Shown here one piece after another: positions 1-64,000 of a stretch of DNA of 64,000 nt. A program made the translations under genes and the position numbers. The DNA is from an uncultured Chloroflexia bacterium (lineage in GTDB: Bacteria > Chloroflexota > Limnocylindria > Limnocylindrales > CSP1-4). Numbering within the stretch: position 1 is the first letter of the stretch; each line of letters opens with the position of its first letter. The notes under the pieces are model-generated. The model worked only from the letters and a program-made list of their open reading frames with translations. It had not been told where the DNA came from and did not search any database. Location: contig CAVZLW010000007.1 of the NCBI GenBank assembly GCA_963776285.1, positions 185,415-249,414 of the forward strand. The letters run 5' to 3'.

Positions 1-535
1 CCTGCTTCGGTCAGCGGAGTCCGGCAGCCGAATGGCCAGCGTCATCGAGATCCTGATCCTCCGGGCGCTGGCCCTCCGCGCGACTGGCGACCTCCGCGCC
101 GCACTGGTCCCGCTCGAGCGCGCCCTCGCGCTGGCCGAGCCCGAGGGCTACGTCCGCACCTTCGTAAACCAGGGGCCCGAGATGGCGGCGCTGCTCGACG
201 CACTGGCCAAGCGCGCCACCAGATCAGGCTACGTCCGGGGCCTGCTGACGGCGTTCGGGCGGTCCGAGCCCCGCACCACGGCGAGGCAGCCGCTGGCGGA
301 GCCGCTGAGCGAGCGCGAGCTGGAGGTCCTCCGCCTCCTCGCGTCCGACCTCGACGGCCCGGACATCGCGCGCGAGCTCGTGGTGTCGCTCAACACCGTG
401 CGCACCCACACCAAGAACATCTACGCGAAGCTCGGTGTGAACAGCCGCCGCGAAGCCGTGCGCCGCGCTGCGGAGCTGGACCTGCTGTCCCGGAGCCGTG
501 GCGCTGACGGCCGCGGCAATCACCAGACGATGTGA
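1..535 (+). CDS. LuxR-family (MalT/LAL-like) transcriptional regulator, C-terminal part; gene begins upstream of window
   Basis: The ORF is open to the window edge. The C-terminus carries a LuxR-type HTH (LSERELEVLRLLASDLDGPDIARELVVSLNTVRTHTKNIYAKLGV) preceded by a helical-repeat region typical of large ATP-dependent LuxR regulators. Confidence 0.75.
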   Translation, partial: LLRSAESGSRMASVIEILILRALALRATGDLRAALVPLERALALAEPEGYVRTFVNQGPEMAALLDALAKRATRSGYVRGLLTAFGRSEPRTTARQPLAEPLSERELEVLRLLASDLDGPDIARELVVSLNTVRTHTKNIYAKLGVNSRREAVRRAAELDLLSRSRGADGRGNHQTM

Positions 536-625
536 TGTCCGCTCACCACCTTCGCTCCTAGGTTCGGGTCAGACGCCGGACGGTCCTGACGCCGGCGCAG
601 ATCCTAGACACGAAGGAGGAGCGGC

Positions 626-1126
626 TTGAGCGGTGTCGCGGAGTTCATCGCACGAGGCGTGCTCATCGGCGTGGGCGGGTCGGCCCTGATGGGCGTCTGG
701 GCGCTGGTCGCGCGGCGCGCGCTCGGCATCCGGGGCGTCGACTTCGGGCTGCTCGGCCGGTGGATCGGCCACTTCCCGCGGGGCCGGTTCGTCCACGAGC
801 GCATCGGGGCGGCCGACCCGGTTCGGGGAGAACGGGCGGTCGGCTGGGCGGCGCACTACTCGATCGGGATAGCATTCGCGTTCCTGCTGCTGGCCGTCTG
901 GGGGCTCGGCTGGGCCCGATCGCCCGCGATCCTGCCGCCAATGCTGGTTGGCCTCGGAACCGTCGTCGCGCCGTGGTTCGTCCTGCAGCCCGGCATGGGC
1001 TCGGGCGTCGCTGCGTCGAGGACGACCGACCCGCGCAGCGTCCGCCTGCGCAACCTCGCGACCCACGCCGTCTACGGCGTCGGGCTCTACGCGTCGGCGG
1101 TCCTGCTCTCGATCCTCTGGGCCTGA
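626..1126 (+). CDS. DUF2938-like small membrane protein
   Basis: TTG start preceded by a strong RBS (GAAGGAGGAG). The 166-aa product is hydrophobic and multi-TM with a conserved-looking RGVDFGLLGRW segment. Confidence 0.55.
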   Translation: MSGVAEFIARGVLIGVGGSALMGVWALVARRALGIRGVDFGLLGRWIGHFPRGRFVHERIGAADPVRGERAVGWAAHYSIGIAFAFLLLAVWGLGWARSPAILPPMLVGLGTVVAPWFVLQPGMGSGVAASRTTDPRSVRLRNLATHAVYGVGLYASAVLLSILWA

Positions 1127-1260
1127 GCCGCGGAATCACCCCCCAAATCACCAGATGTGGGGATGCGCCCTCACCACATCCCCGCCGACCTTGTGATGGA
1201 ACCAGGGCACGACGGCCCCGCCGGCGAGCCGCCCCACTCGGTCCCACCACAAGGAGCGCC

Positions 1261-1506
1261 ATGAGCAACGTCCGCGACCGCCACGAGCCCGGGCGCTACG
1301 AGATCCGCGTCGGAGGCCACCTCGAGGCCCGGTGGGTCGCCTGGTTCGAAGGGCTCAGCCTCCGCCGCGACGGCGACGGAACCACCGTCATCCACGGCCC
1401 CATCACCGACCAGGCCGCCCTGCACGGCCTGCTCGCCAAGGTCCGCGACACGGGCCTGCCACTGGTCTCGGTGACCTGCGTCGAGGCTGACACCTCGACC
1501 GACTGA
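1261..1506 (+). CDS. 81-aa conserved hypothetical protein (paralogue A of the 21470..21715 protein)
   Basis: ATG with AAGGAG RBS. The C-terminal motif DQAALHGLLAKVRDTGLPLVSV is shared with the ORF at 21470..21715 (DQAAVHGLLAAIRDLGLSLVTV), and both products are 81 aa. Confidence 0.6.
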   Translation: MSNVRDRHEPGRYEIRVGGHLEARWVAWFEGLSLRRDGDGTTVIHGPITDQAALHGLLAKVRDTGLPLVSVTCVEADTSTD

Positions 1507-1571
1507 CCGGGGCCCGTCGGCCCCCAATCCGCTGGGTTCCCAGCGTCCCTCACAGAAGAAGGAGACCCGCC

Positions 1572-2291
1572 ATGACCTTCGCTCGCAAGTCAGCGCTCGC
1601 CGTCGGCGTGCTGTTCATCCTCACGTTCATCACCTCGATCGGCGCCGTGTTCGCCTACGGGCCCGCCCTCAGCGACCCCGCCTACATCCTTGGCGCCGGC
1701 CAAGACGGCCGCGTGTACCTCGGGGCGTTCCTCGAGCTGATGCTCATCCTCACCAACATCGGCTGCGCAGTCGTCCTGTTCCCGTTCCTCAAGCGCCAGA
1801 ACGAGGCCCTCTCGCTCGGCTACGTCGCCGCCCGGATCGTCGAGTGCACGTTCATCCTGGTCGGCCTCCTCAGCGTGCTGGCCATGGCGAGCATGCGCGG
1901 CGCGGCGACGGGCGCCGACGCGAGCTCGCTCAACCTGATCGGCAAGACGCTCCTCGCCATCCACGACTGGACGTTCCTGCTCGGCCCGGGCTTCACCGAC
2001 GGGATCGGGACCGGGATGATCCTGGGCTACCTGATGTGGCGCTCCGGCCTGGTCGGGCGGCGCATGGCGCTCCTCGGCCTCATCGGCGGCACGATGCTCG
2101 CCGCCTCCGGCGCCGCGGTGCTGCTGGGCTTCATCCCGCGAGGCGGCGCGGTGCAGGGCATCGCGACCATCCCCGAGGTCATCTGGGAGGCGTTCCTCGG
2201 CCTGTACCTGACCTTCAAGGGCTTCCAGTCGGCCCCGGTCCAGGCGCTCGAGAGCCGGACCGTCGGGATCGCGCGGGCGCTCGCCGCCTGA
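1572..2291 (+). CDS. DUF4386-family membrane protein
   Basis: RBS AAGGAGA. The 239-aa product has 5-6 TM segments and N-terminal motifs typical of DUF4386 (ALAVGVLFIL, IGAVFAYG). Confidence 0.65.
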   Translation: MTFARKSALAVGVLFILTFITSIGAVFAYGPALSDPAYILGAGQDGRVYLGAFLELMLILTNIGCAVVLFPFLKRQNEALSLGYVAARIVECTFILVGLLSVLAMASMRGAATGADASSLNLIGKTLLAIHDWTFLLGPGFTDGIGTGMILGYLMWRSGLVGRRMALLGLIGGTMLAASGAAVLLGFIPRGGAVQGIATIPEVIWEAFLGLYLTFKGFQSAPVQALESRTVGIARALAA

Positions 2292-2385
2292 CGGGAGGGG
2301 CCCCGAAGCCAGTCTCCGGGGCCCCTCCGCATCCGCTGACGCCCGGCGTCGCCAACCCCACGAGACAGGCAGAGGAGACACCACG

Positions 2386-3423
2386 ATGACCAACGAGACC
2401 GTCGGCAGTCGTGCCGACCACCAGCACCCCGTCCGGACCGTTCCCCGGTTCGCGCTCCGCATCTTCTGGCTGCTGCACCGCGCGATGGTCCGGCTCAGCG
2501 GCCACCGGTTCGGCCTCAGTCGGCCCGAGGCCGGCGAGCGGTTCGGGATGCTGCGCCTCACCACGGTCGGGCGTCGCTCCGGGGCAACCCGGGTGGCGAT
2601 CGTCGGCTACTACGAGGACGGGGCCAACCTCGTCACCCTGGCGATGAACGGCTGGGGGCGCACGGAGCCGGCGTGGTGGCTGAACCTCCAGGCGAACCCC
2701 GACGCCACGGTTGAGCTGCCCGACGGCCCCCGAGCGGTGCGGGCCCGCGCCGCGTCGGGCGAGGAGCGCGACCGGCTCTGGGCCAGGTTCCGCGACTATC
2801 CCGGCTGGGCCCCCGACATCGATGCCTCCGCGGCGCTGCGGCCCACCCCCACGGCGGTGATCGTCCTCGAGCCGCGTGATGCCCTGCCCGAGACCACCGC
2901 CCCGGCGACGAACGTCCCGGCGGACGTCCCCGCCCCGGCCGTCCAGACAGTGCTTACCGCGGACGCTCACTCGCCTCGCCGGCTGGCGCTCCGCCACCTC
3001 TGGATCGTCCCGGGGCTCGGCATCGCCCTCTTCGCCAACGCGCAGTCCACGACCTACGGCGTCGGCCTGGTGCCGCTCCTGCTGTTCGGGATCGTGCCCC
3101 ACCTCCCAGCCCTCGCGGGGATCGGTCAGCCGCTCGGTCGCGGCCAGCTGGCCCCGCGCGCCGTCCCGCTCTTCAACGCGATGCACCAGCCGGCCCTGCC
3201 GCTGGCGGTGGCAGTGCTTGCCGCCACAGGCGTTCTGTCCCCGTTCTGGCTGGTGGGCGCCCTGGCGTGGCTCAGTCACATCGTCGTGGACTGGGGCTTC
3301 GCCAAAGGAATCCGGACCCGCGACGGATACGTTCGGGGCTCCGCCGGCGCCGGACGCCGAGCGCACCGAGGCGAAACGACCAGCGGACCCTCGGCCCAGG
3401 TCGGCGTGTCGGCTCCAGCATGA
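2386..3423 (+). CDS. Deazaflavin(F420)-dependent nitroreductase (Ddn/DUF385-like) fused to a C-terminal DUF4260-like membrane domain
   Basis: RBS GAGGAGA. The N-terminal ~160 aa match the Ddn/PNPOx-like nitroreductase family (RLSGHRFG, LLRLTTVGRRSGATRV, ANPDATVEL). The C-terminal ~130 aa are hydrophobic and resemble the DUF4260 protein at 34873..35283. The two parts are in one continuous frame. Confidence 0.65.
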   Translation: MTNETVGSRADHQHPVRTVPRFALRIFWLLHRAMVRLSGHRFGLSRPEAGERFGMLRLTTVGRRSGATRVAIVGYYEDGANLVTLAMNGWGRTEPAWWLNLQANPDATVELPDGPRAVRARAASGEERDRLWARFRDYPGWAPDIDASAALRPTPTAVIVLEPRDALPETTAPATNVPADVPAPAVQTVLTADAHSPRRLALRHLWIVPGLGIALFANAQSTTYGVGLVPLLLFGIVPHLPALAGIGQPLGRGQLAPRAVPLFNAMHQPALPLAVAVLAATGVLSPFWLVGALAWLSHIVVDWGFAKGIRTRDGYVRGSAGAGRRAHRGETTSGPSAQVGVSAPA

Positions 3424-3445
3424 AGGAATGCAGTGCCCGGCCCCG

Positions 3446-3790
3446 GGGGCCGGGCACCGTGCGAACCCGCAGGATGACGGTCGCGTCCCACAGTTGCCAG
3501 GCCGAGTCGCCCCGCGATTCACCCCCCAAGCACGGGCTGAGCGTGGGCCCTCATATGGTCGACGCTGTTTCGCAAGCAGCAGCGCCAATCCGCCGCCTTG
3601 TCTGAGCGAAGGGATGGTTGTAGCCACGGGTGTAGCCAGACCGGTGGACGTCCTGCCGTCGCGGTGGACGGTTTGGGGCCTCTCGGGCGGCGTTTCATGC
3701 TCGCCAGGGGCCTCAGTGGACGCCGTCGGATGCCCGCTGTTCGGCTTCGTAAACAGCAGGTCCTCGGTTCAAATCCGAGTGTCGGCTCCA
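3446..3790 (+). ncRNA. ssrA: Candidate tmRNA (ssrA) / tRNA-like element
   Basis: The 3' end is ...GGTCCTCGGTTCAAATCCGAGTGTCGGCTCCA, with T-stem CTCGG/CCGAG, T-loop TTCAAAT and acceptor strand CGGCTCC plus discriminator A. A perfect complementary 5' strand GGGGCCG lies 345 nt upstream at 3446, giving a G3:U70 pair, which is tRNA-Ala/tmRNA identity. No canonical 73-76-nt tRNA can be folded from this 3' end. The only in-frame tag candidate ends ...AVSQAAAPIRRLV-TGA at 3603-3605, which is atypical. Three unpaired nt between T-stem and acceptor, and no smpB nearby. Confidence 0.4.
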
Positions 3791-4053
3791 GCCTTTGCCC
3801 CATGTCCTCTGCATGGCTGGCAACGCCTCGTGTGACCACTGAGTCCGCGACTTTCGCCGCCGGGGTTGCATACAGTGGCGGCGCGAACGGGCACGGCTCC
3901 CACGAACACGCCTGCGGTCAATCCCGCCGCGAGGATCACCGCCGCAGACGACGGCCGAACGACGCCACGCGATGGGGAGTGAGCGACACCGCCACCTGCC
4001 TGGTCTTGGTGACTTCCAGGAGTGCGATGGGTGGTGACCATCGTTTCGAGCGG

Positions 4054-4485
4054 TCAGGCGGCTGCTGCCGCGTCCGGCCGTCCGAACAAACCGAGCTGGA
4101 TCAGCATCCCGAGTTGATCCGGGACGCCCCAGTGCTCGACGATCTTGCCGTCAGCGAAGCGGATGACGTCGATCACCGTGATCTCGAATGACCGGCCGGT
4201 CGCCGGTCGGCCCATGACGTTGCCCGTGTTGACACCCGTCCCGCGACAGCGGATCCAGACCGTGTCGTCGCTCGCGATGAGGTCGACGATCACCAGCTCG
4301 AAGTCGCTGAACCAGGACCGGAGGGTCCGGATCGTCTCCTTGACACCCTCGATCCCCGGCTTCAGTCCGCGCTGATTCTCGACCGAATCCGGTGAGACGA
4401 GCTCATCGCAGACGCCCAGGTTGCCTCCGGTGAACCCTTCGGCGATCAGCCGGCGGGTGGCGGCGATGTTCTCTTGGACCGACAT
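4054..4485 (-). CDS. SnoaL-like / ester cyclase family protein
   Basis: The 143-aa product starts MSVQENIAATRRLIAEGF... with an NTF2-like polyketide-cyclase signature. RBS GGGAGGGGA. Confidence 0.7.
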   Translation of the reverse strand: MSVQENIAATRRLIAEGFTGGNLGVCDELVSPDSVENQRGLKPGIEGVKETIRTLRSWFSDFELVIVDLIASDDTVWIRCRGTGVNTGNVMGRPATGRSFEITVIDVIRFADGKIVEHWGVPDQLGMLIQLGLFGRPDAAAAA

Positions 4486-4513
4486 GAGGTCCCCTCCCTA
4501 CTACACTGGCGCT

Positions 4514-4545
4514 ATAGTTGCAACTGGAGTGATACTCTAGTTGCG
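4514..4545. promoter_or_regulatory. Candidate TetR operator in divergent SnoaL-like/TetR intergenic region
   Basis: Perfect palindrome AGTTGCAACT at 4516-4525, with a repeated half-site TAGTTGC at 4538-4544 just before the TetR start codon. Confidence 0.35.
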
Positions 4546-5180
4546 TGAGTCCTGTCAAGCCCCCGTCCGACGGATCCCGCGACCGCCCGCGTCGTCGCGA
4601 CCGGGCCGTGACGCGGGCACGGATGCTCGATGCCGCCCGGCGCCTGTTCCTCGAGCGCGGCTATGCGGCGACGACCATTCCGGAGATCGCCGCCGCGGCC
4701 GGCGTCGCCGTGCCCACGATCTACTGGGCGTTCGGATCCAAGCGGGCGCTGGTCAGCGAGATCCGCCGGGCCTGGTTCGAGGCGGCTGAGACGGGCGCCC
4801 GGCTCCGCGAGGTCCTGGCGATCGACGAGCCGGGCGCCAGGCTGGACGCCTACGCGGCATTCATGGGCAACCAGTGGGCGACCGGCGCGGAAGCGCTCGC
4901 GATCCAGCAGGACGCCATGCGTGCCGATCCGGAGATCGCCACCGAGATCGCCGCCGTCCTGGCGGAGCGCGCCGAGCGGCTGAAGAAGGTGGTGGTGCCA
5001 CTCGCGCCGCACCTGCGCGAACCGCTCACGGTCGAGACGGCCCACGACCTCCTGCTGGCGCTCAGCATGCTGGAGGTCTACAGGGAGCTGCGCGACCGTG
5101 GATGGTCGGACGCGCGGTACCAGGCCTGGCTGGGCCGCGTCCTTCGAGAGCAGCTGCTCGGGCGCGAGTCAGCTGGCTGA
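4545..5180 (+). CDS. TetR/AcrR family transcriptional regulator
   Basis: GTG start. The N-terminal HTH is AVTRARMLDAARRLFLERGYAATTIPEIAAAAGVAVPTIYWAFGSKRAL. Confidence 0.8.
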   Translation: MSPVKPPSDGSRDRPRRRDRAVTRARMLDAARRLFLERGYAATTIPEIAAAAGVAVPTIYWAFGSKRALVSEIRRAWFEAAETGARLREVLAIDEPGARLDAYAAFMGNQWATGAEALAIQQDAMRADPEIATEIAAVLAERAERLKKVVVPLAPHLREPLTVETAHDLLLALSMLEVYRELRDRGWSDARYQAWLGRVLREQLLGRESAG

Positions 5181-5461
5181 CGGAACGGCGGCACGTGGAC
5201 CGCTCACGGTGCCGGAGGACGCCGACGGGCAGATCGACCAGCGGCGCCGGACCTCGCTTCGTTACGTCGTCACCTCGGGGTCGGTGGCGAGAACTGGCCC
5301 CATCTGGCGCGGCGTGAGGAGCACGTTGACCAAAGAAGAGGCGAGCCTCGGCACCTCCCCGTGAGCTGCTGGAGGTGCCGCGGGCGGACATCCTGGCGCT
5401 CGTTCGGATTGCCGAGCTGCTCGCCGAGAGCGCGGACCCGGCAGCGATGATGGAGCACGCC

Positions 5462-5610
5462 TTCCCGACGGTGATCGGCCGAGACTTCGCCGGTGTCGTC
5501 GAGGCCGTCGGGCCGGGCCGGAGCGATGTCGCAGTCGGCGACGAGGTGCTCAGCTTCATGACGGCGATGCCGCCCCTCCACGACGGCACCTACGCCGAGG
5601 TCATCGCCGG
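5462..5610 (+). pseudogene. Fragment of a zinc-type alcohol dehydrogenase / quinone oxidoreductase (MDR) gene
   Basis: Only ~50 aa of the MDR catalytic-domain signature are present (PTVIGRDFAGVVEAVGPGRSDVAVGDEVLSF...DGTYAEVIA) inside a 146-aa ORF whose flanks do not continue the family. Confidence 0.45.
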
Positions 5611-5747
5611 GCACGTAGGCGGGATCTGCAACGGGCGCGGCCCAGCCGCGTGCTTCGGTTCAGAACGGGCCACGACGAACCTGCCGTCGGCGACCAGGAT
5701 CTGCCCGATCCAGAGCAGCAGGTTCGCGTTCATTCGTTCGTTCCGAT

Positions 5748-6374
5748 TCAGATGCCGACCGGCTCGCGGACGAGCACGACCGTGGTTCGCCCAGGCCGCC
5801 ACTCGCCGAGAATGAGGAGGACCTTGTCGAGGGAGGTGTCGACACCCAGGCGCTCCCGGACCCGGTCGTTCTCCCAGGGGAAGACGACCTCGCGGATCCG
5901 TCGCATCGCGGCATCGAGGTCGGGCACGAGCTTCTGGCTGCCGACGACGAGGATCAGGCGCCCCGCGCCCGCGGCATAGGCACCAAGCTGGCTGCCCGTG
6001 GCCGAGGCCGCCACGAGCGTGCCGTCGGCGGTGATCGCGGCGACGCTGCCCAGCATGAAGTCTGGCGCAGCAGAGAGCTTGCGGATCTCGCGGCCCTGCG
6101 TGGCCCGGTCCATCGCCATCATGCGCGGCCGGATCGCGTCGTACCGGCCCGACTCGACGAGCTCGCCGTAGAGCTCGATATCCTCGAGCGTCTTCGACTT
6201 GCCGGTGTGGACCTCCGCGCCCTCGGGGATCAGGCCAAGGACGAACGCGCGCGCCGCGTCGCCGTCGTCGACGACGACCGTCTCGATGTTGTGCGCGCGG
6301 AGGGCGGCCGCGACCTCGTCCAGGCGATGTGCGGCGGACGCATTGCCGGTGCGGCCCTGGTCGTCGGCGGTCAC
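5748..6374 (-). CDS. LUD-domain (LutC/YkgG-like lactate-utilisation) protein
   Basis: The 208-aa product has a LUD_dom-like C-terminus (LILVVGSQKLVPDLDAAMRRIREVVFPWEN). GTG start overlaps the upstream stop as GTGA. Confidence 0.65.
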   Translation of the reverse strand: MTADDQGRTGNASAAHRLDEVAAALRAHNIETVVVDDGDAARAFVLGLIPEGAEVHTGKSKTLEDIELYGELVESGRYDAIRPRMMAMDRATQGREIRKLSAAPDFMLGSVAAITADGTLVAASATGSQLGAYAAGAGRLILVVGSQKLVPDLDAAMRRIREVVFPWENDRVRERLGVDTSLDKVLLILGEWRPGRTTVVLVREPVGI

Positions 6375-6796
6375 AGCGGGAGTCCGACCGCCACGACGCC
6401 GACAGCCACGCCGATCGCCAGGCTGGCAACGCCGATCTGGTTCGAGCGTGCACGGTCGCGCCGCCGGGCCTCGGCGTCCTCGACTTGCACGGTCTGCCCG
6501 AGTTCGCCGAAGTTGTAGATCCCCCGCGACCCGAAGCCGGCGCAGAACCGGAAACGGGCCTGGAGATACCCCGACGCGGCAATGGCCGTCGGGAGGGCGA
6601 CCAATAGCCGGACCGGCCGCGGCGCGCCCACCCCGACGAGCCCGCCGAGCATGACGACCGCGGCACCGAGCCCGACGTGGCCCGCCCGGCGCCGCCTTGC
6701 GATCTCCGCAGGGCCGATGTTGCAGACCCCTGGCAGGTAGGCATCGCCGGACGCAGCCGCCGGCGTGCTGGGTGTCGTCTGGGACGCGAGCGTCAT
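6371..6796 (-). CDS. Hypothetical small membrane protein
   Basis: ~141 aa from MTLASQTT. The start ATG overlaps the TetR stop (ATGA) and the stop overlaps the LUD gene start, so the three genes look co-translated. Two to three hydrophobic segments. Confidence 0.5.
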   Translation of the reverse strand: MTLASQTTPSTPAAASGDAYLPGVCNIGPAEIARRRRAGHVGLGAAVVMLGGLVGVGAPRPVRLLVALPTAIAASGYLQARFRFCAGFGSRGIYNFGELGQTVQVEDAEARRRDRARSNQIGVASLAIGVAVGVVAVGLPL

Positions 6797-7464
6797 CGTG
6801 TGCTCCCTGTCTGATCTGTGGTGCTGTTCATCCGCCGCATCGCCCGCATGACCTGGCGCGGCGTGGGGGGTGGCGGCAGCGGGCTTGCGCCGCCGGCGCG
6901 GAACGCCTGGAGCATGAGGGCGGCGAACCGCCGCCACGCATCGGGCGCGTCTTCGCCGGATCCCTGGACGACACCGGCGTTGGCCATGAGCAGCAGGACG
7001 AGGTCCTCGGGGACGAAGTCGGCCCGCAACGCTCCGGCCTCCTGGGCCCGCTCGATCATGCGGACGGACAGCTCGTAGCCGCGCGCCCGGTGCGCCTCCA
7101 AGGCCCTCGCGGTTGGGAACGTCCTCGTGAGCACGTCCTTGAGGCCGCGGTCGGCGGCCTGCATCCCGCAGACGCGCTCGACGTAGGCGCAGAAGCCTGC
7201 CCAGGCGTCCGGGGCCTCGAGGGCCTCCTCGGCCGCCTGGGCATAGTCGGCCACCCTTCGCTCGAAGCAGGCGGCAATCAGGTCTTCGCGGGTCGGGAAC
7301 CGACGGTAGAGGGTGGCGATGCCCACCCCAGCGCGCCCGGCCACATCCTCGAGGGGCACGTCGAGGCCTCGCTCGGCGAATGCGACCCCTGCGGCCTCCA
7401 CGATCCGTCCCCGGTTGCGCTCGGCGTCGACGCGCAGGGGCTTGCTGGCATCGGCGGTTTCCAT
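6793..7464 (-). CDS. TetR family transcriptional regulator
   Basis: Start METADASKPL. HTH is RNRGRIVEAAGVAFAERGLDVPLEDVAGRAGVGIATLYRRFPTREDL. It is the first gene of a three-gene co-oriented cluster. Confidence 0.75.
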   Translation of the reverse strand: METADASKPLRVDAERNRGRIVEAAGVAFAERGLDVPLEDVAGRAGVGIATLYRRFPTREDLIAACFERRVADYAQAAEEALEAPDAWAGFCAYVERVCGMQAADRGLKDVLTRTFPTARALEAHRARGYELSVRMIERAQEAGALRADFVPEDLVLLLMANAGVVQGSGEDAPDAWRRFAALMLQAFRAGGASPLPPPPTPRQVMRAMRRMNSTTDQTGSTR

Positions 7465-7479
7465 GCCCTCACCATACCC

Positions 7480-7536
7480 CGAATCGGAGGACAGCCTCCA
7501 TTTGTGTCTTCGATCCACCGTATGCCTCCGATTCGC
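7480..7536. promoter_or_regulatory. 11-bp perfect inverted repeat (candidate TetR operator) upstream of the TetR gene at 6793..7464
   Basis: CGAATCGGAGG (7480-7490) ... CCTCCGATTCG (7526-7536). A second imperfect palindrome GGGATCCCGCAAAG...CTTGCGGGCGGGATCC lies at ~7700-7745, before the hydrolase start. Confidence 0.35.
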
Positions 7537-7760
7537 CCTCCAGTCGGTTACTCCCGCGGTCAGTCGGAGCCTGGAGTCGCGGAGTTGGACGCTGCTTCGG
7601 GGATGGGATGCGAAGAAGGCCGCCGGTGCTGCCGCCGCGCTGGCTCCGAGCTCATCGGGTGCCTGTGGGCTCACGCTCAATGTCTGTGCGGCGCGTCGCC
7701 GGGATCCCGCAAAGCCCATACTCTTGCGGGCGGGATCCGGCAAGGGCCATAATCGTCGCG

Positions 7761-8642
7761 ATGGCGATCCCTCTTCCCCCTCCGGTTGCAGGCGTCCCGT
7801 TCGATGTCGAGACCGCCGACGGCCGGGTCGCCGGCTACCGGCTGGGCGAGGGGCGGACGGTCCTGCTCCTGCACAGCTTCAATGCGGCCGGAGCAGGCGT
7901 GGAGCTCGCGTCCCTGGCGTCACGGTTGGCCGAACACCGGCGGGTCGTGCTGGTCGACTGGCTCGGCTTCGGCACCTCGGAACGTCCGGACGCGCCGTAC
8001 GGCTGGGCGCTCTACGGCGAGCAGCTCGAGCAGATCCGGGTCGCCGCCCTGGGGCCTGGTGAGACCTCCGTCGATGTCGTCGCGCTCTCGTTGCCCGGCC
8101 AGTATGTCGTTGTCGCCGCCGCCGGGCATCCGGAACGCTTCGGTCGCATCGTCCTCATCAGCCCCACCGGGTTCGGCCGCTTCAAGGGGAGCGCCGGTCG
8201 CACATCCCAGTATCTCTACCGGGCCCTGCGCCTGACGGGGATCGGCCGCCTGTTGTTCGCGGTCCTCGCCCGGCGCCGGGTGATCCGCTGGTTCCTGCGC
8301 CAGACGTTCGCGGATCCGGAGCGGGTCCCGCGGCAGTACGAACGGTACTGCTGGCGGACCGGCCAGCAGCCAGGCGCGTTCCGAGCCCCGCTGGCGTTCG
8401 TCTCCGGGCTGCTGAACGATCCTCGGGCGGAGGAAGCTTACGGGCTGCTCGCGAACCCCACGCTCCTCGTCTTCGGGGATCATCCGCGCTTCACGGACCC
8501 CGCGGCCTCGGAGGCGCTCGTCGCCGCGAACACCAGCCTGCGAACGGTCACGATCGAGCACGCCGGAGACCTTCCCCAGCTGGAGCAGCCCGATGAGACG
8601 GCCGCCGTGGTCGAGGGGTTCCTGCGCAACGAGGCCGGCTGA
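7761..8642 (+). CDS. alpha/beta hydrolase fold protein
   Basis: 294 aa. Oxyanion region VLLLHSFNAAG and a nucleophile-elbow-like LSLPGQ. Divergent from the TetR gene. Confidence 0.7.
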   Translation: MAIPLPPPVAGVPFDVETADGRVAGYRLGEGRTVLLLHSFNAAGAGVELASLASRLAEHRRVVLVDWLGFGTSERPDAPYGWALYGEQLEQIRVAALGPGETSVDVVALSLPGQYVVVAAAGHPERFGRIVLISPTGFGRFKGSAGRTSQYLYRALRLTGIGRLLFAVLARRRVIRWFLRQTFADPERVPRQYERYCWRTGQQPGAFRAPLAFVSGLLNDPRAEEAYGLLANPTLLVFGDHPRFTDPAASEALVAANTSLRTVTIEHAGDLPQLEQPDETAAVVEGFLRNEAG

Positions 8643-8671
8643 TCGGATCTCGTGACGCGGCACGCGACGGA

Positions 8672-10237
8672 GTGGGCCCGGCAGATAGAACGATGACCGC
8701 CTCGTCGATTGCGCCAACGGCCGTCGTGTGGTTCCGGCGCGACCTCCGCCTGCACGACCATCCGGCGCTCGACGCGGCACTCGCGCAGGCCGACCGCGTC
8801 GCGCCCCTGTTCGTCCTCGATCCCGCCCTGATTGCCGGCCGCTGGCGGTCGCCGAACCGGACCTGGTTCATGCTCGCCTCTCTCGCCGAGCTGGCGGCGT
8901 CGCTCGAGACAGCCGGATCGGCACTCGCCGTCCGGGTCGGGCGCCCGGACGAGGTTGTGCCGGCGTTTGCGCAGGAGGTCGGGGCGAGGGCGGTCCACGT
9001 GAGCCGCGACTACGCGCCCTACGGACGAGCCCGGGACCGGCGGGTCGCCGGGGCGCTCCGGGAGGCCGGGGTCCCGCTCCACGCCACGCGAGGCAACCTC
9101 ATCCATGAACCCGAGGATCTCGCGACGCGGTCGGGCACGCCGTACCGGGTCTTCGGCCCCTTCCACCGGGCGTGGTCGACCCTCTCGGTCAGGACACCGC
9201 TCGCCGCGCCGACGGTCATCCCGACCGACACGTCCCAGGCTCGCGCCCGGCCGAGGATGGGGACGGCCGACGGCCGGATCTCGGCCTGGCTCGACGCGCT
9301 CCGAGAGCACGGCGTCGACGCGGCGCAGGTGGAGAGCCTCGCCTCTCCGACCGCCGAGCCCAGTCTCGTCCCCGACCCCGGCGAGTCCGCGGCGCGACTC
9401 CGGCTCGCGCGCTGGACAGGGGCCGCCGGCGACCGGCCACCTCGCGTGCTGGACTACGAGCGCGGCCGGGACCTCCTCGGGATCGATGCAACCTCCCGCC
9501 TCAGCCAGGATCTCCGGTGGGGACTCCTCTCGCCGGTCGAGGTCGCGAGCCGTGTCTTCGCCGCGGGACCGGAACCGGGAGCAGACCGCTTCGTCGCCGA
9601 GCTCGCGTGGCGCGACTTCTACGCCCACGTCCTGTGGCACGACCCGGAGTCCGCCCGCCGGGCGACACGCCGCGTCTACGACGCCGTCCCCTGGCGAGAC
9701 GACCCGGCCGCGGTCGACGCCTGGACCGACGGGTCGACCGGCTATCCGGTGGTCGACGCCGCAATGCGCCAGCTGCGTGCGACAGGCTGGATGCACAACC
9801 GCGCCCGGATGATCGTCGCGTCGTTCCTGACCAAGGATCTCCTCGTCGACTGGCGGGTCGGGGAGGCTTGGTTCATGCGTCATCTCCTCGACGGCGATCC
9901 GGCCAGCAACAACGGCGGCTGGCAGTGGGCAGCCTCAACCGGGACGGATGCCCAGCCGTACTTCCGGGTGTTCGACCCCGTGGCTCAGGGGCGCCGCTTC
10001 GACCCCGATGGCGCCTACGTCCGTCGCTGGGTACCGGAGCTCGCCGGTGTCCCAGTCGAGTACCTCCACGCACCCTGGACGATGCCGGACGCCGCCCGGG
10101 CCGCACCGGGCTGCCGGATCGGCCTCGACTACCCTGCGCCGATCGTCGACCATCGCGACGCCCGCCGCCGCGCGATCGAGGCGTACGCGTCCGTCCGCGC
10201 TGGCCAGGGCCGGGTTTCGGGGCCCGAATCCCGATGA
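8672..10237 (+). CDS. phr: Deoxyribodipyrimidine photolyase / cryptochrome family protein
   Basis: N-terminal photolyase domain VVWFRRDLRLHDHPAL and a C-terminal FAD-binding domain (WREFY-like, GWMHNRARMIVASFL, TGTDAQPYFRVFDP). An alternative start at 8693 is possible. Confidence 0.85.
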   Translation: MGPADRTMTASSIAPTAVVWFRRDLRLHDHPALDAALAQADRVAPLFVLDPALIAGRWRSPNRTWFMLASLAELAASLETAGSALAVRVGRPDEVVPAFAQEVGARAVHVSRDYAPYGRARDRRVAGALREAGVPLHATRGNLIHEPEDLATRSGTPYRVFGPFHRAWSTLSVRTPLAAPTVIPTDTSQARARPRMGTADGRISAWLDALREHGVDAAQVESLASPTAEPSLVPDPGESAARLRLARWTGAAGDRPPRVLDYERGRDLLGIDATSRLSQDLRWGLLSPVEVASRVFAAGPEPGADRFVAELAWRDFYAHVLWHDPESARRATRRVYDAVPWRDDPAAVDAWTDGSTGYPVVDAAMRQLRATGWMHNRARMIVASFLTKDLLVDWRVGEAWFMRHLLDGDPASNNGGWQWAASTGTDAQPYFRVFDPVAQGRRFDPDGAYVRRWVPELAGVPVEYLHAPWTMPDAARAAPGCRIGLDYPAPIVDHRDARRRAIEAYASVRAGQGRVSGPESR

Positions 10238-10614
10238 CCTTCGCAGGTGGCGACGATCGACCAGTCCACCCCTGCTCAGGCCGCAGGAGTGGGTGTGAGA
10301 ACCGTCATGACCGCGACGAAGGCGTCGCTCGCCGCGGTCCACCACGACAAGCGGCCGGTCGCCAAGGGCGGGGAGACCGCTCGCCACATCAAGGATGCCA
10401 TCGAGCCGCGCGAACTCGTCACCGAAGCTCGACACGCCCGACTGCATCCTGGTCAGGAATAGAGAAGCGGTTGGCGCCGCAGTCAGTCAGAGTCCACGCC
10501 ACATAGCCGTCCGACATCGTCGCCAGGACGGTCATGCGCCCGCGATGATCTCGCGATCGGGTGGGCAGTTCCGGAAGTCACGGGTCTCCGTTCTGAAGCA
10601 CAGAGGAGCGTGTC

Positions 10615-11079
10615 ATGTCCTATGTCGTGGATTTCAGCAGCGTCTCGACGATCGGCCTGGAGTCGTCACCGGTCGCGCCCGCGCTCGCCGGTCTGCGGGC
10701 GAACGAGGCCCGCTACTTCAAGAACAAGTACGACCACGACTTCACCGTGGAACCGGCGAGCGAGGCCCACGAGACGATCGACTACGTGCACGGCATCCTC
10801 GAGGCGGAGCGCGGCCTCGTCATCTCGTCCCGCCCGCTCGAGGCGACGGCCTTCCAGGTCGAGAACATCCGGTGGGCGTACGTGTTCTACGAGAGCGGCC
10901 TGTCGATCAACGTGCTGTACACCCTCGACGACGCCGGCAAGCGTGCGGTCGGGTTCAAGCTCTCCGACGGGATGGAGGTCCCCGCCGAGCTCGCCTCGCG
11001 GTTCAAGTTCGCACGCCAGAAGTCGAAGCTGGCCGGAACCATCCGCGGCTCGTTCTTCGTGATCAAGGGCGAGTACTGA
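10615..11079 (+). CDS. Hypothetical protein with atypical composition (possibly horizontally acquired)
   Basis: RBS AGAGGAG. The 154-aa product is rich in F/Y/K/N/S. Local GC is ~58% against ~72% in the flanks. No family recognised. Confidence 0.55.
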   Translation: MSYVVDFSSVSTIGLESSPVAPALAGLRANEARYFKNKYDHDFTVEPASEAHETIDYVHGILEAERGLVISSRPLEATAFQVENIRWAYVFYESGLSINVLYTLDDAGKRAVGFKLSDGMEVPAELASRFKFARQKSKLAGTIRGSFFVIKGEY

Positions 11080-11491
11080 TCTCCGCCTGGACGAAGGTCG
11101 GCGTCCGATCACGAGGGGCGCCTCCGGGGGCCGCCCTGCTGGGCGGGAAGGCGACGAGGGCGCAGCAGCCGACGAGCACCGCGACGACGACGACCAGGGA
11201 CCTGACCGTCGCTGATGGAACGCCGGTCGCAGCGGCGCCGAACCAGACCGAGGTGATGATGGCCGCGCCGAGCGCACCCGCGAGTTGTTGCACCGCGCTG
11301 AGCGACCCGCTCGCCGACCCTGCCTCCTTCTGGTCCACGTCGCCGACTGCGATGTCGAACAGGGTGCCGATGCACAGTCCCATGCCCAGCCCGGTGACGA
11401 ACATCGGGGGAACCAGCGACCAGGTTCCGATGGACGTGCCCTGGGCAGCGACGACCGCGGTCAGGATGACCACACCGGCAGCCGTCACCAC
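11063..11491 (-). pseudogene. 3'-terminal fragment of an MFS (DHA-type) transporter gene
   Basis: The 142-aa ORF corresponds only to the last ~4 TM helices of an MFS pump (GLGMGLCIGTLFDIAVG...). No N-terminal half is present upstream in any frame. It lies immediately downstream of a TetR gene on the same strand. Confidence 0.55.
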
Positions 11492-11599
11492 CAGCCCGGC
11501 GAGGACGAGCTAGCGTCCGAGGCGCCCCATGAACGGTGCGGCCACGGGCCAAGGCTCCGAGGCCTCATACGTGCATGTCGGGCTGGCTCCCTACGGGTA

Positions 11600-11669
11600 T
11601 CGGGATCGTGCCCCACGTCACCGTCCTCGCGGGGATCGGTCAGCCGCATGCGCGGGGCCAGCTGGCCCC
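11600..11669 (+). repeat. ~70-bp duplicated fragment of a DUF4260-type gene (second copy of 3086..3155)
   Basis: tcgggatcgtgccccacGTCACCGTcctcgcggggatcggtcagccgcATGCGCGGggccagctggcccc is ~85% identical to 3086..3155 inside the nitroreductase-DUF4260 fusion. It would encode GIVPHVTVLAGIGQPHARGQLAP. Confidence 0.6.
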
Positions 11670-12301
11670 CCCTCGCCTCGAGGCTCGTCCGGCACCATCG
11701 CGTGGTCGAACCGGTCCGCGGCGACGCCGGCGCGAACGAGGTGCAGCCGAAGCACATCGACTGCGGCGGCCCGGACCGACACCGGGTCTGCCGCAAGCCC
11801 CGTGGTCGGACCCGCGACGATGATGGCGAGCACTCGGCGGGCAAGCTCGCGGGCGCCGGCGGGCTCGAGGTTCGGCGCGGCGGCGACGATGACGCGCCCG
11901 AAGATCGCCTCTCCCTGGCCGAAGAACCCGGCGAGCTGCGGCTGGGACAGGGGCCGTCCCACCTCGCGCGCAAGGTCGACCGCCAGCAGGTAGGTCGGCA
12001 TGACCTCGATGACGACGTCGACGGTCATCCGCAGCTGGACCAGCGGGTCGATGTCGGGGTCGATCCGCGTCGAGTCCCAGTCGAGGTGATCCTCGTCGAT
12101 GAGGAATGTCGCGAACGCTGCCTTGGACGGGAAGTAGTGGTAGAGGGCGGCCGGGCTGAGGTGGCACGCATGGGCGAGCGCCTTGATCGTCGCGCCGCGA
12201 TAGCCGTTCGCGCGGAAGACCGGCGCCGCAAGGCGGAAGAGCTCGTGGCGGCGGCCCGGGATGCCGGCCGCGAGCGCCGGGTCGAACGGCAGCCAGGTCA
12301 C
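11618..12301 (-). CDS. TetR family transcriptional regulator (C-terminal ~17 aa read through the duplicated fragment)
   Basis: HTH is AAPVFRANGYRGATIKALAHACHLSPAALYHYFPSKAAF. 227 aa with an unusual Gly/Pro/Arg-rich tail encoded antisense to the 11600..11669 repeat. Confidence 0.7.
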   Translation of the reverse strand: MTWLPFDPALAAGIPGRRHELFRLAAPVFRANGYRGATIKALAHACHLSPAALYHYFPSKAAFATFLIDEDHLDWDSTRIDPDIDPLVQLRMTVDVVIEVMPTYLLAVDLAREVGRPLSQPQLAGFFGQGEAIFGRVIVAAAPNLEPAGARELARRVLAIIVAGPTTGLAADPVSVRAAAVDVLRLHLVRAGVAADRFDHAMVPDEPRGEGGPAGPAHAADRSPRGR

Positions 12302-12469
12302 GGCTCACCCGTCCGTGCGCCGAAGGGTCTCCCTGACCAGCGTCCTGCTCCATCGCGCGGATTGTGCGCCACCCGCCCGCGGGAGGCGCCGGATGGATCC
12401 GAGCGTGCTCGCTGCGCCCGGCGGACGCGAGATCCGATCCGATGGAGACCAGGTCTAGAGGTCGGCTGG

Positions 12470-12968
12470 CTAGCGGTAGCCGCGCAGCGCCGCGACCGGC
12501 GCGAGCGCGGCGATGGCGAGGCGCGTCACGGGCCAGGGCGGACTCGAGGGACGGATCTCGCGACCGAAGGCCCGGAAGAGGACCGGAAGGTGGAGCGGCT
12601 TCGGCATGCCGCCCTTGCCAAGCTTTCCCTCGTTGGCGAGTCGGAAGAGGACCTCGAAGAGATGGCGAGTCTCGAGGGCGGGCCCGAAGGTCTCGACGTA
12701 GTGGGCCTCGGTGTCGGTCGGGTTCCAGAAGCGATGGTTCGGTGGCCGGTGGGATGGTCACCGTCTCGCCCGGTCCCGCCCGGAACTCCTTCCCGTCGAC
12801 CCAGAACGCGAGCTCGCCCGAGATGATCTCGAACCCGCTCACCTGCTCGGGATGGGTGTGGTTCGGCTCGCGCTCTTCGCTCGCCGGGCTCCAGCACTCG
12901 ATCCGCAGGGTCTGACGGCTCCCCGGGGCGACGGGACGGTCGCCCGGTTCGGGGTCGATGAAGCGCAT
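12470..12968 (-). pseudogene. Cupin-domain protein gene with a +1/-1 frameshift near 12745
   Basis: The N-terminal part (MRFIDPEPGD...HTHPEQVSGFEIISGELAFWVDGKEFRAGPGETVTIPP) is in one frame. The family-typical continuation (HRFWNPTDTEAHYVETFGPALETRHLFEVLFRLANEGK...RGYR-stop at 12470-12472) is in another. Same family as the intact cupin at 61243..61740. Confidence 0.55.
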
Positions 12969-13512
12969 CCGTTGTCCGGTGCGCTGGTTGACGATGAACG
13001 ACTGGTCCACGCAGGCCTCCTCGGCAGCTATCGACACGACGCTGGGTCCCGCCTCAGGAGCGGCCCTCGCGGGGCGGCCGGCGGCGCAGCCCGACCGGCG
13101 TCGGTGCCGGTGTCCCGGCAGACGTCGAGCGGCGCGTCGAGGTGGATCGTCTCGCGAATGCGGCCCATGCCAGGCTCCCCACCAATCCCGAGTCTCCGGG
13201 TCGATCCCGATGGCCCCAAGTGGACCACGGCGGGTCCCGAATCCGGCAGGCGCTTCGTTCGAATCGGGCACTCGCCGAAGCCTCCGCCGGGGCGATGCCC
13301 CGGCTCCCACCAACCGCCGGCAGCAGGAGGCGCTCTGCTCCCCCGGCACGAGCCCCGCCACCGCCTCCTGCCGCAATGTCTGTCTCCTGATCGGGAGGCG
13401 TCGGAGCGTGGCGGGGCCGCGACGTGTCATCCGCGAGAGCATCGAAGATGACGGACCGCGATCTCGGGCCCGATCGGCATGTCGCACAATTGGCGGAAGA
13501 GGTGAGTCCGTG

Positions 13513-14244
13513 CCGAGCAGCCCCGACCGACACCCCGCCAGCGACCGCGGCGACGAGATCCCGAGCGTGCCGATCCGCGGGCTCGAGCGCACGGCGCCCC
13601 GCTCGGCGGGCCTCGCCGGGATCGTCTTCTCGGTCCTGTTCGTGGCATCCCTGCTGCTGGCCGGCTCCCGGCCACCGGAAGGTCTCGGCGACGCCGCATT
13701 CGTCGAGTGGTTCCAGGCGCAGGGGCTGGCCGCGGTCACCTTCTCGGCGCTCTACCTGGCGCCGTTCGCGGGGATCGCCTTCCTGTGGTTCATCGGCGTC
13801 ATCCGTCACCGCATCGGCGCTGGTGAGGATCAGTTCTTCGCGACGGTGTTCCTGGGAAGCGGCCTGCTCTTCGTCGCGATGTACTGGGCCGCGGCAGCCG
13901 TGCTCGCGAGCCTCGTCGCCGGCAACCGCTACGATGCCGCCCCGGCACTGGGCGCCGGTCGCATCGAGGAAGTGCGCTCGGTCGCCTTCTCCTTCCTGTT
14001 CGTGCTGGCTGCGCGCGCCGCTGCCGTCTTCATGATCACGACCTGCACGATCGCCCGGCGCACGGCGATCTTCCCGCGGCCGCTGACGCTCGCGGGCTAC
14101 GCCATCGCCATCCTGATGCTCCTGAGCCTCTCGTTCCTGCAGTGGATCGTGCTGCTCTTCCCGGTATGGGTCTGCGTGGCAAGCGGCTACATCCTCGTCG
14201 CCGAGCTGCGCACCCTCCGGGCGGCCCCCGGGCCGGCTGGCTGA
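13513..14244 (+). CDS. Hypothetical integral membrane protein
   Basis: GTG start with RBS GGAAGAGG. ~244 aa with 5-6 TM helices. The longer ATG-initiated ORF upstream is low-complexity. Confidence 0.5.
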   Translation, partial: PSSPDRHPASDRGDEIPSVPIRGLERTAPRSAGLAGIVFSVLFVASLLLAGSRPPEGLGDAAFVEWFQAQGLAAVTFSALYLAPFAGIAFLWFIGVIRHRIGAGEDQFFATVFLGSGLLFVAMYWAAAAVLASLVAGNRYDAAPALGAGRIEEVRSVAFSFLFVLAARAAAVFMITTCTIARRTAIFPRPLTLAGYAIAILMLLSLSFLQWIVLLFPVWVCVASGYILVAELRTLRAAPGPAG

Positions 14245-14339
14245 CGCTCACCAGCGCGTCGCAGCGCCCCGGGTCGCGAGCTCGCCGTCGTCTTCCGACG
14301 GTCGGCACCGATCGACTCCCGGGCCATCGCCCCGGCGTA

Positions 14340-15093
14340 GGATCGCCGTAACGGCTCGGTCAGCCACGACGTCAAGGCGGTCTACACCTACTACCTGGGC
14401 TTCTTCGACGGCAACCCGGCGACGCTCCACCAGCTGCCGCCGGTCGAGGGGGCCAGGAAGACGGTCGAGTACATGGGCGGCGCGGACGCCGTCCTGGCGC
14501 GAGCCCGCGCCGACTTCGAGAAGGGGGAGTACCGCTGGGTCGCGCAGGCGGTGAACAACGTCGTCTTCGCCGACCCGGACAATGCCGAGGCCCGCGCACT
14601 CCAGGCGGACGCCCTCGAGCAGCTCGGCTACCAGGCCGAGAACGGGACCTGGCGCAACTTCTACCTCTCTGCGGCGAAGGAGCTCCGCGACGGCGTCACG
14701 AAGGCCGCGGTGCCGAGCACCGCCTCGACCGACCTTGCGCGGGCGATGCCGTCGGCGATGATCCTGGACTACGTCGCCGTCCGCCTCAACGGGCCGGGTG
14801 CCGCGGACCTCGCCTACGTCTTCGACCTGTCGCTCAGCGACGTCGGCGAAAGGTATCTGCTCGAGGTCGGCAACGGCGTGCTGAACTACACCAGGGACGC
14901 CACGGTCGACCATCCCACCGCGACGGTCACGCTCACGCGTCAGGCACTCGTGGGGATCGTGATGGGCCTGGCGACCGTCGAGGACCTGGTCGCGGGCGGG
15001 TCCGTCGCGATCGACGGCGATGGAGCGGCTTTCGCGGACTTCCTCGGCCTGCTCGACAGCTTCGAGTTCTGGTTCAACATCGCCACACCGTGA
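14340..15093 (+). pseudogene. C-terminal fragment of an alkyl/aryl-sulfatase (SdsA1/BDS1-type) gene; the MBL-fold catalytic N-terminus is absent
   Basis: Reading starts directly after a TAG at 14337. The product contains the dimerisation-domain signature VKAVYTYYLGFFDGNPATLHQLPPVEGARKTVEYMGGADAVLARARADFEKGEYRWVAQAVNNVVFADP and an SCP2-like C-terminus. The ~400-aa N-terminal domain is missing. Confidence 0.6.
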
Positions 15094-15224
15094 GGCTCTC
15101 GCGGCCCGCCGACCGCCCGTCGGCCGGCCCCGGCGGGCCAGGCTCGGATAGAGTGCGCGGCGGGCGCCCTCGCGTCCTCGCGTCCTCGCCTCGATGGACC
15201 ACAACCTGCTTCGGAGGACGGCAC

Positions 15225-16019
15225 ATGCGCCGCATGCTCATCGGACTGGGGATCATCACCATCGGCGTCGTGGGCGCGGCCTGCTCCTCGACCGGTGGTG
15301 GTGGTTCCGCCTCGGCGGGCGGGACCGGCGGCACGCTCGACGGCACCGCCTGGACCCTGAAGACCTACGCCGTCGGCGGCACCGCGACCCCGGTGCCCGC
15401 CGGCATGGTCATCGACGCGAAGTTCGCCGGGGGCAAGGTCTCGGGCTTCGCCGGCTGCAACGTCTACACCGCCTCGGCCACGATCTCCGGGTCGACGCTC
15501 AAGATCGGCCAGGCCGCGACCACGTCGATGGCCTGCGATGAGGCCGTCAGCAAGGTGGAGACGGCGTATCTCGCGAACCTTGCCCAGGCTGCGACGTTCA
15601 CCGCGACGGCCGACAGCCTCACGATATTCGGCAGCGACGGCAAGCAGCTGCTCGTCTACGCCGCGGCATCCGCCAACCCGCTCGAGGGCGAGTGGAACGT
15701 GACCGGATACAACAACGGCAAGCAGGCTGTCACGTCGCCGATCGCCGGCACGACGCTGACCGCCACCTTCACGGCCGACGGCCAGGTCGGTGGGAACGCC
15801 GGCTGCAACAGCTACCACGGTCCCTACAAGCTTGACGGCACCTCGCTGACCGTCGGTCCGCTCGTCACGACGCGCATGGCCTGCGACCAGGCGATCATGG
15901 ACCAGGAGACAGCGTTCCTGGCCGCGCTCCAGACGCCCACCAAGGTCGAGACGTCGGGAGCCACCGTGAGCCTGCGCGATGCGTCCGGCGCCACCCAGGT
16001 GGTCCTGGGCCCGAAGTGA
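15225..16019 (+). CDS. Lipoprotein with two tandem META (HslJ-like, DUF306) domains
   Basis: RBS GGAGGA. Signal peptide with lipobox MRRMLIGLGIITIGVVGAAC. Two repeats each carry GxAGCN..., TxMAC and (D)EA/QA motifs. Confidence 0.8.
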   Translation: MRRMLIGLGIITIGVVGAACSSTGGGGSASAGGTGGTLDGTAWTLKTYAVGGTATPVPAGMVIDAKFAGGKVSGFAGCNVYTASATISGSTLKIGQAATTSMACDEAVSKVETAYLANLAQAATFTATADSLTIFGSDGKQLLVYAAASANPLEGEWNVTGYNNGKQAVTSPIAGTTLTATFTADGQVGGNAGCNSYHGPYKLDGTSLTVGPLVTTRMACDQAIMDQETAFLAALQTPTKVETSGATVSLRDASGATQVVLGPK

Positions 16020-16161
16020 CCGCCGCGTCGTACGTGGCACGACACGTCGATCGTGGTCGGAGAGGACGACGACCCGTATGCTCCTCGCGTCGTCGGCGCG
16101 ACAACCAGGGCCGCCCGGCCCGAGGTGGCTGTCCCTTCGCGCCGACGCGAGGAGGACGAGG

Positions 16162-16626
16162 ATGCCTTCGGCAACGCACACGGTGACGATCCATCGCCCG
16201 GCAAAGGAGGTGTTCTCCTTCGTCGCCGATGGCACGACCGCTCCCCGGTGGCGTCCGGGCGTGCTCGACATCACGCTCGCGTCGGGGTCCGGCGTCGGCG
16301 CGACCTACCGCCAGGGCGTCAAGGGACCGGGCGGCCGGCGCGTCGCCGCCGACTACGAGATCACCGTCTTCGAGCCCGACCGCAGGCTCGCCTTCCGGGC
16401 GATCGCGGGTCCGGTCCGGCCGACCGGCGAGTATCGCCTCGAGGAGACACCCGACGGGACGCGGCTGACCTTCTCGCTCGCCGTCGAGCTCTCGTTCTTC
16501 AAGCGGCTCGTGATGGCGGGCGCGGTCCAGAAGACGATGGACGCCGAAGCCTCGGCGACGGAGCGCCTGAAGCAGGTGCTCGAGGCGCAGGGGCCCGCCG
16601 CGACCGCAGGACCCGCCGGCGGCTGA
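16162..16626 (+). CDS. SRPBCC (polyketide cyclase/dehydrase-like) domain protein
   Basis: RBS GGAGGACGAGG. 154 aa (MPSATHTVTIHRPAKEVFSFVADGTTAPRWRPGV...). Confidence 0.7.
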   Translation: MPSATHTVTIHRPAKEVFSFVADGTTAPRWRPGVLDITLASGSGVGATYRQGVKGPGGRRVAADYEITVFEPDRRLAFRAIAGPVRPTGEYRLEETPDGTRLTFSLAVELSFFKRLVMAGAVQKTMDAEASATERLKQVLEAQGPAATAGPAGG

Positions 16627-17286
16627 GCCCGGCCTGGCCGCTGGAGGGCGCCCGACGATCGAGAACGTCGATCGTCCGGGCCAGTCGAGGACGGTGGACG
16701 CTGGGCTGTGTCGGGCGCAGCGGGACGCGTTCCCGGCCGTCCTGCCGACGTCGTCCAGCTCGAGGGTTGGCAGAGCCTACGACACCGCGGGTGCGGGAGA
16801 GCCATGCGCGCTCGCCCGGCGGTTGCGCACGAGTGCGCCGATCCAGATGAGCCCACCGGCGAGCAGGATCAGGGCCGGGATCCACGGCGTGGAGAGACCC
16901 AGCCAGGAGTCGGGGATCGTCGCCCAGTGATCCCAACGCCACCGGCCCGGCGGCCGGGCAGGTCGGCAGCGAGGTCGGTCCGGGCGGTACGACCACGAGC
17001 AGCAACTGCGCGCCTTCGGTGACTTCGAGCCGATCGCGCCACTGGACGATCTGCTCGACCGTCCGGCCTGGAAGTCGGCCAGGAGCTGCGAATAGGCAAG
17101 GGGCGGGCGCGCGGCGAATGGGCCGCGCGCGTCGATCACCCCGCCGATGATCCGGCCAGAGCAGGAAGCCCAGGCGATCCAGCGCGTGCGAGGCATTCGA
17201 CCAACCCTGGCTCGGGCGGCCCCTCCGCCCTCACACGATCTTCACGCACGCCACGGGTCAGGACAACGTGCCGATCGGCACAGACG

Positions 17287-17700
17287 TCAGGGCCGGCTCT
17301 CGGCCGCCCGCACGTCCTTGAGCCGGCGCCAGCCGCCCGCCCGGTTGTTCGCGACGATCTGTCTCAGGATGGCTGCCAGCGCCGTCGCGTTGATGGGCTC
17401 ACCCTGGCGGATCGCGATGGTCCGCGCGGTCAGGTTGTCGTGGCCACCGGTGATGATGCCGTCGGGGTCGGGGACGATGCCACCGTCGTACAGGAAGACG
17501 TTGACATGGTCCTTCGCCGCGAGCAGGGCGCAGATGTTGCCGTGCAGGACGAAGTAGGGACGGTTGGTCCGCTTGATCGTCTCGACGACCTCCGGGTCCG
17601 CCGCGTGAGCCAGCGCCCGAACCTCGCGGCAGATGGCCCGCTGCCAGTCCGGCAGCCCCTCGATGTAGGCGTCCACGCGCGGATCTGCCGTGTCGCTCAT
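17287..17700 (-). CDS. DUF1801 (YdhG-like) domain protein
   Basis: 138 aa (MSDTADPRVDAYIEGLPDWQRAICREVRALAH...KRTNRPYFVLHGNICALLAAKDHVNVFLYDG). Confidence 0.7.
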   Translation of the reverse strand: MSDTADPRVDAYIEGLPDWQRAICREVRALAHAADPEVVETIKRTNRPYFVLHGNICALLAAKDHVNVFLYDGGIVPDPDGIITGGHDNLTARTIAIRQGEPINATALAAILRQIVANNRAGGWRRLKDVRAAESRP

Positions 17701-17795
17701 CGCGCGATCATACGAGCCGACCTCGGCGATGGCGCAGGGTCGGCATCCGTCGCATCGGTCCCGGCACCGGAGCGCCGCCCTGGACCACGAGATCG

Positions 17796-18317
17796 TCAGT
17801 CCCCGCCCCCGGCGGGCGCGCCGGCCGGAACGGCGCTGAGCTCCGTGGCGATCGACGCGGCCCAGTCCCGCATCGCCGGCCAGTCTCGATGGTCTCCCCA
17901 GGGCGACGGGACCATCGAGACGATCCGCCGCTCGACGAAGCCGAGCTCCTTCTTGTCCGCCTTGCCGGGGAAGACCCGGTGCTCCCGTGCCCCGACGAGC
18001 TCGAGGAGCCTGGTGCCCTCGGCCGCGTCGGCGGGATCGACGATGTCGCGCCCGAGCGGCCCGCTCGAGAACAGCCACACGGAGCGCGTGCGCAGCGCAT
18101 CCGCGGAGCCCTTGACGAGGTCCCGAGCGGGCGCCATCCAGCGGCCCCAGTGGACCGCGCTCCCGACGATGACGGCGTCGTAGGGGGCGACGGACTCCAC
18201 GTCCTGGGCGTCGACGACCTCGACCTCGATGCCCGCCTCGCGGACGGTCTCGGCGATCCAGCCGGCGATCTCCCTGGTGCTGCCGTGCTTCGACGACACG
18301 GCGATCAGCGTCTTCAT
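17796..18317 (-). CDS. Flavodoxin-family protein
   Basis: RBS AGGAGGGAA. MKTLIAVSSKHGSTREIAGWIAE...YDAVIVGSAVHWGRWM. Confidence 0.75.
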   Translation of the reverse strand: MKTLIAVSSKHGSTREIAGWIAETVREAGIEVEVVDAQDVESVAPYDAVIVGSAVHWGRWMAPARDLVKGSADALRTRSVWLFSSGPLGRDIVDPADAAEGTRLLELVGAREHRVFPGKADKKELGFVERRIVSMVPSPWGDHRDWPAMRDWAASIATELSAVPAGAPAGGGD

Positions 18318-18369
18318 GGCGTTTCCCTCCTGGGACGCGCGACTCTTGCCCGGAGCTCGAGGCCGTCGC

Positions 18370-18918
18370 CTACGACACCGGCACGCGCGCGAGCGCGAGC
18401 GCCGGGTTGGCCATCTCCATCAGCGACACGCCGATGCCGTACGTCAGGAACCGCCCTTCGGGCACGAGCTCGATGACGCAGCTTCCGGCCTTTCGCGCCT
18501 CGGGCACGAGCTTCTCGAGGTCCTTCGACACCGAGCCGATGTCGAGCGAGCCGGCCGGGTGGACCGTCGCCCTGGCGTGGAAGGTGATGGTGGCCGGCGG
18601 GATGGGCGCAAGCAGCGCGAGGATGCCGCCGCGACGGACCGGCACGGTGACGGCGACCTGCTGGCCGGTCACGACCTGGCGCGCCTTCCAGCCATCCGCG
18701 GCGACTGCCACGAACAGCCGCCGGTTGGCGGTCCCGTACACGACACCGCTCGAGCGCGGCTCGCCCGCGGCGTTGACGTGGCTGACGACGGCGAACGAGG
18801 CCCTGGCGAGCGCCCGCCAGACCGCCTCGCTGCTCACGCGGGCCCTCTCGGTCGCAGTCTCGTTCGCTGCCGCGGCGGACGTGGTCGCCGGCAGCGCGCT
18901 CGTTCCGTTGGCGTTCAT
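18370..18918 (-). CDS. Pyridoxamine 5'-phosphate oxidase-family (F420/FMN-binding split-barrel) protein
   Basis: The core AVWRALARASFAVVSHVNAAGEPRSSGVVYG...RRLFVAVAADGWKARQV is PPOX-like. The Ala/Thr-rich N-terminal 25 aa may be N-terminal to the true start. Confidence 0.65.
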   Translation of the reverse strand: MNANGTSALPATTSAAAANETATERARVSSEAVWRALARASFAVVSHVNAAGEPRSSGVVYGTANRRLFVAVAADGWKARQVVTGQQVAVTVPVRRGGILALLAPIPPATITFHARATVHPAGSLDIGSVSKDLEKLVPEARKAGSCVIELVPEGRFLTYGIGVSLMEMANPALALARVPVS

Positions 18919-19077
18919 CGACGATGTCTCCAGCCCGGGTCACGGGGCGTCGCTCCTGCTCCGCCGTCGCATGACCCTCTCCCACCCTGCGGCTCAACCG
19001 CCACCCGGCGCATCCATCGTTGGACGGACGCGCTGGTTGGTTCTGGGGGGCGGGAGGAGAATGCGAAGCCCGAGGGC

Positions 19078-21231
19078 TCAGCCGAGCAGGCCGAGCTCCC
19101 GGCCCCGGGCAACAGCCTCGACCCGGTTCGCGGCCCCGAGCTTGCCCGAGATCGTGTGAAGGTGCGACTTGACGGTGCCCACGGTCACGAAGAGCTCTGC
19201 CGCGACCTGGCTGTTGGACCGCCCGAGGGCGACCAGGCGCAGGACCTCGAGCTCGCGCGCGGTGAGCTCCTCGACGAGAGGGTCGGGACCTTCGCCCTCG
19301 CGGCGACGGGGCTCGCGGCCGGCGTTCGCGAGCAGCGGGCCGATGCGCGCGAGCGTCGCCTGGGCGAGCCGCGCGCTCGGCGCGTCGCCGGCCGCTGTTG
19401 CGAGCTCGAGGGCGCGACGCGCGGCGGCCTCGGCGAGCTGGGGCTGCCCGAGATCGGCCCGGGCGCTGGCCATGACGGCCCAGACCGCTGCGCTGTCGGT
19501 CGCGCCCGACTCCCTCGGGGTCCGCTCGAGCTCCGCCTGGCACAGTCGGGCCGCCCGCTCGGGATCGCCGCGCATGATCGCGATCCTTGCCAGGTCGCCG
19601 ATCGTGCGCCCCACCGCGAGCGCGTTGCCGGCGGCCCGCAGGTCGGGCAGCGCGGCTTCGTAGGCCTCGGCAGCCGCGTCGAGGTCGCCGGCACGGATCA
19701 GCGCCACGCCGAGCAGCGCCGCGGCCGTGCCATGCAGCGTCGCCGCGGCGTCCTCCGGGAGCCCGGCAGGGACGAGGTCGCGCGCGAGGCGCGCCTGCGC
19801 GATCGCGGTGGCGCTGTCCCCTTCGAGCCCGGCGAGCTGCGAGCGGAGGAGAGCGAGCTGGGTGGGAATCGCCGGCCGCATCATCGGACCGCCGTCGTGC
19901 CCGTCGGCGAGCGCGCGTTCGGCGTCGGCGAGCCGCTCGGCGACTCCCTCGGTCTCGCCGGCGAGGAGAAGGCACCAGGCGTACGAGGCGCTGAGCTGGG
20001 CATGGCCGCGGACGACCTCCGGCGGCAGGGCGTCGAGCCACCGCCGGACCGTGCTCAGCTCGCCCGCATTGACGTGCCGTCCCGAGGCGACCGCGACGAT
20101 CCGGCTCGTGCGCTCGAGATCGCCGGACCGCAGCGCGTGGTCGATCGCCTCGTCGTCATCTCCGCGCTCCTCGTGCCAGGCCGACGCTCGCGCGTGCAGC
20201 TCGGCGACCTCGTCGGGACGGAGCGTCCGAAGCCGAGCGCGGAGAATCCCGGCGAAGAGCGCGTGATAGCGGTACCAGCGTCGCTCGTCGTCGAGCGGGG
20301 TGATCAGGAGGTTTGCGCGCTCCAGCCCTTCGAGGCGCGCCTGGCCCCCGGGCTCCCCCGTCACCGCCTCGCACAGCGGACCGCACAGGCGGTCGAGGAT
20401 CGAGGTGCGCAGGAGGAACTCCTGGGAGTCGCGCGGCAACCCGGCCAGGACCTCCTCGACGACGTAGTCGAGGATGTAGCGGTGGCTGGCCCCGAACCGC
20501 CGCACCAGGTCGGCATGATCGGGTCGGCCGCGCAGGGAGACCGCTGCCAGCCGCAGCGCCGCGGCCCACCCCTCGGTTCGGTCGGTGAGCTCGTCGATCT
20601 CCGACGGGGGGAGGTCAACCCCGGACGAGCGGACGAGCGAGGCAGCTTCGGCCGCGGTGAAGCGAAGGTGGTCCGCGCGGACTTCGAGGAGCTCGCCGCG
20701 GGCACGCAGGCGCGCCAGCGGAAGCGGCGGGTCGGCCCGGGTGGCGATCGCGAGACGGGCCCCGGGCGGGAGACGCTCGACGAGCGCCGCGACGAATCCG
20801 TGGATGGCCGCTTCGTCGATCACGTGGTAGTCGTCCAGCACCACGACGGCGCCGCCTCCTGCAGCGGCGAGGCGGTCGAGGACGTGGGCCAGGGCCAGCT
20901 CGGGATCGAAGGACCCGGCGTCGAACGCCCCCGTGTCCGCCCGTTCGCCGGCGAGCTGTGCCGTGGCCGCCGCGAGATAGCGCGCGAACCGGACGATGTC
21001 GTTGTCGCGCGCGTCCAGCGAGACCCACGCGCCCCGGACGTCCGGCTGACCCAGCCAGTCGGCGAGCAGGGTGCTCTTGCCGAACCCGGCGGGCGCCGAG
21101 ACGAGCACGAGTCGAGCGCCGGCGGAGGTGTCGAGCTGCGTCCGCAGCCGCTCGCGGTCGACGTGGCGCGTGCCTCGCGCCTGGACGCCGAGCTTCGTCG
21201 TGATCAGGGCATCTCGCCCTGGCATCTCCAT
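19078..21231 (-). CDS. Large LuxR-family (MalT/LAL-type) regulator: AAA/P-loop NTPase, helical repeats and C-terminal LuxR HTH
   Basis: Walker A LVLVSAPAGFGKSTLL. C-terminal LTARELEVLRLVALGRSNSQVAAELFVTVGTVKSHLHTISGKLG. Confidence 0.85.
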   Translation of the reverse strand: MEMPGRDALITTKLGVQARGTRHVDRERLRTQLDTSAGARLVLVSAPAGFGKSTLLADWLGQPDVRGAWVSLDARDNDIVRFARYLAAATAQLAGERADTGAFDAGSFDPELALAHVLDRLAAAGGGAVVVLDDYHVIDEAAIHGFVAALVERLPPGARLAIATRADPPLPLARLRARGELLEVRADHLRFTAAEAASLVRSSGVDLPPSEIDELTDRTEGWAAALRLAAVSLRGRPDHADLVRRFGASHRYILDYVVEEVLAGLPRDSQEFLLRTSILDRLCGPLCEAVTGEPGGQARLEGLERANLLITPLDDERRWYRYHALFAGILRARLRTLRPDEVAELHARASAWHEERGDDDEAIDHALRSGDLERTSRIVAVASGRHVNAGELSTVRRWLDALPPEVVRGHAQLSASYAWCLLLAGETEGVAERLADAERALADGHDGGPMMRPAIPTQLALLRSQLAGLEGDSATAIAQARLARDLVPAGLPEDAAATLHGTAAALLGVALIRAGDLDAAAEAYEAALPDLRAAGNALAVGRTIGDLARIAIMRGDPERAARLCQAELERTPRESGATDSAAVWAVMASARADLGQPQLAEAAARRALELATAAGDAPSARLAQATLARIGPLLANAGREPRRREGEGPDPLVEELTARELEVLRLVALGRSNSQVAAELFVTVGTVKSHLHTISGKLGAANRVEAVARGRELGLLG

Positions 21232-21469
21232 CCGGCGATCGGCCTCAGCTACGGGCGTCGGGACGGCACAGGCCTCCGGAAGTGTCCCGGCGGCGAACGC
21301 GTTCGCCCAGAGCCGTTCGACGCGACTTCACCCGAACCTTTGCCCAGGCGGGCCTCTTCGACGTTTCAACCACCCGGTCCATCCGCGGATAGATGTGCCG
21401 GCCGTTGGTTGAGCCCCACGCTCCGTGATGAGATCCGGCAGCACAAGACCGGAGCATGCGAGGTCCCCG

Positions 21470-21715
21470 ATGGCTCATTCGGTCCGCTACCAGGTCCGCG
21501 TGCGAGTGCAAGGGGAGCTCGATCCCGCCTGGTCGAGCGTGCTCTCGGATCTCGCCGTGGCGGCCGAGCCCGACGGAACGACGCTCGTCAGCGGGGAGCT
21601 GGCCGACCAGGCCGCAGTCCATGGGCTCCTCGCCGCGATCCGGGACCTCGGCCTGTCGCTCGTCACCGTCGAGACCGTCGCCGTCCCAGCGCCACAACCT
21701 CACGGAAGCACGTGA
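21470..21715 (+). CDS. 81-aa conserved hypothetical protein (paralogue B of 1261..1506)
   Basis: ATG with GAGG 9 nt upstream. Shares the GTT(L/V)..G...DQAA(L/V)HGLLA.(I/V)RD.GL.L(V/T)(S/T)V core with the ORF at 1261..1506. It is divergent from the LuxR gene. Confidence 0.6.
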   Translation: MAHSVRYQVRVRVQGELDPAWSSVLSDLAVAAEPDGTTLVSGELADQAAVHGLLAAIRDLGLSLVTVETVAVPAPQPHGST

Positions 21716-21779
21716 TGGCGCCCTTGGCACGCGCTCAGCCTCCCAAGCCCTCCATGAGGTGGCGCGCCGTCGGCGCCGC

Positions 21780-22916
21780 TCATGGGACGGGGAGATCCGG
21801 GGCAGCCGGGGGCGTCGAAAGCTGGACCGGCCGGCCCATGAAGGCACCATATGCTCGCGCGGCCTCACCGAGCTCCTCGAGCACGTCGGCGGACAGGCGG
21901 CCGAACGGGATCGGGTCGACGACGATGTCCCTGGGCCTGATCGTCCGCCGCCATGTCCCTGCGACCTCGCCGTCCACGACGATCGTCGGCTTGAACATCC
22001 CGTTGCCGCCCGGGACGATCGCGGCGGCGTGCTCCGGCGCCAGGGCGGCCGTCCGGTCGCCGTAGCCGAGCAGGTACTCGTCAAACCCCGGCAGGAGGTG
22101 AACCCGGCCGGGCGGCGCGGCAAGGTCCAGGGTCTCCGGGGCGAGGTGGTAGGTCACGCCCTCGAGCTCGACGCTCGCGAGCCGGCTCCCCGCGATGGCG
22201 AGCCCGCTCCGCACGTCGCGCACGGTCAGCCCCGACCAGCGGACGAGGTCCCTCACCGTGGCGGGTCCGTGGCTCCGGTAGTACCGGAGAGTGAGCTCGC
22301 CGAGCGCCTCGTCGCGGTCGAGCCGCCGTGGATCGGACACCCAGTCCTCGAGCAGGGCGAAGGTCTGCCCGCGCCCATCCGACGCGCCCAGGACGAGCGT
22401 GCCGGTCTGCGCGAGGTACCACAGGAGGTGATACCCGCGTTGTCCCCGGGTGCTGACGCCGGCGGTGTCGAACGCGGCAAGGAGCGCCTCGCGCGGCATC
22501 GTCCTGCGGCCCGCCAGTGCATCGACCGCGATGGCCCGCGCCCGGTCCACGTCCGCGCCGGTGATCCCGAGGGCGGCGCGTCTCGCCGCCGCCGAGGCGA
22601 GGGCGCGCGACGCCGTGAGCTCCAGCATCCATCCCAGGTCGTCGGCGGCCACCAGGTGCAGCGTCCCGCGCAGCGGCCAGGACCGCACGATCTCGCCCGC
22701 GTCGCAGGCCGCCTCCACGCCTGCCTCGGTCGCGCCCGCGAAGCGGAGACCGACCGACCATTTCGCGCCCGGGAAATCCTGGGCCTGCATGCCCAGCATC
22801 CAGCGGACGGCCTCCGCCGCCGTCGCGGACTCGCCCGTCCCCAGGCGCTGGGCGGCGAGGCGCAGGCGGGTGATGCGCCGGCGACTCGGGTTGGCGGCAG
22901 CGCCTGGCATGGGCAC
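21780..22916 (-). CDS. Winged-helix YcaQ/AlkZ-family (DUF1006) DNA glycosylase-like protein
   Basis: 378 aa with the family-typical pattern (RLAAQRLG...AVRWMLGMQAQDFPGAKWSVGLR...LHLVAADDLGWM...EYLLGYGDR). Confidence 0.7.
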   Translation of the reverse strand: MPMPGAAANPSRRRITRLRLAAQRLGTGESATAAEAVRWMLGMQAQDFPGAKWSVGLRFAGATEAGVEAACDAGEIVRSWPLRGTLHLVAADDLGWMLELTASRALASAAARRAALGITGADVDRARAIAVDALAGRRTMPREALLAAFDTAGVSTRGQRGYHLLWYLAQTGTLVLGASDGRGQTFALLEDWVSDPRRLDRDEALGELTLRYYRSHGPATVRDLVRWSGLTVRDVRSGLAIAGSRLASVELEGVTYHLAPETLDLAAPPGRVHLLPGFDEYLLGYGDRTAALAPEHAAAIVPGGNGMFKPTIVVDGEVAGTWRRTIRPRDIVVDPIPFGRLSADVLEELGEAARAYGAFMGRPVQLSTPPAAPDLPVP

Positions 22917-22985
22917 AGTATCGGGCAGGGCGCACCGTCAGCCGGGCGAGCTCACGCGCTCCGTCGGCAGCGCCCTCGGTCCGGC

Positions 22986-23405
22986 TCAGGTCCGCCCGGG
23001 AAGCAGCCCCAGCTGGCTCATCATCGACAGCCCGTCGTACTGGTGCCAGTGTTCGGCGATCCTGCCGTCGGCGATCCGGAAGATGTGGATCTCGCCGATC
23101 GAGTAAGCACGGTTCGTCGCCGGGATGCCCATGAACGGACCGACGTGGCGGGCCCTCGCTGTGACGCGGACGACGACGCGGTCGCCTTCGGCGATCATGT
23201 CCTCGATCGTCCAGTCGGGCTCGGCCAGCCCGGTCGACACGCGCTGGATGGCGGCCTTGAGGTCGGCCTTGCCGTCGCCCGTGGATGGCCAGGTGTGCGG
23301 GACGAAGTCGTCGGCAAGGAGCTCGTCGACCGCCTGGAAGCTCCCCCCGATGAACACCTCTGCGACGAACCGCCGCACGAGGGCCTTGTTCTCCTCGACC
23401 GTCAT
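22986..23405 (-). CDS. SnoaL-like / ester cyclase family protein
   Basis: MTVEENKALVRRFVAEVFIGGSF...YSIGEIHIFRIADGRIAEHW. This is the second member of the family in the window. Confidence 0.7.
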   Translation of the reverse strand: MTVEENKALVRRFVAEVFIGGSFQAVDELLADDFVPHTWPSTGDGKADLKAAIQRVSTGLAEPDWTIEDMIAEGDRVVVRVTARARHVGPFMGIPATNRAYSIGEIHIFRIADGRIAEHWHQYDGLSMMSQLGLLPGRT

Positions 23406-23511
23406 GGCGCGACCCTTCACGATGCCTGGCGACCACAGCGGCCACATGGTGCCATGGTCCGGCGTCCCTCGAGCTTCGAGCCGATGCCCGAGCAGGAGGG
23501 CCGGCGGCGGA

Positions 23512-23850
23512 CTACCCCGCGCTCCCGAGGCCCTGTGCAGCCGCGCGGGCAAGGCTGGGCCACGCGCCGGCCTGCTCGAGCGGGACGCGCACCCACGCCT
23601 TCATCGGCCGTCCCCTTCCCGACGGATCGAAGAGCACGGCACCGGGGAGAGCGAACGCCGCGGCGTGCGCCTCGCCATCGAGCTTGAAGACCATCGCGTC
23701 GCCGAACAGGCCCGCGAAGGCCTTGCCGCCGAGGTACAGGGTCGGCATCCCCATCATCTTGCCGTCCGTCGCGCCGAGCATCTGGGCGAGCTCGGCGGCG
23801 ACCTGCGCGTAGCGCCCCTGGGCGTCGGCCGAAGCGATCGGACGATCCAT
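23512..23850 (-). CDS. TfoX/Sxy N-terminal-domain family protein
   Basis: RBS GGAGGAG. MPTLYLGGKAFAGLFGDAMVFKLDGEAHAAAFALPGAVLFDPSGRGRPMKAWVRVP matches the TfoX_N pattern (RMFGG.AF.VNGKM..GV.GD.LMVR....RPFDFTGRPMKGWV). Confidence 0.6.
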   Translation of the reverse strand: MDRPIASADAQGRYAQVAAELAQMLGATDGKMMGMPTLYLGGKAFAGLFGDAMVFKLDGEAHAAAFALPGAVLFDPSGRGRPMKAWVRVPLEQAGAWPSLARAAAQGLGSAG

Positions 23851-24251
23851 GCTCACTCCTCCAGGATCAGCTTGACCCTGTCGAGGGCCGCGACCTCGGT
23901 TTCGCACCAGGCACAGGGGCCGCATGTCTCGAGGCTCTGCCGATCGATCATCCACCCCTCGTCGACTGTCGACAAGCCCTCGCGTCCCCTCGCTGCCACC
24001 ATGCTCGTGGTGACGCTCATGCTGGCACCGGCGCTCGTCGCGATGACCGCGTTCCAGCTCGCCGCGGGCATCACCTTCACGCCCGGCGAGGTGATCGGCC
24101 CGATCGTGTCGCTCACCGTCATCGGCCCCGTCGGAATGGTGCTGGCGGCGGTCCTCCTCCGCGATGTCGGTGACAGGCGGGGGATCGCGATCGTCGGGTG
24201 ACGGCCCCCGAACATCGCTGGCCGTGGGCCGCCGAGGTCACCGCGTGCATC

Positions 24252-25253
24252 TCAGGGTTTGGTCGACCCGCTCAACGTCTGCTCCGGTAGGACCTTGACG
24301 GTGATCGTCGTGCTCGCCCCCTGGCCCTGGAGGTCGGCCAGGAGGGCCGACATCGGCGGCAGCGTCCCATCGCCTCCGATCTCGGAGTCCACGTTGCCAT
24401 CGGTCGCGGCGACGGTGATGACCCGGTAGTTCGTCCCCGTCAGCCAGGTCGTGAGGGCATCGCCGGCCTGCTGCTCCAGGCGGTAGTCGACCAGGACCCG
24501 GTAGCTGGTGATCCCGAGGGGCAGGATCACCACGACGAGCGCGATCACGATGACCAGGCCCGCCGTCCGCCTGGCTGCCCTGCTCGCCTGCTGGCGGGCG
24601 ACCGTCCCGTAGCCCAAGAGCGCGAGGAGCACGACGCCGGCCAGCACGATCGCCACGAAGTTCGTGAAGAAGAGGAGGAACGCGCCGCCGGCAAGCCCCG
24701 CCTGGCCATCGGCGAGGAGGATGCCGGCCGCGGCCAGCGGGGGGACCAGCGAGACCGCGATGGCCACCCCGGGGAGGGCATCCGAGACGTCCTCGCGGCC
24801 GAGGGCGAACGCCCCGGCGGCGCCTGCCGCGAGCGCGACGACCAGGTCGAGGAGGCGAGGGGCGGTCCGGGCGAGGATCTCCGGGGTGATACTGCCTCCG
24901 GTGAGCGCGATCCGCGACATCAGGGCCGCGGTCGCCATCACGAAGACGACGCCGACCGCCACGATGGCCACCGAGCGGACGATGTTGCGCCCGTCGCCGA
25001 TCAGGATGGCCAGGGATGTCGCCATCATCGGCGTCATGAGCGGGGCCACGATCATCGCCCCGATGATGACCGCCGAGGAGTTCCCGATGAGCCCGCCCGC
25101 CGCGATGACCGTGGCGAGGAACAGGAGCACGAAGAACTTCACCAGGCGGTCGGCGACGGGGGGCCGGCCGTACAGGAGCTTGTCCTCGAGGACCTCGAGG
25201 TTTGCCGGGAGCGGCAGGCCTCCGTGCAGCAGGCTGGCGATCCGCGTGAGCAT
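24252..25253 (-). CDS. DUF389 (TIGR00341) family membrane protein
   Basis: 333 aa, multi-TM, with the characteristic IIGAMIVAPLMTPMMATSLAIL segment. Confidence 0.8.
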   Translation of the reverse strand: MLTRIASLLHGGLPLPANLEVLEDKLLYGRPPVADRLVKFFVLLFLATVIAAGGLIGNSSAVIIGAMIVAPLMTPMMATSLAILIGDGRNIVRSVAIVAVGVVFVMATAALMSRIALTGGSITPEILARTAPRLLDLVVALAAGAAGAFALGREDVSDALPGVAIAVSLVPPLAAAGILLADGQAGLAGGAFLLFFTNFVAIVLAGVVLLALLGYGTVARQQASRAARRTAGLVIVIALVVVILPLGITSYRVLVDYRLEQQAGDALTTWLTGTNYRVITVAATDGNVDSEIGGDGTLPPMSALLADLQGQGASTTITVKVLPEQTLSGSTKP

Positions 25254-25783
25254 GCTCCCTCACCTCCGACCCGATCCGTCTCCCGGTGAGTCGCCGTCGT
25301 CCATCCGCCGGCGGCGCCTCCCGACGAGCATCATGCCCTGCCCGATCGGCGGCTGCGTCGGCGCTGGGCACTCGGTGCTCCGCACATACCCCGACGGGAG
25401 CGCGACCGAGCGCGATGGCGCATTCGGCGGGTTCGTGCAGCACCGGTTGCCAGCAGGCCGAGCGTGGCGACACGCTGGACCGCCTCGGAGCTGAGCGGTC
25501 TGCTCGATGGCGCGCGTCCGGCAGTCGCCGGCGGCGATGGCAACCACGAATGCCCGGCCGAGTCCCGCGGCGGCGTGGTCGACGGCGGACGGCGGCGCGA
25601 CGGCGCCGGTGGGGGGTGCAAGGTCGAGCATGGTCCTGACTCCTGCCCTGCAATCCCGTGCCAGGACCCTGGGTCGTCCGCGGCCCTGCCAGCCACCGCA
25701 GGACGACGGGGTTTTCGGACGGCGCTCATGGAGCCCGCTCGCTCGGCGCCCGGCGCTGGAGCGGCGGAGTGGACCTGGACGCC

Positions 25784-26179
25784 TCAGCTCCCCTCCGCCT
25801 GCACCGACAGCCCCGCGGCGGTCCACGCCTCGAATCCACCGATCACGTCGGCCACGCTCGCAAAGCCGAGGTCGCGCAGGGTCGCTGCGGCGAGGCTCGA
25901 GGAGTAGCCGTGAGCGCAGATGAGGATCACCGGGCGGGTGAGGTCGGAGAAGGCGGGATCGTCGTAGCCCGAGCTCGGATCGAGCCGCCAGAACAGGACC
26001 GAGAGAGGGACATGGACCGAGCCCGGGATGGTCCCCGTCGCACGACGGTCGTCGCTGCAGCGCGTGTCCACCAGGAGCGCGCCCTCGGCCATCGCGCGAT
26101 GGGCAGCCTCGGGGGATAGGCGCTCGATCCGACCCCGTGCGGCCCCGAGCAGGCCGTCGATCGTCTGTCGCTCGCTCAT
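25784..26179 (-). CDS. Rhodanese-like sulfurtransferase domain protein
   Basis: RBS GGGAGGGGG. 132 aa. The active-site loop is ICAHGYSSSLAAATL (Cys-containing CxGxxR-like). Confidence 0.75.
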   Translation of the reverse strand: MSERQTIDGLLGAARGRIERLSPEAAHRAMAEGALLVDTRCSDDRRATGTIPGSVHVPLSVLFWRLDPSSGYDDPAFSDLTRPVILICAHGYSSSLAAATLRDLGFASVADVIGGFEAWTAAGLSVQAEGS

Positions 26180-26339
26180 CGCCCCCTCCCGATGCACGCT
26201 CATGATCGCCGCATCGTGACAGCGTACAGGCGCCGCGGCAGCCTCCCTTCCGCGTCGTCGGCGACCTCGACGGAGTGCCATCCTTCGGCGAGGCGCCCGA
26301 CGTGCGCGCGGGGCAGCGGGCGCTGCGCCCGACCTCGCG

Positions 26340-26918
26340 TCAGCCTGGGGTGCGCTCATTGCGGGCGGCCGCCTCCGCGACTCTCGTGATCCGCGCCGCC
26401 CGAGTCTCGGGTCGCCGCGCGACCGCGATCCAGCCGAGCAGCATCCTTCGCGTCGAGGCGGGGAACGCCGCGAAGTTGACCTCGGCGTGCGGGCGGTTCT
26501 CGAGGGCCGTCGCGAGGTCGTCCGGTACCTCCAACCGCTCGGCGCTATCCAGGATCTCCCAGGATCCGTTCGCCTTCGCCCGGCGGATTGCGGCGAGGCC
26601 CGCCGGAGCCATCCGTCCCTCGCGGATCAGGCGCTCGACGCGCGCCTTGTTGGACGCCGCCCACACGCTGCGCGGCTTGCGCGGCGCGAAGTAGAGCTTG
26701 CCGCGCTCGTCGTCCACGTTGCCGCCGGTGCTGTCCACCCAGCCGAAGCACAGGGCTTCCTCGACGGCCGCCTCGTAATCGAGGCCGACTCGGCCGGACC
26801 GCGGCCGCCAGGTCACCAGCCAGGCGCCACGGACGGTCGCGTGGTTCGCCTCCAGCCATGCCCGCCACGTGGCGCGATCGTCGGCGTGGACGTGCGGCGC
26901 ATCGTCGAGGACGGACAT
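26340..26918 (-). CDS. YdeI/OmpD-associated (DUF1905/DUF1801-like) family protein
   Basis: WRAWLEANHATVRGAWLVTWRP...AVEEALCFGWVDST...GKLYFAPRKPRSVW. Confidence 0.7.
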   Translation of the reverse strand: MSVLDDAPHVHADDRATWRAWLEANHATVRGAWLVTWRPRSGRVGLDYEAAVEEALCFGWVDSTGGNVDDERGKLYFAPRKPRSVWAASNKARVERLIREGRMAPAGLAAIRRAKANGSWEILDSAERLEVPDDLATALENRPHAEVNFAAFPASTRRMLLGWIAVARRPETRAARITRVAEAAARNERTPG

Positions 26919-27010
26919 GCTCCGAGTCTAGTGCCGCCGCATGCCGGTGCGCGACGGGCGAGCGCCCGCCCGGCACGCGGGGATCGTGCCGGGCGACGCT
27001 TGACTCCGAG

Positions 27011-27658
27011 CTAGGCGGCCAGGCTGGTCGCAGGGGCGCCGACGAGCACGAACGCGGTCCGCCAGTCGCCGCCGTCGATGAGCTGCAGGCGGATGTTCAG
27101 CCAGGCGACCGCCTCGAGCTCGCGCGCTGCGGAGAGCGGGCCGACCAGGACGGGGCGGAAGCCGATGGAGGAGGCGAGCTCGGCCACGGTGGCTGAAGCG
27201 ACGTCGTCGTCGGTGGCGTAGAGGGCGTCGAGCGTCGTGCCGTGCGTCGTCGGGTCCGCCTGGACAGCGCCGAAGATCGTGTTGAAGGCCTTCGCGACGT
27301 GCGCCTCGGGGAGGAGCCCGGCCACCCGTTCGGCCACGGAAGGCCCGCCGACGTTCGCCAGCCCGGAGTAGTCGGGCTTGAGCGGGTTCGTCGCGTCGAT
27401 GACCACCTTGCCCGCGGCGACGGGGCGAATGTCCGCGACGACGGCCTCGACCTCGCCCGAGGGGACGGCGAGGACGATGGCCTCGGCCTCGCGCGCGGCG
27501 TCGGCGGTCGTCGGGGCCGCGGAGCCACCGAGGTCGCTCGAGACCTGCTCCGTCTTCTTCGCGTTGCGGCCCGCGAACGTGACCTCGTGGCCGGCTCGCA
27601 TGAACGATCCGCCGAGCGCCTGACCGACGTTCCCGGTGCCGATGATCGCGATCTTCAT
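27011..27658 (-). CDS. fno: NADPH-dependent F420 reductase
   Basis: MKIAIIGTGNVGQALGGSFMRAGHEVTFAGR. Rossmann fold with the typical Fno/NpdG family pattern. Confidence 0.8.
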   Translation of the reverse strand: MKIAIIGTGNVGQALGGSFMRAGHEVTFAGRNAKKTEQVSSDLGGSAAPTTADAAREAEAIVLAVPSGEVEAVVADIRPVAAGKVVIDATNPLKPDYSGLANVGGPSVAERVAGLLPEAHVAKAFNTIFGAVQADPTTHGTTLDALYATDDDVASATVAELASSIGFRPVLVGPLSAARELEAVAWLNIRLQLIDGGDWRTAFVLVGAPATSLAA

Positions 27659-27713
27659 GATGTGCTTCCCTGTCCTTCTCGCGAGCCGCGTCTGACTCTT
27701 GACGTGTGTCTGT

Positions 27714-27788
27714 TGGCAAACCACTATTGCCACTGAGCGAAGTCTCCCACGACTTCGTCCGGAGGTCAAGTATCTTGTCTGAAGACAA
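27714..27788. promoter_or_regulatory. Two inverted repeats (operator candidates) in the fno / XRE-cupin regulator divergent promoter region
   Basis: TGGCAA-N7-TTGCCA at 27714-27732 and the perfect TTGTCT-GA-AGACAA at 27775-27788, 7 nt before the regulator start codon. A TTGACG -35-like hexamer lies at 27697-27702. Confidence 0.35.
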
Positions 27789-27795
27789 AGCAGGG

Positions 27796-28431
27796 ATGGC
27801 CGCCCCCTCGATCCGCATCGGACACGAGACGCGGCGCTGGCGCCTCGAGCGAGGCCTGACCCTGGCGCAGGTCGGCGAGCGCTGCGGCCTCAACATCGGC
27901 TACCTCTCGCAGATCGAGAACGACAAGGCAGTCCCCTCGCTCGAGGCGCTCGCCTCGATCGCATCCGCCCTCGATGTCCCGCCCGCGTGGCTGCTGCTCG
28001 ATTCCGCGTCGCCACCGCGGGTGGTCCTCGAGACGGACCGCCCGCGCACGGTCATGCCGAACGGCGGACAGCTGAGCGAGGTCGACGCGGGGACCTCGCG
28101 GGATGTCTGCATCCTCGAAGCGGTCGTGCCGGCCGGCGGCGCCACCGGCGTCCATGCCCATGCCGGGGATGAGCACCACGTGGTGCTGACCGGCAGGTGG
28201 CGGCTCACGCAGGGCGATCACGTGGTCGAGCTCGGTCCCGGCGACTACCTGGCCTGGGATCCGACGGTGCCGCACGACGTCGAGAACATCGGCGACGAGC
28301 CCGGTCGCCTCCTGGTGATCTACCCGCGCCATGCCGCGCGACGGCCGCACGGCGGATCCGAGGGCGGACCGGCGCGGGGCGAGGGCGACCTGCCGCCCGA
28401 TCACCCCGAGAGACGTGCGTCGCCCGCCTGA
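27796..28431 (+). CDS. XRE-family HTH regulator with C-terminal cupin domain
   Basis: HTH is IRIGHETRRWRLERGLTLAQVGERCGLNIGYLSQIENDKAVPSLEAL. Cupin region is GVHAHAGDEHHVVLTGRWRL...GDYLAWDPTVPHDVEN. Confidence 0.75.
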   Translation: MAAPSIRIGHETRRWRLERGLTLAQVGERCGLNIGYLSQIENDKAVPSLEALASIASALDVPPAWLLLDSASPPRVVLETDRPRTVMPNGGQLSEVDAGTSRDVCILEAVVPAGGATGVHAHAGDEHHVVLTGRWRLTQGDHVVELGPGDYLAWDPTVPHDVENIGDEPGRLLVIYPRHAARRPHGGSEGGPARGEGDLPPDHPERRASPA

Positions 28432-28468
28432 TCGTCTCGAGAGCCGCCGGCCGTCTCCGCGCTATCCG

Positions 28469-29227
28469 CTACGCCAGGCCGCGCGCCGCCCAGGCCACGG
28501 CGCTGACCACGAACGGCTCGGAGAGGACCTGCCGCCGGCAGGCCTCGCGCAGCTCCATGCGCCGGTTTTCGTCGAGGCTCGCCAGGTAGGCTCCGGCCGG
28601 GCCCACGCCGCGCGTGAATGGCTCCCACCAGGATTCGAAGGTCGGGTGCTCCAGGCTCACGGCGAGCGCGGCTGCCTCGATCTCGTGCAGTCCGGCGGCC
28701 CCGAACAGCTCGGCAAGGTGGCCCTCGCGGGTGCCGGCGAGGGTCGACTCGTCGTCGACCGACGGATCGAGCGCACGCGCGGCCTCCCAGAAGAGCCGGA
28801 GCGGCCCCTGGCTCCCACCGTGATCCCAGACGCACGCCGAAACGACACCATGACGCCGGGTCACGCGGGCCATCTCGGTGATCCCCGCGACTGGATCCTT
28901 CATGAAGTGGACGACGAGCTGCGCGAGAGCCGCGTCAAACGCATCGTCCGCGAACGGCAGCAGCTCGGCGGGAGCTTGCCGGACATCGACGCCCGGGTGG
29001 CGCGCCCGCGTCGCGGCGACGAACGGCTCGGACGGATCGACGGCCGCCACCGCTCCAGGCCCCAACCGTGAGACCAGCTCGCCCGTGAGCGCGCCGGTGC
29101 CGCAGCCGACGTCCAGGACCCGCTGTCCGGCGCGTATTCCCGCGAAGCTCGCCAGCTGACCCGAGAGCAGGCGGGAGTATCGACCCATGAAACCGTCGTA
29201 TGCCTCGGCGGCGACATCGAAGCTCAC
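28469..29227 (-). CDS. Class I SAM-dependent methyltransferase
   Basis: Motif I is VLDVGCGTGALTGEL. 252 aa. Confidence 0.8.
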   Translation of the reverse strand: MSFDVAAEAYDGFMGRYSRLLSGQLASFAGIRAGQRVLDVGCGTGALTGELVSRLGPGAVAAVDPSEPFVAATRARHPGVDVRQAPAELLPFADDAFDAALAQLVVHFMKDPVAGITEMARVTRRHGVVSACVWDHGGSQGPLRLFWEAARALDPSVDDESTLAGTREGHLAELFGAAGLHEIEAAALAVSLEHPTFESWWEPFTRGVGPAGAYLASLDENRRMELREACRRQVLSEPFVVSAVAWAARGLA

Positions 29228-29375
29228 GGGCAGAATTCTACGCTCTCACCGCGCCGGATCGCCGCCGACGGCGTCCTCGTGCTTCGAACGACGCCGTCGT
29301 TGACGGCGTTGACGACTGTCCGACCATGCTCCGACGACCGACAACCCGGCCGTCCGCCTCCCGTCGCGAGGAGCC

Positions 29376-30431
29376 ATGTCCGTCGCAACCTCGGAGCTGG
29401 ACTCCGTCCCGGCGCTCGTCATCGGTGACCCGCTGCGCGCACCCGTCGGGCGCGCCGTGGCCGCCACGCTCGTGACCGCCGTGGTCTTCGTCGTCTTCGC
29501 CTGGACCAGCAAGGAGATCAGGGCCCTGTACGGCCACGCGCCATGGCAGAACGACCCGTACGACGCCGTGGTCTCGTTCACCCTGTTCTTCGTGCCGCTC
29601 GGCGCCGCGCTCCTCGTGATCCGAGCGCTGCTCTGCCGGCGCGATGCGCCACTGCCCGTGACGCGCGTGGTCGGGGTGCTCCGCGCGTCGCGCGTCGTGC
29701 TCGCGGCCGTGCTTGTAACGCTCGCCGCCGACTGGCTCAGCGTGCTCCTGCGAGCCGACGAGGAGACGTGGACTGCGACGACCGAGGGCCTGGTCGTCGC
29801 GCTGGCAATCGTGACGCTCGTGGCAGGACCGGCCGCGTTCCTGGTTCACCACGCCGGGCTCGCGTCCCGCGGGTGGCGGTCGCCTGCGGGTCCCGACGCG
29901 CTGGCCGACGCCCTGGCACTCGGCCTGCAGTGGAGCGCGAGACTGGGGCCGGTCGAGGGGCCAGCGCGGGCGCTCGTCACGGCGGTCGGGACGCACGCCG
30001 CACCACTCCTGCGACGGCACCCGCTGGCGGCGGCGGCGCTGGGCTCCCTGGCGTTCGGCGCTGCGATCTGCGTGGCGGCGGTCCGGGAGGAGGGCGTTGC
30101 GCCCGTGCTCGGGCTCGTCTTCGGCGTCGCCTTCTGCGGGATGTTCGCATTCCTGGCGGCAGCGGGCAGCTACCTCGGACTGGTGCGCGCGGAGCAGCCC
30201 CTCGTCGGCGCCGGCCGTCGCCTCGCCGACGCCGCGGTCCTCGCGGCCGCCGCCGTTCCGGTCGCCCTCGCCTTCCGGGGGTCGCTGTGGTGGATCGTGG
30301 GCTCAACCGAGCCGACGGCCGACCTCGTCGAGCTGGTCGATCTCCTGCTCGTCGCGGCCGTGGCCACGTTCGCCCTCGTGGTCGTCGCTGAGACGCTCGT
30401 CGGCCTCCACCGGGGCAGACAGGTGGAGTGA
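29376..30431 (+). CDS. Hypothetical polytopic membrane protein
   Basis: 351 aa with ~8 predicted TM helices and no recognisable family. Coding is supported by its length and a composition consistent with membrane proteins. Confidence 0.5.
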   Translation: MSVATSELDSVPALVIGDPLRAPVGRAVAATLVTAVVFVVFAWTSKEIRALYGHAPWQNDPYDAVVSFTLFFVPLGAALLVIRALLCRRDAPLPVTRVVGVLRASRVVLAAVLVTLAADWLSVLLRADEETWTATTEGLVVALAIVTLVAGPAAFLVHHAGLASRGWRSPAGPDALADALALGLQWSARLGPVEGPARALVTAVGTHAAPLLRRHPLAAAALGSLAFGAAICVAAVREEGVAPVLGLVFGVAFCGMFAFLAAAGSYLGLVRAEQPLVGAGRRLADAAVLAAAAVPVALAFRGSLWWIVGSTEPTADLVELVDLLLVAAVATFALVVVAETLVGLHRGRQVE

Positions 30432-30440
30432 GCCTCATGG

Positions 30441-31385
30441 TCAGCCTGGTTCGGCGGAGACCGGTCGCTCGCGCCGCGGGATCGGGAGCCTGATCCGGCC
30501 CTGGGCGATGGCGACCCCGAGGAGGATGACGACGGCACCGATCGGCTCGTTCCAGCCGAGGGGCTCGCCGAGGAACGCGGCCCCGACCACGACCGCGACC
30601 ACGGGCGTCACGTACGTGACCGAGCTCGCGACCGCGCTTCCGGCGACCAGGACGATCTGGGTGTTCAGGATGTAGGCAACGCCCGAACCGAGCGCACCCA
30701 GGGCCAGCATCCCCGCGATCGTGTCGAACGCCACCGGCGTGACGATCCGCCCGCCCCCGAGAACGGACTCCAGGATGACGACCGGCACGAGGAATGCGGC
30801 ACCGAGGAGGACCTGGCCGGTCGCGAGCGCGATCGGCCCGTCGCCGGTGGCCGCGAGGTGGCGTCGGGTATAGGGAAACGCCAGGCCGTAGCAGCAGATC
30901 GCGGCGACGCAGGCGAGGATTCCGGCCAGCTCGCCGCCCTCGAAACCCTGCCAGACGGCGAGGACGACGAGGACGCCCGCGAAGCCGACCATGAGTCCGA
31001 CGATCCGCTCGCGCGTCGGGCGCTCCTCGGGGAAGGCGAGCAGCGTGACCGCCAGGGTGGTGAGCGGCGTCGCCGCGTTGATGATCCCGGCCATGATCGA
31101 GGAGACATGGGTCTCCCCGAAGGCGAAGAGCGTGAAAGGGATGCTGCAGAAGAGCAGGGCCGTCACGCACAGGTGACGCCAGGTCCGGGCCGCGGCCGGG
31201 AGTGACGTTCGGGTGAGCCGAGCGATTGCGAGCAGCGTGACCGCCCCGACCGCCAGCCGCCCGAAGGCGACCTGGACGGGCGTGAGCGACTGCAGCCCGA
31301 GCTTGATGAAGAGGAACGAGCAACCCCAGATCACGCCAAGCGCGAGGAACGACGCCTGCCAGGGCACCGCGCGACCGGACTTCAT
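30441..31385 (-). CDS. DMT superfamily (EamA-type) transporter
   Basis: RBS GGGGGAGG. 314 aa with 10 TM helices and two EamA repeats (GVIWGCSFLFIKLGL...). Confidence 0.8.
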   Translation of the reverse strand: MKSGRAVPWQASFLALGVIWGCSFLFIKLGLQSLTPVQVAFGRLAVGAVTLLAIARLTRTSLPAAARTWRHLCVTALLFCSIPFTLFAFGETHVSSIMAGIINAATPLTTLAVTLLAFPEERPTRERIVGLMVGFAGVLVVLAVWQGFEGGELAGILACVAAICCYGLAFPYTRRHLAATGDGPIALATGQVLLGAAFLVPVVILESVLGGGRIVTPVAFDTIAGMLALGALGSGVAYILNTQIVLVAGSAVASSVTYVTPVVAVVVGAAFLGEPLGWNEPIGAVVILLGVAIAQGRIRLPIPRRERPVSAEPG

Positions 31386-31678
31386 GAGCCTCCCCCTACC
31401 CCGAATGGCAGGTCCAGCATGCTCTCGCGCACGCGCATGCGCTCGCGGGAAGCGGACATCTCCGTCCCTCTCGGGCGCGACGTGGATGCGATGGGACGCG
31501 CGCATCGCGGATCGGCGCGACCTGTTCGCCGGCCGCCGACCAGCCGCCGGCAGGCGGGTTACCGTTGGCCGACGCGCTGCGACGGTCCGTGACCATCGGC
31601 CTCGAGCGGGTCCTGGCGGGTCTGCCGGCCAGGGCGCACAACCAGGAGATGGCGGGCGTGACCGGTGAGTCCACGGGC

Positions 31679-32481
31679 ATGATCCATCTCTGCATCGCAG
31701 GCGCCACCGGCTGGGCCGGACGCGCCCTGGTCGACGCCGTTCTCGAGGCAGATGACCTGGCCCTGCGTTCGGCGGTCGCACGCTCGCCGCCGGAATGGAC
31801 CTCGGCACGGCGCTGGGTCGGGACGCGCTGGACGTTCCCGTCTACGCGACCGTCGACGAAGCGCTCGAGGGGGTCGACGTCCTGGTCGAGTACACCTCGC
31901 ACACGGCCGCCAAGGCGAACACGATGGCGGCGATCGAGCGCGGCGTCGCGGTCGTGATCGGCTCCTCCGGCCCGACCGCGGCCGACTACGCGGAGATCGA
32001 CGCGGCCGCCCGGGAGCACGGCGTCGGCGTGATCTCCTCGGGCAACTTCTCGCTGACGGCGGCGATGGCGCAGGCGGCCGCGCTGCTCGTGGCCCGCCAC
32101 CTGCCGCAGGCGGAGATCATCGACTACTCCAGCGCCACGAAGCCGGACGCGCCGAGCGGGACGTCGCGGGAGCTTGCGGAACGACTGGCCCAGGTCCGGC
32201 CGCCGGTCCTCGGTCGCCCCCTCGACGAGACCGACGGTCTCCGGGAGGCGCGGGGAGCGTCGGTCGCCGGCGTCCCCGTGCACTCCATCCGGCTACCGAG
32301 CTTCTCGGTCTCCACGGAGGTCATCTTCGGCCTCCCCGACGAGCGGTTGACGATCCGTCACGATGCCGGCCTGTCGGCCGCGCCGTACGTGTCCGGAACG
32401 CTCCTCGCGGTTCGCCTGGTGCTCGGGCGCGTCGGGCTGACGCGCGGGCTCGACACCCTGCTCCTCGACGCCCGGGACTGA
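31679..32481 (+). pseudogene. dapB: 4-hydroxy-tetrahydrodipicolinate reductase gene with an apparent 1-nt frameshift near 31790
   Basis: The N-terminal NAD(P)-binding part (MIHLCIAGATGWAGRALVDAVLEADDLALRSAVARS) is in one frame. The remainder (MDLGTALGRDALDVPVYATVDEALEGVDVLVEYTSHT...) is in the +1 frame. Restoring one G in the gccgccgg run gives ...ARSAAGMDLG..., which matches the family. Confidence 0.6.
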
Positions 32482-32608
32482 GTCGACGTCCGCGCAGGGG
32501 CCGGGGCCGGCCATGCGCCCACCACCGGGTGGGTGTCATGCCGGGCGGGCCGGGCTCGCGCGATCGATCCTGATCTCGGTGGGCGAGCCGGGAAGGCGTG
32601 CGCTCTGG

Positions 32609-32863
32609 TCAGACCGAGCCGGTCGAGCCCGCGTCCGTGGCCGAGGTGCCGTCCGACGCGGCCTGGTCGGCCACCGCCTCGGACGGAGCGACCGGCGAAG
32701 CGGTGGGCACCGGCGCCGCCTCGTCCGTGCCGTCCATGGCCCGACGGAAGTCGCGCATCGCCCGGCCGATTGCCGCGCCGGTCTCGGGCAGCTTTCCCGG
32801 GCCGATCACGAGGAGCGCGACGGCGAGGATGAGGATCACGTGAACCGGCGAGAGTGCGCCCAT
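32609..32863 (-). CDS. tatA: Twin-arginine translocase subunit TatA/E
   Basis: MGALSPVHVILILAVALLVIGPGKLPETGAAIGRAMRDFRRA is the canonical TatA TM plus amphipathic helix. It is followed by an acidic, Ala/Ser-rich tail. Confidence 0.8.
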   Translation of the reverse strand: MGALSPVHVILILAVALLVIGPGKLPETGAAIGRAMRDFRRAMDGTDEAAPVPTASPVAPSEAVADQAASDGTSATDAGSTGSV

Positions 32864-33154
32864 GGCGGTCTCCGAGGCTTCGGCCGAATGGAGCCGCACG
32901 ATACGCCACTTCGGGCAGGATCCGCGATCAGCCCGGGACGCCTGCGCGGCCCGGCCTCGGCGGGAACACGGACGAGGGCGCCGGCCACCAGGGCCGGCAT
33001 CGCGACGGCGGGCTTCACCGTCGCGAGCGGAGGGGCCGATCAGCCGAGCGAGACGCGAGCGCGGACGCGCGGACCGCGAGACTCAGTGCTCGAGCCGGAA
33101 CACCGGATAGCGCGCGGCGATCGGCTCGAAGTCCTCGACCGGCGCAGCCATCCG

Positions 33155-34684
33155 TCAGGACCGGGATGCCTGTCGCCCAGCCGCCAGCACCTCGTCGACC
33201 AGGGCGTCGGCGTCGTCGAGCGTCGAGCGCGGGTTGATGAAGCAGGGCCGGATCGCGAAGCGCCCGGCGACCCGCGTCGCGGACGGGATGCAGCGGCCGC
33301 GCGCCCGGACGGCGTGCAGGATCTCGTCGTTCAGGGCGTCCAGGCGGGCCTCGTCTGTCTCGCCCGCCGGCCGGTAGCGGAAGCAGCAGATGGAGAGGAT
33401 GGGTTCGCGGAGCAGCTCCAGCTCGTCGCTCGCGCGGGCGCGATCGGCGACCCGCCGGGCGCAGTCCAGGTGCCGGGCGACGCGGGCGCGCATCCCGTCG
33501 GCGCCGATCTCGGCGAGGGTCGCCCAGACGGCGAGGCCGCGGGCCGGCGTCGAGAAGTCCAGGCCCCAGTCGGGCGTCCCGTGGCCCAGCTCGTCGAAGG
33601 GCGAGCCGGTGTCGCCCGTTCCGGGTCGGGTCGTCCGCTCGCGGTCGTAGTCGCCGGTCTCGATGGTGAAGGCGCGGCCGAGGACGCCCTCGTCGCGGAC
33701 GATCACGGCCCCCGTGCCCACCGGCGCCGCCATCCACTTGTGGGGATCCACGGCGAAGGAGTCGTACGTCGCCACGTCCCCGTAGAGGTCGCGCACGCGC
33801 GCATCCAGGAGGCCGAAGCCGCCGTACGCCCCGTCGACGTGGAGCCACGTGCCGCGCTCGCGAGCGATCCGCGAGAGCTCCGCCAGCGGGTCCACGACGC
33901 CCGTGTTCACGTCGCCGGCGCAGCCGACGATCGCCACCGGCGTGCACCCGGCCGCCGCGTCCTCGTCGAGGGCGCGCTGCAGGAGGTCCAGGTCGATCTG
34001 CCCGTCCGCGTCGGTCGGGATGGAGCGCAGGTTCCGGCGGCCCATCCCCAGGACGCCCAGCGCGCGACCCACGACGTGATGCGTCTCCGTGCCGGCGTAG
34101 ACACGCGGCTCCGGCAGGCCCCCGAGCCCGTCGAGGGACGGCCGCAGCCCCAGCCGCTCGCCGGCGGCCTGCCTCGCCGCACCGATCCCCAGGAGGTTGG
34201 CGGTCGAGCCGCCCGCCGTGAAGGTCCCCACGAAGCCCGCGGGAAAGCCGAGCAGCTCGATGAGCCAGCGCATCGCCACGGCGTCGATCAGGTTGGCGGG
34301 CGTCGCCCACCACTTCTGTGGCGACGCGATCGCCTGGACCAGGTCGGCGACCGCACCGATGGTCGTGGGGGCCGTGGTTACCCAGCCACTGAATCCGGGA
34401 TGCCCCACGCGCAGCCCGTTCGCCACGACCTCGTCGCGAAGAAGCGCCAGCGTCCGCTCAGGGCCCATGCCGGCTGCCGGCAGCGGCTGGTCCAGCACCG
34501 GCTGCCAGGACGAGCGCCGCGTTGCCGGGTCGGAGCCTTCGAAGCGCAGGAAGCGCTCGAGGCCGGGAAGGACCACCGACAGCGACTCGGACAGGCCGTC
34601 GACGATCGCCGGATCGGGGCCGACGTGCTCGCCCGTGCCGGCGTGCTCGCCGATGCCGACGTGCCGGCCCGTGCCGCTTCCCAT
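33155..34684 (-). CDS. PLP-dependent group II decarboxylase (aspartate aminotransferase fold)
   Basis: PLP-lysine motif SFAVDPHKWMAAPVGTGAVIV and GGSTANLLGIGAARQ. ~509 aa. The N-terminus has a short GTGEHVG repeat. Confidence 0.8.
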   Translation of the reverse strand: MGSGTGRHVGIGEHAGTGEHVGPDPAIVDGLSESLSVVLPGLERFLRFEGSDPATRRSSWQPVLDQPLPAAGMGPERTLALLRDEVVANGLRVGHPGFSGWVTTAPTTIGAVADLVQAIASPQKWWATPANLIDAVAMRWLIELLGFPAGFVGTFTAGGSTANLLGIGAARQAAGERLGLRPSLDGLGGLPEPRVYAGTETHHVVGRALGVLGMGRRNLRSIPTDADGQIDLDLLQRALDEDAAAGCTPVAIVGCAGDVNTGVVDPLAELSRIARERGTWLHVDGAYGGFGLLDARVRDLYGDVATYDSFAVDPHKWMAAPVGTGAVIVRDEGVLGRAFTIETGDYDRERTTRPGTGDTGSPFDELGHGTPDWGLDFSTPARGLAVWATLAEIGADGMRARVARHLDCARRVADRARASDELELLREPILSICCFRYRPAGETDEARLDALNDEILHAVRARGRCIPSATRVAGRFAIRPCFINPRSTLDDADALVDEVLAAGRQASRS

Positions 34685-34801
34685 GGGCTGCTCGCCGGCC
34701 CTCGGCTCCTGCGTCACCACCGTCTGGCCCCTCCACCTGGCGTCCTCGCGAGACCCGACATGATGGGGGACGCGGGCATTTCTCGCGCCCGGCGGCACGT
34801 C

Positions 34802-34844
34802 ATGGCTATTGACAGTAGCTATCATGGCGACGTATCGTAGCCAT
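34802..34844 (+). promoter_or_regulatory. Consensus-like sigma-A promoter overlapped by an inverted repeat (likely TetR operator) upstream of the DUF4260-TetR operon
   Basis: -35 TTGACA (34809-34814), 18-nt spacer, -10 TATCGT (34833-34838). The IR is ATGGCTA (34802-34808) / TAGCCAT (34838-34844). This lies 30-70 nt upstream of the 34873 start. Confidence 0.4.
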
Positions 34845-34872
34845 CGTCGATCACGACCATGGAGACCGAGAC

Positions 34873-35283
34873 ATGCTGGCAACGACATCACCCGCGAGCC
34901 GGGGCACGACGGTAGGCGCGGTGACCGGGGCGCCGCGGACGTGGCTCCGGATCGAGGGCGTCGCGGCGCTCGCCACGGGGGCGGCGATCTACCTCCAGGC
35001 TGGCGGCCAGCTCCTGTGGCTGGTCCCACTCCTGTTCGCGGTGGACGTGTCGATGGCGGGCTACCTCGTCGGCCCCAGGCTGGGAGCGATCGGGTACAAC
35101 CTGGCCCACAACTGGGCGATCGGCCTGCTGGTCCTGGGCGCGGGCCTGGCGCTCGCGACGACCCCACTGGTCCTGGCCGGCGCGATCCTCGTCGCTCACG
35201 TCGGCATGGACCGCTTCGCGGGCTACGGGCTCAAGTACCCTTCGGCATTCAAGGACACCCACCTCGGGCGGCTGGGGCGATGA
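34873..35283 (+). CDS. DUF4260-family membrane protein
   Basis: WLRIEGVAALATGAAIYL...LWLVPLLFAVDVSMAGYL...AHVGMDRFAGYGLKYPSAFKDTHLG matches the conserved DUF4260 pattern (...HIGMDR.LGYGLKY...THLG). The stop overlaps the TetR start as ATGA. Confidence 0.75.
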   Translation: MLATTSPASRGTTVGAVTGAPRTWLRIEGVAALATGAAIYLQAGGQLLWLVPLLFAVDVSMAGYLVGPRLGAIGYNLAHNWAIGLLVLGAGLALATTPLVLAGAILVAHVGMDRFAGYGLKYPSAFKDTHLGRLGR

Positions 35284-35840
35284 GCCCCGCGCGGGCGCGC
35301 ACGTCGCGAGCCGCGATCGTGGCTGCGGGTCGCGCGCTCCTCGACGAGGGCGGGCTCGACGCCGTCACGATGGCGACCGTCGCGGTCCGGGTCGGAGTGA
35401 AGCCGCCGTCCCTCTACAAGCACGTCCGGGATCGCCCGCAGCTCCTCGAGGCGATCGCGACCGACGCGGCCGACGAGCTGGGAGGCATCCTCGCCGAGGC
35501 GGGAACGGGCCCAGGCGGTGACCCGACGGCCCGGTTGGCGGCGCTCGCGGACGCGTATCGGGCGTTTGCCCGACGCACCCCGCGAGCCGCGGCGATCCTG
35601 TTCACGGACCTCGGTCCAGGCTCGCGGCCCCCGGTCGAGGCCGCCGCGCGAGCCGCGCAGCCGGTGATCGACGTCGCCGCGGAGCTGGCCGGCCCGGACG
35701 ACGCGCTCGCCGCGGCACGCGTCCTGACGGCATTCGTCTACGGCTTCACGAGCATGGAATCGGCGGGCGCCTTCCGCCTCGGGGGAGACGTGGAGGAGGC
35801 CTTCCGGCGCGGTATCGCCGCCCTGGCCCGCGGTCTCTAG
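35280..35840 (+). CDS. TetR/AcrR family transcriptional regulator
   Basis: HTH is RAAIVAAGRALLDEGGLDAVTMATVAVRVGVKPPSLYKHVRDRPQLL. Translationally coupled to the DUF4260 gene. Confidence 0.8.
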   Translation: MSPARARTSRAAIVAAGRALLDEGGLDAVTMATVAVRVGVKPPSLYKHVRDRPQLLEAIATDAADELGGILAEAGTGPGGDPTARLAALADAYRAFARRTPRAAAILFTDLGPGSRPPVEAAARAAQPVIDVAAELAGPDDALAAARVLTAFVYGFTSMESAGAFRLGGDVEEAFRRGIAALARGL

Positions 35841-35874
35841 ACGATCGGCCGCGCGGCGATGGCGCGACGGCCAG

Positions 35875-36231
35875 CTACTTTGAGCGAGCCAGCCAGGCGA
35901 TCCACGTCGCCTCGGATCTGCCCGCGGTGACGTCGTCCCCGAATCGCACCAGCGGGAGGCGCAGGAGGGACGGCTCGGAGAGGAGCAGCGTGACAAGTCC
36001 GGCCGCCTCCGTCGGGAGCGGGACCTGCCCGCCATCCCGCTCGGCGCGGCCGTCAACGTCCCGCAGCGCGGTCGGGCCCAGCCGATCGACGAACCGGCGA
36101 AGCTCCGCTCGGGCAATCGGCTGTCTGCGCAGGTCGACATAGCGGACGACGATCCGTCGCTCCCGGAAGAAGCGGACCGCCGCGCGGGTCGCCTGCGAGT
36201 CCTCGACGCCGAACACCTGGATGTTCGGCAT
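35875..36231 (-). CDS. ArsC/Spx/YffB-family (arsenate reductase-like thioredoxin-fold) protein
   Basis: MPNIQVFGVEDSQATRAAVRFFRERRIVVRYVDL is the family N-terminus, with the Cys position replaced (E/D). 118 aa. Confidence 0.65.
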   Translation of the reverse strand: MPNIQVFGVEDSQATRAAVRFFRERRIVVRYVDLRRQPIARAELRRFVDRLGPTALRDVDGRAERDGGQVPLPTEAAGLVTLLLSEPSLLRLPLVRFGDDVTAGRSEATWIAWLARSK

Positions 36232-36317
36232 CTTCCTGGTCGGCGTCTTGCCGAGCGGCGCCGGCATCGGTCAGGTCTGAGGGCCGGCGTCGACGACGGT
36301 CTGCCCGGACAGGCCGC

Positions 36318-36836
36318 TCACGACGGGGTGGCCGTGCGCCGCTCCCAGCGCGTCTCGACCGCCGGAGGAGCCAGGAGCGTCTGGAGCACCACGCAGTAGC
36401 GTTCCGTGCGTTCCATGAGCTTCGCCAGGCGCTCGTCGGGGACGTCGTCGCCGGCGAGGCTGAACCGGACCCGGATCGCCTCGAAGCCGACCGGCACTCC
36501 CGGGGTCCCGAGCGTGCCCCGGAGGTCGAGGTCGCCCTCCACCGTCACGCCCACCGTGACGCCATCGAGACCCATGTTCGTGGCGACCATCTGGCATGTC
36601 AGCTGGGCACAGGCGGCGAGGGCTCCGAGCACCAGGTCGCCGGAGCACGCGGACATCCCGGTTCCGCCCACGCCCGCGTGCGCCCCTGCCGCGTAAACGG
36701 CCCGGCCGATGTCGACCGAGCAGCTCATCGCCCCGTCCCCGCTGCTCCCGGTCGCTCGCAGGGTGATCCTGGCCGCGGATGGGTCGGCGCCGTAGCGCTC
36801 CTTGATCGGCTGCTGGAGCTGGCGGAGGTCCATGCG
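36318..36836 (-). CDS. OsmC/Ohr family peroxiredoxin-like protein
   Basis: Paired Cys region (GMSACSGDLVLGALAACAQLTCQMVA) and ERYCVVLQTL are typical of OsmC. Confidence 0.75.
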   Translation of the reverse strand, partial: RMDLRQLQQPIKERYGADPSAARITLRATGSSGDGAMSCSVDIGRAVYAAGAHAGVGGTGMSACSGDLVLGALAACAQLTCQMVATNMGLDGVTVGVTVEGDLDLRGTLGTPGVPVGFEAIRVRFSLAGDDVPDERLAKLMERTERYCVVLQTLLAPPAVETRWERRTATPS

Positions 36837-36954
36837 AATCCTTCCTCTCGTCGGGCTTCCTTCCTCGGCACCCGCCCTCCTCACGGATCATCCCCGCCCC
36901 GGCCACGCCGGGGATCCCCGTCTCGAAGCCGCGCTCGGCCGAGCCTCCGGCGGC

Positions 36955-39855
36955 TCACCGCCAGTTCGGGTCGAGGTTCCTGCCACCCCGGGTGGGCATC
37001 AGGTCGCGCGCACCCGTCCCGTCGGCGTTGACCACCCACAGATGGTACCCGTCGCCCGTGCTCGCCCGGTAGAAGGCGATCTGCCTGCCGTCGGGCGACC
37101 AGACCGGATTGCCGTCCTGGACCGCGTTGTGGGTCAGCCGTCTCGTGACCCTCTTCGTCGCCACGTCGAGCAGGTACACGTCGTTGCTGGCGTCGTCGAT
37201 GCCGTCACCCCGGACGAAGGCGATCGTTCGCTGGTCCGGGGACCAGGCGGGGTTTCGCTCGGAGGCGGGGCTGGTCGTCAGCCGCTCGTACCCGCTGCCA
37301 TCCGGCCGGACGATCGCGACGTCGTAGCCGGAGGTGCCTTTCGGATCGAGGTTCGCGGTGAGGGCCAGCATCGTCCCGTCCGGCGACCAGGCCGGCGACC
37401 GGAGCCGGTATCCGTGGACGACCTCGTGCGCGCCGGATCCATCGCTCCGGATCACCCAGATGGCCGAATCTTTGCTCGGCGGGACGGTTCGGACGAAGGC
37501 GATCCAGCCATCCTTCGACCAGGCCGGGAAGTAGTCGTCGGCCCGTCCACTCGTCAGCGGCCGCTCGGAGCCGTCGGCTTCGCGAATGTAGATGTCGCGC
37601 GTCCCGTTCACCTTGCGGGTGAAGGCGATCTGCCGGTAATCAGGCGACCAGGTCGGGAAGGTGTCGTCGACGCCGTTGTGCGTGAGCTGCGTGGTCTTCC
37701 CCGAAGCCGGGTCGAGAAGATACAGCTCGTTGTCGGTCTGGTTGGACCCGGGCTCCAGGTTGCTGTAGAAGAGGATGCCGGGCGAGACGGGCGCAGCCGG
37801 CGCGGGGGCGGCCGAACCGGGAGCCGCGGACCCGGGGGCTGTCGAACCGGGGGCGACTGATCGGGGACTGCTGCCGCTCGACGCGGCGGTCGTCGGCGAG
37901 TAGTCGCTCCGGGCCTCCCTGCCGGACGTGCGGCCGACCGCCGCCACCTCGACGCGCGTCCGATCCCCGATCTCGAGCGCCGCCCGGATCGAGCCATCGG
38001 CGGCGGCAACCACCGTCCCGGCCGGGTTCGCGTCGAGGGAGAGGTCGACATCCTCACCGCGGGTGAAGCCCGTCCCGGTCACCAGGACGGCCCTGCCCGG
38101 CAAGGTGCTCGCCGCGGAGACGGCGATCGAGGCGCCCGTGTCCGTCGGAAGGACGGCACGCCCGATGATGAGCAGGACGACGACGGCCGCGAGGCCCAGG
38201 ACGATGCGCCGCCATCGGAATCGCGCAGGCAGGGGTGACGCCTGCCCTGGGAGCGGGCGGGCCGCCGGCGCCGGTTCGGGCGCCCGCATGGTCAGTGGGC
38301 CGATCGCCGGCGCCGGTTCGGGCGCCCGAGTGGTCTGAATTGGCTGTCGATCCTCGTCGCCATCCGCCCCGGCTGCGCCCAGCCGATCCAACCCGGCGGC
38401 CGCGGTGGTCCCCGCGAGGGCAGGCCCGGGGAGCGCGTCCTCGGCCTCCTTCGGCCCGGGGAGCGCCGCCTCGGCAGAGCCGCCCGCGGGTGGCAGGGCC
38501 GGGATGGGGACGCCCTCCTCGGTCATGCTGGCGGCCGCGCCCGCGGCGACCGCAGCCACGGGAAGGACACCTTCGGGCGGCGAGGTCCCGGGGAGGGCGC
38601 CGGGCTGCGCGTCGGTCACCTGGAGCTGGCCGTCGGGCTGGCTGGTGTCGGCCGGGACGGTCGCGGCCGCAGCGGCGGCGGCTCCCGCCGGGACCGGGTC
38701 TGGGCTCGACGCCACCTTGGGCGGCAGGTCCTGCGGGTCGCGCCGCGGGATCGCGGCGGCGTTCGCCACGTCGAAGAGCTGGCCGTCGGCCACCCGCATG
38801 AACAGGACGGGCGTTCCCCACTCGACGTCGTTCTGGTCGGCGTAGATGGCAAGGCGCGCCTCCGCAACCGCCGAATTGACGGGCCGACCCTCGGCCAGCA
38901 TCGAGTAGAACTCCCCCGCGAAGAGGACCGCCGCACGGTCCGTGATCTCGAACTGCATCCCGATCACCGCGGGGATCTCGCGCTGGACCAGGCTCGTGGC
39001 GACCCCGGAGAACGGGTCGTCCACCGAGTTGCGGGCGCCCTCGCACGAGTTGAGCAGGACGAGTCGCAGCGACACCTTGTCGTGGAGGATGGTCGCGATC
39101 TGGTCCCCGCTCACCGGCCGGCCCCGACCGGCCTCGTCCTCGAAGAGGAGTGCTCCCTCGCCGCTCGCGTCGTCGAATCCGCCGTGGCCGATGTAGTGGA
39201 TGATGTGGTACTCGTCGGACCTGAGCGTGCGGGCCAGGGCCAGCAGGCTGGCCTCCTCGAGCCAGTCGACGGAGACGGCCTTCGCATCGATCACGGGGCG
39301 GAGCGCCTCCTCCAGCCGGGTCCGCTCCAGTCCCGCGTCGAGCTGCCCGGCGTCGGAAGGTGCGCTGACGATGCCAAGGATCCGGAGCGGGAGCTCCACC
39401 TGGAGCGGCCGGCGGGGCTTCGGGACGTCGAGGTAGCGGACAACAGGGGTCCATGTCGAGATCGACAGGAAGTCGGGCTCGTCGAAGAGGTACTCCCATG
39501 GGATCCCACCCAGCTCGGGCACCTCGCTCAGCGACAGGGTGACCCGCAGCCCCTGCCCCGCGGTCCGGGCCTCGCCGAGGCATGTGCGATAGAGCTCGTC
39601 GACCTTGCCCGAGATGAGGGCCGAGAACAGCCGGCCGCCGAATGCTCGCGCAAGCCCCATCTCGGGCGACTCGATGCGACGGACGCCGCGGCGAGTTCGT
39701 CCGACCTTCAGGACGAAGTTCTCGAGCTCCGTCGCGGTGAACGGCGCGGCGAACGTGCCGGGCGCCTCACCCCCGAGCCCGCTGGCCGCGACTCGGTAGG
39801 ACCCCGGGGTCGCTCCCCGCTCGATGCGCAGGCGAAACTCCGCGTAGGTCGTCAT
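36955..39855 (-). CDS. CHAT-domain (caspase-like peptidase) protein with Pro/Ala-rich linker, single TM helix and C-terminal TolB-like (PD40) beta-propeller
   Basis: The N-terminal region (YAEFRLRIERGATPGSYRVAASGLGGEAPGTF) is typical of standalone CHAT proteins. The CHAT His/Cys dyad is HIIHYIGHGGFD...LVLLNSCEGAR. A TM helix (RFRWRRIVLGLAAVVVLLIIG) is preceded by a basic patch, which places CHAT in the cytoplasm. There are five or more PD40 repeats (FPTWSPDYRQIAF, FPAWSKDGWIAF, SPAWSPDGTMLAL, NPAWSPDQRTIAF, NPVWSPDGRQIAF). Confidence 0.8.
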   Translation of the reverse strand: MTTYAEFRLRIERGATPGSYRVAASGLGGEAPGTFAAPFTATELENFVLKVGRTRRGVRRIESPEMGLARAFGGRLFSALISGKVDELYRTCLGEARTAGQGLRVTLSLSEVPELGGIPWEYLFDEPDFLSISTWTPVVRYLDVPKPRRPLQVELPLRILGIVSAPSDAGQLDAGLERTRLEEALRPVIDAKAVSVDWLEEASLLALARTLRSDEYHIIHYIGHGGFDDASGEGALLFEDEAGRGRPVSGDQIATILHDKVSLRLVLLNSCEGARNSVDDPFSGVATSLVQREIPAVIGMQFEITDRAAVLFAGEFYSMLAEGRPVNSAVAEARLAIYADQNDVEWGTPVLFMRVADGQLFDVANAAAIPRRDPQDLPPKVASSPDPVPAGAAAAAAATVPADTSQPDGQLQVTDAQPGALPGTSPPEGVLPVAAVAAGAAASMTEEGVPIPALPPAGGSAEAALPGPKEAEDALPGPALAGTTAAAGLDRLGAAGADGDEDRQPIQTTRAPEPAPAIGPLTMRAPEPAPAARPLPGQASPLPARFRWRRIVLGLAAVVVLLIIGRAVLPTDTGASIAVSAASTLPGRAVLVTGTGFTRGEDVDLSLDANPAGTVVAAADGSIRAALEIGDRTRVEVAAVGRTSGREARSDYSPTTAASSGSSPRSVAPGSTAPGSAAPGSAAPAPAAPVSPGILFYSNLEPGSNQTDNELYLLDPASGKTTQLTHNGVDDTFPTWSPDYRQIAFTRKVNGTRDIYIREADGSERPLTSGRADDYFPAWSKDGWIAFVRTVPPSKDSAIWVIRSDGSGAHEVVHGYRLRSPAWSPDGTMLALTANLDPKGTSGYDVAIVRPDGSGYERLTTSPASERNPAWSPDQRTIAFVRGDGIDDASNDVYLLDVATKRVTRRLTHNAVQDGNPVWSPDGRQIAFYRASTGDGYHLWVVNADGTGARDLMPTRGGRNLDPNWR

Positions 39856-40063
39856 GCAGCGACCGCGTGCGCCGACACCCTCGCCATCTGCAGCCCCCCT
39901 CGGCAGGTCGCGAAACGATACCCCAGCCTCGCCGCGCGCCCCAATCGGCCCCGGTCAGCCTTGCGCCCGCTCACTCGTGGAGCGATCCCCCATCGGCGAC
40001 AGACCGCGATCGAGGTCCGGCTCCTTCGCCCGTGCTGTGCCGAGGCTCGCCGGTCCGCCTCGA

Positions 40064-41416
40064 CTAGGCGGGCAGGATGTTCTGGTTCACGTGGAAGAGG
40101 TTCGCCGGGTCGTATCGCTTCTTCACCTGGGACAGCCGTTCGTAGTTGCCCCGGTACGTGGCACGGACCCGTTCCTGGCCCTCCTCCATCATGAAGTTCA
40201 CGTACGCACCGCCGGCGGAATACGGGTGCACCGCGTCCCAGTAGGCGACCGCCCAGCGCCTGAGCAGGTCCACGTTGGCCGGATCGGGATCGACGCCGGC
40301 GATCACCTGGGCGTACTTGGCATCCCGATAGGCCCACGCCGTCGCGTCGTTGGCGGGACGAGATGCCGCGCCGTTGACGGGGTAGATGTGCGACGTCGAC
40401 TTCATGGTCGGCAGCTGGCTGCCGTGCTCGACGTGGCGCTCGATCGCCTCGTCGGTCAGGTCGTTGATGAAGTCGGCGCGCCAGTACCACTGGTCGCCGG
40501 CGGGATAGAGCGGATCGAAGGCGCTCTGCCAGGCGGGGAACGGCATCGGCGCGATTCCGTCGAGGGCGGGCGGCCCGAACGCCCGGACCGGGGCCAGCGC
40601 TGCCTCGGCCCCGTCCGCGGGTCCCGAATAGCACCACACCAGCGCGCACATCTTCCTGAGGTGAAGCTCCTCGGGGAACGGCGGGCCCGGCGGCACGGTG
40701 AGCCAGGCGAAGAACGCGCTCAGATCCTCGGGCGCATCATCGATGAACGTGTTCCAGAAGCGCATGACGTCGCGCGCCATCTCGAGGGGATAGAGCGTCG
40801 GCCCGGCGTAGACGGTGCTCACCGGGTGCAGCCGGAAGAGGAACGAGGTGACGATCCCGAAGTTGCCGCCGCCACCACGGATCGCCCAGAAGAGGTCGGG
40901 GTTGGTCTGGCTGTCCGCGGTCACCGTGCTGCCGTCCGCGAGGACCATGTCGGCTGCCAGGAGGTTGTCGATGGTGAGGCCGAAGTGGCGGGTGAGGTGG
41001 CCGATCCCGCCTCCCAGCGTCAGTCCGGCCACGCCCGTCGACGCGATGGTCCCGGACGGCGTCGCCAGGCCGAACTCGGCCGTCGCCCGGTCCACCTGTC
41101 CCCAGGTCGCTCCGCCGCCGACGCGCGCGGTGCGGGCGACCGGATCGACGTCCACGGAGTCCAGCCCGGACAGGTCGACGACCAGTCCGTCGTCGACGAT
41201 CCCGAGGCCGCCGGCGTTGTGGCCGCCGCCGCGCACGGCGACGGCGATCCCGCCCGCGCGTGCGAATTCGACCGCGGTCACGACGTCGGCCACGTCGGCG
41301 CACCTGGCGATCAGGCGGGGCCGCCTGTGGATCATCCCGTTGTAGACCTGTCGTGCCGCGTCGTACCCCGCGTCATCGGGGCCGATGAGCTGGCCGTGGA
41401 ATCCCGTGGGACGCAT
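40064..41416 (-). CDS. FAD-linked oxidase (PCMH-type FAD-binding with BBE-like C-terminal domain)
   Basis: RBS GAGAGGGGGG. FAD-binding region AVAVRGGGHNAGG...WAIRGGGGNFGIVTSF. The C-terminal YDPANLFHVNQNILP is BBE-domain-like. Confidence 0.8.
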   Translation of the reverse strand: MRPTGFHGQLIGPDDAGYDAARQVYNGMIHRRPRLIARCADVADVVTAVEFARAGGIAVAVRGGGHNAGGLGIVDDGLVVDLSGLDSVDVDPVARTARVGGGATWGQVDRATAEFGLATPSGTIASTGVAGLTLGGGIGHLTRHFGLTIDNLLAADMVLADGSTVTADSQTNPDLFWAIRGGGGNFGIVTSFLFRLHPVSTVYAGPTLYPLEMARDVMRFWNTFIDDAPEDLSAFFAWLTVPPGPPFPEELHLRKMCALVWCYSGPADGAEAALAPVRAFGPPALDGIAPMPFPAWQSAFDPLYPAGDQWYWRADFINDLTDEAIERHVEHGSQLPTMKSTSHIYPVNGAASRPANDATAWAYRDAKYAQVIAGVDPDPANVDLLRRWAVAYWDAVHPYSAGGAYVNFMMEEGQERVRATYRGNYERLSQVKKRYDPANLFHVNQNILPA

Positions 41417-41691
41417 GGGAACCCCCCTCTCGGCGCTCGAACGCACCCTTCGGGCGGGTCGGTCTCGCCATTGGCCCGGGCGCGACGATCTGGGCGACCG
41501 CATGGGGACGCCGCGCCGGTAGGAGTCGGGACTCCCGTGCCTCCCACCCGATCGACGAATTGTGCGCTCGCAGCCCTGGAATGGGTAGCCCCAAGCTGGC
41601 CCGCATCGCCCGGCGGCCGCGAGGCGCCCTCGGCTGCCGCGTCCCCGGCGGCCGGACGGAGCGCTCCGGGCGCCGGCCCGAGATTGCCTGC

Positions 41692-42468
41692 TCAGCCTTC
41701 CGATCGCGGGCCCTGCGAGTACATCAGCGAGCCGGGTGTCGTGAGCAGCTCCCCGGTCTCCAGCAGCGTCTTCAGGCCGGAGAGGATCATCATCCATCCG
41801 CCGTAGAGCTCCTCGTTCGCGCCTTCGCGCAGCTGGTCGTGGGTGACGGTCAGGCGGCACGAGTCGCCGATCGGCTCGATCTCCCAGGTGACCCTCGAGG
41901 TCCCTTCGGCCCTGACGTCCTCGCCCCACAGCGCGTTGAAGCTCTGGACGAGCCGGCGCGGCGGGTCGACCTCCAGGTTCACGCCTTCCGAGATGGAGCG
42001 CGGCGCAGACGGGGAGCCGGCCACGTAGCGCGATCCGGCGGACCAGTCGGACTCGATGCGGACGCCGAAGTTGTACTTGCTGCGCATCTCGGGGTCGATG
42101 ATCGCCTCCCACAGGCGTTCCGGGGTCGTCTTGATGTAGATCTCGAACACCTTCTCCATCGCCTGGTCCTCCAGTTCGTGCTTGAGTCCGCTCAGGGTTG
42201 CGGCCCACGGCTCTGCGTACTTGCTCACCCACCGGTCGTGGACGAGCCGGATCGGGACGGGATTCAGGAAGTGCAGCTTCTCGCGGCCACGACGCCTGGT
42301 CACCACGAGGCCGGCCTCCTCGAGCACCCTCAGGTGCTTCATGACGCCGAAGCGGGTCATCGGCAGGCGCTGCACGAGCGCTCCCAGGGTCTGCCCATCC
42401 TCCTCGAACAGCTCGTCGAGAAGGCTCCGGCGGGTTGGGTCGGCGAGCGCCCTGAACACCTCGTCCAT
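41692..42468 (-). CDS. ArsR/SmtB-family HTH regulator fused to an SRPBCC (AhSA1-like) domain
   Basis: The N-terminal ALADPTRRSLLDELFEEDGQTLGALVQRLPMTRFGVMKHLRVLEEAGLV is a winged HTH. The C-terminal ~150 aa are SRPBCC-like. Confidence 0.75.
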   Translation of the reverse strand: MDEVFRALADPTRRSLLDELFEEDGQTLGALVQRLPMTRFGVMKHLRVLEEAGLVVTRRRGREKLHFLNPVPIRLVHDRWVSKYAEPWAATLSGLKHELEDQAMEKVFEIYIKTTPERLWEAIIDPEMRSKYNFGVRIESDWSAGSRYVAGSPSAPRSISEGVNLEVDPPRRLVQSFNALWGEDVRAEGTSRVTWEIEPIGDSCRLTVTHDQLREGANEELYGGWMMILSGLKTLLETGELLTTPGSLMYSQGPRSEG

Positions 42469-42698
42469 GCCCGGGACTATATGTGACCTTCTGGTCACCT
42501 GTCAAGGGTCGTCTTCCAGCGTTGGTGTCCAGCGTGCGGGTCGAACCGCGTGTGGCGACCAGCGGTCCGGTGTCGGTTGTCGCCCGGGTCTTCGCCCTCC
42601 GAAGCCCGGGAGCGCGCGCTCGGCGCAGTCGGCGGCCCGCAGCGCCAGGGACCTCCGCCAGGAAAGTCCGCGGCCGAGCGGCCCTCGTCACCTAGGAT

Positions 42699-43982
42699 GT
42701 GGCAATGTCCGGGAGCGCGCAGCAGACGGTCCTCGTCCTGTTCGTCGCGTTCCTCGTCGCATTGCCGCTCGTCGCGTTCGTCTCGGGGAGGCTGCGACTC
42801 CCGTACACCGTCGTGCTCGTCGTGGTGGGGCTCGTCGTCTCGGCACTCCCGATCCGCGAGGGCATCCAGCTCTCGCCGGAGCTCGCCGTCACGGTCCTCC
42901 TGCCGGGCCTGGTCTTCGAAGCCGCATATCGGCTCGACGGCGACGAGCTCCGGCGGTCGTTCGGCGGCGTCGCACTCCTCGCGGTGCCCGGTGTCCTCGT
43001 CACTGCGGCGGCGGTCGCCTTTGTCCTGAACGCTGCCACGGGCCTGCCCGTCAACGAGGCGTTCCTGGTCGGGGCGATCGTGTCGGCGACCGATCCCGTC
43101 GCCGTGGTCAGCACGATGCGGCGGCTCAACGCTCCCAGACGGCTGGTCACCCTCGTCGATGCGGAGAGCCTCTTCAACGACGGGACGGCGGCCCTCACCT
43201 TCGTCGTTGCGCTCGCGGCGCTCGGCAGCCGCCCGCCCACGATCGAGGAGGACATCCTGCAGTTCGCGGTGGGCCTGATCGGCAGCATCGTCATCGGCGC
43301 GGTCGCAGGCTTCCTGGTGTCGCGGACGCTGAAGGCCACGAACGACCACCTCATCGAGCTCACGCTCACGTTGCTGGCCGCCTACGGGACCTACCTCGTC
43401 GCGGACCTGCTGAACGAGTCGGGGATCATCGCAAGCGTCGTTGCCGGGATCGTCGTCGGCACCTATGGCCGCCGCGCGGGCATGAGCCGGCGAGCCGAAG
43501 AGGCGATCGACGTCGTCTGGGAGTTCCTTGCGTTCGTCCTGACCGGTGCCGCGTTCCTGCTCATCGGCTTCGCGATCCCGCTGAGTGCGCTGACCGCGGC
43601 CGCCTTCTCCATTGCCTGGGGCGTCGTCGCGGTGCTGGTGGGGCGTGCCATCGTCGTGTACGGCCTGCTGGGCGGCACGGCCCGGCTGGGGCACCGGGCC
43701 GGGCTCGGCCGCTCGCTGCCGCTGTCCTGGCTCCACGTCATGAACTGGACCGGGCTGCGCGGTGCCGTCGCGACGGCGCTCGCGCTGTCGATCCCCGAGG
43801 GCACGCCCGACCGCGAGCTCCTCCAGGGGATCGTGTTCGGGATCGTCCTCTTCACGCTCATCGTCCAGGGGACGACCGCCGAGCGGGTCCTGCGATGGGC
43901 GCGCGTGCACGGAGACGAGGACCTGGAGGATCCGGCCCAGCTGCGGGAGGCGGGGTCGGCCGACGACAGGGCGCCGTGGTGA
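42699..43982 (+). CDS. Cation:proton antiporter (CPA1/NhaP-type Na+/H+ exchanger)
   Basis: Conserved ATDPVAVVS motif (TDP of Na+/H+ exchangers). ~12 TM helices. Confidence 0.8.
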   Translation: MAMSGSAQQTVLVLFVAFLVALPLVAFVSGRLRLPYTVVLVVVGLVVSALPIREGIQLSPELAVTVLLPGLVFEAAYRLDGDELRRSFGGVALLAVPGVLVTAAAVAFVLNAATGLPVNEAFLVGAIVSATDPVAVVSTMRRLNAPRRLVTLVDAESLFNDGTAALTFVVALAALGSRPPTIEEDILQFAVGLIGSIVIGAVAGFLVSRTLKATNDHLIELTLTLLAAYGTYLVADLLNESGIIASVVAGIVVGTYGRRAGMSRRAEEAIDVVWEFLAFVLTGAAFLLIGFAIPLSALTAAAFSIAWGVVAVLVGRAIVVYGLLGGTARLGHRAGLGRSLPLSWLHVMNWTGLRGAVATALALSIPEGTPDRELLQGIVFGIVLFTLIVQGTTAERVLRWARVHGDEDLEDPAQLREAGSADDRAPW

Positions 43983-44249
43983 TCCCCGCCACGAGCAGCC
44001 GTAGGCCGGAGCGACTGCCACGCAGAAGTGAACGGCGACGGCCGACCGGCCGCCGTGCTCGACCCGAGACGGGTGGGATGGCGAGCGGGCTTCAACGGGC
44101 CGTCTCGCGGGTAGCCCATCGTCTTCTTGACCGCACCGCGATGCGCGCCTTAGCGTTGTCGTGCGCAGAGGTCGACGGGGTCGATGCGCCGCCGGCAGGG
44201 CGGCGAGGATGCGCGACGGATGTCGCGCGGTCGAGGGATGGGGGCAGCG

Positions 44250-47168
44250 ATGCGCATCGTCGTCACGCACGGACGCGACCAGGCATTCCAGATTCCCGAG
44301 ACGATGGGTCGTGCGTGGGCGGATGCCCTCCGCCACGGTCTCCGCTCGGCCGGCTACGCGCGGCCGGACGACCTCGACGTGCGGTTCGCGTTCTACGGCG
44401 ACCTCTGGAGGCCCGACCGCCGCGAGCCGGCCGACGACGAGCGCGGCGGTGGCGTCGAGCCTGACGCCCTGAGGGCGCCGCCGACCGCCATCCAGGCGGC
44501 GATCGGCGCCGAGCTCCTCGGACCGCGCCCGGACGCCGAGCGGATCGAGTGGCAGCGCCTGGGACAGGTGGTCCGCGCGCTCGACGACGTGTTCGGTGTC
44601 GGGGAAGTGCTGCTCACGCAGTTCATGGGTGACCTGGACGAGTACTTCCGGGACGCGGACCTGCGGGCGACGGTGCTCGAGCGGGTGGCCCAGGTCTGCC
44701 AGGCGGACGCTGAGCCGGTGCTCCTCCTCGGCCACAGCATGGGAAGCATCGTGGCCTATGACCTCCTCGCGACGCGCGGGGCGCGACCGCTCGGGGTCGC
44801 CGGACTCGTGACGTTCGGCTCCCCGCTCGGCATGAAGAGCCTTCATCGGCACGTGGATGACCTTCACCCCGGAACGCCGTTCCCGGCAGGTCTCGCCGCC
44901 TGGACCAATGTCTTCAATGCGGAGGACTTCGCGACCGTCGTCCCTTCCCTGGCGCCCCTGTTCCCGGGCGTCGGCACGCGGCATGTGAAGGACGTGGGGG
45001 CCGAGGGTCGGGAGCCGTCCTTGCTCTCGCCCGGTGAGGGCCACGACCCGATCGTCTACCTCAGCTCGATGGCACTGGGCCGCGCAGTCCGCGAGATGCT
45101 CGAGCCGGTTCTTGCCGCGCCCGTCGTAGCGCCGCCGCCGCCGGCCGTACCCGCCCGATCGATCCCGCGGACGGGCGGTCCCGTTGCGACCCCGTCGGCG
45201 GGCGCGCCGGCACCGCAGCCGACCAGGGCGATGCCGCCGCAGGCCGCGCGCCCGGTCCAGGCCGAGCCGCCGCGGCCGACCAGGGCGATGCCGCCGCCGC
45301 CGGCCACTCGTCCGGTCCAGGCCGAGCCGCCGCCGCCGAACTTGCATGGGACGCCTCCGCGGCAGTTCGCGCGTCCGGTCCAGGCCGAGCCGCCGCGGCC
45401 GACCAGGGCAATGCCGCCGCTGCAGGTCGAACCGCCGATAGAGGCTGTCGCCGCGCCGCCGCCCGTGGCCGCGGGCGGAGACCGCGGGGGCCTGGCCGCC
45501 TCGCCCGGCGGCTCCGGCGGCGCCCCGGCACCCGTCCTGGTGCGCGGTAGCGACGAAGCGCTGGCCGTCCCGGGGACCGCCACCGCCCCCGCGACGAAGA
45601 CCGTCGAGCGGGTCGCGTCGGCAGACTTCCCGCCCGTGGTCCTGCCCGGCAGCACCCACGACCTGCTCTTCGCCATCGGCGCCGCGGCCGCCTTCGCTCG
45701 CGCGGCCGACGTGGCGCTCGTCGTGCCGGCAGAGCAGCGGACGCTGGACCTTCGCGTCGGCGTCTACGCCCAGGACTTCGACATCCGGGTCGGCGACGAG
45801 GATCTCACCTGGCAGGCCATCACGATCAACCTGGATGACGCGTCGAGGAGCGTCTCCCGGACGTTCGCGCTGACGGCGCACGATGTCACCGAGAAGCGCG
45901 AGACGACGATCTACCTGACCGTCTACCGCGACAGCCTGCCCGTCGCCCAGGTGGCCCTCGTGACCACGATCGACCCGGCCTTCCAGCCGCTCCGGGCGTC
46001 GATCAGCCTGAACCTGGACGGGGCCGAGGATCCCGACTTCGTGCTGGTGATCATGGACCGCGGCAACCCGAAGGGCGAGGGGCCCTTCGAGATGTTCGTG
46101 AGCCAGAAGGGCGAGTTCGTCAACCGGCCGCTGGGCACGATGAACGTGACGATCAACGCCTGGAAGTACGCCCAGGACCGCCTCGCGGGCTTCAAGAGCG
46201 TGCGCGACGGAGCGACGGACAGGATGCGGTTCAACCGGGCAGAGAGCTTGGGACTCGCGCTCTGGCGGGACCTGCCGCCCGACTTCCAGCGCTTCTACTG
46301 GGACGAGCTCCACGGGCACGACTGGTCCATCGCCATCTACTCGCAGGAGCCGTACATCCCGTGGGAGCTGGTCCGCCCCCAGAAGGAGAGCGGGGAGCAG
46401 GCCGACTTCCTCGGCATCTCGTTCAGCATGGCCCGCTGGAAGCAGGCCGTCCGCTTCCCGGATCCGCTCGTGGTCTCGGGGTTCTCCGTCATCGCACCCG
46501 TGTACACCGAAGTGTCGGGCGCTCCGCCGCTGCCCGGCGCGCAGGAGGAGGCCGACGCGCTGGTCGCGACGTTCGGGGCCACGCGGATCGCCGGCGAGCT
46601 CGCCGCCGTGACCGAGCTCCTGGAGTCGACGCGGGGCGTGCAGCTCATCCATTTCGCGGGGCACGGCGATTTCGACCCCGAAGCCGACACCGACACGGTG
46701 ATCAAGCTCGCCGACCAGTCGCTGGTCCCGGAGGACATCTACCGGGCGAACCTCGGCCGGGCCTCGCGGCCCCTCGTGTTCCTCAACGCCTGCGAAGTTG
46801 GCGAGGAGGGCTGGTCGCTCACGCGGATCGGCGGCTGGGCCGAGGCGTTCACCGACGTCGGATTCTCCGGCTTCGTCGGGCCGTACTGGGCGGTCAACGA
46901 CACGGTCGCGCGCAAGGCGGCGCTCCTCTTCTACGGCGCGCTGCGCGACGGGGCGTCCGTCGGCGAGGCCCTCCAGGCGATCCGTCGCCAGTTCTACGAC
47001 GAGCCGGACGAGAAGTACCGGGGCCACCCGAGCTGGCTCGCCTACACGCTCCACTGCCAGCCGAACGTGCACATCACGATCCCGGCCGCCGGGGTCGCGA
47101 GCAATCCGCCAGCGCCAGGCACCTCCGGGACAGGCGATCCCCTCGCCGCGCCCGGCGCGAAGCCCTGA
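44250..47168 (+). CDS. Multidomain protein: N-terminal alpha/beta-hydrolase (GHSMG serine esterase/lipase-like), Pro-rich tandem-repeat linker, central unknown domain, C-terminal CHAT (caspase-like) domain
   Basis: MRIVVTHG... start with GGGGG RBS. Nucleophile elbow is VLLLGHSMGSIVAYDLL. About 4 tandem ~20-aa repeats (PTRAMPPQAARPVQAEPPR). The CHAT His/Cys dyad is LIHFAGHGDFD...LVFLNACEVGEEG. Confidence 0.75.
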   Translation: MRIVVTHGRDQAFQIPETMGRAWADALRHGLRSAGYARPDDLDVRFAFYGDLWRPDRREPADDERGGGVEPDALRAPPTAIQAAIGAELLGPRPDAERIEWQRLGQVVRALDDVFGVGEVLLTQFMGDLDEYFRDADLRATVLERVAQVCQADAEPVLLLGHSMGSIVAYDLLATRGARPLGVAGLVTFGSPLGMKSLHRHVDDLHPGTPFPAGLAAWTNVFNAEDFATVVPSLAPLFPGVGTRHVKDVGAEGREPSLLSPGEGHDPIVYLSSMALGRAVREMLEPVLAAPVVAPPPPAVPARSIPRTGGPVATPSAGAPAPQPTRAMPPQAARPVQAEPPRPTRAMPPPPATRPVQAEPPPPNLHGTPPRQFARPVQAEPPRPTRAMPPLQVEPPIEAVAAPPPVAAGGDRGGLAASPGGSGGAPAPVLVRGSDEALAVPGTATAPATKTVERVASADFPPVVLPGSTHDLLFAIGAAAAFARAADVALVVPAEQRTLDLRVGVYAQDFDIRVGDEDLTWQAITINLDDASRSVSRTFALTAHDVTEKRETTIYLTVYRDSLPVAQVALVTTIDPAFQPLRASISLNLDGAEDPDFVLVIMDRGNPKGEGPFEMFVSQKGEFVNRPLGTMNVTINAWKYAQDRLAGFKSVRDGATDRMRFNRAESLGLALWRDLPPDFQRFYWDELHGHDWSIAIYSQEPYIPWELVRPQKESGEQADFLGISFSMARWKQAVRFPDPLVVSGFSVIAPVYTEVSGAPPLPGAQEEADALVATFGATRIAGELAAVTELLESTRGVQLIHFAGHGDFDPEADTDTVIKLADQSLVPEDIYRANLGRASRPLVFLNACEVGEEGWSLTRIGGWAEAFTDVGFSGFVGPYWAVNDTVARKAALLFYGALRDGASVGEALQAIRRQFYDEPDEKYRGHPSWLAYTLHCQPNVHITIPAAGVASNPPAPGTSGTGDPLAAPGAKP
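45216..45440 (+). repeat. Tandem ~60-bp coding repeats (about 3.5 copies) encoding the Pro-rich linker of the hydrolase-CHAT protein
   Basis: Repeated ccgaccagggcgatgccgccg...cgtccggtccaggccgagccgccgcg units are visible directly. They translate to PTRAMPP(Q/P)xxRPVQAEPPR. Confidence 0.7.
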
Positions 47169-47181
47169 AGGAGACCGACCG

Positions 47182-48012
47182 ATGACCGACACCGACCCCG
47201 GCGCGAGGGTCTTCCGCCGGCTCAGCGCGACGGGCGAGGGACATGACTTCGACGACCCGACGCTGACCGAGATGGCCACCTCTTTGGCTGCCGACGGCGA
47301 CCGGGAGCTGACGGGGGACCGCGGCGGTGACACGAGCGCGGCGCCGTTCGACCTCGGCATCCCCGCGCCGCGGGCGGTCGACCTCCTGGCCCTCTGGAAG
47401 CTGACCGGCAAGCAGCCCGACCCGATGGTTCTCGCGACGCTCGGGCCGCGGACGCCGATCCTCCTGTCGCACGCCGTCACGGCCTTCCCGGCACCCGGCA
47501 AGCCGCCGCGCGTGTGGGGGATCAACTACGCGAGCTCTTTGTTCGACGTGGACGCGACGACGGTGGACCTGGCCCCGACGAGCGAGCTGCTCGACGTCCT
47601 CAAGGTGGATGCGACGGCCGGGCTCAGCATCGGGCTCGGCGGCGAGCTGAAGGTGCCACCCGTCGCGATCGCCGCGATCCAGCAGGTCCCGGGCGTGACG
47701 CTCAATGCCGCGACGGTCGGCGGCAGCATCAATGAGACGGCGACGCTCCAGATCGACTTCACCATGTCGGTCCCGAAGGTGATTGCGGGCCCGGACGCGT
47801 CAGGCGGGGCCCGCTGGCAGCTCTACGCGCAGGACCGCGCCCTCAACGGCTACCAGGCGCTGCTCCAGACGGTGCTCCTCCCGCCGGGCGTCCGCGCCAT
47901 CCGCGTCGACATCGTCGCGTCGGTGGCTGCCGCGGGCTGGTTCGGCCCGAAGGAATGGACCTACGCGACCGAGTCGTTCCAGGTCTCGCTGGATGGGCTT
48001 CCGAACCCCTGA
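47182..48012 (+). CDS. Hypothetical protein, tightly linked downstream partner of the hydrolase-CHAT gene
   Basis: ATG 14 nt after the CHAT gene stop, with a GAAGGAGA RBS. 276 aa with balanced composition (W/F/Y/K present). No family recognised. Confidence 0.6.
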   Translation: MTDTDPGARVFRRLSATGEGHDFDDPTLTEMATSLAADGDRELTGDRGGDTSAAPFDLGIPAPRAVDLLALWKLTGKQPDPMVLATLGPRTPILLSHAVTAFPAPGKPPRVWGINYASSLFDVDATTVDLAPTSELLDVLKVDATAGLSIGLGGELKVPPVAIAAIQQVPGVTLNAATVGGSINETATLQIDFTMSVPKVIAGPDASGGARWQLYAQDRALNGYQALLQTVLLPPGVRAIRVDIVASVAAAGWFGPKEWTYATESFQVSLDGLPNP

Positions 48013-48076
48013 CCACCGGGGGCGCGGAGGGCACGCTGCACACCCTGCCCCGCGTTGACGCGACGCCCGGCGGGTC

Positions 48077-48484
48077 TCAGGGCAGGCGCGCGTCCCGCCC
48101 GGGGATCCCCAATGCCGACAGCTCGCCGGCGAAGCCCTCGAGGTCGTCGACGCCGACGTAGAGCGCCGGGACCATCAGGCGTCCCCACCGGACCGGCGTC
48201 CGGAAGTCGAGGCGGACGCCGCCCCTGGGGCTTCCGGCGAACGAGACATCCGCGTGCCGGACGCTGCGCCGCACTCCGATCGCCGTGATCCAGCGCCACG
48301 GCCCCTCGATCCGCCAGCCCGTGACGTTGGTCACGGGGACCCGGAACTCGAACCGCCCGAAGCGAGCCGTGACCTGGCCGTCGGCCACCGTCGCCCACGC
48401 TCGTTCAGGGGTGACCCCGAAGACGATGCGCAGGAACGGGCCCGACTTCCGCCCGATCCGGATCGGATATCGCGGCGCTTCCAT
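48077..48484 (-). CDS. Hypothetical protein
   Basis: ~135 aa from MEAPRYPIRIGRKSGPFLRIVFGV... It contains W/F/Y-rich segments unlike spurious GC-frame ORFs, but no family was recognised. Confidence 0.4.
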   Translation of the reverse strand: MEAPRYPIRIGRKSGPFLRIVFGVTPERAWATVADGQVTARFGRFEFRVPVTNVTGWRIEGPWRWITAIGVRRSVRHADVSFAGSPRGGVRLDFRTPVRWGRLMVPALYVGVDDLEGFAGELSALGIPGRDARLP

Positions 48485-48661
48485 CAGCGCGCAGGGTACC
48501 CCCGGATCCACGAGGACCCCCGACGCGCCGTCCGGCCAACCTGCCGGCCTGGCGGGGGCGGCGGGCGGCGCGCCCTGTCTCGTCGCCACCGGCGCGCACC
48601 CGGGGCGACATGACGCGATCCCGGTGAAGTACCGTGGGGTTCCGCACGCTGGAGGATCGAG

Positions 48662-48847
48662 ATGGTCAAGGACGCGACCGGCCGCGAGGGCTACTCCGCC
48701 GGGGCGATGGCCAAGGAGCTTGGCATTCCGCCCCCCGCCGTGAAGAAGGCGTTGGCCGGTCTCAAGATCGAACCCGACTTCGTGAAGGCGGGCTGCGCCT
48801 ACTACTTCGCGGAGCGCGTCGAGGCCGTTCGCCAGACCCTTCACTGA
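48662..48847 (+). CDS. Small (61 aa) hypothetical protein, possibly DNA-binding
   Basis: Strong RBS GGAGGATCGAG before the ATG. Composition is balanced (K/E/F/Y). A helix-turn-helix-like stretch is MAKELGIPPPAVKKALAGL. Confidence 0.5.
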   Translation: MVKDATGREGYSAGAMAKELGIPPPAVKKALAGLKIEPDFVKAGCAYYFAERVEAVRQTLH

Positions 48848-48938
48848 TCGCAGAGGCGCCGGTCGCTGCCGTCGGCCGGGCGCCTCGTGCGCCGGCTCCC
48901 CTGGCGTGGAATTGAGGCGCGCCCGCTACCATCCGCGG

Positions 48939-49841
48939 ATGCAGACCGAGCGGATCCCGGTGACCGGCGGGGTGGAGCTGGCGGTCGACAGGTGGGCGCC
49001 GGCCCCGGACGAACGGCGATCGGTCGACGTCGGGCAGGCGCCGGCGCCGGGTCGGCCCGAGCTTCCGCCGTTCGTGCTCGTCCACGGCCTCGCGTCGAAC
49101 GCGCGCCTCTGGGACGGCGTTGCCACGGGCCTCGCGGCAGGCGGCCACGCGGTGGTGACGGTCGACCTTCGCGGCCACGGCCGCTCGTCCAAGCCCGACG
49201 GCCCGTACGACGTGCCCACGGTTGCCGACGACGTGGCGGCGCTCATCGCCGGTCTCGGGCTGGATCGCCCCGTGGTCGCCGGCCAGTCGTGGGGTGGCAA
49301 CGTGGTCATGGAGCTGGCGGCGCGGCACCCGGCCGCAACGCGAGGCATCGTCTGCGTGGACGGCGGCTGGCTCGAGCCCAGCCGCGCGTTCCCGGACTGG
49401 GAGGCCTGCCGGCGTGCCCTCGCCCCGCCCCGCCTCGCCGGCCGGCGCCTGGCCGAGATCGAGAGCTACGTCCGCTCCGCCCACCGCGACTGGCCCGAGG
49501 CCGGCATCCGGGGCACGCTCGCCAACTTCGAGGTCCGACCGGATGGGACGGTCGCCCCGTGGCTGACCTACGAGCGCCACATCGCGGTCCTGCGCGGGCT
49601 CTGGGAGCACCACCCGTCCCGGCGCTACGGAGAGGTGGGCGTCCCGGTCCTCCTCGTGCCCGCCGACACCGGCGAGCCGGACTGGACGGAGCGCAAGCGG
49701 CGGGACGTGGATGCCGCGCTCGCCGCGCTCCCGAACGCGCGAGCGCGCTGGTTCACGGGTGATCACGACATCCATGCTCAGCGCCCGGACGAGCTCGGGG
49801 ACGTGATGCACACGATGACCATGAACGGGTTCTTCGCATGA
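48939..49841 (+). CDS. alpha/beta hydrolase fold protein
   Basis: FVLVHGLASNARLWDGVA and the nucleophile elbow VVAGQSWGGNVVM. The stop overlaps the next start (ATGA). Confidence 0.75.
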   Translation: MQTERIPVTGGVELAVDRWAPAPDERRSVDVGQAPAPGRPELPPFVLVHGLASNARLWDGVATGLAAGGHAVVTVDLRGHGRSSKPDGPYDVPTVADDVAALIAGLGLDRPVVAGQSWGGNVVMELAARHPAATRGIVCVDGGWLEPSRAFPDWEACRRALAPPRLAGRRLAEIESYVRSAHRDWPEAGIRGTLANFEVRPDGTVAPWLTYERHIAVLRGLWEHHPSRRYGEVGVPVLLVPADTGEPDWTERKRRDVDAALAALPNARARWFTGDHDIHAQRPDELGDVMHTMTMNGFFA

Positions 49842-51142
49842 GCCGGCCGCCGTCCGAGGGCCGCGGGATCCTGGCGATCATGGGCTCGGGCGAGACGGCG
49901 CCGACGATGGCCAAGGTCCATCGCGCCCTCTTCGAGCGCCTCGGCCGCGAGCCCGCGCCGGCGACGATCGTCGATACGCCGTACGGCTTCCAGGAGAACG
50001 CCGACGAGCTCAGCGCCCGCACGGTCGAGTTCTTCGCGTCGAGCGTCGGGCGGCCCGTGTCGGTCGCCTCGTACCGGTCGCGCGACGTCGACCCTGTGAC
50101 GCTGGCGAGTGCGGTGGCCCGGATCCGCGAGGCACGCTACGTCATGGCCGGACCCGGCAGCCCGAGCTACGCCCTGCGCCACTGGGCGGGCGGGCCGATT
50201 CCCGGCGCCCTGGCCGGCACGCTGTCGGGCGGCGGCATCCTGACGATGGCGAGCGCGGCCGCCCTCACCCTGGGCGCGGTGACGATCCCCGTCTACGAGA
50301 TCTACAAGGTCGGGGAGGATCCGCGCTGGCTCGAGGGCCTGGACCTCCTCGCCCCGGCGACCGGCCTCCGCGCGGCCGTCGTCCCCCATTACGACAACGC
50401 CGAGGGCGGCAATCACGACACCCGTTTCTGCTATATGGGCGAGCGCCGCCTGCGGGTCCTGGAGCGGATGCTGCCGGAGGGCGTCTTCATCCTCGGCGTC
50501 GACAGTCACACGGCCCTGGTCCTCGATCTCGAGCGCCGCTCCGCATCCGTCACGGGCCTTGGCGGGATCACCATCCGGGTCGGCGGTCGGAGCATCGCCT
50601 ACCCGAGCGGCAGCGAGATCCGCGTCGAGAGACTGGCCGAAGTCGCGCGCGGGCTCGCCGCGGGCAAGGCGGTGGACCTCGGCCGGGAGCGCGTCGATGG
50701 CGGCCCGGGCGCCGGACCGGGCCAGCCGGCGCGATCGAGCGCCCCCCTGCGCGACGCGGTGGCCCAACAGGAAGGAACGTTCATCGAGGCCCTCGACCGT
50801 GGCGACACGCGCGCGGCCGTGGCGGCGCTCCTGGACCTGGAGTCGGACATCTCCGGCCGGATCCGGAGTGGCGAGGACAGCCCCGACCTGGACAATGCCG
50901 ACGCGACCTTCCGCTCGCTCATCGCCCGTCTCGGTGAGCGGGCCCAGGTCGGGATGCGCGACCCCCGGGCCATGCTGGACCCGTTCGTGATGGTGCTCCT
51001 CGAGCTGCGGGCTCGTGCCCGCGCCGGCCGCGACTGGGAGACGGCCGACCTCATCCGCGACCGGCTCGCGGCGGCGGGGGTCGAGGTCCGCGACCAGGCT
51101 GGCGGTTCGAGCTGGGTGCTTGCCGGGCAGACGCCTCGCTGA
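49838..51142 (+). CDS. Hypothetical two-domain protein: N-terminal class-I glutamine-amidotransferase-like / peptidase S51 (cyanophycinase, dipeptidase E)-like domain and C-terminal CysRS/MshC C-terminal-like helical domain
   Basis: ILAIMGSGETAP...YVMAGPGSPSY resembles S51/GATase1-like folds. The C-terminal RDWETADLIRDRLAAAGVEVRDQAGGSSWV resembles the cysteinyl-tRNA synthetase C-terminal segment. Assignment is tentative. Confidence 0.5.
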   Translation: MSRPPSEGRGILAIMGSGETAPTMAKVHRALFERLGREPAPATIVDTPYGFQENADELSARTVEFFASSVGRPVSVASYRSRDVDPVTLASAVARIREARYVMAGPGSPSYALRHWAGGPIPGALAGTLSGGGILTMASAAALTLGAVTIPVYEIYKVGEDPRWLEGLDLLAPATGLRAAVVPHYDNAEGGNHDTRFCYMGERRLRVLERMLPEGVFILGVDSHTALVLDLERRSASVTGLGGITIRVGGRSIAYPSGSEIRVERLAEVARGLAAGKAVDLGRERVDGGPGAGPGQPARSSAPLRDAVAQQEGTFIEALDRGDTRAAVAALLDLESDISGRIRSGEDSPDLDNADATFRSLIARLGERAQVGMRDPRAMLDPFVMVLLELRARARAGRDWETADLIRDRLAAAGVEVRDQAGGSSWVLAGQTPR

Positions 51143-51249
51143 GGGGTCCGGCAGGAAGATGCGCGAGGCCCGATGATGTCTCCTCCCGCTCGCTCGAGGC
51201 GTCCCGGCTGGACACTCACACACGTGACACCACGTCCACGGGCAGCGCG

Positions 51250-52560
51250 GTGACCGCTGCCGGAGACCTCGACGACGCCGGCGAGACCGTCGTCGGCCGC
51301 GCCCAGCCCGTTCACCCCTACGTCCACGTCGTCATCGTCGCCGTCATCGCCGCCGTCGCCGTCCTCGCCTGGCTCATCGTCTTCGAGACGGTGAGCCAGC
51401 TCCTCTGGGAGAACGACTTCGTCACGTCGAACCGGTGGATGTTCCCGGTCATCTGCCTGCCGTTCTCGCTCGGCGTCGGCCTGCTGGTGAAGTACCGCCA
51501 CGCCCCCACCAACCTGGACGGCTCGATGCTCGACAGCCTCGGCGGCGACCCCTCGAAGATCGACTGGCGAGCGCTGCCGCTGAACGTGGTGATGGCCCTC
51601 GTGTCGCTCTTCTCGGGAGCCGTGCTGGGCCCGGAGGGCGGGATCGGCGGCATCGCCTCCAAGATCGCCGCTCTCTACGGCGAGAAGGTGGGGGTCCCGG
51701 TCGAACACCGCTCGCGACTCGTCTTCTCGACGCTCGCCGCCGCGTACAACGGCCTGATCGCGAGCCCGCTCTTCACCGGGGTGTTGGGCACCGAGCTCGT
51801 GAAGGATCCCGAGGCACGCACCCGGAACCTGCCGGCAAACCTCATCGGCGGGTCGATCGGGTACTTCGTGTTCCTCGCGGCGGGGAGCTCGGGACTGCAG
51901 AACTACCTGCATCTCGCGCCCAGTCAGCCGTTCGCGCCCGCCGACGTCGTCCTCGTGGTCCTCTTCGGCATGGTCGGGCTGACCATGGCAATCGTCGCCG
52001 GCGGCATGTTCCGGGCGGCGAGCGCCTTCTTCGGGCGGTTCGAGGGCCGGGAGGTGGAGCGGGCGCTCGTCGCAGGGATCGCATTCAGCGTGGTTGGCAT
52101 GGCCGCGCCGATCCTCCTGTTCTCGGGCGAGTCCCAGGTCCAGGCGGTCGTGGCCGATCCGGCGAAGTACGGGCCGTTCCTCCTCGTGGTGATGGCGCTC
52201 GTCAAGCTTGCCCTGCTCGCGGTCGCCTTCAAGAGCGGCTTCCTCGGAGGGCCGACGTTTCCGGCGATCTTCGCCTCGGTCTGCGTCGCTCTCTCGATCA
52301 GCCTGCTGTTCCCGGGAATCCGCATCGACGTGCTGATCGGTGGCGTCATGGCGGGATTCCTGATGGTCCTGTTCCGTGCTCCGTTCATGGTCACCCTGCT
52401 GACGGTCGTCATGCTCCAGGCCGGTGCCGTCCTGACGGGGCTCATCGTCCTCGCCGTGGCCGCGGTGATGATCGTCCAGCCCTATGTCCAGGCCGCCATC
52501 ACGAGCCGCCAGGCGGCGCGGAGGGGACGGGCGGCCCGGGGAGGTCCGGCCGCGGGGTAA
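51250..52560 (+). CDS. Voltage-gated chloride channel (ClC) family protein
   Basis: GxEGP-type selectivity motif (VLGPEGGIGG), GK/TPxF-like region (LGGPTFPAIF), and ~10-12 TM segments. Confidence 0.8.
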   Translation: MTAAGDLDDAGETVVGRAQPVHPYVHVVIVAVIAAVAVLAWLIVFETVSQLLWENDFVTSNRWMFPVICLPFSLGVGLLVKYRHAPTNLDGSMLDSLGGDPSKIDWRALPLNVVMALVSLFSGAVLGPEGGIGGIASKIAALYGEKVGVPVEHRSRLVFSTLAAAYNGLIASPLFTGVLGTELVKDPEARTRNLPANLIGGSIGYFVFLAAGSSGLQNYLHLAPSQPFAPADVVLVVLFGMVGLTMAIVAGGMFRAASAFFGRFEGREVERALVAGIAFSVVGMAAPILLFSGESQVQAVVADPAKYGPFLLVVMALVKLALLAVAFKSGFLGGPTFPAIFASVCVALSISLLFPGIRIDVLIGGVMAGFLMVLFRAPFMVTLLTVVMLQAGAVLTGLIVLAVAAVMIVQPYVQAAITSRQAARRGRAARGGPAAG

Positions 52561-52671
52561 CGGCGGGAGAAGCGCGCAGCCCGGGTCGCGGGCATCCCGG
52601 GCTCGAACCCACCCGCCGTCGGCGCGCGTATCACCGACAGGGGGCGCCAGCCCTGCTCGCGGGAGGACACC

Positions 52672-52788
52672 ATGGCGACAATTCGCGAACTGATCTCCGG
52701 CCGGCCCCGGCTCGCGGCTGCTCTGCTGGTCGTCGTGTCGATCGTGATGGCCGCCTGCAACTCGGGCGGAGGTGGATCCGGGTACTGA
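52672..52788 (+). CDS. 38-aa lipoprotein-signal-like small ORF
   Basis: RBS GGGAGGA. MATIRELISGRPRLAAALLVVVSIVMAACNSGGGGSGY has an n-region, h-region and lipobox (MAAC), with only 10 residues after the Cys. Confidence 0.3.
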   Translation: MATIRELISGRPRLAAALLVVVSIVMAACNSGGGGSGY

Positions 52789-52829
52789 CCTCGAGGACGG
52801 GCGGCCCATCCACCTCCACCGCCGCCCGC

Positions 52830-52854
52830 GCACCGGGGCGCGCCGCCCCGGTGC
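52830..52854 (+). terminator. Perfect 11-bp GC hairpin downstream of the small lipoprotein-like ORF (no U-tract)
   Basis: GCACCGGGGCG-cgc-CGCCCCGGTGC. Confidence 0.3.
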
Positions 52855-53171
52855 GTCGACGCGTTGACCGGTGCCCCGGGTCATCGGTTCGCCGGCGACC
52901 CGGGCGAGACGGGCTTGCCGGGGCCGAGACGACAGAGGCCGGATGCCCCTGCGAGGGCGGCACCCGCGCACGCCGCCGATCGGCGATCATGGCGGCGACC
53001 GTGACGTGGCGCTCACCATCCCTCCGGGGATGCCTCCACCGCGCGGGCTGAAGCAGGTGCAAGCAGCCGGAGGGGCGCAGGCTCCCGATGACCGACGGGT
53101 TCGCATCTCGCCCGCCGGTCCGGATTCTCGGCGTCTGCGCCCGGGCCCCGCGCCAGGGCGCAGGCTGACCC

Positions 53172-54413
53172 GTGGCCCGACCGCGCCGCGACGTCACGTT
53201 GCTCTTCGCCACGCGCGGCCTGCGCATGTTCGGCTACGGCTTCCTGGCCGTCGTCCTCGTCCTGTACCTCGACGCGCTCGGATACTCGGGCGGCGAGGTG
53301 GGACTCCTGCTCGCACTCACCCTCATCGGCGACGCCGCCATCTCCCTCTGGCTCACCACGCATGCCGATCGGATCGGGCGGCGGCGGGTCCTGGTCGCAG
53401 GGGCCGGCCTCATGCTGGCCGCCGGGCTGGCCTTCGTGGCGACCCCGATCTACGCGGTCCTCGTCGTCGCCGCCACGATCGGCGTCATCAGCCCGAGCGG
53501 GAACGAGGTGGGGCCCTTCCTCGCCGTCGAGCAGGCGTCGCTCTCCCAGCTCGTCGATCCACGGGGCCGGACGGGCCTGTTCGCGCGCTATCAGCTGGCC
53601 GGCTCCCTGGCCACCGCCGTCGGCTCCCTGGTTGCCGGGGTCGTCGCCCAGCTGGCCATCGATCGCGGGGCCGGCACGGCAGACGCGTACCGGCTGGTGA
53701 TCGCCGGCTACGCCCTGGTCGGGATCGGCCTCGCCGTCCTCTTCTCGCGCGTCTCGGTCGACGTGGAGGTGCCCGCGGCCGAGCTCACGGACCCGACGAT
53801 CCGCTCGCGCCTCGGCCTGCACCGCTCGCAAGGGGTCGTGCTGCGGCTCTCGGCCCTCTTCGCCCTCGACGCCTTCGCCGGCGGGTTCGTCATGCAGAGC
53901 TTCATCGCCTTCTGGTTCAGCCAGCGTTTCGGCGTGGACCCGACGCAGCTCGGCGTGATCCTCTTCGGGGCCAACATCCTGGCCGGCGTGTCCGCGCTGG
54001 CCGCCGGTCCCCTTGCCGCCCGGTTCGGCCTGGTGAGGACGATGGTCTTCACGCACCTTCCGTCGAACGTCTTGCTGGCGCTGGTGCCCTTCATGCCGAG
54101 CCTGCCTCTCGCGGTGGCCGTCCTCCTGGTCCGCTTCAGCATCAGCCAGATGGACGTGCCGACCCGCCAGTCGTACACGATGGCGATCGTCGACCCTGAC
54201 GAACGCTCGGCGGCGGCCGGGGTGACCGGTGTCGCGCGCAGCATCGGCGTCGCCGTCTCGCCCCTGATCGCCGGGCCGCTCTACCTCGGGACCGCCTTCG
54301 CCGGGGCGCCCTTCGTCATCGCCGGGGGCCTGAAGGTCGTCTACGACCTGCTCCTGTACCGCCGATTCCAGGCCGTCCGCCCCCCGGAGGAGAGCTCCGC
54401 GCCGCACCCGTGA
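53172..54413 (+). CDS. MFS transporter
   Basis: 12 TM helices. MFS motif A-like region DRIGRRRVLVAG. Confidence 0.8.
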   Translation: MARPRRDVTLLFATRGLRMFGYGFLAVVLVLYLDALGYSGGEVGLLLALTLIGDAAISLWLTTHADRIGRRRVLVAGAGLMLAAGLAFVATPIYAVLVVAATIGVISPSGNEVGPFLAVEQASLSQLVDPRGRTGLFARYQLAGSLATAVGSLVAGVVAQLAIDRGAGTADAYRLVIAGYALVGIGLAVLFSRVSVDVEVPAAELTDPTIRSRLGLHRSQGVVLRLSALFALDAFAGGFVMQSFIAFWFSQRFGVDPTQLGVILFGANILAGVSALAAGPLAARFGLVRTMVFTHLPSNVLLALVPFMPSLPLAVAVLLVRFSISQMDVPTRQSYTMAIVDPDERSAAAGVTGVARSIGVAVSPLIAGPLYLGTAFAGAPFVIAGGLKVVYDLLLYRRFQAVRPPEESSAPHP

Positions 54414-54437
54414 CGGGCGCCGCCGCCGCGGGGACGT

Positions 54438-55871
54438 TCAGGGAGCCGTCGCCTCGCCGAGCCAGGCCGATCCGGCGTCCCCGATCCAGAGGAGCCCGAT
54501 CGGCAGGGCCAGGAGACGCCAGGACTGGTCGGGTGGCGTGACCGGGGAGATCGCCAGCGGCTGCCAGGTCAGCCCGTCGAACGAGGTCCACGCCGCGGGT
54601 CGCGTGCCACCCCGGTAGCCGACGAACCGCTCGCCGTCGGCCACGAGCTCGCCGTCCGGAACAAGCCCCGTGCCCTCTCCCTGGCCCTCCCAGACTCCGA
54701 GCGGTGGATAGCCGGGGAGCGGCTTCCACGCCCGGCCGGTCGTCGTCGACCACCACAGCGCCTGGCCCGGAGTGGCATTCGTGTCGCCCAGCCCCACGAG
54801 TCCGTTCGACCCAACCGCGAGGCTCCTGGCATAGCCCGGCCCCGACGCCGGCATCGTGACCGGTGTCCAGGTCCGCCCATCCCCGCTCCACAACGCCCCG
54901 GCGCGGTCTTCCCCCTGCAGCCCGACGGCGACGAACCCGCCCGCGACGGGGGCGATGTCGGAGCAGACGAACCCCGCGGGGAACGCGTCGAGGGGCAGCG
55001 TCTCCCACGCGACGCCGTCGCCCGAGCGCGCGAGGCGGCACGGGCCCTGCGCCTGCGTTGCCAGGAGGCCGGGCGCGACCGGGGGCGCGACGGGAACGGC
55101 GCGCGCGGCCACGATCGTCGCCGGGCGGCGCACCTCGACGACGGCCGCCGGGCGATCCCAGGTCCATGCGACCAGCCCCGGCTGCCCGGCGACCATGCGC
55201 GGCCGGTCGAGGCCTGCGTCGCCCCCGTACACCGCGGGCATCGGGAGGTCCGGTCCGGGGTGGGTGGTCCAGGTCTGGCCGTCGGACGATGCGACGACCT
55301 GCAGGGGTGGAGTGAGCGCCAGGCAGTCGAGCCCGAGGGTCCGGATGTCGCCGGGGCCACAGGTGCTGGCGCCGCCCGTGAGCGTGAGCGCGGCCACGCC
55401 GCCCGCGGTGGGCACGACATCGAGGATCACGGTGGAGGCGCCGAGGACGCCGGGCGCCAGGGCGGTCCAGGTCGCGCCGTCGGGCGAGACCCAGGCGGGC
55501 GTTCGCGACGACGCGCCGCTGACGATGGGGATCCCGACGGCGATGAAGCCGCCCTTCCAGCGGACCACGGATCGCACGCCGGCGAGCGGGTCGCCATCCA
55601 CCAGGGCTCGCCACCGGATGCCGGTCCAGGCCGTCGTCGCGGGCGGCGGGACCGGCGTCGTGAAGCCCGGCAGGGGGCTCGGCGCCGGTGCCGCCGGCGA
55701 CGGCGTGGCACCCGTCGAGGCGGGCGACGGGCTCGCGGCCGTCGCCGGCGACGGCGACGGCGACGCCGACGGACCTGACGACGCCGCGGCGCAGCCTCCC
55801 AGCACGAGGATCGCGGCCGCCGCCAGCGCCGTCGTGGCGACGAGGTGGGACCTCTCCGTTCGCGGGTGCAT
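54438..55871 (-). CDS. Lipoprotein with BNR/Asp-box repeats (sialidase-like beta-propeller)
   Basis: Signal peptide with lipobox (ALAAAAILVLGGC). Five or more S-x-D-G-x-T-W repeats (SPDGATWTAL, SSDGQTWTT, SGDGVAWETL, SGDGRTWTPV, SFDGLTWQPL). Confidence 0.75.
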   Translation of the reverse strand: MHPRTERSHLVATTALAAAAILVLGGCAAASSGPSASPSPSPATAASPSPASTGATPSPAAPAPSPLPGFTTPVPPPATTAWTGIRWRALVDGDPLAGVRSVVRWKGGFIAVGIPIVSGASSRTPAWVSPDGATWTALAPGVLGASTVILDVVPTAGGVAALTLTGGASTCGPGDIRTLGLDCLALTPPLQVVASSDGQTWTTHPGPDLPMPAVYGGDAGLDRPRMVAGQPGLVAWTWDRPAAVVEVRRPATIVAARAVPVAPPVAPGLLATQAQGPCRLARSGDGVAWETLPLDAFPAGFVCSDIAPVAGGFVAVGLQGEDRAGALWSGDGRTWTPVTMPASGPGYARSLAVGSNGLVGLGDTNATPGQALWWSTTTGRAWKPLPGYPPLGVWEGQGEGTGLVPDGELVADGERFVGYRGGTRPAAWTSFDGLTWQPLAISPVTPPDQSWRLLALPIGLLWIGDAGSAWLGEATAP

Positions 55872-56124
55872 CGCGGGCTCCTTCCGGGTGGTGCGTCTTC
55901 GAGGCGAGTCCGGATCACCATCCGACCGTATTCCTGTGGACGGCCGTCCACAAGTCCGGAAGATCATGGAACGGCAACCCGGGCCCTATGACGGGCCGGC
56001 GATCGGTCTGCAGCAGCGCGGCCACGCACGGCGCTCCCCCTGGCGCGGTAGGCTCGTGTCGCGAGGTCGCGCCGGGCGGCCGGACCGGCCGCTCCCTCGA
56101 GGGACCAGCACCTGGAGGCAGACG

Positions 56125-56973
56125 ATGGGTGACACGGCGGAGATCGGCGTCTTCGGCGGCTCGGGCTTCTACTCGCTCCTCGACGACGTCCGCGAGGTCA
56201 AGGTCGACACGCCGTACGGGGCGCCGTCGGACAGCGTCTTCCTGGCAAACGTGGGCGGGCGGAAGGTCGCCTTCCTGCCGCGCCATGGCCGGCGGCACAC
56301 GATCCCGCCGCACCGGATCAACTACCGGGCCAATATCTGGGCGATGCGGGCGCTCGGCGTGAAGGCCGTCATCAGCCCGTGCGCGGCCGGGTCCCTTCAG
56401 CGGAAGGTCGCGCCCGGCGACTTCGTCGTCTGCGACCAGTTCGTGGACCGCACCCGGGGCCGCGACGACACGTTCTTCGACGGGCCGATCGTGAGCCACC
56501 TCAGCGCGGCCGAGATCTATGACCCGGTTCTTCGTTCGATCGCCATCGATGTCATCCGCGAGCACGGCATCCCGCTCCACGAGCACGGCACCGTGGTCGT
56601 GATCCAGGGCCCGCGCTTCTCGACCAAGGCCGAGTCGACATGGTTCTCCGACGCCGGGTGGGAGGTCATCAACATGACCCAGTACCCGGAGGCCTACCTC
56701 TGTCGCGAGCTCGGGATGGCGGTCGTCAACATCAGCCTGATCACCGACTACGACGCCGGCGTCCTGGAAGGAACCGAGGCGGTCGACGCCCTCAGCGTGC
56801 TGGACGTCTTCCAGCAGAACGCGAGCCGGATCCAGAAGGTCGTCCTGGAGATGATCCGCCGGTTCCCGGAGGACCTGGACGCCCTGGGGGCTCGCGAGGC
56901 GCTCGCCGTCACCCGCGGAGACGGCCACGTGATCTCGCCGCTCGACGTGCGGCTGTTCGAGACCGGCCTGTAG
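56125..56973 (+). CDS. mtnP: S-methyl-5'-thioadenosine phosphorylase
   Basis: RBS GGAGG. IGVFGGSGFYSL...FLPRHGRRHTIPPHRINYRANIWAMRALGV is the canonical MTAP/PNP-family pattern. Confidence 0.85.
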   Translation: MGDTAEIGVFGGSGFYSLLDDVREVKVDTPYGAPSDSVFLANVGGRKVAFLPRHGRRHTIPPHRINYRANIWAMRALGVKAVISPCAAGSLQRKVAPGDFVVCDQFVDRTRGRDDTFFDGPIVSHLSAAEIYDPVLRSIAIDVIREHGIPLHEHGTVVVIQGPRFSTKAESTWFSDAGWEVINMTQYPEAYLCRELGMAVVNISLITDYDAGVLEGTEAVDALSVLDVFQQNASRIQKVVLEMIRRFPEDLDALGAREALAVTRGDGHVISPLDVRLFETGL

Positions 56974-57064
56974 ACGGCCCGGGTCAGGTCGCCGCCTCGA
57001 CGGCGGCGAGGCCTGCGCGTCCGGCGTCCGCCAGGCGCGCAGGCTGGTGACCGGCGGCCGGCTC

Positions 57065-58414
57065 TCAGACGCCCGACTCGGCGGCGACGCGGCCCGCCCG
57101 GATCGCGGCGACGAACGCCGCGTGGTCGCGCTCGTTCTGTTCCGCGTAGGCGACCGCGAAGTCGCCGATTGCCTGGTCGAAGGCCTTGTCGGTGCCGAGA
57201 TAGCCCGCGACCTCGGCCGGCTGGCCGGATCGGGCGTGGCCCCGGGCGAGCGCCCACCCGCACAGCTCGCCCCACGTGGTGAGGTCGTCGATCGTCATGG
57301 CGTCCACCACGGCGCCGCCCTTCTGGTCCTGCAGCTGGCGGACGTACCAGTGTCGGCCCCCGGTCCCGACCGTCCAGCCGAGGAGGACGTCGCTGGCAGC
57401 CTGGAGGCGACGCTGGCCGGCCACGACCCGCGCTCCGTGGCTGGGCTGGCGGCTGGGCGGCAGGAACCGCTCGAGGACGGAGGCCTCGGCCTGCTTGACC
57501 TGGAGGAAGAGCGGGTCGTCGTCGTCGCCACCCAGGAGGAGGCCGGCGAAGGCGCCGAGGCCCACGCTGCCGACTCCCACGACCTTGAGCGCCGCATCGA
57601 CGAGCTCGTAGCGGTCCAGGAGCACGCGTCGGTCCTCGGCCACCGTGTCGCGGTAGCCGGCGAGCGCGGACTCGATGAGGGCGGGGGTCAGCTCCGGCGG
57701 GTGGGTGATCACCGGGGGGTGGTCGACGATCCGACGACGTCCGCCCGCGTCGACCGCGGTCAGCTTCGGGAGCTCGTGGAGCGCATCGTGGTGGTGGGCC
57801 GACTTCACGGTCTGCTGGAGGAACGGCCTCGCCCGCTTGTCGACGAACGCCAGGATCCCGGCTGCGTCGACCCGCGAGTAGTAGACGTCGATCGCCGGCA
57901 TCGCGGCATATTCGGCCATGCGCTGGCGGTACGCCTGGACGGCGAGGTGGACCGCGTGCCGGGTCGCGTGCGCGTCGAATCCACGAACCCGGCCCGCGAC
58001 GATGAGGCTGGCGGCCAGGCGCCTGACGTCCCACTCGAACGGGCCGTGGAGCGTCTCGTCGAAGTCGTTGATGTCGAAGACGAGGTCACGCTCCGGCGAC
58101 GCGAAGAGGCCGAAGTTCGAGAGGTGGGCGTCGCCGCAGAGCTGGACGATGATGCCGCTCGCGGGCATCGGCGCGAGGTCGGCCGCCATCGGCAGCGCGG
58201 CTCCCCGGTAGAAGGTGAAGGGCGAGACCGCCATCCGGCCGTTGCGTATCGGCACGAGGCCCGGGATCCGCGTGGCAGCCTGTCCCTCGAGGAGCGCCAC
58301 GGGGTCGGGTCGATCGGGCGCCGGCAGCCAGCCGGCGAAGGTGGCCAGTGGCACACGGGCCCGGACCGCCTCGCCGGCCTTGCCGCGCTCCTCCCGGGTT
58401 GGGAGCGGAGACAC
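57065..58414 (-). CDS. DUF2252 domain-containing protein
   Basis: 449 aa with the family pattern (FYRGAALPMAADLA...QLCGDAHLSNFG...NDFDET). Confidence 0.75.
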   Translation of the reverse strand: MSPLPTREERGKAGEAVRARVPLATFAGWLPAPDRPDPVALLEGQAATRIPGLVPIRNGRMAVSPFTFYRGAALPMAADLAPMPASGIIVQLCGDAHLSNFGLFASPERDLVFDINDFDETLHGPFEWDVRRLAASLIVAGRVRGFDAHATRHAVHLAVQAYRQRMAEYAAMPAIDVYYSRVDAAGILAFVDKRARPFLQQTVKSAHHHDALHELPKLTAVDAGGRRRIVDHPPVITHPPELTPALIESALAGYRDTVAEDRRVLLDRYELVDAALKVVGVGSVGLGAFAGLLLGGDDDDPLFLQVKQAEASVLERFLPPSRQPSHGARVVAGQRRLQAASDVLLGWTVGTGGRHWYVRQLQDQKGGAVVDAMTIDDLTTWGELCGWALARGHARSGQPAEVAGYLGTDKAFDQAIGDFAVAYAEQNERDHAAFVAAIRAGRVAAESGV

Positions 58415-58423
58415 GATCCCTGC

Positions 58424-60193
58424 TCAGCCTTCCGCCGGCGCCGACCCGCTGGCGGGCGGCCCGCCCGCGGGTTGCGGGCTCACGGTGGCCTCGTAGGCGG
58501 CGAGGACGTCGCCGGAGGTCGCGAAGATCCGCTCGGCACCGATCTTCTCGGTGAGACCGTAGGCGTCGAGCAGCTTTTGCACGGCCGGATCGACGCTGCA
58601 CAGGACCAGCTGCGCGCCACGGCGCTCAAGCTCGCTCGCGACCTGGCGCACGGAGTCGGCGCCGGAGAAGTCGAGGTCGCCGATGGCGGCCGTGTCGATC
58701 GCCAGCCACCTGATCGGCGGATCGGCGGCGTCGACGATCCCCATGATCTCCTCGCTGAAGCGGCTCGCATTCGCGTAGAAGAGCTCCGCTCCAAAGGCGT
58801 AGATGACGAGGCCGGGTGCGGCCTGGACCGGCTCCGCGACCTGGCCGAGCAGCAGCTTGCCGTCGGGCGCGAACGAGACGATCCGGTCGTGCGGCTTGTA
58901 GACGTGCATGAGGACGACCACGACCGACAGGACGATCGCCAGGATGATCCCCTGCTCCACGCCCACCACGACGACGGTCGCGGCAGTGGCGAGCGCGACG
59001 GCGAACTCGTCCCGGCGGAGCCGGTAGACCCGGCCCATCCCGGCGTAGTCGACGAGCTTGAGCCCGATGAGGAAGACGACCGCCGACAGGACGGCGTTCG
59101 GCATGTAGGAGAGCGGCACCGTCAGGAAGAGCAGGACGACGACCACGATCACGCCCGTGGTCAGCTGGGCGATCTGGCTCCGGCCGCCGGCGCTGTCGAC
59201 CATCTCGGTCTTGGTCGGGCTGCCGTTGACGACGAACGTCCCGGAGAGGCCGGCGGCGAGGTTGCCCAGGCCCAGGCCGATCAGGTCCACGTTCTCGTCG
59301 AAGCTGTCGTCGTACTTCATGGCATAGGCTCGGGAGGTCGCGGCGGACTGGGCGAGGATGAGGATGAACATCGAGAAGGCGACCGGGAGGAGAGCCACGA
59401 CGTCGCTCGCGAGCTGGTCTGCCGGGATCGCCGGCAGGCCGATCGGGGGCAGGCCGCTGGGAACCGACCCGATGGTCGTGATCCCGCGAGCCGCGAAGCC
59501 GAAGACGTAGCTCGCGACGATCATCCCGACCACCGCGATGAGCGCACCCGGGATCTTCTTGTTGACCCGCTCGAGGCCGACGATGACGACGAGGACCGTG
59601 ACCGACACGGCAAGGGTCGCGTAGCTCGACTCGCCCGCGGCGATCGCCTTGAGCGCGTTGGCGAACTTCTCGAGGGTCGTCCCGCTGCCCTCGCTGACCC
59701 CGAAGAGCCCGCCCACCTGGCCCAGCGCGACCTGGATCCCGACGCCCGTCAGGAAGCCGATGAGCACGCTGTGGGAGAGGAAGTTGGCGATGAAGCCGAG
59801 GCGGATGATCCGGGCCACGATCATGAAGACCGCGCAGATGATGGCCGAGAGGCCGGCCATCGCGACCCACTGCGAGGACGCGGGCGCACCGGCGGCGGCG
59901 ATCCCGGCGAGACCCGTTGCCATGACCGCGGCAGTCGCCGAGTCGGCCCCGACCACGAGGTGGCGCGACGAGCCGAAGATCGCGAACGCTGCCATCGGCA
60001 GGACCAGGGTGTAGAGCCCGGTGATGACCGGCATCTCGGCGATCTTCGTGTAGCCCATGACCTCGGGCATCGCGAGCGCGGCCAGGGTGGCGCCGGCGAT
60101 GATCTCGGTGGGCAACCGCGCCGGATCGAACGGCAGGATGCCACCCAGGATCAGGGACGAGTGCCGCTTCTGCCGGGCCGTCGTGGACGCCAT
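58424..60193 (-). CDS. SulP-family inorganic anion transporter with C-terminal STAS domain
   Basis: Start MASTTARQKR. Sulfate-transporter TM core. The STAS domain (WLAIDTAAIGDLDFSGADSV...) is at the C-terminus. Confidence 0.85.
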   Translation of the reverse strand: MASTTARQKRHSSLILGGILPFDPARLPTEIIAGATLAALAMPEVMGYTKIAEMPVITGLYTLVLPMAAFAIFGSSRHLVVGADSATAAVMATGLAGIAAAGAPASSQWVAMAGLSAIICAVFMIVARIIRLGFIANFLSHSVLIGFLTGVGIQVALGQVGGLFGVSEGSGTTLEKFANALKAIAAGESSYATLAVSVTVLVVIVGLERVNKKIPGALIAVVGMIVASYVFGFAARGITTIGSVPSGLPPIGLPAIPADQLASDVVALLPVAFSMFILILAQSAATSRAYAMKYDDSFDENVDLIGLGLGNLAAGLSGTFVVNGSPTKTEMVDSAGGRSQIAQLTTGVIVVVVLLFLTVPLSYMPNAVLSAVVFLIGLKLVDYAGMGRVYRLRRDEFAVALATAATVVVVGVEQGIILAIVLSVVVVLMHVYKPHDRIVSFAPDGKLLLGQVAEPVQAAPGLVIYAFGAELFYANASRFSEEIMGIVDAADPPIRWLAIDTAAIGDLDFSGADSVRQVASELERRGAQLVLCSVDPAVQKLLDAYGLTEKIGAERIFATSGDVLAAYEATVSPQPAGGPPASGSAPAEG

Positions 60194-60323
60194 CCGTACC
60201 CCTCCTCCTGGCGCGCCGAGGCATCGACCGCCGGGCGCATCATGACCCGTGATGCCGCGCGGGTCTAGAGGGGAACCCAGGGTGGCAGCGCCGGCCCGCC
60301 TCCGCTCCGCGAGCGGCGCGTCG

Positions 60324-60967
60324 TCAGGGCACGGCGAAGACGAGGCTCTGCACGATCGGCGATGCGGCCGCGACCAGCTGGCCCCACACCGAGCCGTCGA
60401 AGGCGTCGACGTCCACGACCACCGTCCCGCCCCCCGGGACATCGAGCACGTCCAGGCGCAGGCGCTCGGACCCGGCCACGACCCAGCGCAGCTGGCCGTC
60501 GGAGCCGACGAACAACGGGACGGTCGGGACGCCATTGGCGAACGGACAGGACGTGGTCCAGCCGGCCGCGATCGCGACGTCGAGCTCGGTCCCCCGGAGC
60601 CCGCCGACCGTGACGATCCGCGGGGCGCCGACGGTCAACCCGGGGAGGCCGCGGATCCAGGCAACCAGCGCGACCGACGTCGCGGCGACGCCGGGCTGCG
60701 CGGAGGTGGGACAGGCCGGATCCTGCGACGCCGGCAGGGGATCGCGGAAGAGGTGAATGCCGACGACGTCGGATTCGACGGGCTGGAGCTGGAAATACCC
60801 TGCCTGGTCCGACGGGTTCCACCAGCCGGCGGGCAGCGTGTACGTGACCGGTGGCTGGAAGACCTGCGAGGCGTGCGTGCCGGCCGGCAGCGCGGCCGGG
60901 AGGCTGGGGGCCGGCGTGGTCGCCGCTCCGCAACCGGAAAGCAGCACGACGGCCAGGGCCAGGGACA
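60324..60967 (-). CDS. Hypothetical lipoprotein
   Basis: Signal peptide with lipobox MSLALAVVLLSGC. ~214 aa. No family recognised. Confidence 0.55.
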
Positions 60968-61242
60968 TCGCAGCCCGAGCGAGCGTCGTCGCGCCCAGCA
61001 CTCTCGGTCCCTCCTGTTCCGTTGCGGTCCCTCCCGTTCCGTCGAGCCCGGCCTGGCGAGGCGGCTCGCCGCCTCGAAGTCTAGCCCGCGCGCCCGGGCC
61101 GCCGGCGACGCAGTCCCGTCGCTCGTCGCCGCTGCCGGCCGAGGCCGCCCGGCGGGACCGGCGCCGCGGCGACGAGAGCCGCGGTCGACAGGGGCCGTCG
61201 GCGAGGTATCCTCGTGGTGACTCCGGCGACCGCCGGAGGATG

Positions 61243-61740
61243 GCGCTCGAGGGGGCACGGCGCATGTCCTTTCCCACCGATGCCGGAGGGTCCTGGGCCT
61301 CGATCGATCGAGCGCGCACGGCGCCGTCGGCGACGATGAGGTCCGGAGCGAGAGCGATCTTCGTGGCGCCCGGCGACCAGACGGCCGGGCGGTTCGGGCT
61401 GTTCCGCTTCGAGATGCCGCCGCGGTCCGGCGGCCCTGCCGCGCACTACCACCGCACGTTCTCCGAGTCCTTCTACGTGCTGTCCGGCCAGGTTCGCCTG
61501 TACGACGGGGCAGGCTGGATGACCTCCGGCCCGGGCGACTTCCTGTATGTGCCCGACGGGGGCATCCACGCCTTCGCCAACGAGAGCGACGAGCCGGCGT
61601 CGATGCTGATCCTCTTCGCGCCGGGGACGCCGCGGGAGCGCTACTTCCTGGAGCTCGCTGAGATTGCGGCATCCGGCCGCACGCTCACGCCCGAGGAGTG
61701 GACAGCCCTCTATGCCCGGCATGACCAGTTCATGGTCTGA
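61243..61740 (+). CDS. Cupin-domain protein (same family as the frameshifted gene at 12470..12968)
   Basis: HYHRTFSESFYVLSGQVRLYDGAGWMTSGPGDFLYVPDGGIHAFANESDEPASMLILFAPGTPRERYFLELAEIAASG. Start is uncertain (ATG at 61243, 61264 or 61336). Confidence 0.65.
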   Translation, partial: ALEGARRMSFPTDAGGSWASIDRARTAPSATMRSGARAIFVAPGDQTAGRFGLFRFEMPPRSGGPAAHYHRTFSESFYVLSGQVRLYDGAGWMTSGPGDFLYVPDGGIHAFANESDEPASMLILFAPGTPRERYFLELAEIAASGRTLTPEEWTALYARHDQFMV

Positions 61741-61909
61741 GGCCCGGCCCCGGGCGTCGTCCGTGCGGCGGCTGCCCAGGCGGGACGTCGATCCGCCGGG
61801 CACGGCCGGCCCGGGCGGATAGCCCGCGGCTGCAGGGAGGGAAGGCGGGCAGCGCGGTCTGCCCTGTCGTCCCTTGTCCCGTCGCAGGGACCGGTGATAG
61901 CGTGGCTCC

Positions 61910-63517
61910 ATGGGAGGGACGCGCTCGACAACGGCGAAACGCTCCGGGACGGCGGGAGCCGGCAGCCGGGCCGCCCGCCCGGCATCGCCGAACGGCGGCG
62001 CCCGCTCGGGGGCGACGCCGGAGTCGATGGCCCTCCAGGGCGGCGGCGTGCCGGAGGAGGCGATCGCCGGCATCCTGCAGTCCAGTGCCATCGAGCAGGA
62101 GGTGCTGGAGCGCCTCCAGGGAGCTGCCGGCAATCGCGCGGTTGCCCAGATCGTGCAGCGCCAGGGCACCACGCCGGCGCCGGCGGCCGGTGTCACGGCC
62201 GCCTCCCCATTCGGACCTGTCCCGGCTTCGACCACCGCGGCCGTGCCCGCGGACCTGGTGGCCTTCCGGGCGGCAGGACCGTACCCGGCAACCGACGCCG
62301 GCACCACCATCCTCCCGAGCACGGGCCGGGGCGGGTTCCAGGCCCGCTACGACGCGACCGCGATGGTGCTCACGATCACGATGAACGTCGGCATTAACTT
62401 CATCGACGGCATGAGCGAGACCGGCGGCGTGGCGGTCGCAGCGGACCCCAGCCTCAACGGCGCGGCGAACACCATCAACCGCCTCCCGAGCGAACAGCGG
62501 ACGGCGGCCATCAACCAGTGGAAGTGGAGCGGCGACCAGGAGACCTGGATGGGGGACTTCCGCTCGCAGGTCCAGGGCGCCTGGGGGACGGCCGGCCACG
62601 GGCTCCAGTTCCAGAGCAGCCATGCCGGCTGGGAAGCCCAGCTGGCGAGCGTCAACGTCGTGGTCAACACGCAGGACAAGAGCCTCACCGGCCCGCCGCC
62701 CGCCGGCGCCTCCTCGATCCCGTCCACGGCCGGCCCGACCCACTGCACGGCCAACGTCTACAAGACGCCCCCCGGCAACAACGACTTCGGCGCCGGCGTC
62801 CTGCCCGGGTCGCTGACGAGCGCCACCGACCAGACGCTCGACATCGGGAGCAGCCAGACGGTGACGCACAGCCATCTGCTGAACCAGCGCGTCTTCTTCG
62901 ATCGCGGGTCGGTCGAGCTGAACGCCGCGGCGCAGTCCGACCTGCTGGCGATCATCAACAGCTTCCAGACGCCCGCCGGCGGCGCCGGGACCTCCATCAA
63001 CATCGTCGGCCACGCCGACACCACCGGCGGCGGCACGACCGCGGGCGATGCCCGAAACCAGCGCATCTCCGAGCAGCGAGCCCAGGCCGTGGCCGACTTC
63101 CTGAAGGCCACGCGCAGCGGCGGGGGCACGCTGTCGAATGCGGCAACCCGGATCGCGACCACGACCGGCGTCGGCAGCGCGGAGGGCGGCACGAACGCGG
63201 CGGCGCGGCGCGTCGACGTCAACTTCGCCGGTGGCGGCCAGCAGAACGTGGCCGCCCACGAGTTCGGGCACATGCTCGGGATGCGCGACGAGTACGCGGT
63301 CGACCCGGGCGGGGTGATCAGCGGGTCGGCGGGCACGACGGGCACTGCGACCGACCAGGACCCCTCGGTGCAGGCCACGGGCCTGGGACGGTCGATCAAG
63401 GAGAACAACGACAACATCATGTCGCTGGGCGGGACCGTGCGGGCGCCGCACATGGTCAGCTTCATGGAAGCCCTCCGAACGGTGTCCGGCTCGAACGAAT
63501 GGCGGCTCAAGCGGTGA
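61910..63517 (+). CDS. Multidomain protein with DUF4157-type N-terminal 'LQxAAGNxAV' motif, OmpA-like peptidoglycan-binding domain and C-terminal HExxH zinc-metallopeptidase-like domain
   Basis: N-terminal motif LERLQGAAGNRAVAQIVQRQ. OmpA-like region FFDRGSVELNAAAQSDLLAIIN...INIVGHADTTGG...NQRISEQRAQAVADFL...ARRVDVNF. Zincin motif VAAHEFGHMLGMRDEY, followed by a possible Met-turn NIMSLGG. Confidence 0.65.
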   Translation: MGGTRSTTAKRSGTAGAGSRAARPASPNGGARSGATPESMALQGGGVPEEAIAGILQSSAIEQEVLERLQGAAGNRAVAQIVQRQGTTPAPAAGVTAASPFGPVPASTTAAVPADLVAFRAAGPYPATDAGTTILPSTGRGGFQARYDATAMVLTITMNVGINFIDGMSETGGVAVAADPSLNGAANTINRLPSEQRTAAINQWKWSGDQETWMGDFRSQVQGAWGTAGHGLQFQSSHAGWEAQLASVNVVVNTQDKSLTGPPPAGASSIPSTAGPTHCTANVYKTPPGNNDFGAGVLPGSLTSATDQTLDIGSSQTVTHSHLLNQRVFFDRGSVELNAAAQSDLLAIINSFQTPAGGAGTSINIVGHADTTGGGTTAGDARNQRISEQRAQAVADFLKATRSGGGTLSNAATRIATTTGVGSAEGGTNAAARRVDVNFAGGGQQNVAAHEFGHMLGMRDEYAVDPGGVISGSAGTTGTATDQDPSVQATGLGRSIKENNDNIMSLGGTVRAPHMVSFMEALRTVSGSNEWRLKR

Positions 63518-63936
63518 GCGCACGTCCCGGTGAGCCGCGGGAGGCGGTGCCGGTGGTCGAGTATCTCGTCCGGGCCCGGAGCACGTGGGGCACGCGCCTG
63601 TACGTCGACGGCCGCACCGAGGAGTGGCAGGACCCGGCCGGTTGGCGGCCGCTGGTGAAGGTCGCGCCGTCCGAGGTGGCGGCGTTCGTCGAGCTCGCCC
63701 GCGGCCGCGGATTCCTGGATCTGCCGGAGGTCCTGGCCGGTGGTGAGTCCGTAGACGACGGCTCCGCGGTCTCGTGGTCGATCACGGTGGGCGGCAGGCG
63801 CCATCGCGTCACCGCCCGGGCGACCGGGTCCAGCCTGGACCCCGTCCTGCGGGCCCTCAACGACGCGCTCCAGCTGATGATCGGCCGCGCGCTTGCCGTC
63901 GCGGCCGACGAGGCCGGGCACGGCCCCGGGACGTAG
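63514..63936 (+). CDS. Hypothetical 140-aa protein translationally coupled (GTGA) to the upstream HExxH protein; possible cognate partner/immunity protein
   Basis: GTG start overlaps the upstream TGA. Composition is balanced with W/Y/F/E. No family recognised. Confidence 0.45.
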   Translation: MSARPGEPREAVPVVEYLVRARSTWGTRLYVDGRTEEWQDPAGWRPLVKVAPSEVAAFVELARGRGFLDLPEVLAGGESVDDGSAVSWSITVGGRRHRVTARATGSSLDPVLRALNDALQLMIGRALAVAADEAGHGPGT

Positions 63937-64000
63937 CGCTCGCGTCAGCCCCGGCGCGGCTCGATGCGCGGCGGCGAGCCGGACACGACGACGGGAACGA

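Follow-up and report, generated by a model that had tools for sequence, protein, structure and literature searches.

A conserved four-box promoter precedes a family of small proteins encoded beside MalT-like LuxR regulators

RESULTS

Two paralogous small genes lie next to MalT-like regulator genes

The analyzed window, a 64,000-nucleotide stretch of DNA from an uncultured Chloroflexia bacterium, contains two open reading frames (ORFs) of 81 amino acids (aa), copy A (positions 1261 to 1506, + strand) and copy B (21470 to 21715, + strand). Both had been reported as paralogues in a first-pass annotation, and BLASTP bears this out, aligning them with 46% identity over 65 aa (E value of 8e-19); by this comparison, the two copies are true paralogues. 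A tblastn search of the window for a third copy found none, the next-best match having an E value of 0.09. Both copies are real coding genes, with GC fractions at codon positions 1, 2, and 3 of 0.73, 0.49, and 0.94 for copy A and 0.80, 0.49, and 0.83 for copy B, and with Shine-Dalgarno sequences (AAGGAG and GAGG) located 6 to 8 nt 5' of each ATG. For both proteins, AlphaFold predicts a ferredoxin-like fold with beta-alpha-beta-beta-alpha-beta topology, in confident models (pLDDT of 84 and 87 for copies A and B).

Pfam upheld the gene neighbors named in the first-pass annotation, namely, a partial LuxR gene two genes ahead of copy A and a 717-aa LuxR gene divergent from copy B. At locus A, the window start cuts a MalT-like (LAL) LuxR regulator gene, regulator A, leaving its C-terminal part (2 to 535, + strand; Pfam TPR_MalT, 1.2e-16; GerE, 1.6e-17); the AAA_16 domain is present in its orthologues. 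Between regulator A and copy A lies a gene for a DUF2938 membrane protein (626 to 1126, + strand; Pfam, 9.8e-56). Copy A is followed by genes for a DUF4386 membrane protein (1572 to 2291, + strand; Pfam, 1.1e-38) and, as further cargo of the same gene string, for a protein with an F420H2-dependent quinone-reductase-like domain (2386 to 3423, + strand; Pfam F420H2_quin_red, 3.7e-16). The latter product has a weak, below-cutoff C-terminal match to DUF4260, a membrane domain by annotation, and homologues of its gene come after DUF4386 in many loci.

At locus B, the MalT-like regulator gene (19078 to 21231, - strand; Pfam AAA_16, 2.5e-08; TPR; GerE, 5.2e-15) encodes a Walker B sequence, VVVLDD, found by pattern match, and a P-loop-like sequence, APAGFGKST, recognized by eye, which the strict pattern G..G.GK[ST] misses. 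The protein carries TPR repeats and a weak TPR_MalT match, and a WHD_MalT domain is found in its 717-aa orthologues. Copy B is monocistronic in the window, as an AlkZ-like gene converges on it; the membrane protein of about 140 aa that is encoded 3' of copy-B-type genes in relatives is absent here. The divergent intergenic region contains a candidate operator, the inverted repeat CCATC-N4-GATGG (here TCCATCCGCGGATAGATG; 21378 to 21395, + strand), of which the half-sites are kept and the spacer varies across seven copy-B-type intergenic regions. Similarly, the presumed 5' leader of copy B contains, just 5' of the ribosome-binding site, a putative stem-loop of the form TCCGG(C)-loop-(A)CCGGA (21434 to 21453, + strand), with arms kept and loop variable in seven sequences; the minimum-energy fold of 21426 to 21470 left the TCCGG and CCGGA arms unpaired.

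The small proteins belong to a large family

Homologues of the two proteins number in the thousands and are spread over several phyla. The count of 4,495 family representatives is an upper bound, since the multi-stretch matches in P0267 and P0306 proved to be DUF5122 beta-propeller repeats, false positives of the DG..G motif. The C-terminal motif recognized in the first-pass annotation was correct and turns out to be the signature of the family: among 148 representatives of 50%-identity clusters, D50, Q51, A52, L54, G56, L58, R62, D63, G65, and L68 are each kept in at least 90%. Helix 2 and its immediate surroundings hold the polar conserved residues D50, Q51, H55, R62, and D63.

Copies A and B had no match in Pfam at E values up to 0.01, and 40 diverse members searched at E values up to 10 gave a few weak, unrelated matches (BON_like and others), with no ACT or RAM domain among them. 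The small proteins had no match in NCBIfam either, a profile search against the PDB returned nothing below an E value of 0.9, and fold searches returned generic ferredoxin-fold matches only. PADLOC models matched neither the small proteins nor DUF4386 and DUF2938, and matched the LAL through its helix-turn-helix (HTH) alone; a defense-system reading, with a STAND sensor driving a toxic membrane effector, drew on domain types, gained nothing from PADLOC, and was dropped. Literature searches for DUF4386, the small-protein motif, and the palindrome described below found nothing relevant, and a broader search on LAL, LuxR, and small proteins found unrelated systems only. A family of thousands that is unnamed in any family library merits an entry of its own.

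The small gene is paired with a LAL regulator across the family

The first-pass annotation had proposed a specific pairing of the small protein with large, ATP-dependent LuxR regulators of the MalT type. A survey of gene neighborhoods lends this strong support, with homologues massively enriched beside LAL genes. Among loci whose available upstream DNA extended 3.5 kb or more, a LAL gene was found within 3 kb upstream in 68 of 74 genome loci, on the same strand in 67 (52 of them within 600 bp) and divergent in 1. The same holds for 20/20 divergent metagenome loci, a sample seeded on a low-GC family member, and a divergent 717-aa LAL is present in all 7 copy-B-type contexts. Up to 3 kb from a small gene, the density of LAL gene 3' ends is 169 per Mb, versus 15.5 per Mb further off. 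Seven loci (L027, L057, L069, L083, L100, L155, and L173) carry tandem modules, each with its own regulator. A nearby LAL gene is missing from L059 and L076, and in L071 and L077 it lies 5.4 kb off. The comparative evidence shows that adjacency of small gene and LAL gene is nearly obligate, 1:1, and family-wide. The neighboring regulators share the domain order of MalT, comprising AAA_16 with a P-loop and Walker B motif, WHD_MalT, a TPR_MalT sensor, and a GerE HTH.

A conserved four-box promoter precedes the small gene

Upstream of the small gene, 103 of 171 regions contain an element of about 60 bp with four boxes. Its core is a palindrome, ATCACCACATGTGGTGAT, centered near -43.5 and flanked by two more half-sites, near -60 and -25, with a TAnnnT -10 hexamer at a fixed position. 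The palindrome has 94 matches in 1.87 Mb of loci, 90 of them upstream of a small gene at a distance of no more than 300 bp. Of the remaining four, three directly follow a LAL gene, and one precedes an MMPL gene; at two of the three post-LAL palindromes another gene comes before the small gene, and in L098 the box lies about 350 bp upstream of the small gene. The sequence nAnnnT occurs at one fixed offset in 102 of the 103 elements, in 78 of them as TAnnnT, which is found almost nowhere else. Several of the nine short-leader loci listed have an in-frame ATG about 6 to 7 nt after the -10 hexamer. On this comparative evidence, with a fixed -10 and with some relatives leaderless, their translation beginning at the transcription start itself, the promoter is real. 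The conserved four-box promoter before the small gene is a new finding of the present analysis.

Copy A has a LAL-box promoter of this kind at 1134 to 1192 (+ strand), matching the consensus element with 0.01 matches expected by chance. It consists of box 1 (AATCACCCC, 1134 to 1142), the palindrome (ATCACCAGATGTGGGGAT, 1147 to 1164), box 4 (CTCACCAC, 1170 to 1177), and a -10-like GACCTT (1187 to 1192). With the -10 geometry taken from leaderless relatives, transcription is predicted to start near 1199. Another putative LAL-box promoter, read from the sequence upstream of DUF2938 (519 to 564, + strand), overlaps the last codons of regulator A and comprises a degenerate palindrome (ATCACCAGACGATGTGAT, 519 to 536), a box (CTCACCAC, 542 to 549), and a -10 hexamer (TAGGTT, 559 to 564). 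The pattern CTCACCAC-N9-TAnnnT has four matches in the window versus 0.15 expected, two of them at locus A; the matches at 31042 and 53352 are without a palindrome and were treated as chance. No sigma-70 consensus promoter was found in 400 to 3600.

Box sequences change with the recognition helix of the adjacent regulator

Among regulators with a T-x-R-T/S-H-T recognition helix, the palindrome (at most 4 mismatches) is present in 86 of 101 cases, and among three other helix classes in 0 of 24. The latter are accompanied by other repeated boxes: GTATCCTTTTGG, GTAAAC, and, with the four-box layout retained, CAACAC or CAATAC. In the main class, TCACCAC accompanies SLNT..HTK(N) helices, TCATCAC accompanies SL(A/P/S)T..HT(R/Q), and TCCCCAC accompanies SLST..HTK(A/S). 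The HTH recognition region of regulator A, VVSLNTVRTHTKNIYA, is of the class found together with TCACCAC boxes. Binding of the LAL to the boxes is predicted from this covariation of operator and HTH, for which shared ancestry is a partial confounder. Because box sequence and recognition helix change together, the small gene is very probably the dedicated first target of its regulator. The promoter with its fixed -10 and leaderless relatives, the palindrome, the adjacency, and the covariation together indicate direct activation of the small gene by the regulator, and we consider it very probable that the small gene is a dedicated target of the adjacent LAL.

DISCUSSION

A proposed regulator-promoter-small-protein module

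The best joint explanation of the two loci, which we regard as reasonably probable, is that A and B are paralogous instances of a widespread, unannotated regulator-promoter-small-protein module. Its first part would be a MalT-like STAND ATPase with a GerE/LuxR DNA-binding domain (LAL), its second a dedicated, activator-dependent promoter bearing LAL binding boxes, and its third a ferredoxin-fold protein of about 80 aa, encoded by the first gene behind the promoter with variable cargo after it. The small protein is most likely an integral signaling component, since it is the one constant product of a variable regulon and duplicates with its regulator; we infer that it acts back on its regulator, supports the membrane cargo, or does both of these. 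The co-regulator or ligand-binding sensor role suggested in the first-pass annotation would fit the predicted ACT/RAM-like ferredoxin fold and the 1:1 pairing, and fusions to membrane proteins, described below, are at least as suggestive of a function alongside the membrane cargo.

Physical feedback of the small protein on the regulator is plausible, with a chance somewhat short of even. The small protein would then be a feedback modulator that binds the regulator, following the logic of TraR inducing its anti-activator TraM, or of PspF and PspA, and the membrane cargo would be the input that captures or releases it. We advance a broader version tentatively, as a possibility clearly below an even chance: the small protein may be the obligate signaling partner of a cross-phylum clade of MalT-like STAND regulators, induced by them, binding back to their nucleotide-binding/sensor region, and captured or released by co-encoded membrane proteins. 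If true, the pair and not the regulator alone would be the sensor, an unrecognized two-protein design for LAL regulators.

Several known systems share parts of this arrangement. MalT-dependent promoters have a poor -35 and several short asymmetric boxes, direct and inverted, beside the -35 region, and the multi-box promoter found here resembles them; however, its box sequence (TCACCAC) differs from that of MalT. The lux box is a palindrome of about 18 to 20 bp, centered about 42 to 44 bp upstream of the transcription start and recognized by a GerE-type HTH. The palindrome at -43.5 and the GerE-type HTH regulator are alike in this respect, whereas the two extra half-sites are a difference, as is the regulator, a STAND ATPase and not an acyl-homoserine-lactone receptor. 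TraR-TraM and PspF-PspA are pairs in which an activator induces a small feedback partner. Their likeness to the proposed module is one of circuit logic, with the activator gene beside the operon, a first or early product proposed to bind back, and membrane proteins as possible input. A TraM-like anti-activator would be activated by the regulator that it inhibits; of these two traits, the promoter evidence supports activation, by the adjacent LAL. In contrast, neither partner is related to the small protein in sequence or fold, and the binding back is here a proposal; TraM is helical, whereas the small protein is predicted to be a beta-alpha-beta-beta-alpha-beta sandwich with no family or PDB match. 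The predicted topology is that of RAM/ACT modules of 70 to 80 aa (the Lrp/AsnC RAM domain, the AHAS small subunit, and the NikR C-domain), themselves regulatory ligand-binding modules working with larger partners.

Actinomycetota and Chloroflexota are rich in LAL/MalT-like regulators, which govern numerous antibiotic gene clusters. To our knowledge, the signals, binding sites, and partners of LAL regulators are largely unknown outside MalT, and we know of no conserved small ferredoxin-fold first-gene product described for MalT or for the LALs of antibiotic clusters. For a large LAL clade, the present data predict the operator precisely, together with a code by which recognition helix and box sequence correspond, define the geometry of the promoter, and identify a constant small protein product, so that the small gene and its promoter offer a testable handle on regulators with mostly unknown signals.

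Cargo genes, fusions, and competing explanations

The cargo behind the small gene is variable, including DUF4386, DUF2938, and other small polytopic membrane proteins, quinone/flavin reductases, MMPL or ABC exporters, F420H2 quinone reductase, zinc-ADH-type oxidoreductases, FMN reductase, DJ-1, and CMD. DUF4386 is the commonest gene directly downstream of it (58 of 81 genome loci). Where the small domain is naturally fused, its partner is a membrane domain and not the regulator; the fusions are small-TM-small, found in three clusters of 65 to 67% identity (P0265, P0391, and P0392), small-TM (P0393), small-DUF6326 (P0395), and small-DUF4386 (P0394 and L135). In P0264 and P0394, the fusion may stem from the loss of a stop codon. 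The sole in-frame LAL-small fusion, in L079, was rejected, the LAL there being split over several frames in a frameshift-ridden assembly.

These fusions and the frequency of DUF4386 speak for a reading in which the small protein does no more than serve downstream membrane proteins (DUF4386, DUF6326, or the four-helix B-type protein of about 140 aa, and similar) as a cytoplasmic accessory domain or subunit, without acting on the regulator; adjacency to the regulator would then arise merely because the whole operon is its regulon. The next gene of B-type loci even begins at the stop of the small gene, which suggests translational coupling. However, the membrane partner comes from many unrelated families, is often replaced by soluble reductases or transporters, and is absent at copy B in the window; in the divergent metagenome sample DUF4386 follows in 18 of 47 loci, versus a LAL upstream in all 20, and some fusions stem from error-prone long-read assemblies, in which stop codons may be lost. 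On balance, we judge this reading rather unlikely. In a mirror-tree comparison, the partial correlation of the small protein was 0.60 with LAL given DUF4386 and 0.05 with DUF4386 given LAL; since DUF4386 tracks LAL equally (0.62), this comparison cannot separate a LAL partner from a DUF4386 partner, and it may be that the LAL, being long, just reflects phylogeny best.

It is improbable that the small protein is a stand-alone effector without a regulatory role, sequestering or transforming a toxic compound that the regulon reduces or exports. The cargo has a detoxification/efflux flavor, and D50, Q51, H55, R62, and D63 could form a site, but the protein shows no similarity to enzyme or binding-protein families in Pfam, NCBIfam, or PDB sequences, and a generic effector is not expected to stay paired strictly 1:1, in one phylum after another, with a regulator that diverges while all other cargo changes. 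That the boxes are an RNA element running on from the regulator gene (alternative hairpins, an attenuator, or a terminator) rather than an operator is highly improbable. Each of three direct boxes is a possible pairing partner for the inverted one, as with alternative stems. However, leaderless relatives fix the position of the -10 hexamer, which places the boxes upstream of it and thus outside the small gene's transcript; all four boxes, including the non-pairing direct repeats, shift to the same variant in step with the HTH sequence; and there is neither a U-tract nor an Rfam match. As for what the proposed module responds to, its cargo mix may point to membrane-active or redox-active compounds.

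Two related small proteins in the window

The first-pass annotation had described two paralogous 81-aa products, and this observation was confirmed. Both open reading frames lie on the forward strand, copy A at 1261..1506 and copy B at 21470..21715, and the products share 46% identity over 65 aligned residues (E value, 8e-19). Each is preceded by a ribosome-binding site and carries a high-GC coding signature (GC3 of 0.94 for copy A and 0.83 for copy B; GC2 of 0.49) in a window of 72% G+C. No third copy was found in the window by tblastn with A and B as queries. The neighborhoods are also as described: a partial MalT-like LuxR gene (TPR_MalT and GerE domains) at the window start is followed by a DUF2938 gene and copy A, and a 717-aa LuxR gene (AAA_16, TPR, and GerE domains) is divergent from copy B. 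Copy A is followed by a DUF4386 gene and then by an F420H2-quinone-reductase-like gene.

A search with copy A returned more than 3,100 clusters at 90% identity, named "hypothetical" or not at all and none with a Pfam domain; copy B returned 234 clusters, one of them identical to it. When 1.84 billion cluster representatives were searched exhaustively with phmmer, 4,495 matches had an E value of ≤1e-3, including a few long beta-propeller false positives, and 192 had an E value of ≤1e-10. Nearly all of the 150 phmmer matches listed are 75 to 130 aa long. Members occur in Actinomycetota, Chloroflexota, Cohnella (Bacillota), Methylomirabilota, Verrucomicrobiia, and Myxococcaceae. Culturable carriers include Blastococcus jejuensis, Nocardioides panacisoli, Modestobacter, and Cohnella nanjingensis. 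Two of the matches, P0267 and P0306, were rejected as long DUF5122 beta-propeller proteins, whose many short repeats score against copy B at E values of ~1e-12 to 1e-14; such propellers are a false-positive source for any later profile of the family.

Pfam, NCBIfam, PADLOC, and PDB sequence profiles gave no useful match to the small protein. The AlphaFold models of A (pLDDT, 84) and B (pLDDT, 87) share a beta-alpha-beta-beta-alpha-beta fold. This predicted fold matches that of ACT and RAM modules in generic terms only, and by sequence the small protein falls outside every family tested. Conservation is highest at G19, L21, W25, and the DGTT turn and, in and around helix 2, at D50-Q51-A52-A53-L54-H55-G56-L57-L58 and R62-D63-L-G65.

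The small gene is paired with a LAL regulator across the family

The first-pass annotation had further proposed that the small protein is paired with MalT-like LuxR regulators (large ATP-binding LuxR regulators [LALs]). Homologues are indeed enriched beside such genes. Relatives were collected as 80 loci from one genome per species and 80 metagenome loci, the latter by an alignment scan seeded on a divergent low-GC member, and six-frame ORFs were searched with profiles derived from the proteins of the window and from related sequences. Where ≥3.5 kb of DNA upstream of the small gene was available, a LAL gene lies upstream on the same strand within 3 kb at 67 of 74 genome loci (within 600 bp at 52) and is divergent at one more; for the divergent metagenome loci, the corresponding numbers are 19 and 1, accounting for all 20. 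In copy-B-type contexts, a divergent 717-aa LAL gene is found at ~240 bp in seven of seven independent cases. In a control count within the same loci, the density of LAL 3' ends was 169 per Mb up to 3 kb from a small gene versus 15.5 per Mb beyond that distance. The regulators conform to the LAL/MalT family in every testable respect. The pairing is real and family-wide.

In tandem duplications of the module, every small gene retains a regulator of its own. Loci L027, L057, L069, L083, L100, L155, and L173 carry two complete regulator and small-gene modules 10 to 15 kb apart, some back to back, indicating that the whole module has been duplicated often. At L004, L016, L028, L041, L079, L084, L172, and L173, LAL genes are broken across two or three frames, apparently by sequencing indels, and fusions or truncations suggested by those assemblies are not reliable.

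A four-box promoter precedes the small gene

An element of ~60 bp, aAATCACCAC.TCAATCACCACATGTGGTGATGCCcgCTCACCACATCCGCTcCTAcCTT, was found upstream of the small gene in 103 of 171 regions. In the window, it precedes copy A at 1134-1192, and a second copy at 519-564 precedes the DUF2938 gene and overlaps the stop codon of the partial regulator gene (2..535). Across the 1.87 Mb of fetched DNA, there are 94 matches to the 18-bp palindrome of the element (≤3 mismatches), and for 90 of them a small gene lies no more than 300 bp downstream. Of the other four, three are found just after a LAL gene, two with an intervening gene before the small gene and one, at L098, as a box ~350 bp upstream; the last lies ahead of an MMPL exporter gene. 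A second complete four-box promoter at locus L074 (13207..13290) stands ahead of an MMPL transporter gene (13296..15461) without a small gene, so that a regulon can have more than one promoter.

A hexamer, nAnnnT, has the same offset in 102 of the 103 elements; its TAnnnT form occurs there in 78 and is nearly absent at adjacent offsets. Several of nine short-leader loci have an in-frame ATG ~6 to 7 nt past the hexamer, a signature of leaderless transcripts that fixes the predicted transcription start, near 1199 in the window and at the ATG itself in leaderless relatives. The palindrome would then be centered near -43.5, and additional half-sites would lie near -60 and -25. Class II activator sites and the lux box have this geometry. 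The element has no recognizable -35 sequence, and no sigma-70 consensus promoter was found in the window region that contains it.

Box sequences follow the recognition helix of the adjacent LAL. In counts that are inflated throughout by shared ancestry, the palindrome (≤4 mismatches) stands beside 86 of 101 LALs whose GerE DNA-binding domain reads T-x-R-T/S-H-T and beside 0 of 24 LALs of three other helix classes. In the "KGHN" class, the four-box layout and the TAnnnT behind it are retained with CAACAC boxes or, at two loci, CAATAC boxes; LALs of the "KKH" class go with direct repeats of GTATCCTTTTGG, and those of the "KAHT" class go with GTAAAC-type boxes. Within the main class, the four boxes vary in concert, tracking two helix positions: TCACCAC goes with SLNT..HTK(N) (N, or H in five, in 55 of 61), TCATCAC with SL(A/P/S)T..HT(R/Q/S) (15 of 17), and TCCCCAC with SLST..HTK(A/S) (7 of 7). 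Despite this inflation, direct repeats that cannot base-pair yet change in concert argue for recognition of the boxes by protein rather than for an RNA structure, and Rfam gave no match for the element.

A literature search found no description of the small-protein family, the LAL pairing, or the operator. The system would be a MalT-type activator with its regulon, to which a previously unnoticed constant small protein and a defined operator code belong.

Downstream cargo and the copy B locus

What varies in the module is the downstream cargo; regulator and small gene stay constant. A DUF4386 gene directly follows the small gene at 58 of 81 genome loci versus 18 of 47 metagenome loci. Other downstream genes encode a zinc-type dehydrogenase, an MMPL or ABC exporter, DUF6326, DUF2306, DUF998, DJ-1, CMD, epimerase, FMN reductase, an Rce1-like protein, or an unnamed four-helix membrane protein. 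The window gene at 2386..3423 combines an F420H2-dependent quinone-reductase-like domain with a weak C-terminal DUF4260 match, and at L002 (8350..9579) such a domain is fused to DUF4386, suggesting that cargo of this type is a membrane-anchored reductase.

The cargo of copy B has apparently been lost, since AlkZ-like DNA glycosylase (21780..22916) and SnoaL-like (22986..23399) genes, both on the reverse strand and converging on copy B, take the place of a translationally coupled ~140-aa membrane protein in its relatives. Upstream, a candidate inverted repeat, CCATC-N4-GATGG (21378-21395), is common to seven copy-B-type intergenic regions, with a variable spacer. A candidate stem-loop, TCCGG...CCGGA (21434..21453), lies just before the ribosome-binding site; its arms are kept and its loop varies in the window and at L003, L084, L086, L167, L168, and L172. 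This could be a leader hairpin, although the arms are not paired with each other in the minimum-energy fold of 21426-21470. Directly downstream of the 717-aa LAL gene (19078..21231, reverse strand), a 182-aa ORF on the same strand (18370..18918) has no Pfam match. This ORF is possibly a conserved companion of the regulator, as B-type relatives L003 and L168 have an unannotated 186- to 188-aa gene in the equivalent position, followed by a flavodoxin-like gene.

Possible roles of the small protein

Judged from sequence, the small gene is firmly placed as the predicted dedicated, constant first target of the regulator. We infer the molecular role of its product from the comparative data. A role as the regulator's partner, which the first-pass annotation had suggested, is plausible: the small protein stays constant while the cargo varies, strict 1:1 pairing is kept through duplications and across phyla, the gene persists at copy B without any cargo, and the predicted fold is typical of small regulatory modules. 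Alternatively, the small protein may act with the membrane cargo. This would fit the translational coupling of the small gene to the next gene at B-type loci and the fusions to membrane domains (small-TM-small in three clusters, small-TM, small-DUF6326, and small-DUF4386). However, assembly errors are possible behind some of these fusions. A distance-matrix analysis did not discriminate between the two roles. Both roles could be combined by partner switching of the PspF/PspA/PspBC or MalT/MalK type: membrane proteins would hold or release the small protein, and the small protein would modulate the activator.

The small-TM-small clusters P0265, P0391, and P0392 (323 to 331 aa; 65 to 67% identity; contigs of 1.4 to 2.6 kb) show a distinct architecture in which two small domains flank a membrane region of several hydrophobic stretches.

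What the first reader, a model, noticed from the sequence alone, without database searches (positions are those of the whole stretch)
10240..12310. Rearrangement scar: low-GC orphan gene, 3' MFS stump, duplicated DUF4260 fragment and TetR with read-through tail
A TetR gene (11618..12301) is normally followed by its cognate efflux pump. Here only the last 142 aa of an MFS pump remain (11063..11491). The missing 5' part is replaced by ~100 bp containing a 70-bp fragment that is ~85% identical to part of the nitroreductase-DUF4260 fusion at 3086..3155. The TetR C-terminus reads through this fragment. Immediately adjacent, and converging into the MFS stump, is a 154-aa ORF of ~58% GC with an F/Y/K/N-rich composition foreign to this genome, preceded by another small ORF (10247..10462). 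Together this looks like an insertion/deletion event that brought in foreign DNA and destroyed the pump gene.
Basis: seen in the sequence. Interest (0 to 1): 0.55.

Follow-up and report, generated by a model that had tools for sequence, protein, structure and literature searches.

The report
Gene-decay scar beside a TetR regulator
This stretch is an ordinary patch of gene debris (the tail of a broken pump gene, a scrap of a membrane-protein gene, a regulator that lost its stop codon) lying next to an intact gene that is not foreign or orphan but one of the most conserved, still uncharacterised, proteins of this soil-bacterial lineage.

Summary
The sequence features are real, but the story needs correcting. 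The MFS remnant is larger than the ORF: homology runs 11545→~11105 (- strand) through an in-frame TAG (11510-11512), and the pump's 5' two-thirds is absent from the whole window. A ~100-bp, frameshifted internal piece of a DUF4260-like gene (11568-11670, + strand) matches 3086-3155 (87%, E=1e-17). The TetR is 227 aa, against 205 aa in all ten relatives (Ca. Limnocylindrales-type MAGs). Its stop codon changed TAG→GAG, so it reads 22 codons antisense through the fragment. The 154-aa gene is neither orphan nor foreign. It has over 8000 homologues, the best 120 of them 86-92% identical. Its GC is 65% (not 58%) because it is rich in F, Y and K, while its GC3 is 95%. The pump's broken end faces away from it, so it did not destroy the pump. 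No relative has a pump next to this TetR; its conserved neighbour in six of ten is an upstream cupin gene, itself frameshifted and nonsense-mutated here. orf71 has no support. Verdict: a natural multi-event decay and rearrangement scar of low interest. The uncharacterised p154 family and recurrent 5'-truncated copies of this pump elsewhere are side notes.

The parts
10238..10451 (.). Spacer between the photolyase stop codon and the p154 unit. It contains 'orf71' (10247-10462), which is not supported as a gene.
   Evidence: No Pfam or NCBIfam hit. No tblastn match in 100+ related loci. GC3 is 0.76, below all 46 crude gene calls, whose minimum is 0.80. Its stop codon lies inside the conserved p154 upstream motif.
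10452..10614 (+). Upstream region of p154. It holds a conserved promoter-like block (GTCAGGAATAGAGAAGCG...CCACGCC, 10452-10501), then a ~110-nt leader, then a GGAG ribosome-binding site at 10605-10608.
   Evidence: GAGAAGC lies at -147 to -153 from the ATG in the window and in 15 of the loci scanned (L001, L014-L019, L025-L027, L029, L030, L037, L050), which belong to the closest p154 clade. AGGAGCG before the ATG is conserved in all of them. Some loci lack ~75 nt of the leader, so it is not an obligatory structured RNA. There is no Rfam match.
10615..11079 (+). p154: an intact, highly conserved 154-aa protein of unknown function. It is native to the lineage, not an orphan.
11063..11545 (-). 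3' remnant of a DHA2-type MFS efflux pump gene, covering about the last 147 codons. It has an in-frame TAG at 11510-11512. The longest ORF is 11063-11491 (142 aa).
   Evidence: Profile matches cover only the C-terminal end. tblastn with homologues aligns 11545 to ~11105 straight through the TAG ('PFMGRLGR*LVLAGL' vs 'PLIGRFGRTLVLAGL'). The N-terminal parts of the homologues match nowhere in the 64-kb window.
11568..11670 (+). Internal fragment of a DUF4260-like membrane-protein gene, about 34 codons, with a 2-bp frameshifting indel. It is paralogous to 3075-3155 in the Ddn-DUF4260 fusion ORF. It contains the 16-nt palindrome GGGGCCAGCTGGCCCC (11650-11665).
   Evidence: blastn: 87% over 71 bp, E=1e-17. 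Alignment A1. The translation 'GIVPHVTVLAGIGQPHARGQLAP' aligns with 'GIVPHLPALAGIGQPLGRGQLAP'. The paralogue's DUF4260 match is weak.
11618..11686 (-). Abnormal 22-codon extension of the TetR plus its new TGA stop. It was created by loss of the ancestral stop (codon 11684-11686 is GAG here and TAG/TAA/TGA in relatives). It is read antisense through the DUF4260 fragment.
   Evidence: TetR is 205 aa in 9 of the 10 relatives' ORFs, all ending '...RFDxAMxxG/R*'; L006 has its own variant end and is 213 aa. Alignment A2. DNA homology to L003 continues to window position 11673.
11687..12301 (-). Conserved 205-codon core of a TetR-family regulator. The reading frame is intact.
   Evidence: TetR_N scores 42 bits against a cut-off of 24. 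It is 74-89% identical to 10 orthologues in Ca. Limnocylindrales / Chloroflexota / Dormibacterota MAGs. dN/dS is 0.13-0.21, the same range as among the relatives themselves.
12455..13037 (-). Outside the reported range but part of the same picture. This is a Cupin_2 gene lying upstream of the TetR on the same strand. Here it is a pseudogene, with a +1 frameshift near 12740-12750 and a premature TAG at 12470-12472, 5 codons before the native stop.
   Evidence: tblastn splits the match into two frames. The DNA alignment with L003, L005 and L006 shows one extra base and 'CGC TAG' where L003 has 'CGG GAC'. The L003 orthologue is Cupin_2, E=2.6e-14. The cupin-TetR tandem is conserved in L003-L006, L008 and L009.

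Best explanation
The interval between an intact, native gene (p154) and a TetR regulator is a natural patch of gene debris built by several independent mutational events.

Shown:
1. An MFS efflux-pump gene lost its 5' two-thirds and carries a nonsense codon.
2. About 22 bp from its broken end lies a ~100-bp frameshifted internal scrap of a DUF4260-like gene on the other strand.
3. That scrap abuts the ~13-16 bp that remain of the TetR's original 3' flank.
4. The TetR's stop codon mutated (TAG to GAG), so translation would run 22 extra codons to the next TGA.
5. The cupin gene upstream of the TetR, its conserved partner in relatives, is also inactivated.

Inferred:
- At least two deletions or illegitimate recombinations, with junctions at about 11545-11568 and 11670-11673, joined pieces of what were once three or more genes. 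Point mutations followed under relaxed selection.
- The TetR core still looks constrained, so it may still work with a disordered tail. Alternatively it has only recently been released from selection together with the cupin.

p154 is a bystander. It is a monocistronic, probably well-expressed, lineage-wide conserved gene with its own promoter-like motif. It neither came from outside nor broke the pump.
For: - Anatomy of the MFS remnant, including the in-frame TAG and the absence of the 5' part anywhere in the window.
- DUF4260-like scrap.
- TetR orthologues are 205 aa and share no DNA with the window beyond 11673-11696.
- Genes downstream of the TetR differ among the relatives themselves: a second TetR, a membrane protein plus hydrolase, or DnaE. 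This side of the gene is therefore a recurrent rearrangement point.
- The cupin carries a frameshift and a nonsense codon.
- TetR dN/dS is 0.13-0.21.
- p154 is native: GC3 is 95%, its low GC is explained by amino-acid composition, it has over 8000 homologues, and members are annotated in Ca. Limnocylindrales.
- No repeats, inverted repeats, tRNA-like or transposase signatures flank the segment.
Against: - No genome close enough (same species or genus) carrying the ancestral arrangement was found, so the order and number of events is inferred rather than observed.
- The stump ORF is known only from the source contig itself (P0121, a cluster of one).
- The cupin frameshift could be a sequencing error, possibly from a long-read assembly. 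Reads were not available.
- The 87% identity of the DUF4260 scrap to its paralogue does not tell a remnant of a separate gene from an old templated copy.
- Homologous 5'-truncated pump ORFs recur in other genomes. Pure random decay does not predict this.
Confidence: 0.72

Rival explanations
1. An insertion brought in foreign DNA (orf71 plus the 154-aa gene) and in doing so destroyed the efflux pump that this TetR regulates.
For: p154 is in a context seen in none of ~87 other p154 loci. DNA similarity to those loci is confined to the gene unit, about 10563-11108. Overall GC of 10200-11100 is 63-67% against 72% for the window. TetR-MFS pairs do exist elsewhere (L001, L022).
Against: p154 has a GC3 of 95% and its low GC comes from F/Y/K-rich composition. 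It is a lineage-typical, highly conserved gene. Its neighbours differ in nearly every genome, so a unique context is the norm for it. It abuts the intact 3' end of the pump, whereas the missing part is the 5' end on the opposite side. None of 10 TetR orthologues is next to an MFS gene. The TetR in L022 is unrelated to this one. There are no mobile-element hallmarks.
Confidence: 0.08
2. The 142-aa MFS-derived ORF is not debris. It is a member of a conserved family of short (about 150-215 aa, 4-6 helix) stand-alone membrane proteins derived from the C-terminus of a DHA2 pump.
For: Homologues with known flanks are short ORFs in unrelated contexts: L012 215 aa, L020 208 aa, L103 153 aa, L105 188 aa. 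Three database proteins of 153-154 aa start at the same aligned position. No homologue longer than 253 aa was retrieved. The frames are open with high GC3, and dN/dS among them is 0.2-0.35.
Against: The 5' limits of homology differ: positions 73, 86, 104, 111 and 130 in P0130 numbering. N-terminal residues upstream of the limits are unrelated. In the window the homology continues past an in-frame TAG. Fuller, frameshifted copies exist, one beside a TetR as expected for a normal pump (L021, L022). The query was itself a C-terminal piece, so only remnants that keep the 3' end could be found. A low dN/dS is also expected if the truncations are recent.
Confidence: 0.12
3. Assembly artefact: a chimeric join or collapsed repeat in a metagenome-assembled genome produced the apparent truncations.
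For: The source is evidently a MAG contig of 988,776 bp (P0121). Relatives come from long-read MAG projects. The cupin +1 frameshift could be a base-calling error.
Against: A misjoin gives one junction between two otherwise intact sequences. Here there are at least two junctions within 130 bp, plus substitutions (nonsense TAG, stop-codon loss) that are not typical assembly errors. The 71-bp repeat is only 87% identical and 8.5 kb away, too weak to mislead an assembler. Composition is continuous across the region.
Confidence: 0.06

Closest known systems
Bacterial pseudogene remnants / deletion scars (gene decay by truncation, nonsense and frameshift mutations)
   Same: A 5'-truncated gene with an internal stop, a short internal gene fragment and a frameshifted neighbouring gene, all without mobile-element signatures. 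This is the classical picture of deletional bias acting on dispensable genes (established knowledge).
   Different: Three separate remnants and a stop-codon loss are packed into ~700 bp. The same pump subfamily is found 5'-truncated in several unrelated genomes.
TetR-family repressor with adjacent MFS efflux pump (TetR/TetA, QacR/QacA type pairs)
   Same: A TetR_N helix-turn-helix regulator lies ~130 bp from a DHA2-type pump sequence.
   Different: In classical pairs the two genes are divergent and share an operator. Here the pump's missing 5' end faces the TetR's 3' end. The orthologous TetRs in 10 relatives have no pump beside them, and 6 have an upstream cupin gene instead.
C-terminal extension by stop-codon loss
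   Same: TAG to GAG at the orthologous stop position adds 22 residues up to the next in-frame TGA. Relative L006 independently has a 213-aa variant.
   Different: The added peptide is the antisense reading of another gene's fragment. Its effect on TetR dimerisation or ligand binding is untested.
Helix-grip / SRPBCC-like and UPS1/PRELI lipid-binding folds (for p154 only)

Membership tests
MFS transporter (DHA2/EmrB-type efflux pump) | Full-length 12-14 helix protein matching the family profile end to end above the curated cut-off | tested here: not met
   MFS_1 scores 25.6 bits against a cut-off of 33.4, covering profile positions 276-347 of 347 only. EmrB scores 32 bits against 230, covering positions 344-409 of 485. 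There is an in-frame TAG, and no 5' part anywhere in the window. It is a remnant, not a member in working form.
TetR-family transcriptional regulator | N-terminal TetR_N helix-turn-helix domain above the cut-off | tested here: met
   PF00440 scores 42 bits against a cut-off of 24, residues 25-63.
TetR-family transcriptional regulator | Same length and C-terminus as its orthologues | tested here: not met
   227 aa here against 205 aa in 9 of 10 relatives. The stop codon is replaced by GAG.
TetR-efflux pump regulatory pair | Pump gene adjacent to the regulator, with the adjacency conserved among orthologues | tested here: not met
   0 of 10 orthologous loci have an MFS match within the fetched flanks. 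The pump homologue in L022 sits beside an unrelated TetR.
TetR-efflux pump regulatory pair | Regulator binds an operator upstream of the pump | not testable with these tools
   This needs EMSA or a reporter assay. In any case the pump promoter region no longer exists here.
DUF4260 (PF14079) | Match to the Pfam profile above the gathering score | tested here: inconclusive
   The paralogous domain at 2386-3423 scores 19.1 bits against a cut-off of 27 (E=0.0014). The 35-aa fragment alone gives no hit. The label is plausible but weak.
Horizontally acquired (foreign) gene: p154 | Codon usage or GC3 atypical for the host genome | tested here: not met
   GC3 is 0.94-0.95 against a window gene mean of 0.90 (range 0.80-0.97). 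The low total GC is explained by F/Y/K/E/S-rich composition.
Horizontally acquired (foreign) gene: p154 | Flanking mobile-element hallmarks (integrase, transposase, tRNA, direct or inverted repeats) | tested here: not met
   No significant repeats flank 10240-11700. No RNA-family matches of note. The neighbours are a photolyase and the pump remnant.
Orphan gene: p154 | No detectable homologues | tested here: not met
   More than 8000 proteins at E<=0.001 (the scoring limit was reached). 863 clusters at 50% identity. 576 or more metagenome loci.
Any described protein family: p154 | Significant match to Pfam, NCBIfam, PHROGs, PADLOC, PDB sequences or a solved fold | tested here: not met

The most novel reading that the evidence does not exclude
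The MFS 'stump' may not be random debris. Homologous ORFs that keep the pump's 3' end but lack its 5' part occur in at least four other unrelated genomic contexts, with different breakpoints and open frames, and no intact close homologue was retrieved. This would fit two readings. One is a conserved family of stand-alone 4-6-helix mini-proteins derived from a DHA2 pump. The other is a recurrent process that makes 5'-truncated gene copies. Separately, p154 would be the founding member of an undescribed, very highly conserved protein family, with its own promoter motif, of soil Limnocylindria-type bacteria.
Probability: 0.12. Interest if true: 0.55.

Novelty: already known. Interest (0 to 1): 0.22.

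Why it matters
As a scar it matters little. It is a worked example of how dispensable genes erode in a soil Chloroflexota-type genome, and a caution for annotation. The 142-aa 'MFS' ORF, the 227-aa TetR and orf71 would all be mis-annotated by automatic pipelines; the stump is already deposited as a protein, P0121. The more useful by-product is negative: low overall GC combined with an unusual amino-acid composition is not evidence of foreign origin when GC3 is native. If followed up, p154 is a reasonable target for structural and functional work. It is abundant in soil and peat metagenomes, 80-92% conserved across the best-matching loci, confidently folded, and has no family assignment.

Tried and rejected
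1. Exact-protein look-ups for p154 and the TetR found nothing on record. The look-up for P0121, the stump as deposited, also failed, so the source contig could not be fetched.
2. I looked for the ancestral arrangement. Ten TetR loci from genome contigs and 80 p154 loci from metagenome contigs were fetched. None carries TetR with an MFS gene, photolyase with p154, or p154 with an MFS gene.
3. The last homologue search, on a frameshift-corrected 44-aa DUF4260 peptide, returned no candidates. The origin of the scrap (separate gene or copy of the paralogue) therefore stays open.
4. Rfam and the promoter/terminator scans gave nothing meaningful in 10000-12500.
5. A riboswitch-like leader for p154 was rejected, because several loci lack ~75 nt of it.
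6. Guilt by association for p154 failed, since its neighbours are not conserved.
8. tblastx between loci and the window, meant to calibrate divergence, was swamped by high-GC compositional matches.
9. TAG recoding as an explanation of the in-frame TAGs was rejected. Long uninterrupted ORFs dominate the window, TAG ends 6 of 46 crude gene calls, and both affected genes carry other lesions.
10. The idea of an integrative element with a displaced 3' target-gene stump was rejected. There is no second copy of the pump within 52 kb on the relevant side and no integrase or repeats.
11. A literature search found nothing on this protein family.
Full report
SOURCE AND SETTING. The window has 72% GC. The TetR at 11618-12301 has ten relatives in the species-level genome collection. 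All are soil or peat MAGs labelled Candidatus Limnocylindrales, Chloroflexota, Chloroflexia or Dormibacterota, plus one probably mis-binned 'Cellulomonas', at 74-89% protein identity. The 142-aa MFS ORF is deposited verbatim as P0121 from a 988,776-bp contig, presumably the source. No same-species genome was found, so every comparison is with fairly distant relatives.

CHECK OF THE OBSERVATION. All four ORFs exist.
- The 142-aa ORF matches only the last fifth of MFS profiles: MFS_1 positions 276-347 of 347 at 25.6 bits (below the cut-off), and EmrB/DHA2 positions 344-409 of 485.
- The repeat is real. Positions 11600-11669 match 3086-3155 at 87% over 71 bp, E=1e-17, far above any other internal match.
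- The ORF at 2386-3423 is an F420H2-dependent (Ddn-type) reductase domain followed by a weak DUF4260 match, 19 bits against a cut-off of 27.
- The numbers given for the 154-aa ORF are off. Its GC is 65.2%, not 58%, and its third-position GC is 94-95%, above the window's gene mean of 90%. It is indeed enriched in F, Y and K, by 2-5 times. That enrichment, not foreign origin, lowers its GC.

THE MFS REMNANT. Translating the minus strand shows that homology does not start at the GTG of the ORF. It continues upstream through an in-frame TAG at 11510-11512: '...VAAPFMGRLGR*LVLAGLVVTAAGVV...' aligns with '...AAAPLIGRFGRTLVLAGLLATIAGVL...' in homologues. tblastn places the homologous block at 11545 to ~11105. 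Homologues have CGG or ACG where the window has TAG. Longer homologues, and the N-terminal half of the fullest one (L022), match nothing else in the 64 kb. The gene is therefore truly 5'-truncated and nonsense-mutated. Its 3' end and C-terminal tail are within the variation seen among homologues. It overlaps the 3' end of p154 by 17 bp, convergently.

THE DUF4260-LIKE SCRAP. On the plus strand, 11568-11670 reads 'YVHVGLAPYG' and then, after a 2-bp indel, 'IGIVPHVTVLAGIGQPHARGQLAP'. The fusion ORF has 'TYGVGLVPLLLFGIVPHLPALAGIGQPLGRGQLAP'. This is about 34 codons from the middle of a ~115-residue domain. Only ~22 bp separate it from the end of the MFS homology. With 75% amino-acid identity and strong GC3 bias, 87% DNA identity fits either an old paralogue remnant or an old copy, so 'duplicated' is not established. 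A search for a better-matching DUF4260 gene failed.

THE TetR. In nine of ten relatives the ORF is 205 aa and ends '...RFDxAMxxG/R' followed by a stop. L006 has its own 213-aa variant. In the window the last codon is GAC instead of GGC/GGT. The stop position (11684-11686) reads GAG instead of TAG/TAA/TGA. The frame then runs 22 codons to a TGA at 11618-11620. blastn homology to the closest relatives (L003 and L004, 86%) continues to 11673, about 13 nt past the former stop. The stop was therefore lost by substitution. The rearrangement junction lies at 11670-11673, exactly where the DUF4260 scrap ends. The 205-codon core is intact. Its dN/dS against relatives is 0.13-0.21, the same as among the relatives themselves, so it is functional or only recently released from constraint.

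WHAT THIS TetR NORMALLY SITS NEXT TO. None of the ten loci has an MFS, DUF4260, photolyase or p154 match. On the TetR's 5' side, six relatives (L003-L006, L008, L009) share with the window a Cupin_2 gene on the same strand about 150 bp upstream. On its 3' side the relatives differ from the window and from each other: a second TetR, a membrane protein plus hydrolase, or DnaE. This side is thus a recurrent synteny breakpoint. The nearest thing to an intact copy of the pump (L022, split by a frameshift) does sit beside a TetR, but one unrelated to this TetR. The premise that the stump is this regulator's cognate pump is therefore unsupported.

THE DECAY EXTENDS BEYOND THE REPORTED RANGE. The window's cupin gene (13037 to 12455, minus strand) has one extra base near 12740-12750 that shifts the frame. 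It also has a premature TAG at 12470-12472, five codons before the native stop. Together with the pump remnant, the scrap and the stop-codon loss, this makes four lesions in about 2 kb around the TetR.

orf71. It has no family hit, no counterpart in any locus, and a GC3 below every gene call. Its stop codon lies inside the p154 promoter-like motif. In 72% GC DNA, ORFs of this size occur in every frame. I do not count it as a gene.

MECHANISM. Shown: the pump remnant, the scrap, the stop-codon loss, the cupin lesions, and the absence of mobile-element hallmarks. Inferred: at least two deletion or illegitimate-recombination events, with junctions at about 11545-11568 and 11670-11673, plus later point mutations under relaxed selection. 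The alternatives are foreign insertion, a functional mini-MFS and misassembly. They are weighed in the rival section; none is favoured.

RESIDUAL ODDITIES.
1. Among homologues of the stump whose flanks could be read, four are also 5'-truncated (L012, L020, L103, L105). Their breakpoints differ and their neighbours are unrelated. Two are fuller but frameshifted (L021, L022). None is intact, and no database hit exceeds 253 aa. Because the query was a C-terminal piece, only remnants that keep the 3' end could be seen. Many hits also come from ~1-kb contigs, so a sampling effect is likely but not proven.
2. GCTAGC occurs only twice in 64 kb, against 191 GCCGGC sites. Both occurrences are the in-frame TAGs of the pump and the cupin, each replacing 'CGG NNN' by 'CGC TAG'. 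CTAG is generally avoided in high-GC3 coding DNA, so nonsense TAGs are among the few places it can appear. The identical hexamer context twice remains unexplained.

VERDICT. It is an ordinary example of bacterial gene decay. Interest is low.

Noticed in passing
window 12455-13037 (- strand): The Cupin_2 gene upstream of the TetR, conserved as a cupin-TetR tandem in 6 of 10 relatives, is a pseudogene here. It has a +1 frameshift near 12740-12750 and a premature TAG at 12470-12472. The frameshift could also be a sequencing error.
   Followed up: yes
window 11509-11514 and 12469-12474: The only two GCTAGC hexamers in the 64-kb window are exactly the two in-frame premature TAGs, in the pump remnant and the cupin. 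For comparison there are 191 GCCGGC sites, and CTAG occurs 13 times against ~162 expected. In both cases relatives have 'CGG NNN' where the window has 'CGC TAG'. No explanation was found; it may be chance plus CTAG avoidance in coding DNA.
   Followed up: partly
L012 8001-8648; L020 6001-6627; L103 2937-3398; L105 1093-1659; L021 5511-6678; L022 4561-5756: Homologues of the pump remnant in other genomes are also broken. Four are 5'-truncated ORFs with different breakpoints in unrelated contexts, and two are fuller but frameshifted. No intact close homologue was retrieved. dN/dS among them is 0.2-0.35. This could be a sampling effect, parallel decay, or a functional short form.
   Followed up: partly
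window 10452-10501 and the same position in L001, L014-L019, L025-L027, L029, L030, L037, L050: A conserved promoter-like block (…GTCGTGGxTCGAGAAGCGCCTGTCACCGCCACCGGGTACATTCCAC…) lies about 150 nt upstream of the p154 start codon in the closest clade. The window copy has a divergent '-10'-like part (CAGAGT instead of TACATT).
   Followed up: partly
protein P0001 (741-bp ENA contig): A 213-aa p154 variant carries an internal tandem duplication of about 60 residues (a helix plus three strands). This suggests a modular build of the fold.
   Followed up: no
L003 3331-3792 and L004 2062-2523, compared with window ~13040-13190: An SRPBCC/Polyketide_cyc2 gene lies next to the cupin in L003 and L004. 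It is absent at the corresponding place in the window, L005 and L006. This is another presence/absence difference at this locus.
   Followed up: partly
L006 10001-10642: A relative's TetR also has an altered C-terminus: 213 aa ending '...RFDRATVILRTDPGSSS'. The C-terminal end of this TetR group therefore varies repeatedly.
   Followed up: no
window 2386-3423 (+): A fusion ORF combines an F420H2-dependent quinone/nitro-reductase (Ddn-type) domain with a C-terminal DUF4260-like membrane domain. This is an unusual architecture that was not examined further.
   Followed up: no
window 11650-11665: There is a perfect 16-nt palindrome, GGGGCCAGCTGGCCCC, inside the DUF4260 scrap and the TetR tail. The paralogue at 3142-3159 has an imperfect version.
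   Followed up: no

Follow-up and report, generated by a model that had tools for sequence, protein, structure and literature searches.

The window analysed here (the whole stretch of 64,000 nucleotides from an uncultured Chloroflexia bacterium) carries three genes with broken reading frames, namely, a cupin gene, a DapB-like gene and a gene of a ~140-amino-acid (aa) family, together with truncated remnants of other genes. Each of the three breaks is backed by homology in addition to open-reading-frame geometry. The disrupted Cupin_2 gene (13010→12455, minus strand) has 184 codons in relatives, starts with GTG at 13010, and has its ancestral stop codon, TAG, at 12457-12455. A break at ~12745 had been proposed from the sequence alone, and three kinds of evidence agreed on it: a phase switch at ~12740 in the GC3 frame plot, a split Cupin_2 match, and a DNA alignment with homologues that revealed one extra base at the frameshift site (12736..12752, minus strand; CCACCGGCCACCGAACC) relative to L002 and L003 (window CCGGCCACCGAACC versus C(C/T)GG-CAGTGAAC in these relatives). 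A tblastn search with the L003 cupin as the query matched frame -3 for aa 1-97 (13010-12720) and frame -1 for aa 91-184 (12739-12458). Joining of the two frames gave one uninterrupted Cupin_2 match (profile positions 9-68 of 70, E = 6e-14), and the repaired protein scored 51.9 bits against PF07883 (cutoff, 27.2), whereas the domain of the unrepaired gene was split over two frames. The repaired protein was 87-91% identical to its 184-aa homologues, kept the metal-binding motif stretches NHTHPEQ and NHRFWN, which are conserved with homologues, and had one private (conservative) change at the 85 columns invariant among homologues. The gene contains a second lesion, a premature in-frame TAG (12470..12472, minus strand) in place of a conserved Asp codon, GAC (two substitutions), with loss of the conserved C-terminal DPADL; this stop shortens the protein by no more than five residues, which it could perhaps tolerate.

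Upstream of the cupin, both L002 and L003 carry a 153-aa SRPBCC gene, and the trio SRPBCC-cupin-TetR is conserved in relatives. The trio in the window consists of 25 codons of the SRPBCC gene, the broken cupin and, downstream of it, an intact TetR-family regulator (11618..12304, minus strand; 88.7% identity to L003 and 94.6% to L002). The SRPBCC/Polyketide_cyc2 remnant (13092..13168, minus strand) comprises the first ~25 codons, with the match limited to aa 1-23 (13168-13100), and ~390 bp, including the stop codon, is deleted. The premature TAG, the deleted upstream gene and the multiple indels at the third site (see below) had all been missed by the sequence-only reading. In L002, rve_3 and HTH_32 fragments adjoin the cupin.

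Three further fragments, previously listed as bona fide truncations, are genuine truncations by their partial coverage of Pfam profiles. An MFS C-terminal fragment (11063..11509, minus strand; MFS_1 positions 272-347 of 347) is preceded by a space too small for the missing ~350 aa. An alkyl-sulfatase C-terminal fragment (14341..15093, plus strand) retains the dimerisation domain (26-139 of 139) and the C-terminal domain (2-125 of 125) and lacks the catalytic N-terminal metallo-beta-lactamase domain; its coding signal begins 41 codons ahead of the first possible start codon. The third is an alcohol-dehydrogenase (ADH) N-domain fragment (5363..5632, plus strand; ADH_N 29-65 of 104). In none of the three is there space for the missing part. 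Among the ~65 confident genes of the window, none proved to conceal compensated shifts. A candidate multi-frame gene at 5.7-7.5 kb was rejected upon translation, which yielded three complete genes (encoding an LUD-like protein, a small membrane protein and TetR), as was a low-score frameshift call at ~55.8 kb, which fell in a Pro/Ser/Ala-rich lipoprotein linker with no shift.

The DapB-like gene (31679..32481, plus strand) measures 803 nt versus 804 nt expected and is broken after codon 36. The break suspected at ~31790 was borne out by a phase switch in the GC3 frame plot at that position and by alignment with L001 (window GCTC-GCCGCC versus GCTCGGCGGCC), which places a missing G after position 31786 (31783..31788, plus strand; CTC-GCC versus CTCGGC in L001). 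That one base restores the frame, as had been stated for both this gene and the cupin, also proved correct: one added base yields the exact sequence of the family (...SAVARSAAGMDLG...) and restores both DapB_N (PF01113, 1-124 of 124, E = 1e-22) and DapB_C (PF05173, 6-108 of 121, E = 2e-17). The repaired protein has 267 aa, is 88-89% identical to many soil homologues, and has one conservative private change at 147 columns invariant among homologues. All flanking genes are intact, with end-to-end domain matches. In L036, a second long-read metagenome-assembled genome (MAG), the frame is independently broken by a +1 shift 4 codons away from the -1 of the window, and the gene was broken in 0 of 35 loci that we classed as short-read or isolate assemblies. 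Programmed frameshifting was considered and rejected, as a slippery sequence is absent and the shifts of the window and of L036 have opposite directions.

The repaired protein resembles DapB (TIGR00036; PDB 1ARZ, 1C3V and 5KT0) in its two domains, in its similarity to solved DapBs (E = 1e-30 to 1e-32), in its retained K-x-D-A-P-S-G-T and C-terminal R-H-D motifs, and in passing the NCBIfam cutoff of TIGR00036, albeit marginally (135.4 bits versus 122). Canonical DapB is 4-hydroxy-tetrahydrodipicolinate reductase (EC 1.17.1.8), which acts with NAD(P)H. Its substrate site reads E(L/A)HHxxKxDAPSGTA, with catalytic residues His159, His160 and Lys163 in Escherichia coli numbering (PMC11489326). The window gene departs from this consensus: its motif is DYSSATKPDAPSGT versus ELHHxxKxDAPSGT in solved DapBs, and D-Y-S-S-A-T-K-P-D-A-P-S-G-T aligns with ELHHxxKADAPSGT of 5KT0 and 1C3V, with D-Y-S-S in place of the segment that contains both catalytic or substrate-binding histidines (E. 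coli His159 and His160). Throughout the clade, D-Y-[A/S]-S-x-x-K (D-Y-A-S in most members) replaces the catalytic E-(L/A)-H-H-x-x-K; both histidines were absent in 83 of 83 members examined, and the Lys and DxPSGT were retained. The nucleotide-binding loop, GATGW(A/T)G, likewise differs from that of canonical DapB, GxxGRMG. Further differences from DapB are the score barely over the cutoff, the lack of a dap-gene neighbourhood and a patchy distribution across phyla, with one clade member in a Streptomyces genome (L075); neighbourhoods differed in every relative examined, with no conserved synteny. No further DapB occurred in the window or, at 83 loci, within 10 kb, nor was there an HH-motif DapB in the 64-kb window or in 85 fetched loci, and a search of the literature yielded nothing relevant on a characterised DapB paralogue without the histidines. 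The window gene belongs to a widespread clade in which the DapB fold and the Lys/DAPSGT portion of the substrate site are preserved and both catalytic histidines are replaced, and it is very probably an accessory paralogue, a non-canonical DapB. A broken dapB had been considered surprising, given that dapB is normally essential; since the catalytic histidines are replaced clade-wide and the neighbourhood is not conserved, this concern does not apply, and because the gene would not be the housekeeping dapB, no effect of its loss on the synthesis of lysine or diaminopimelate would be expected. A truncated "dapB" at this locus must not be taken as lysine or diaminopimelate auxotrophy. The clade is probably systematically mis-annotated as DapB, given the narrow pass of TIGR00036 in the member tested.

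The third site, listed beforehand as possibly broken between 16780 and 17200, lies in a gene (17196→16777, minus strand) from a ~140-aa family of unknown function; its ends resemble membrane anchors, and the middle ~49 codons are read out of frame. Pfam searches in six frames of 16600-17300 gave no match, and the region was resolved only by an exhaustive HMMER search. Frameshift-aware alignment to three homologues placed one-base-missing shifts at ~17060 (17051..17067; GGACGGTCGAG, where ...GGA CGN GTC GAG is expected), ~16978 (16969..16984; CCCGGACCGACCTCGC) and ~16922 (16918..16934; GGGATCACTGGGCGACG), all on the minus strand. A break is thus present, but as three one-base losses instead of a single indel, and because these sum to -3, the open reading frame (ORF) remains open. 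The alignment score gains were +96 and +146, versus 0 for an intact control gene and 0 to 40 for shuffled controls, and similarity to the homologues was roughly the same in the out-of-frame segments (61-69%) and the in-frame segments (70-77%; our own residue count). The damage consists of indels only. Five indels within ~260 nt of an otherwise clean 64 kb could equally be explained by true decay of a gene bordering the decay island. Short homologues of this gene, considered as a sign of systematic error, were found in short-read and long-read sources alike, and this approach was dropped.

The nearest relatives of the window are MFD-LR MAGs, which are Nanopore-only genomes from soil, assembled with Flye and one round of Medaka without short-read polishing (PMC12313526); Nanopore bins with less than 40x coverage need polishing against frameshift-causing indels (PMC9262707). 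Among the fetched loci, strict frameshift signatures numbered 77 in 783 kb of long-read loci versus 1 in 323 kb of short-read loci (9.8 versus 0.31 per 100 kb of coding sequence), and 25 of 46 long-read loci had a signature versus 1 of 33 short-read loci (Fisher P = 5e-7), figures that come from a detector biased to insertion-type shifts and from calls that are not independent within one locus. The earlier worry about assembly errors is supported by this ~30-fold excess in the loci of sibling Nanopore-only MAGs. Signatures cluster, and in L005 the essential LeuRS is scattered across three frames by six or more switches. The direction of the shift (69 extra-base and 8 missing-base signatures in long-read loci) was rejected as a discriminator because the detector depends on a long open tail, a feature favored by codon-position GC for insertion-type shifts only. 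The frame breaks of the window resemble the frameshift errors of Nanopore-only MAGs (IDEEL test; Sereika et al. 2022, PMC9262707; MFD-LR, PMC12313526) in being single-base indels, clustered and in conserved genes. Unlike classic Nanopore errors, however, they sit in 2- to 3-base runs and not in long homopolymers (the whole window has no run of ≥8 and one run of ≥7), so that the earlier placement of the indels in G/C runs holds only loosely. The window also lies at the clean end of the distribution for Nanopore-only MAGs, to which it is assigned by inference; it has 1 signature in 50 kb of coding sequence versus 12 per 100 kb in the average long-read locus, which lowers the prior for artefacts here. 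The source assembly is probably long-read-only, and probably Nanopore-only, as judged from the relatives and from the contig of P0014, a 228-aa truncated DapB-like call identical to that of the window, which sits on a 988,776-bp contig, a typical size for long-read soil MAGs. The protein collection contained no match of >91% identity to the cupin or the DapB-like protein and no near-identical copy, and exact-flank DNA patterns with the indel present or absent had no match in JGI metagenome contigs. Gene models in the window and in similar long-read soil MAGs are not to be trusted at face value, and pseudogene counts from such assemblies are inflated unless checked against reads.

With a probability of about 0.6, the window combines genuine local gene decay with uncorrected long-read consensus indels, two ordinary processes that overlap here; pseudogenes and assembly indels had been posed as alternatives, and the evidence suggests that both occur. 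The finding is an ordinary one. Which breaks are real and which are artefactual we infer site by site from sequence comparison. Decay would account for a variable island at ~11-17 kb, in which the MFS and alkyl-sulfatase genes are reduced to C-terminal fragments, the SRPBCC cyclase gene has lost its ~390 bp, and its partner cupin carries the premature TAG and the +1 frameshift; the separate ADH fragment at 5.4 kb counts as decay as well. These lesions are deletions and substitutions, which are not produced by base-calling errors. This ~6-kb island houses two of the three frame-broken genes and three remnants, an arrangement expected by chance in ~3% of cases by our own estimate. The truncations had been cited as a sign of local decay; that argument holds for the cupin, inside the remnant island, but not for the DapB-like gene, with its complete neighbours. 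Like bacterial pseudogenes in variable islands, the window has truncated MFS, sulfatase, ADH and SRPBCC remnants and a cupin with nonsense and frameshift lesions beside a deleted operon partner, and the affected genes are all accessory; unlike in such islands, this one showed neither IS elements nor remnants of transposases, and the remaining codons of the cupin are without measurable relaxation of selection. We regard the cupin break as probably, though not securely, real in the organism; its frameshift could itself be an artefact. As for the artefactual part, the single -1 in the DapB-like gene, which is otherwise perfectly conserved, would most likely be a consensus indel, and the three (possibly five) clustered one-base indels in the 140-aa gene would most likely be consensus errors too. 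A real break in the organism is doubtful for the 140-aa gene and unlikely for the DapB-like gene.

The foremost competitor, itself improbable, is that all single-base breaks (cupin, DapB-like and 140-aa genes) are assembly consensus errors, with biology accounting for no more than the large truncations and the SRPBCC deletion. It would fit the excess of signatures in sibling Nanopore-only loci, the clustered artefacts in even the essential LeuRS and the family-level conservation retained by all three repaired proteins; an insertion-type shift, as in the cupin, is the commonest long-read signature (subject to the detection bias), and the cupin of L002 is likewise split, but at another site. The second cupin lesion, however, is not an indel (GAC→TAG), and the operon partner is deleted, so that an error would have to land by chance in an already compromised 555-bp gene (~1-2% per indel); the low overall signature rate of the window also speaks against errors throughout. 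At the cupin locus, real decay is recognisable without reads by its mixed lesion types together with the deleted operon partner.

Rather less probable is that all three breaks are genuine recent pseudogenes, with accessory genes shed across the region and an accurate assembly here. The window has at least four undoubted gene remnants within 64 kb, its frameshift signatures are far scarcer than those of error-ridden long-read loci, its ~65 other genes are uninterrupted (with ORFs of ≥900 aa among them), and the broken genes (a cupin, a DapB-like paralogue and a small protein of unknown function) are all accessory. This reading is at odds with the DapB-like gene, which has a single lesion, 146 of 147 invariant columns conserved, GC3 of 0.9 to 1.0 on both sides and intact neighbours, and whose break lies few codons from that in another long-read MAG, with none among the short-read and isolate loci. 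In neutral decay, substitutions normally far outnumber indels. The 140-aa gene has 3 to 5 indels, no detectable substitution excess and a repaired frame without a stop, again arguing against all three being pseudogenes.

A biological switch at codons 36-41 of the DapB-like gene (a mutational hot spot, phase variation or translational recoding) is scarcely credible: breaks in two MAGs within ~15 nt of an 800-nt gene would arise by chance in ~4% of cases, but they have opposite signs and different local sequences, a slippery heptamer and a repeat tract are both absent, and both broken cases come from long-read-type assemblies. Moreover, of the 83 fetched loci with the gene, 82 had it unbroken, and the only truncated entry among the 120 best protein-search hits was the 228-aa call of the window itself. 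Hardly more credible is the wider conjecture that the breaks in the window and in L036 are no errors and reflect an on/off hot spot of biological origin, or a DNA modification that systematically derails nanopore base-calling, in a widespread histidine-less family that would serve a function other than diaminopimelate synthesis and would be mis-annotated as DapB in many soil genomes.

At 72% G+C, mechanically called open reading frames (ORFs) are unreliable in the window, and genes were therefore mapped by codon-position GC and codon usage and then checked against Pfam, which gave about 65 confidently coding genes. A sequence-only reading had placed frameshifts in a cupin gene and in dapB, each restorable by a one-base change, and possibly in a third region (16780-17200), as pseudogenes or assembly indels. 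Phase jumps in third-position GC (GC3), domain repair and alignments to relatives bore out the first two breaks, and frameshift-aware alignment the third. The closest relatives of the genes studied were found in uncultured soil Chloroflexota (Limnocylindrales, "Chloroflexia" MAGs), with Thermoleophilia and other Actinomycetota next. No independent copies of the broken sequences were found in the protein collection or JGI metagenome contigs, and a scan of all confident genes of the window revealed no hidden compensated shifts. A weak frameshift call at 55.8 kb was rejected as a low-complexity lipoprotein linker.

In the cupin gene (13010→12455, − strand), GC3 changes phase at ~12740. Upon joining of both frames, a single uninterrupted Cupin_2 match (Pfam) was obtained, in a protein 87 to 91% identical to many 184-aa soil homologues, and DNA alignment with two cupin-locus relatives (L002 and L003) located one surplus base within 12752-12736. 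Two further lesions at this locus had been missed by the sequence-only reading. First, the C terminus reads ...RGYR*PADL* in the window versus the conserved ...RGYRDPADL*: the Asp codon GAC is replaced by TAG at 12472-12470, which requires two substitutions, and the 15 nt after this TAG, ancestral stop included, are the same as in the relatives. Second, a 153-aa SRPBCC/Polyketide_cyc2 gene precedes cupin in both L002 and L003, and only its first ~25 codons are present in the window (13168→13092), abutting the intergenic sequence upstream of cupin, a ~390-bp deletion. The TetR gene, which follows cupin in L003, is intact in the window (88.7% and 94.6% identity to relatives). Since the unit carries three lesions of three kinds within ~700 bp, two of them beyond what base-calling can produce, genuine decay of the SRPBCC-cupin unit is indicated. 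An artefactual origin of the frameshift itself is still conceivable; we estimate the probability that this shift is real in the organism at about 0.6. The cupin of the closest relative, L002 (8381-8934; ERZ1700618 contig_EHDLDABF_68286), is likewise broken in two (56 + 128 aa), owing to a single missing base at another position than in the window, and transposase fragments (rve_3, HTH_32) lie between cupin and TetR in this locus.

The interval from 11 to 17.3 kb holds four damaged genes (MFS, cupin, SRPBCC and sulfatase) and a gene of a ~140-aa protein family; damage outside it was confined to an ADH fragment and the DapB-like gene. By Pfam, the alkyl-sulfatase fragment (14341-15093) retains the dimerisation and C-terminal domains only, its coding signal beginning 41 codons ahead of the first start codon, the MFS fragment (11063-11509) retains only the last 76 profile positions, and the third (5363-5632) is an ADH_N fragment. 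Because the flanks have no room for the missing parts, these three are real truncations, as had been proposed.

We next considered how often frames break by assembly error alone. The relatives that carry an MFD label come from a catalogue (MFD-LR) for which Nanopore reads were assembled with Flye and given a single Medaka round, without short-read polishing (PMC12313526), and the same group reported that Nanopore bins below ~40x coverage still need polishing against gene-fragmenting indels (PMC9262707). One detector of frameshift signatures (neighbouring coding segments on one strand that differ in frame, the upstream frame being open well beyond the junction) was applied to all fetched loci. 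In long-read loci (783 kb of coding sequence) it made 94 calls, versus 8 in short-read loci (323 kb), and 77 versus 1 at a strict threshold; strict calls fell in 25 of 46 long-read loci and 1 of 33 short-read loci (Fisher P = 5e-7). Calls were clustered within loci. In the 20-kb locus L005 (ERZ25039498 contig_46234), which has 10 signatures, the domains of leucyl-tRNA synthetase (LeuRS; 6200-8700, − strand) occupy consecutive pieces that use all three frames and change frame at least 6 times. A LeuRS shattered in this way identifies the calls in L005 as errors of the assembly rather than biology, and the locus clearly exemplifies how consensus indels cluster in a long-read MAG. The window, with 1 call in 50 kb, is at the low end of call density, though well inside the distribution.

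The region of the ~140-aa family gene (17196→16777, − strand) has patchy coding potential and no Pfam match in any frame. An exhaustive HMMER search showed that its 139-aa ORF matches the family at both ends; the middle departs from the family consensus, with which two other frames agree (VEQIVQWRDRLEVTEG...VVVPPG and DLAADL...AGGVGIT). Frameshift-aware alignment with three homologues identified one-base losses at ~17060, ~16978 and ~16922, and as these total −3 the ORF is still open. The gains were +96 and +146 score units after penalties, compared to 0 for intact TetR and 0 to 40 for shuffled sequences. One homologue suggested an extra compensating pair at ~17175 and ~17152. In our residue count on the alignments, similarity to homologues was comparable in out-of-frame (61 to 69%) and in-frame segments (70 to 77%). 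Several indels unaccompanied by substitutions or stop codons are reminiscent of the clustered LeuRS artefacts, but this gene sits on the margin of the decay island; we regard a genuine break here as conceivable but doubtful. A close homologue from a 12-kb contig (P0184; 111 aa, ENA) runs out of frame after ...QWRDQLEVTEA, and since its tail (RSSCPSSCRPGR...) is similar to the out-of-frame translation of the window, it represents a further copy with a broken frame, in a different assembly.

In the DapB-like gene (31679-32481, + strand), GC3 jumps phase at ~31790. Addition of one base restored full-length DapB_N and DapB_C domains (Pfam) and the exact family sequence SAVARSAAGMDLG; as the alignment reads GCTC-GCCGCC in the window versus GCTCGGCGGCC in the DapB-like locus L001, a G is absent after 31786. 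No other lesion was found in this gene. Of 147 columns that do not vary among 14 homologues, one differs in the window (L→M), a divergence not exceeding that among the homologues, GC3 past the break is 0.9 to 1.0, and all neighbours have end-to-end domain matches (Pfam). The truncated 228-aa product is present in the protein collection (P0014), from a single 988,776-bp contig (NCBI and ENA). Since this is the only indel in an otherwise perfectly conserved gene with intact neighbours, and the assembly is probably Nanopore-only, a sequencing or assembly error is more likely, and a break in the organism itself seems unlikely. A separate +1 break was found 4 codons (12 to 15 nt) from the −1 of the window in a long-read MAG (L036; MFD06435.bin.2.178, contig_19661, 10115-10125, residues 40/41; GGCCTCGGACC versus GGCCTGGACC in L011), in a locus otherwise without frameshift signatures; none of the 35 loci that we classed as short-read or isolate assemblies had a break in this gene.

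A real inactivation of dapB, a normally essential gene, had been considered surprising unless another paralogue exists. The DapB-like protein passes the NCBIfam equivalog TIGR00036 narrowly (135 bits versus a cutoff of 122), and its substrate site aligns as D-Y-S-S-A-T-K-P-D-A-P-S-G-T where solved DapBs read E(L/A)HHxxKxDAPSGTA. In the DapB consensus, His159 is the general acid, His160 binds carboxylate and Lys163 polarises the substrate (PMC11489326). Both histidines were missing, and a GATGW(A/T)G nucleotide loop was present, in 83 of 83 clade members, drawn from 80 species-representative genomes and other contigs. The motif GATGW(A/T)G ... D-Y-A/S-S-x-x-K-x-D-A/V-P-S-G-T is shared by the window, L001 and L004-L085, in Chloroflexota, Actinomycetota (including Streptomyces millisiae DSM 44918), Acidobacteriota, Gemmatimonadota and one Acetobacteraceae MAG, with a different gene neighbourhood in every relative compared. 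This DapB-like clade is conserved and presumably functional, and a role of the gene as the housekeeping reductase is very improbable, which removes the surprise at its inactivation and with it the essential-gene puzzle. JGI and NCBI label clade members 4-hydroxy-tetrahydrodipicolinate reductase in many genomes; given the absent histidines and the narrow TIGR00036 pass, this is probably a systematic mis-annotation. The interpretation given in the sequence-only reading is supported in part, and what remains is ordinary: pseudogenes together with assembly indels.

Elsewhere in the window, an Rfam match to the c-di-GMP-II-GAG riboswitch aptamer (RF03169; 41448-41553, − strand) scored 41.7 bits versus a gathering score of 40 (model 1-86/86), just upstream of a − strand gene (40064-41401) that by eye resembles an FAD-linked oxidase. 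Two very large ORFs, 36955-39858 (− strand, 935 aa; by eye, TolB/WD40-like repeats at the end) and 44250-47168 (+ strand, 919 aa), have long Pro/Ala-rich linkers. Two stretches of ~600 nt (3423-4054 and 52560-53169) have no coding signal in any frame and gave nothing in an Rfam gathering scan. The ORF at 2287-3423 (+ strand) appears by eye to be a fusion of an N-terminal deazaflavin/nitroreductase-like part and a DUF4260-like membrane domain, and a stand-alone DUF4260 gene is located at 34831-35283.
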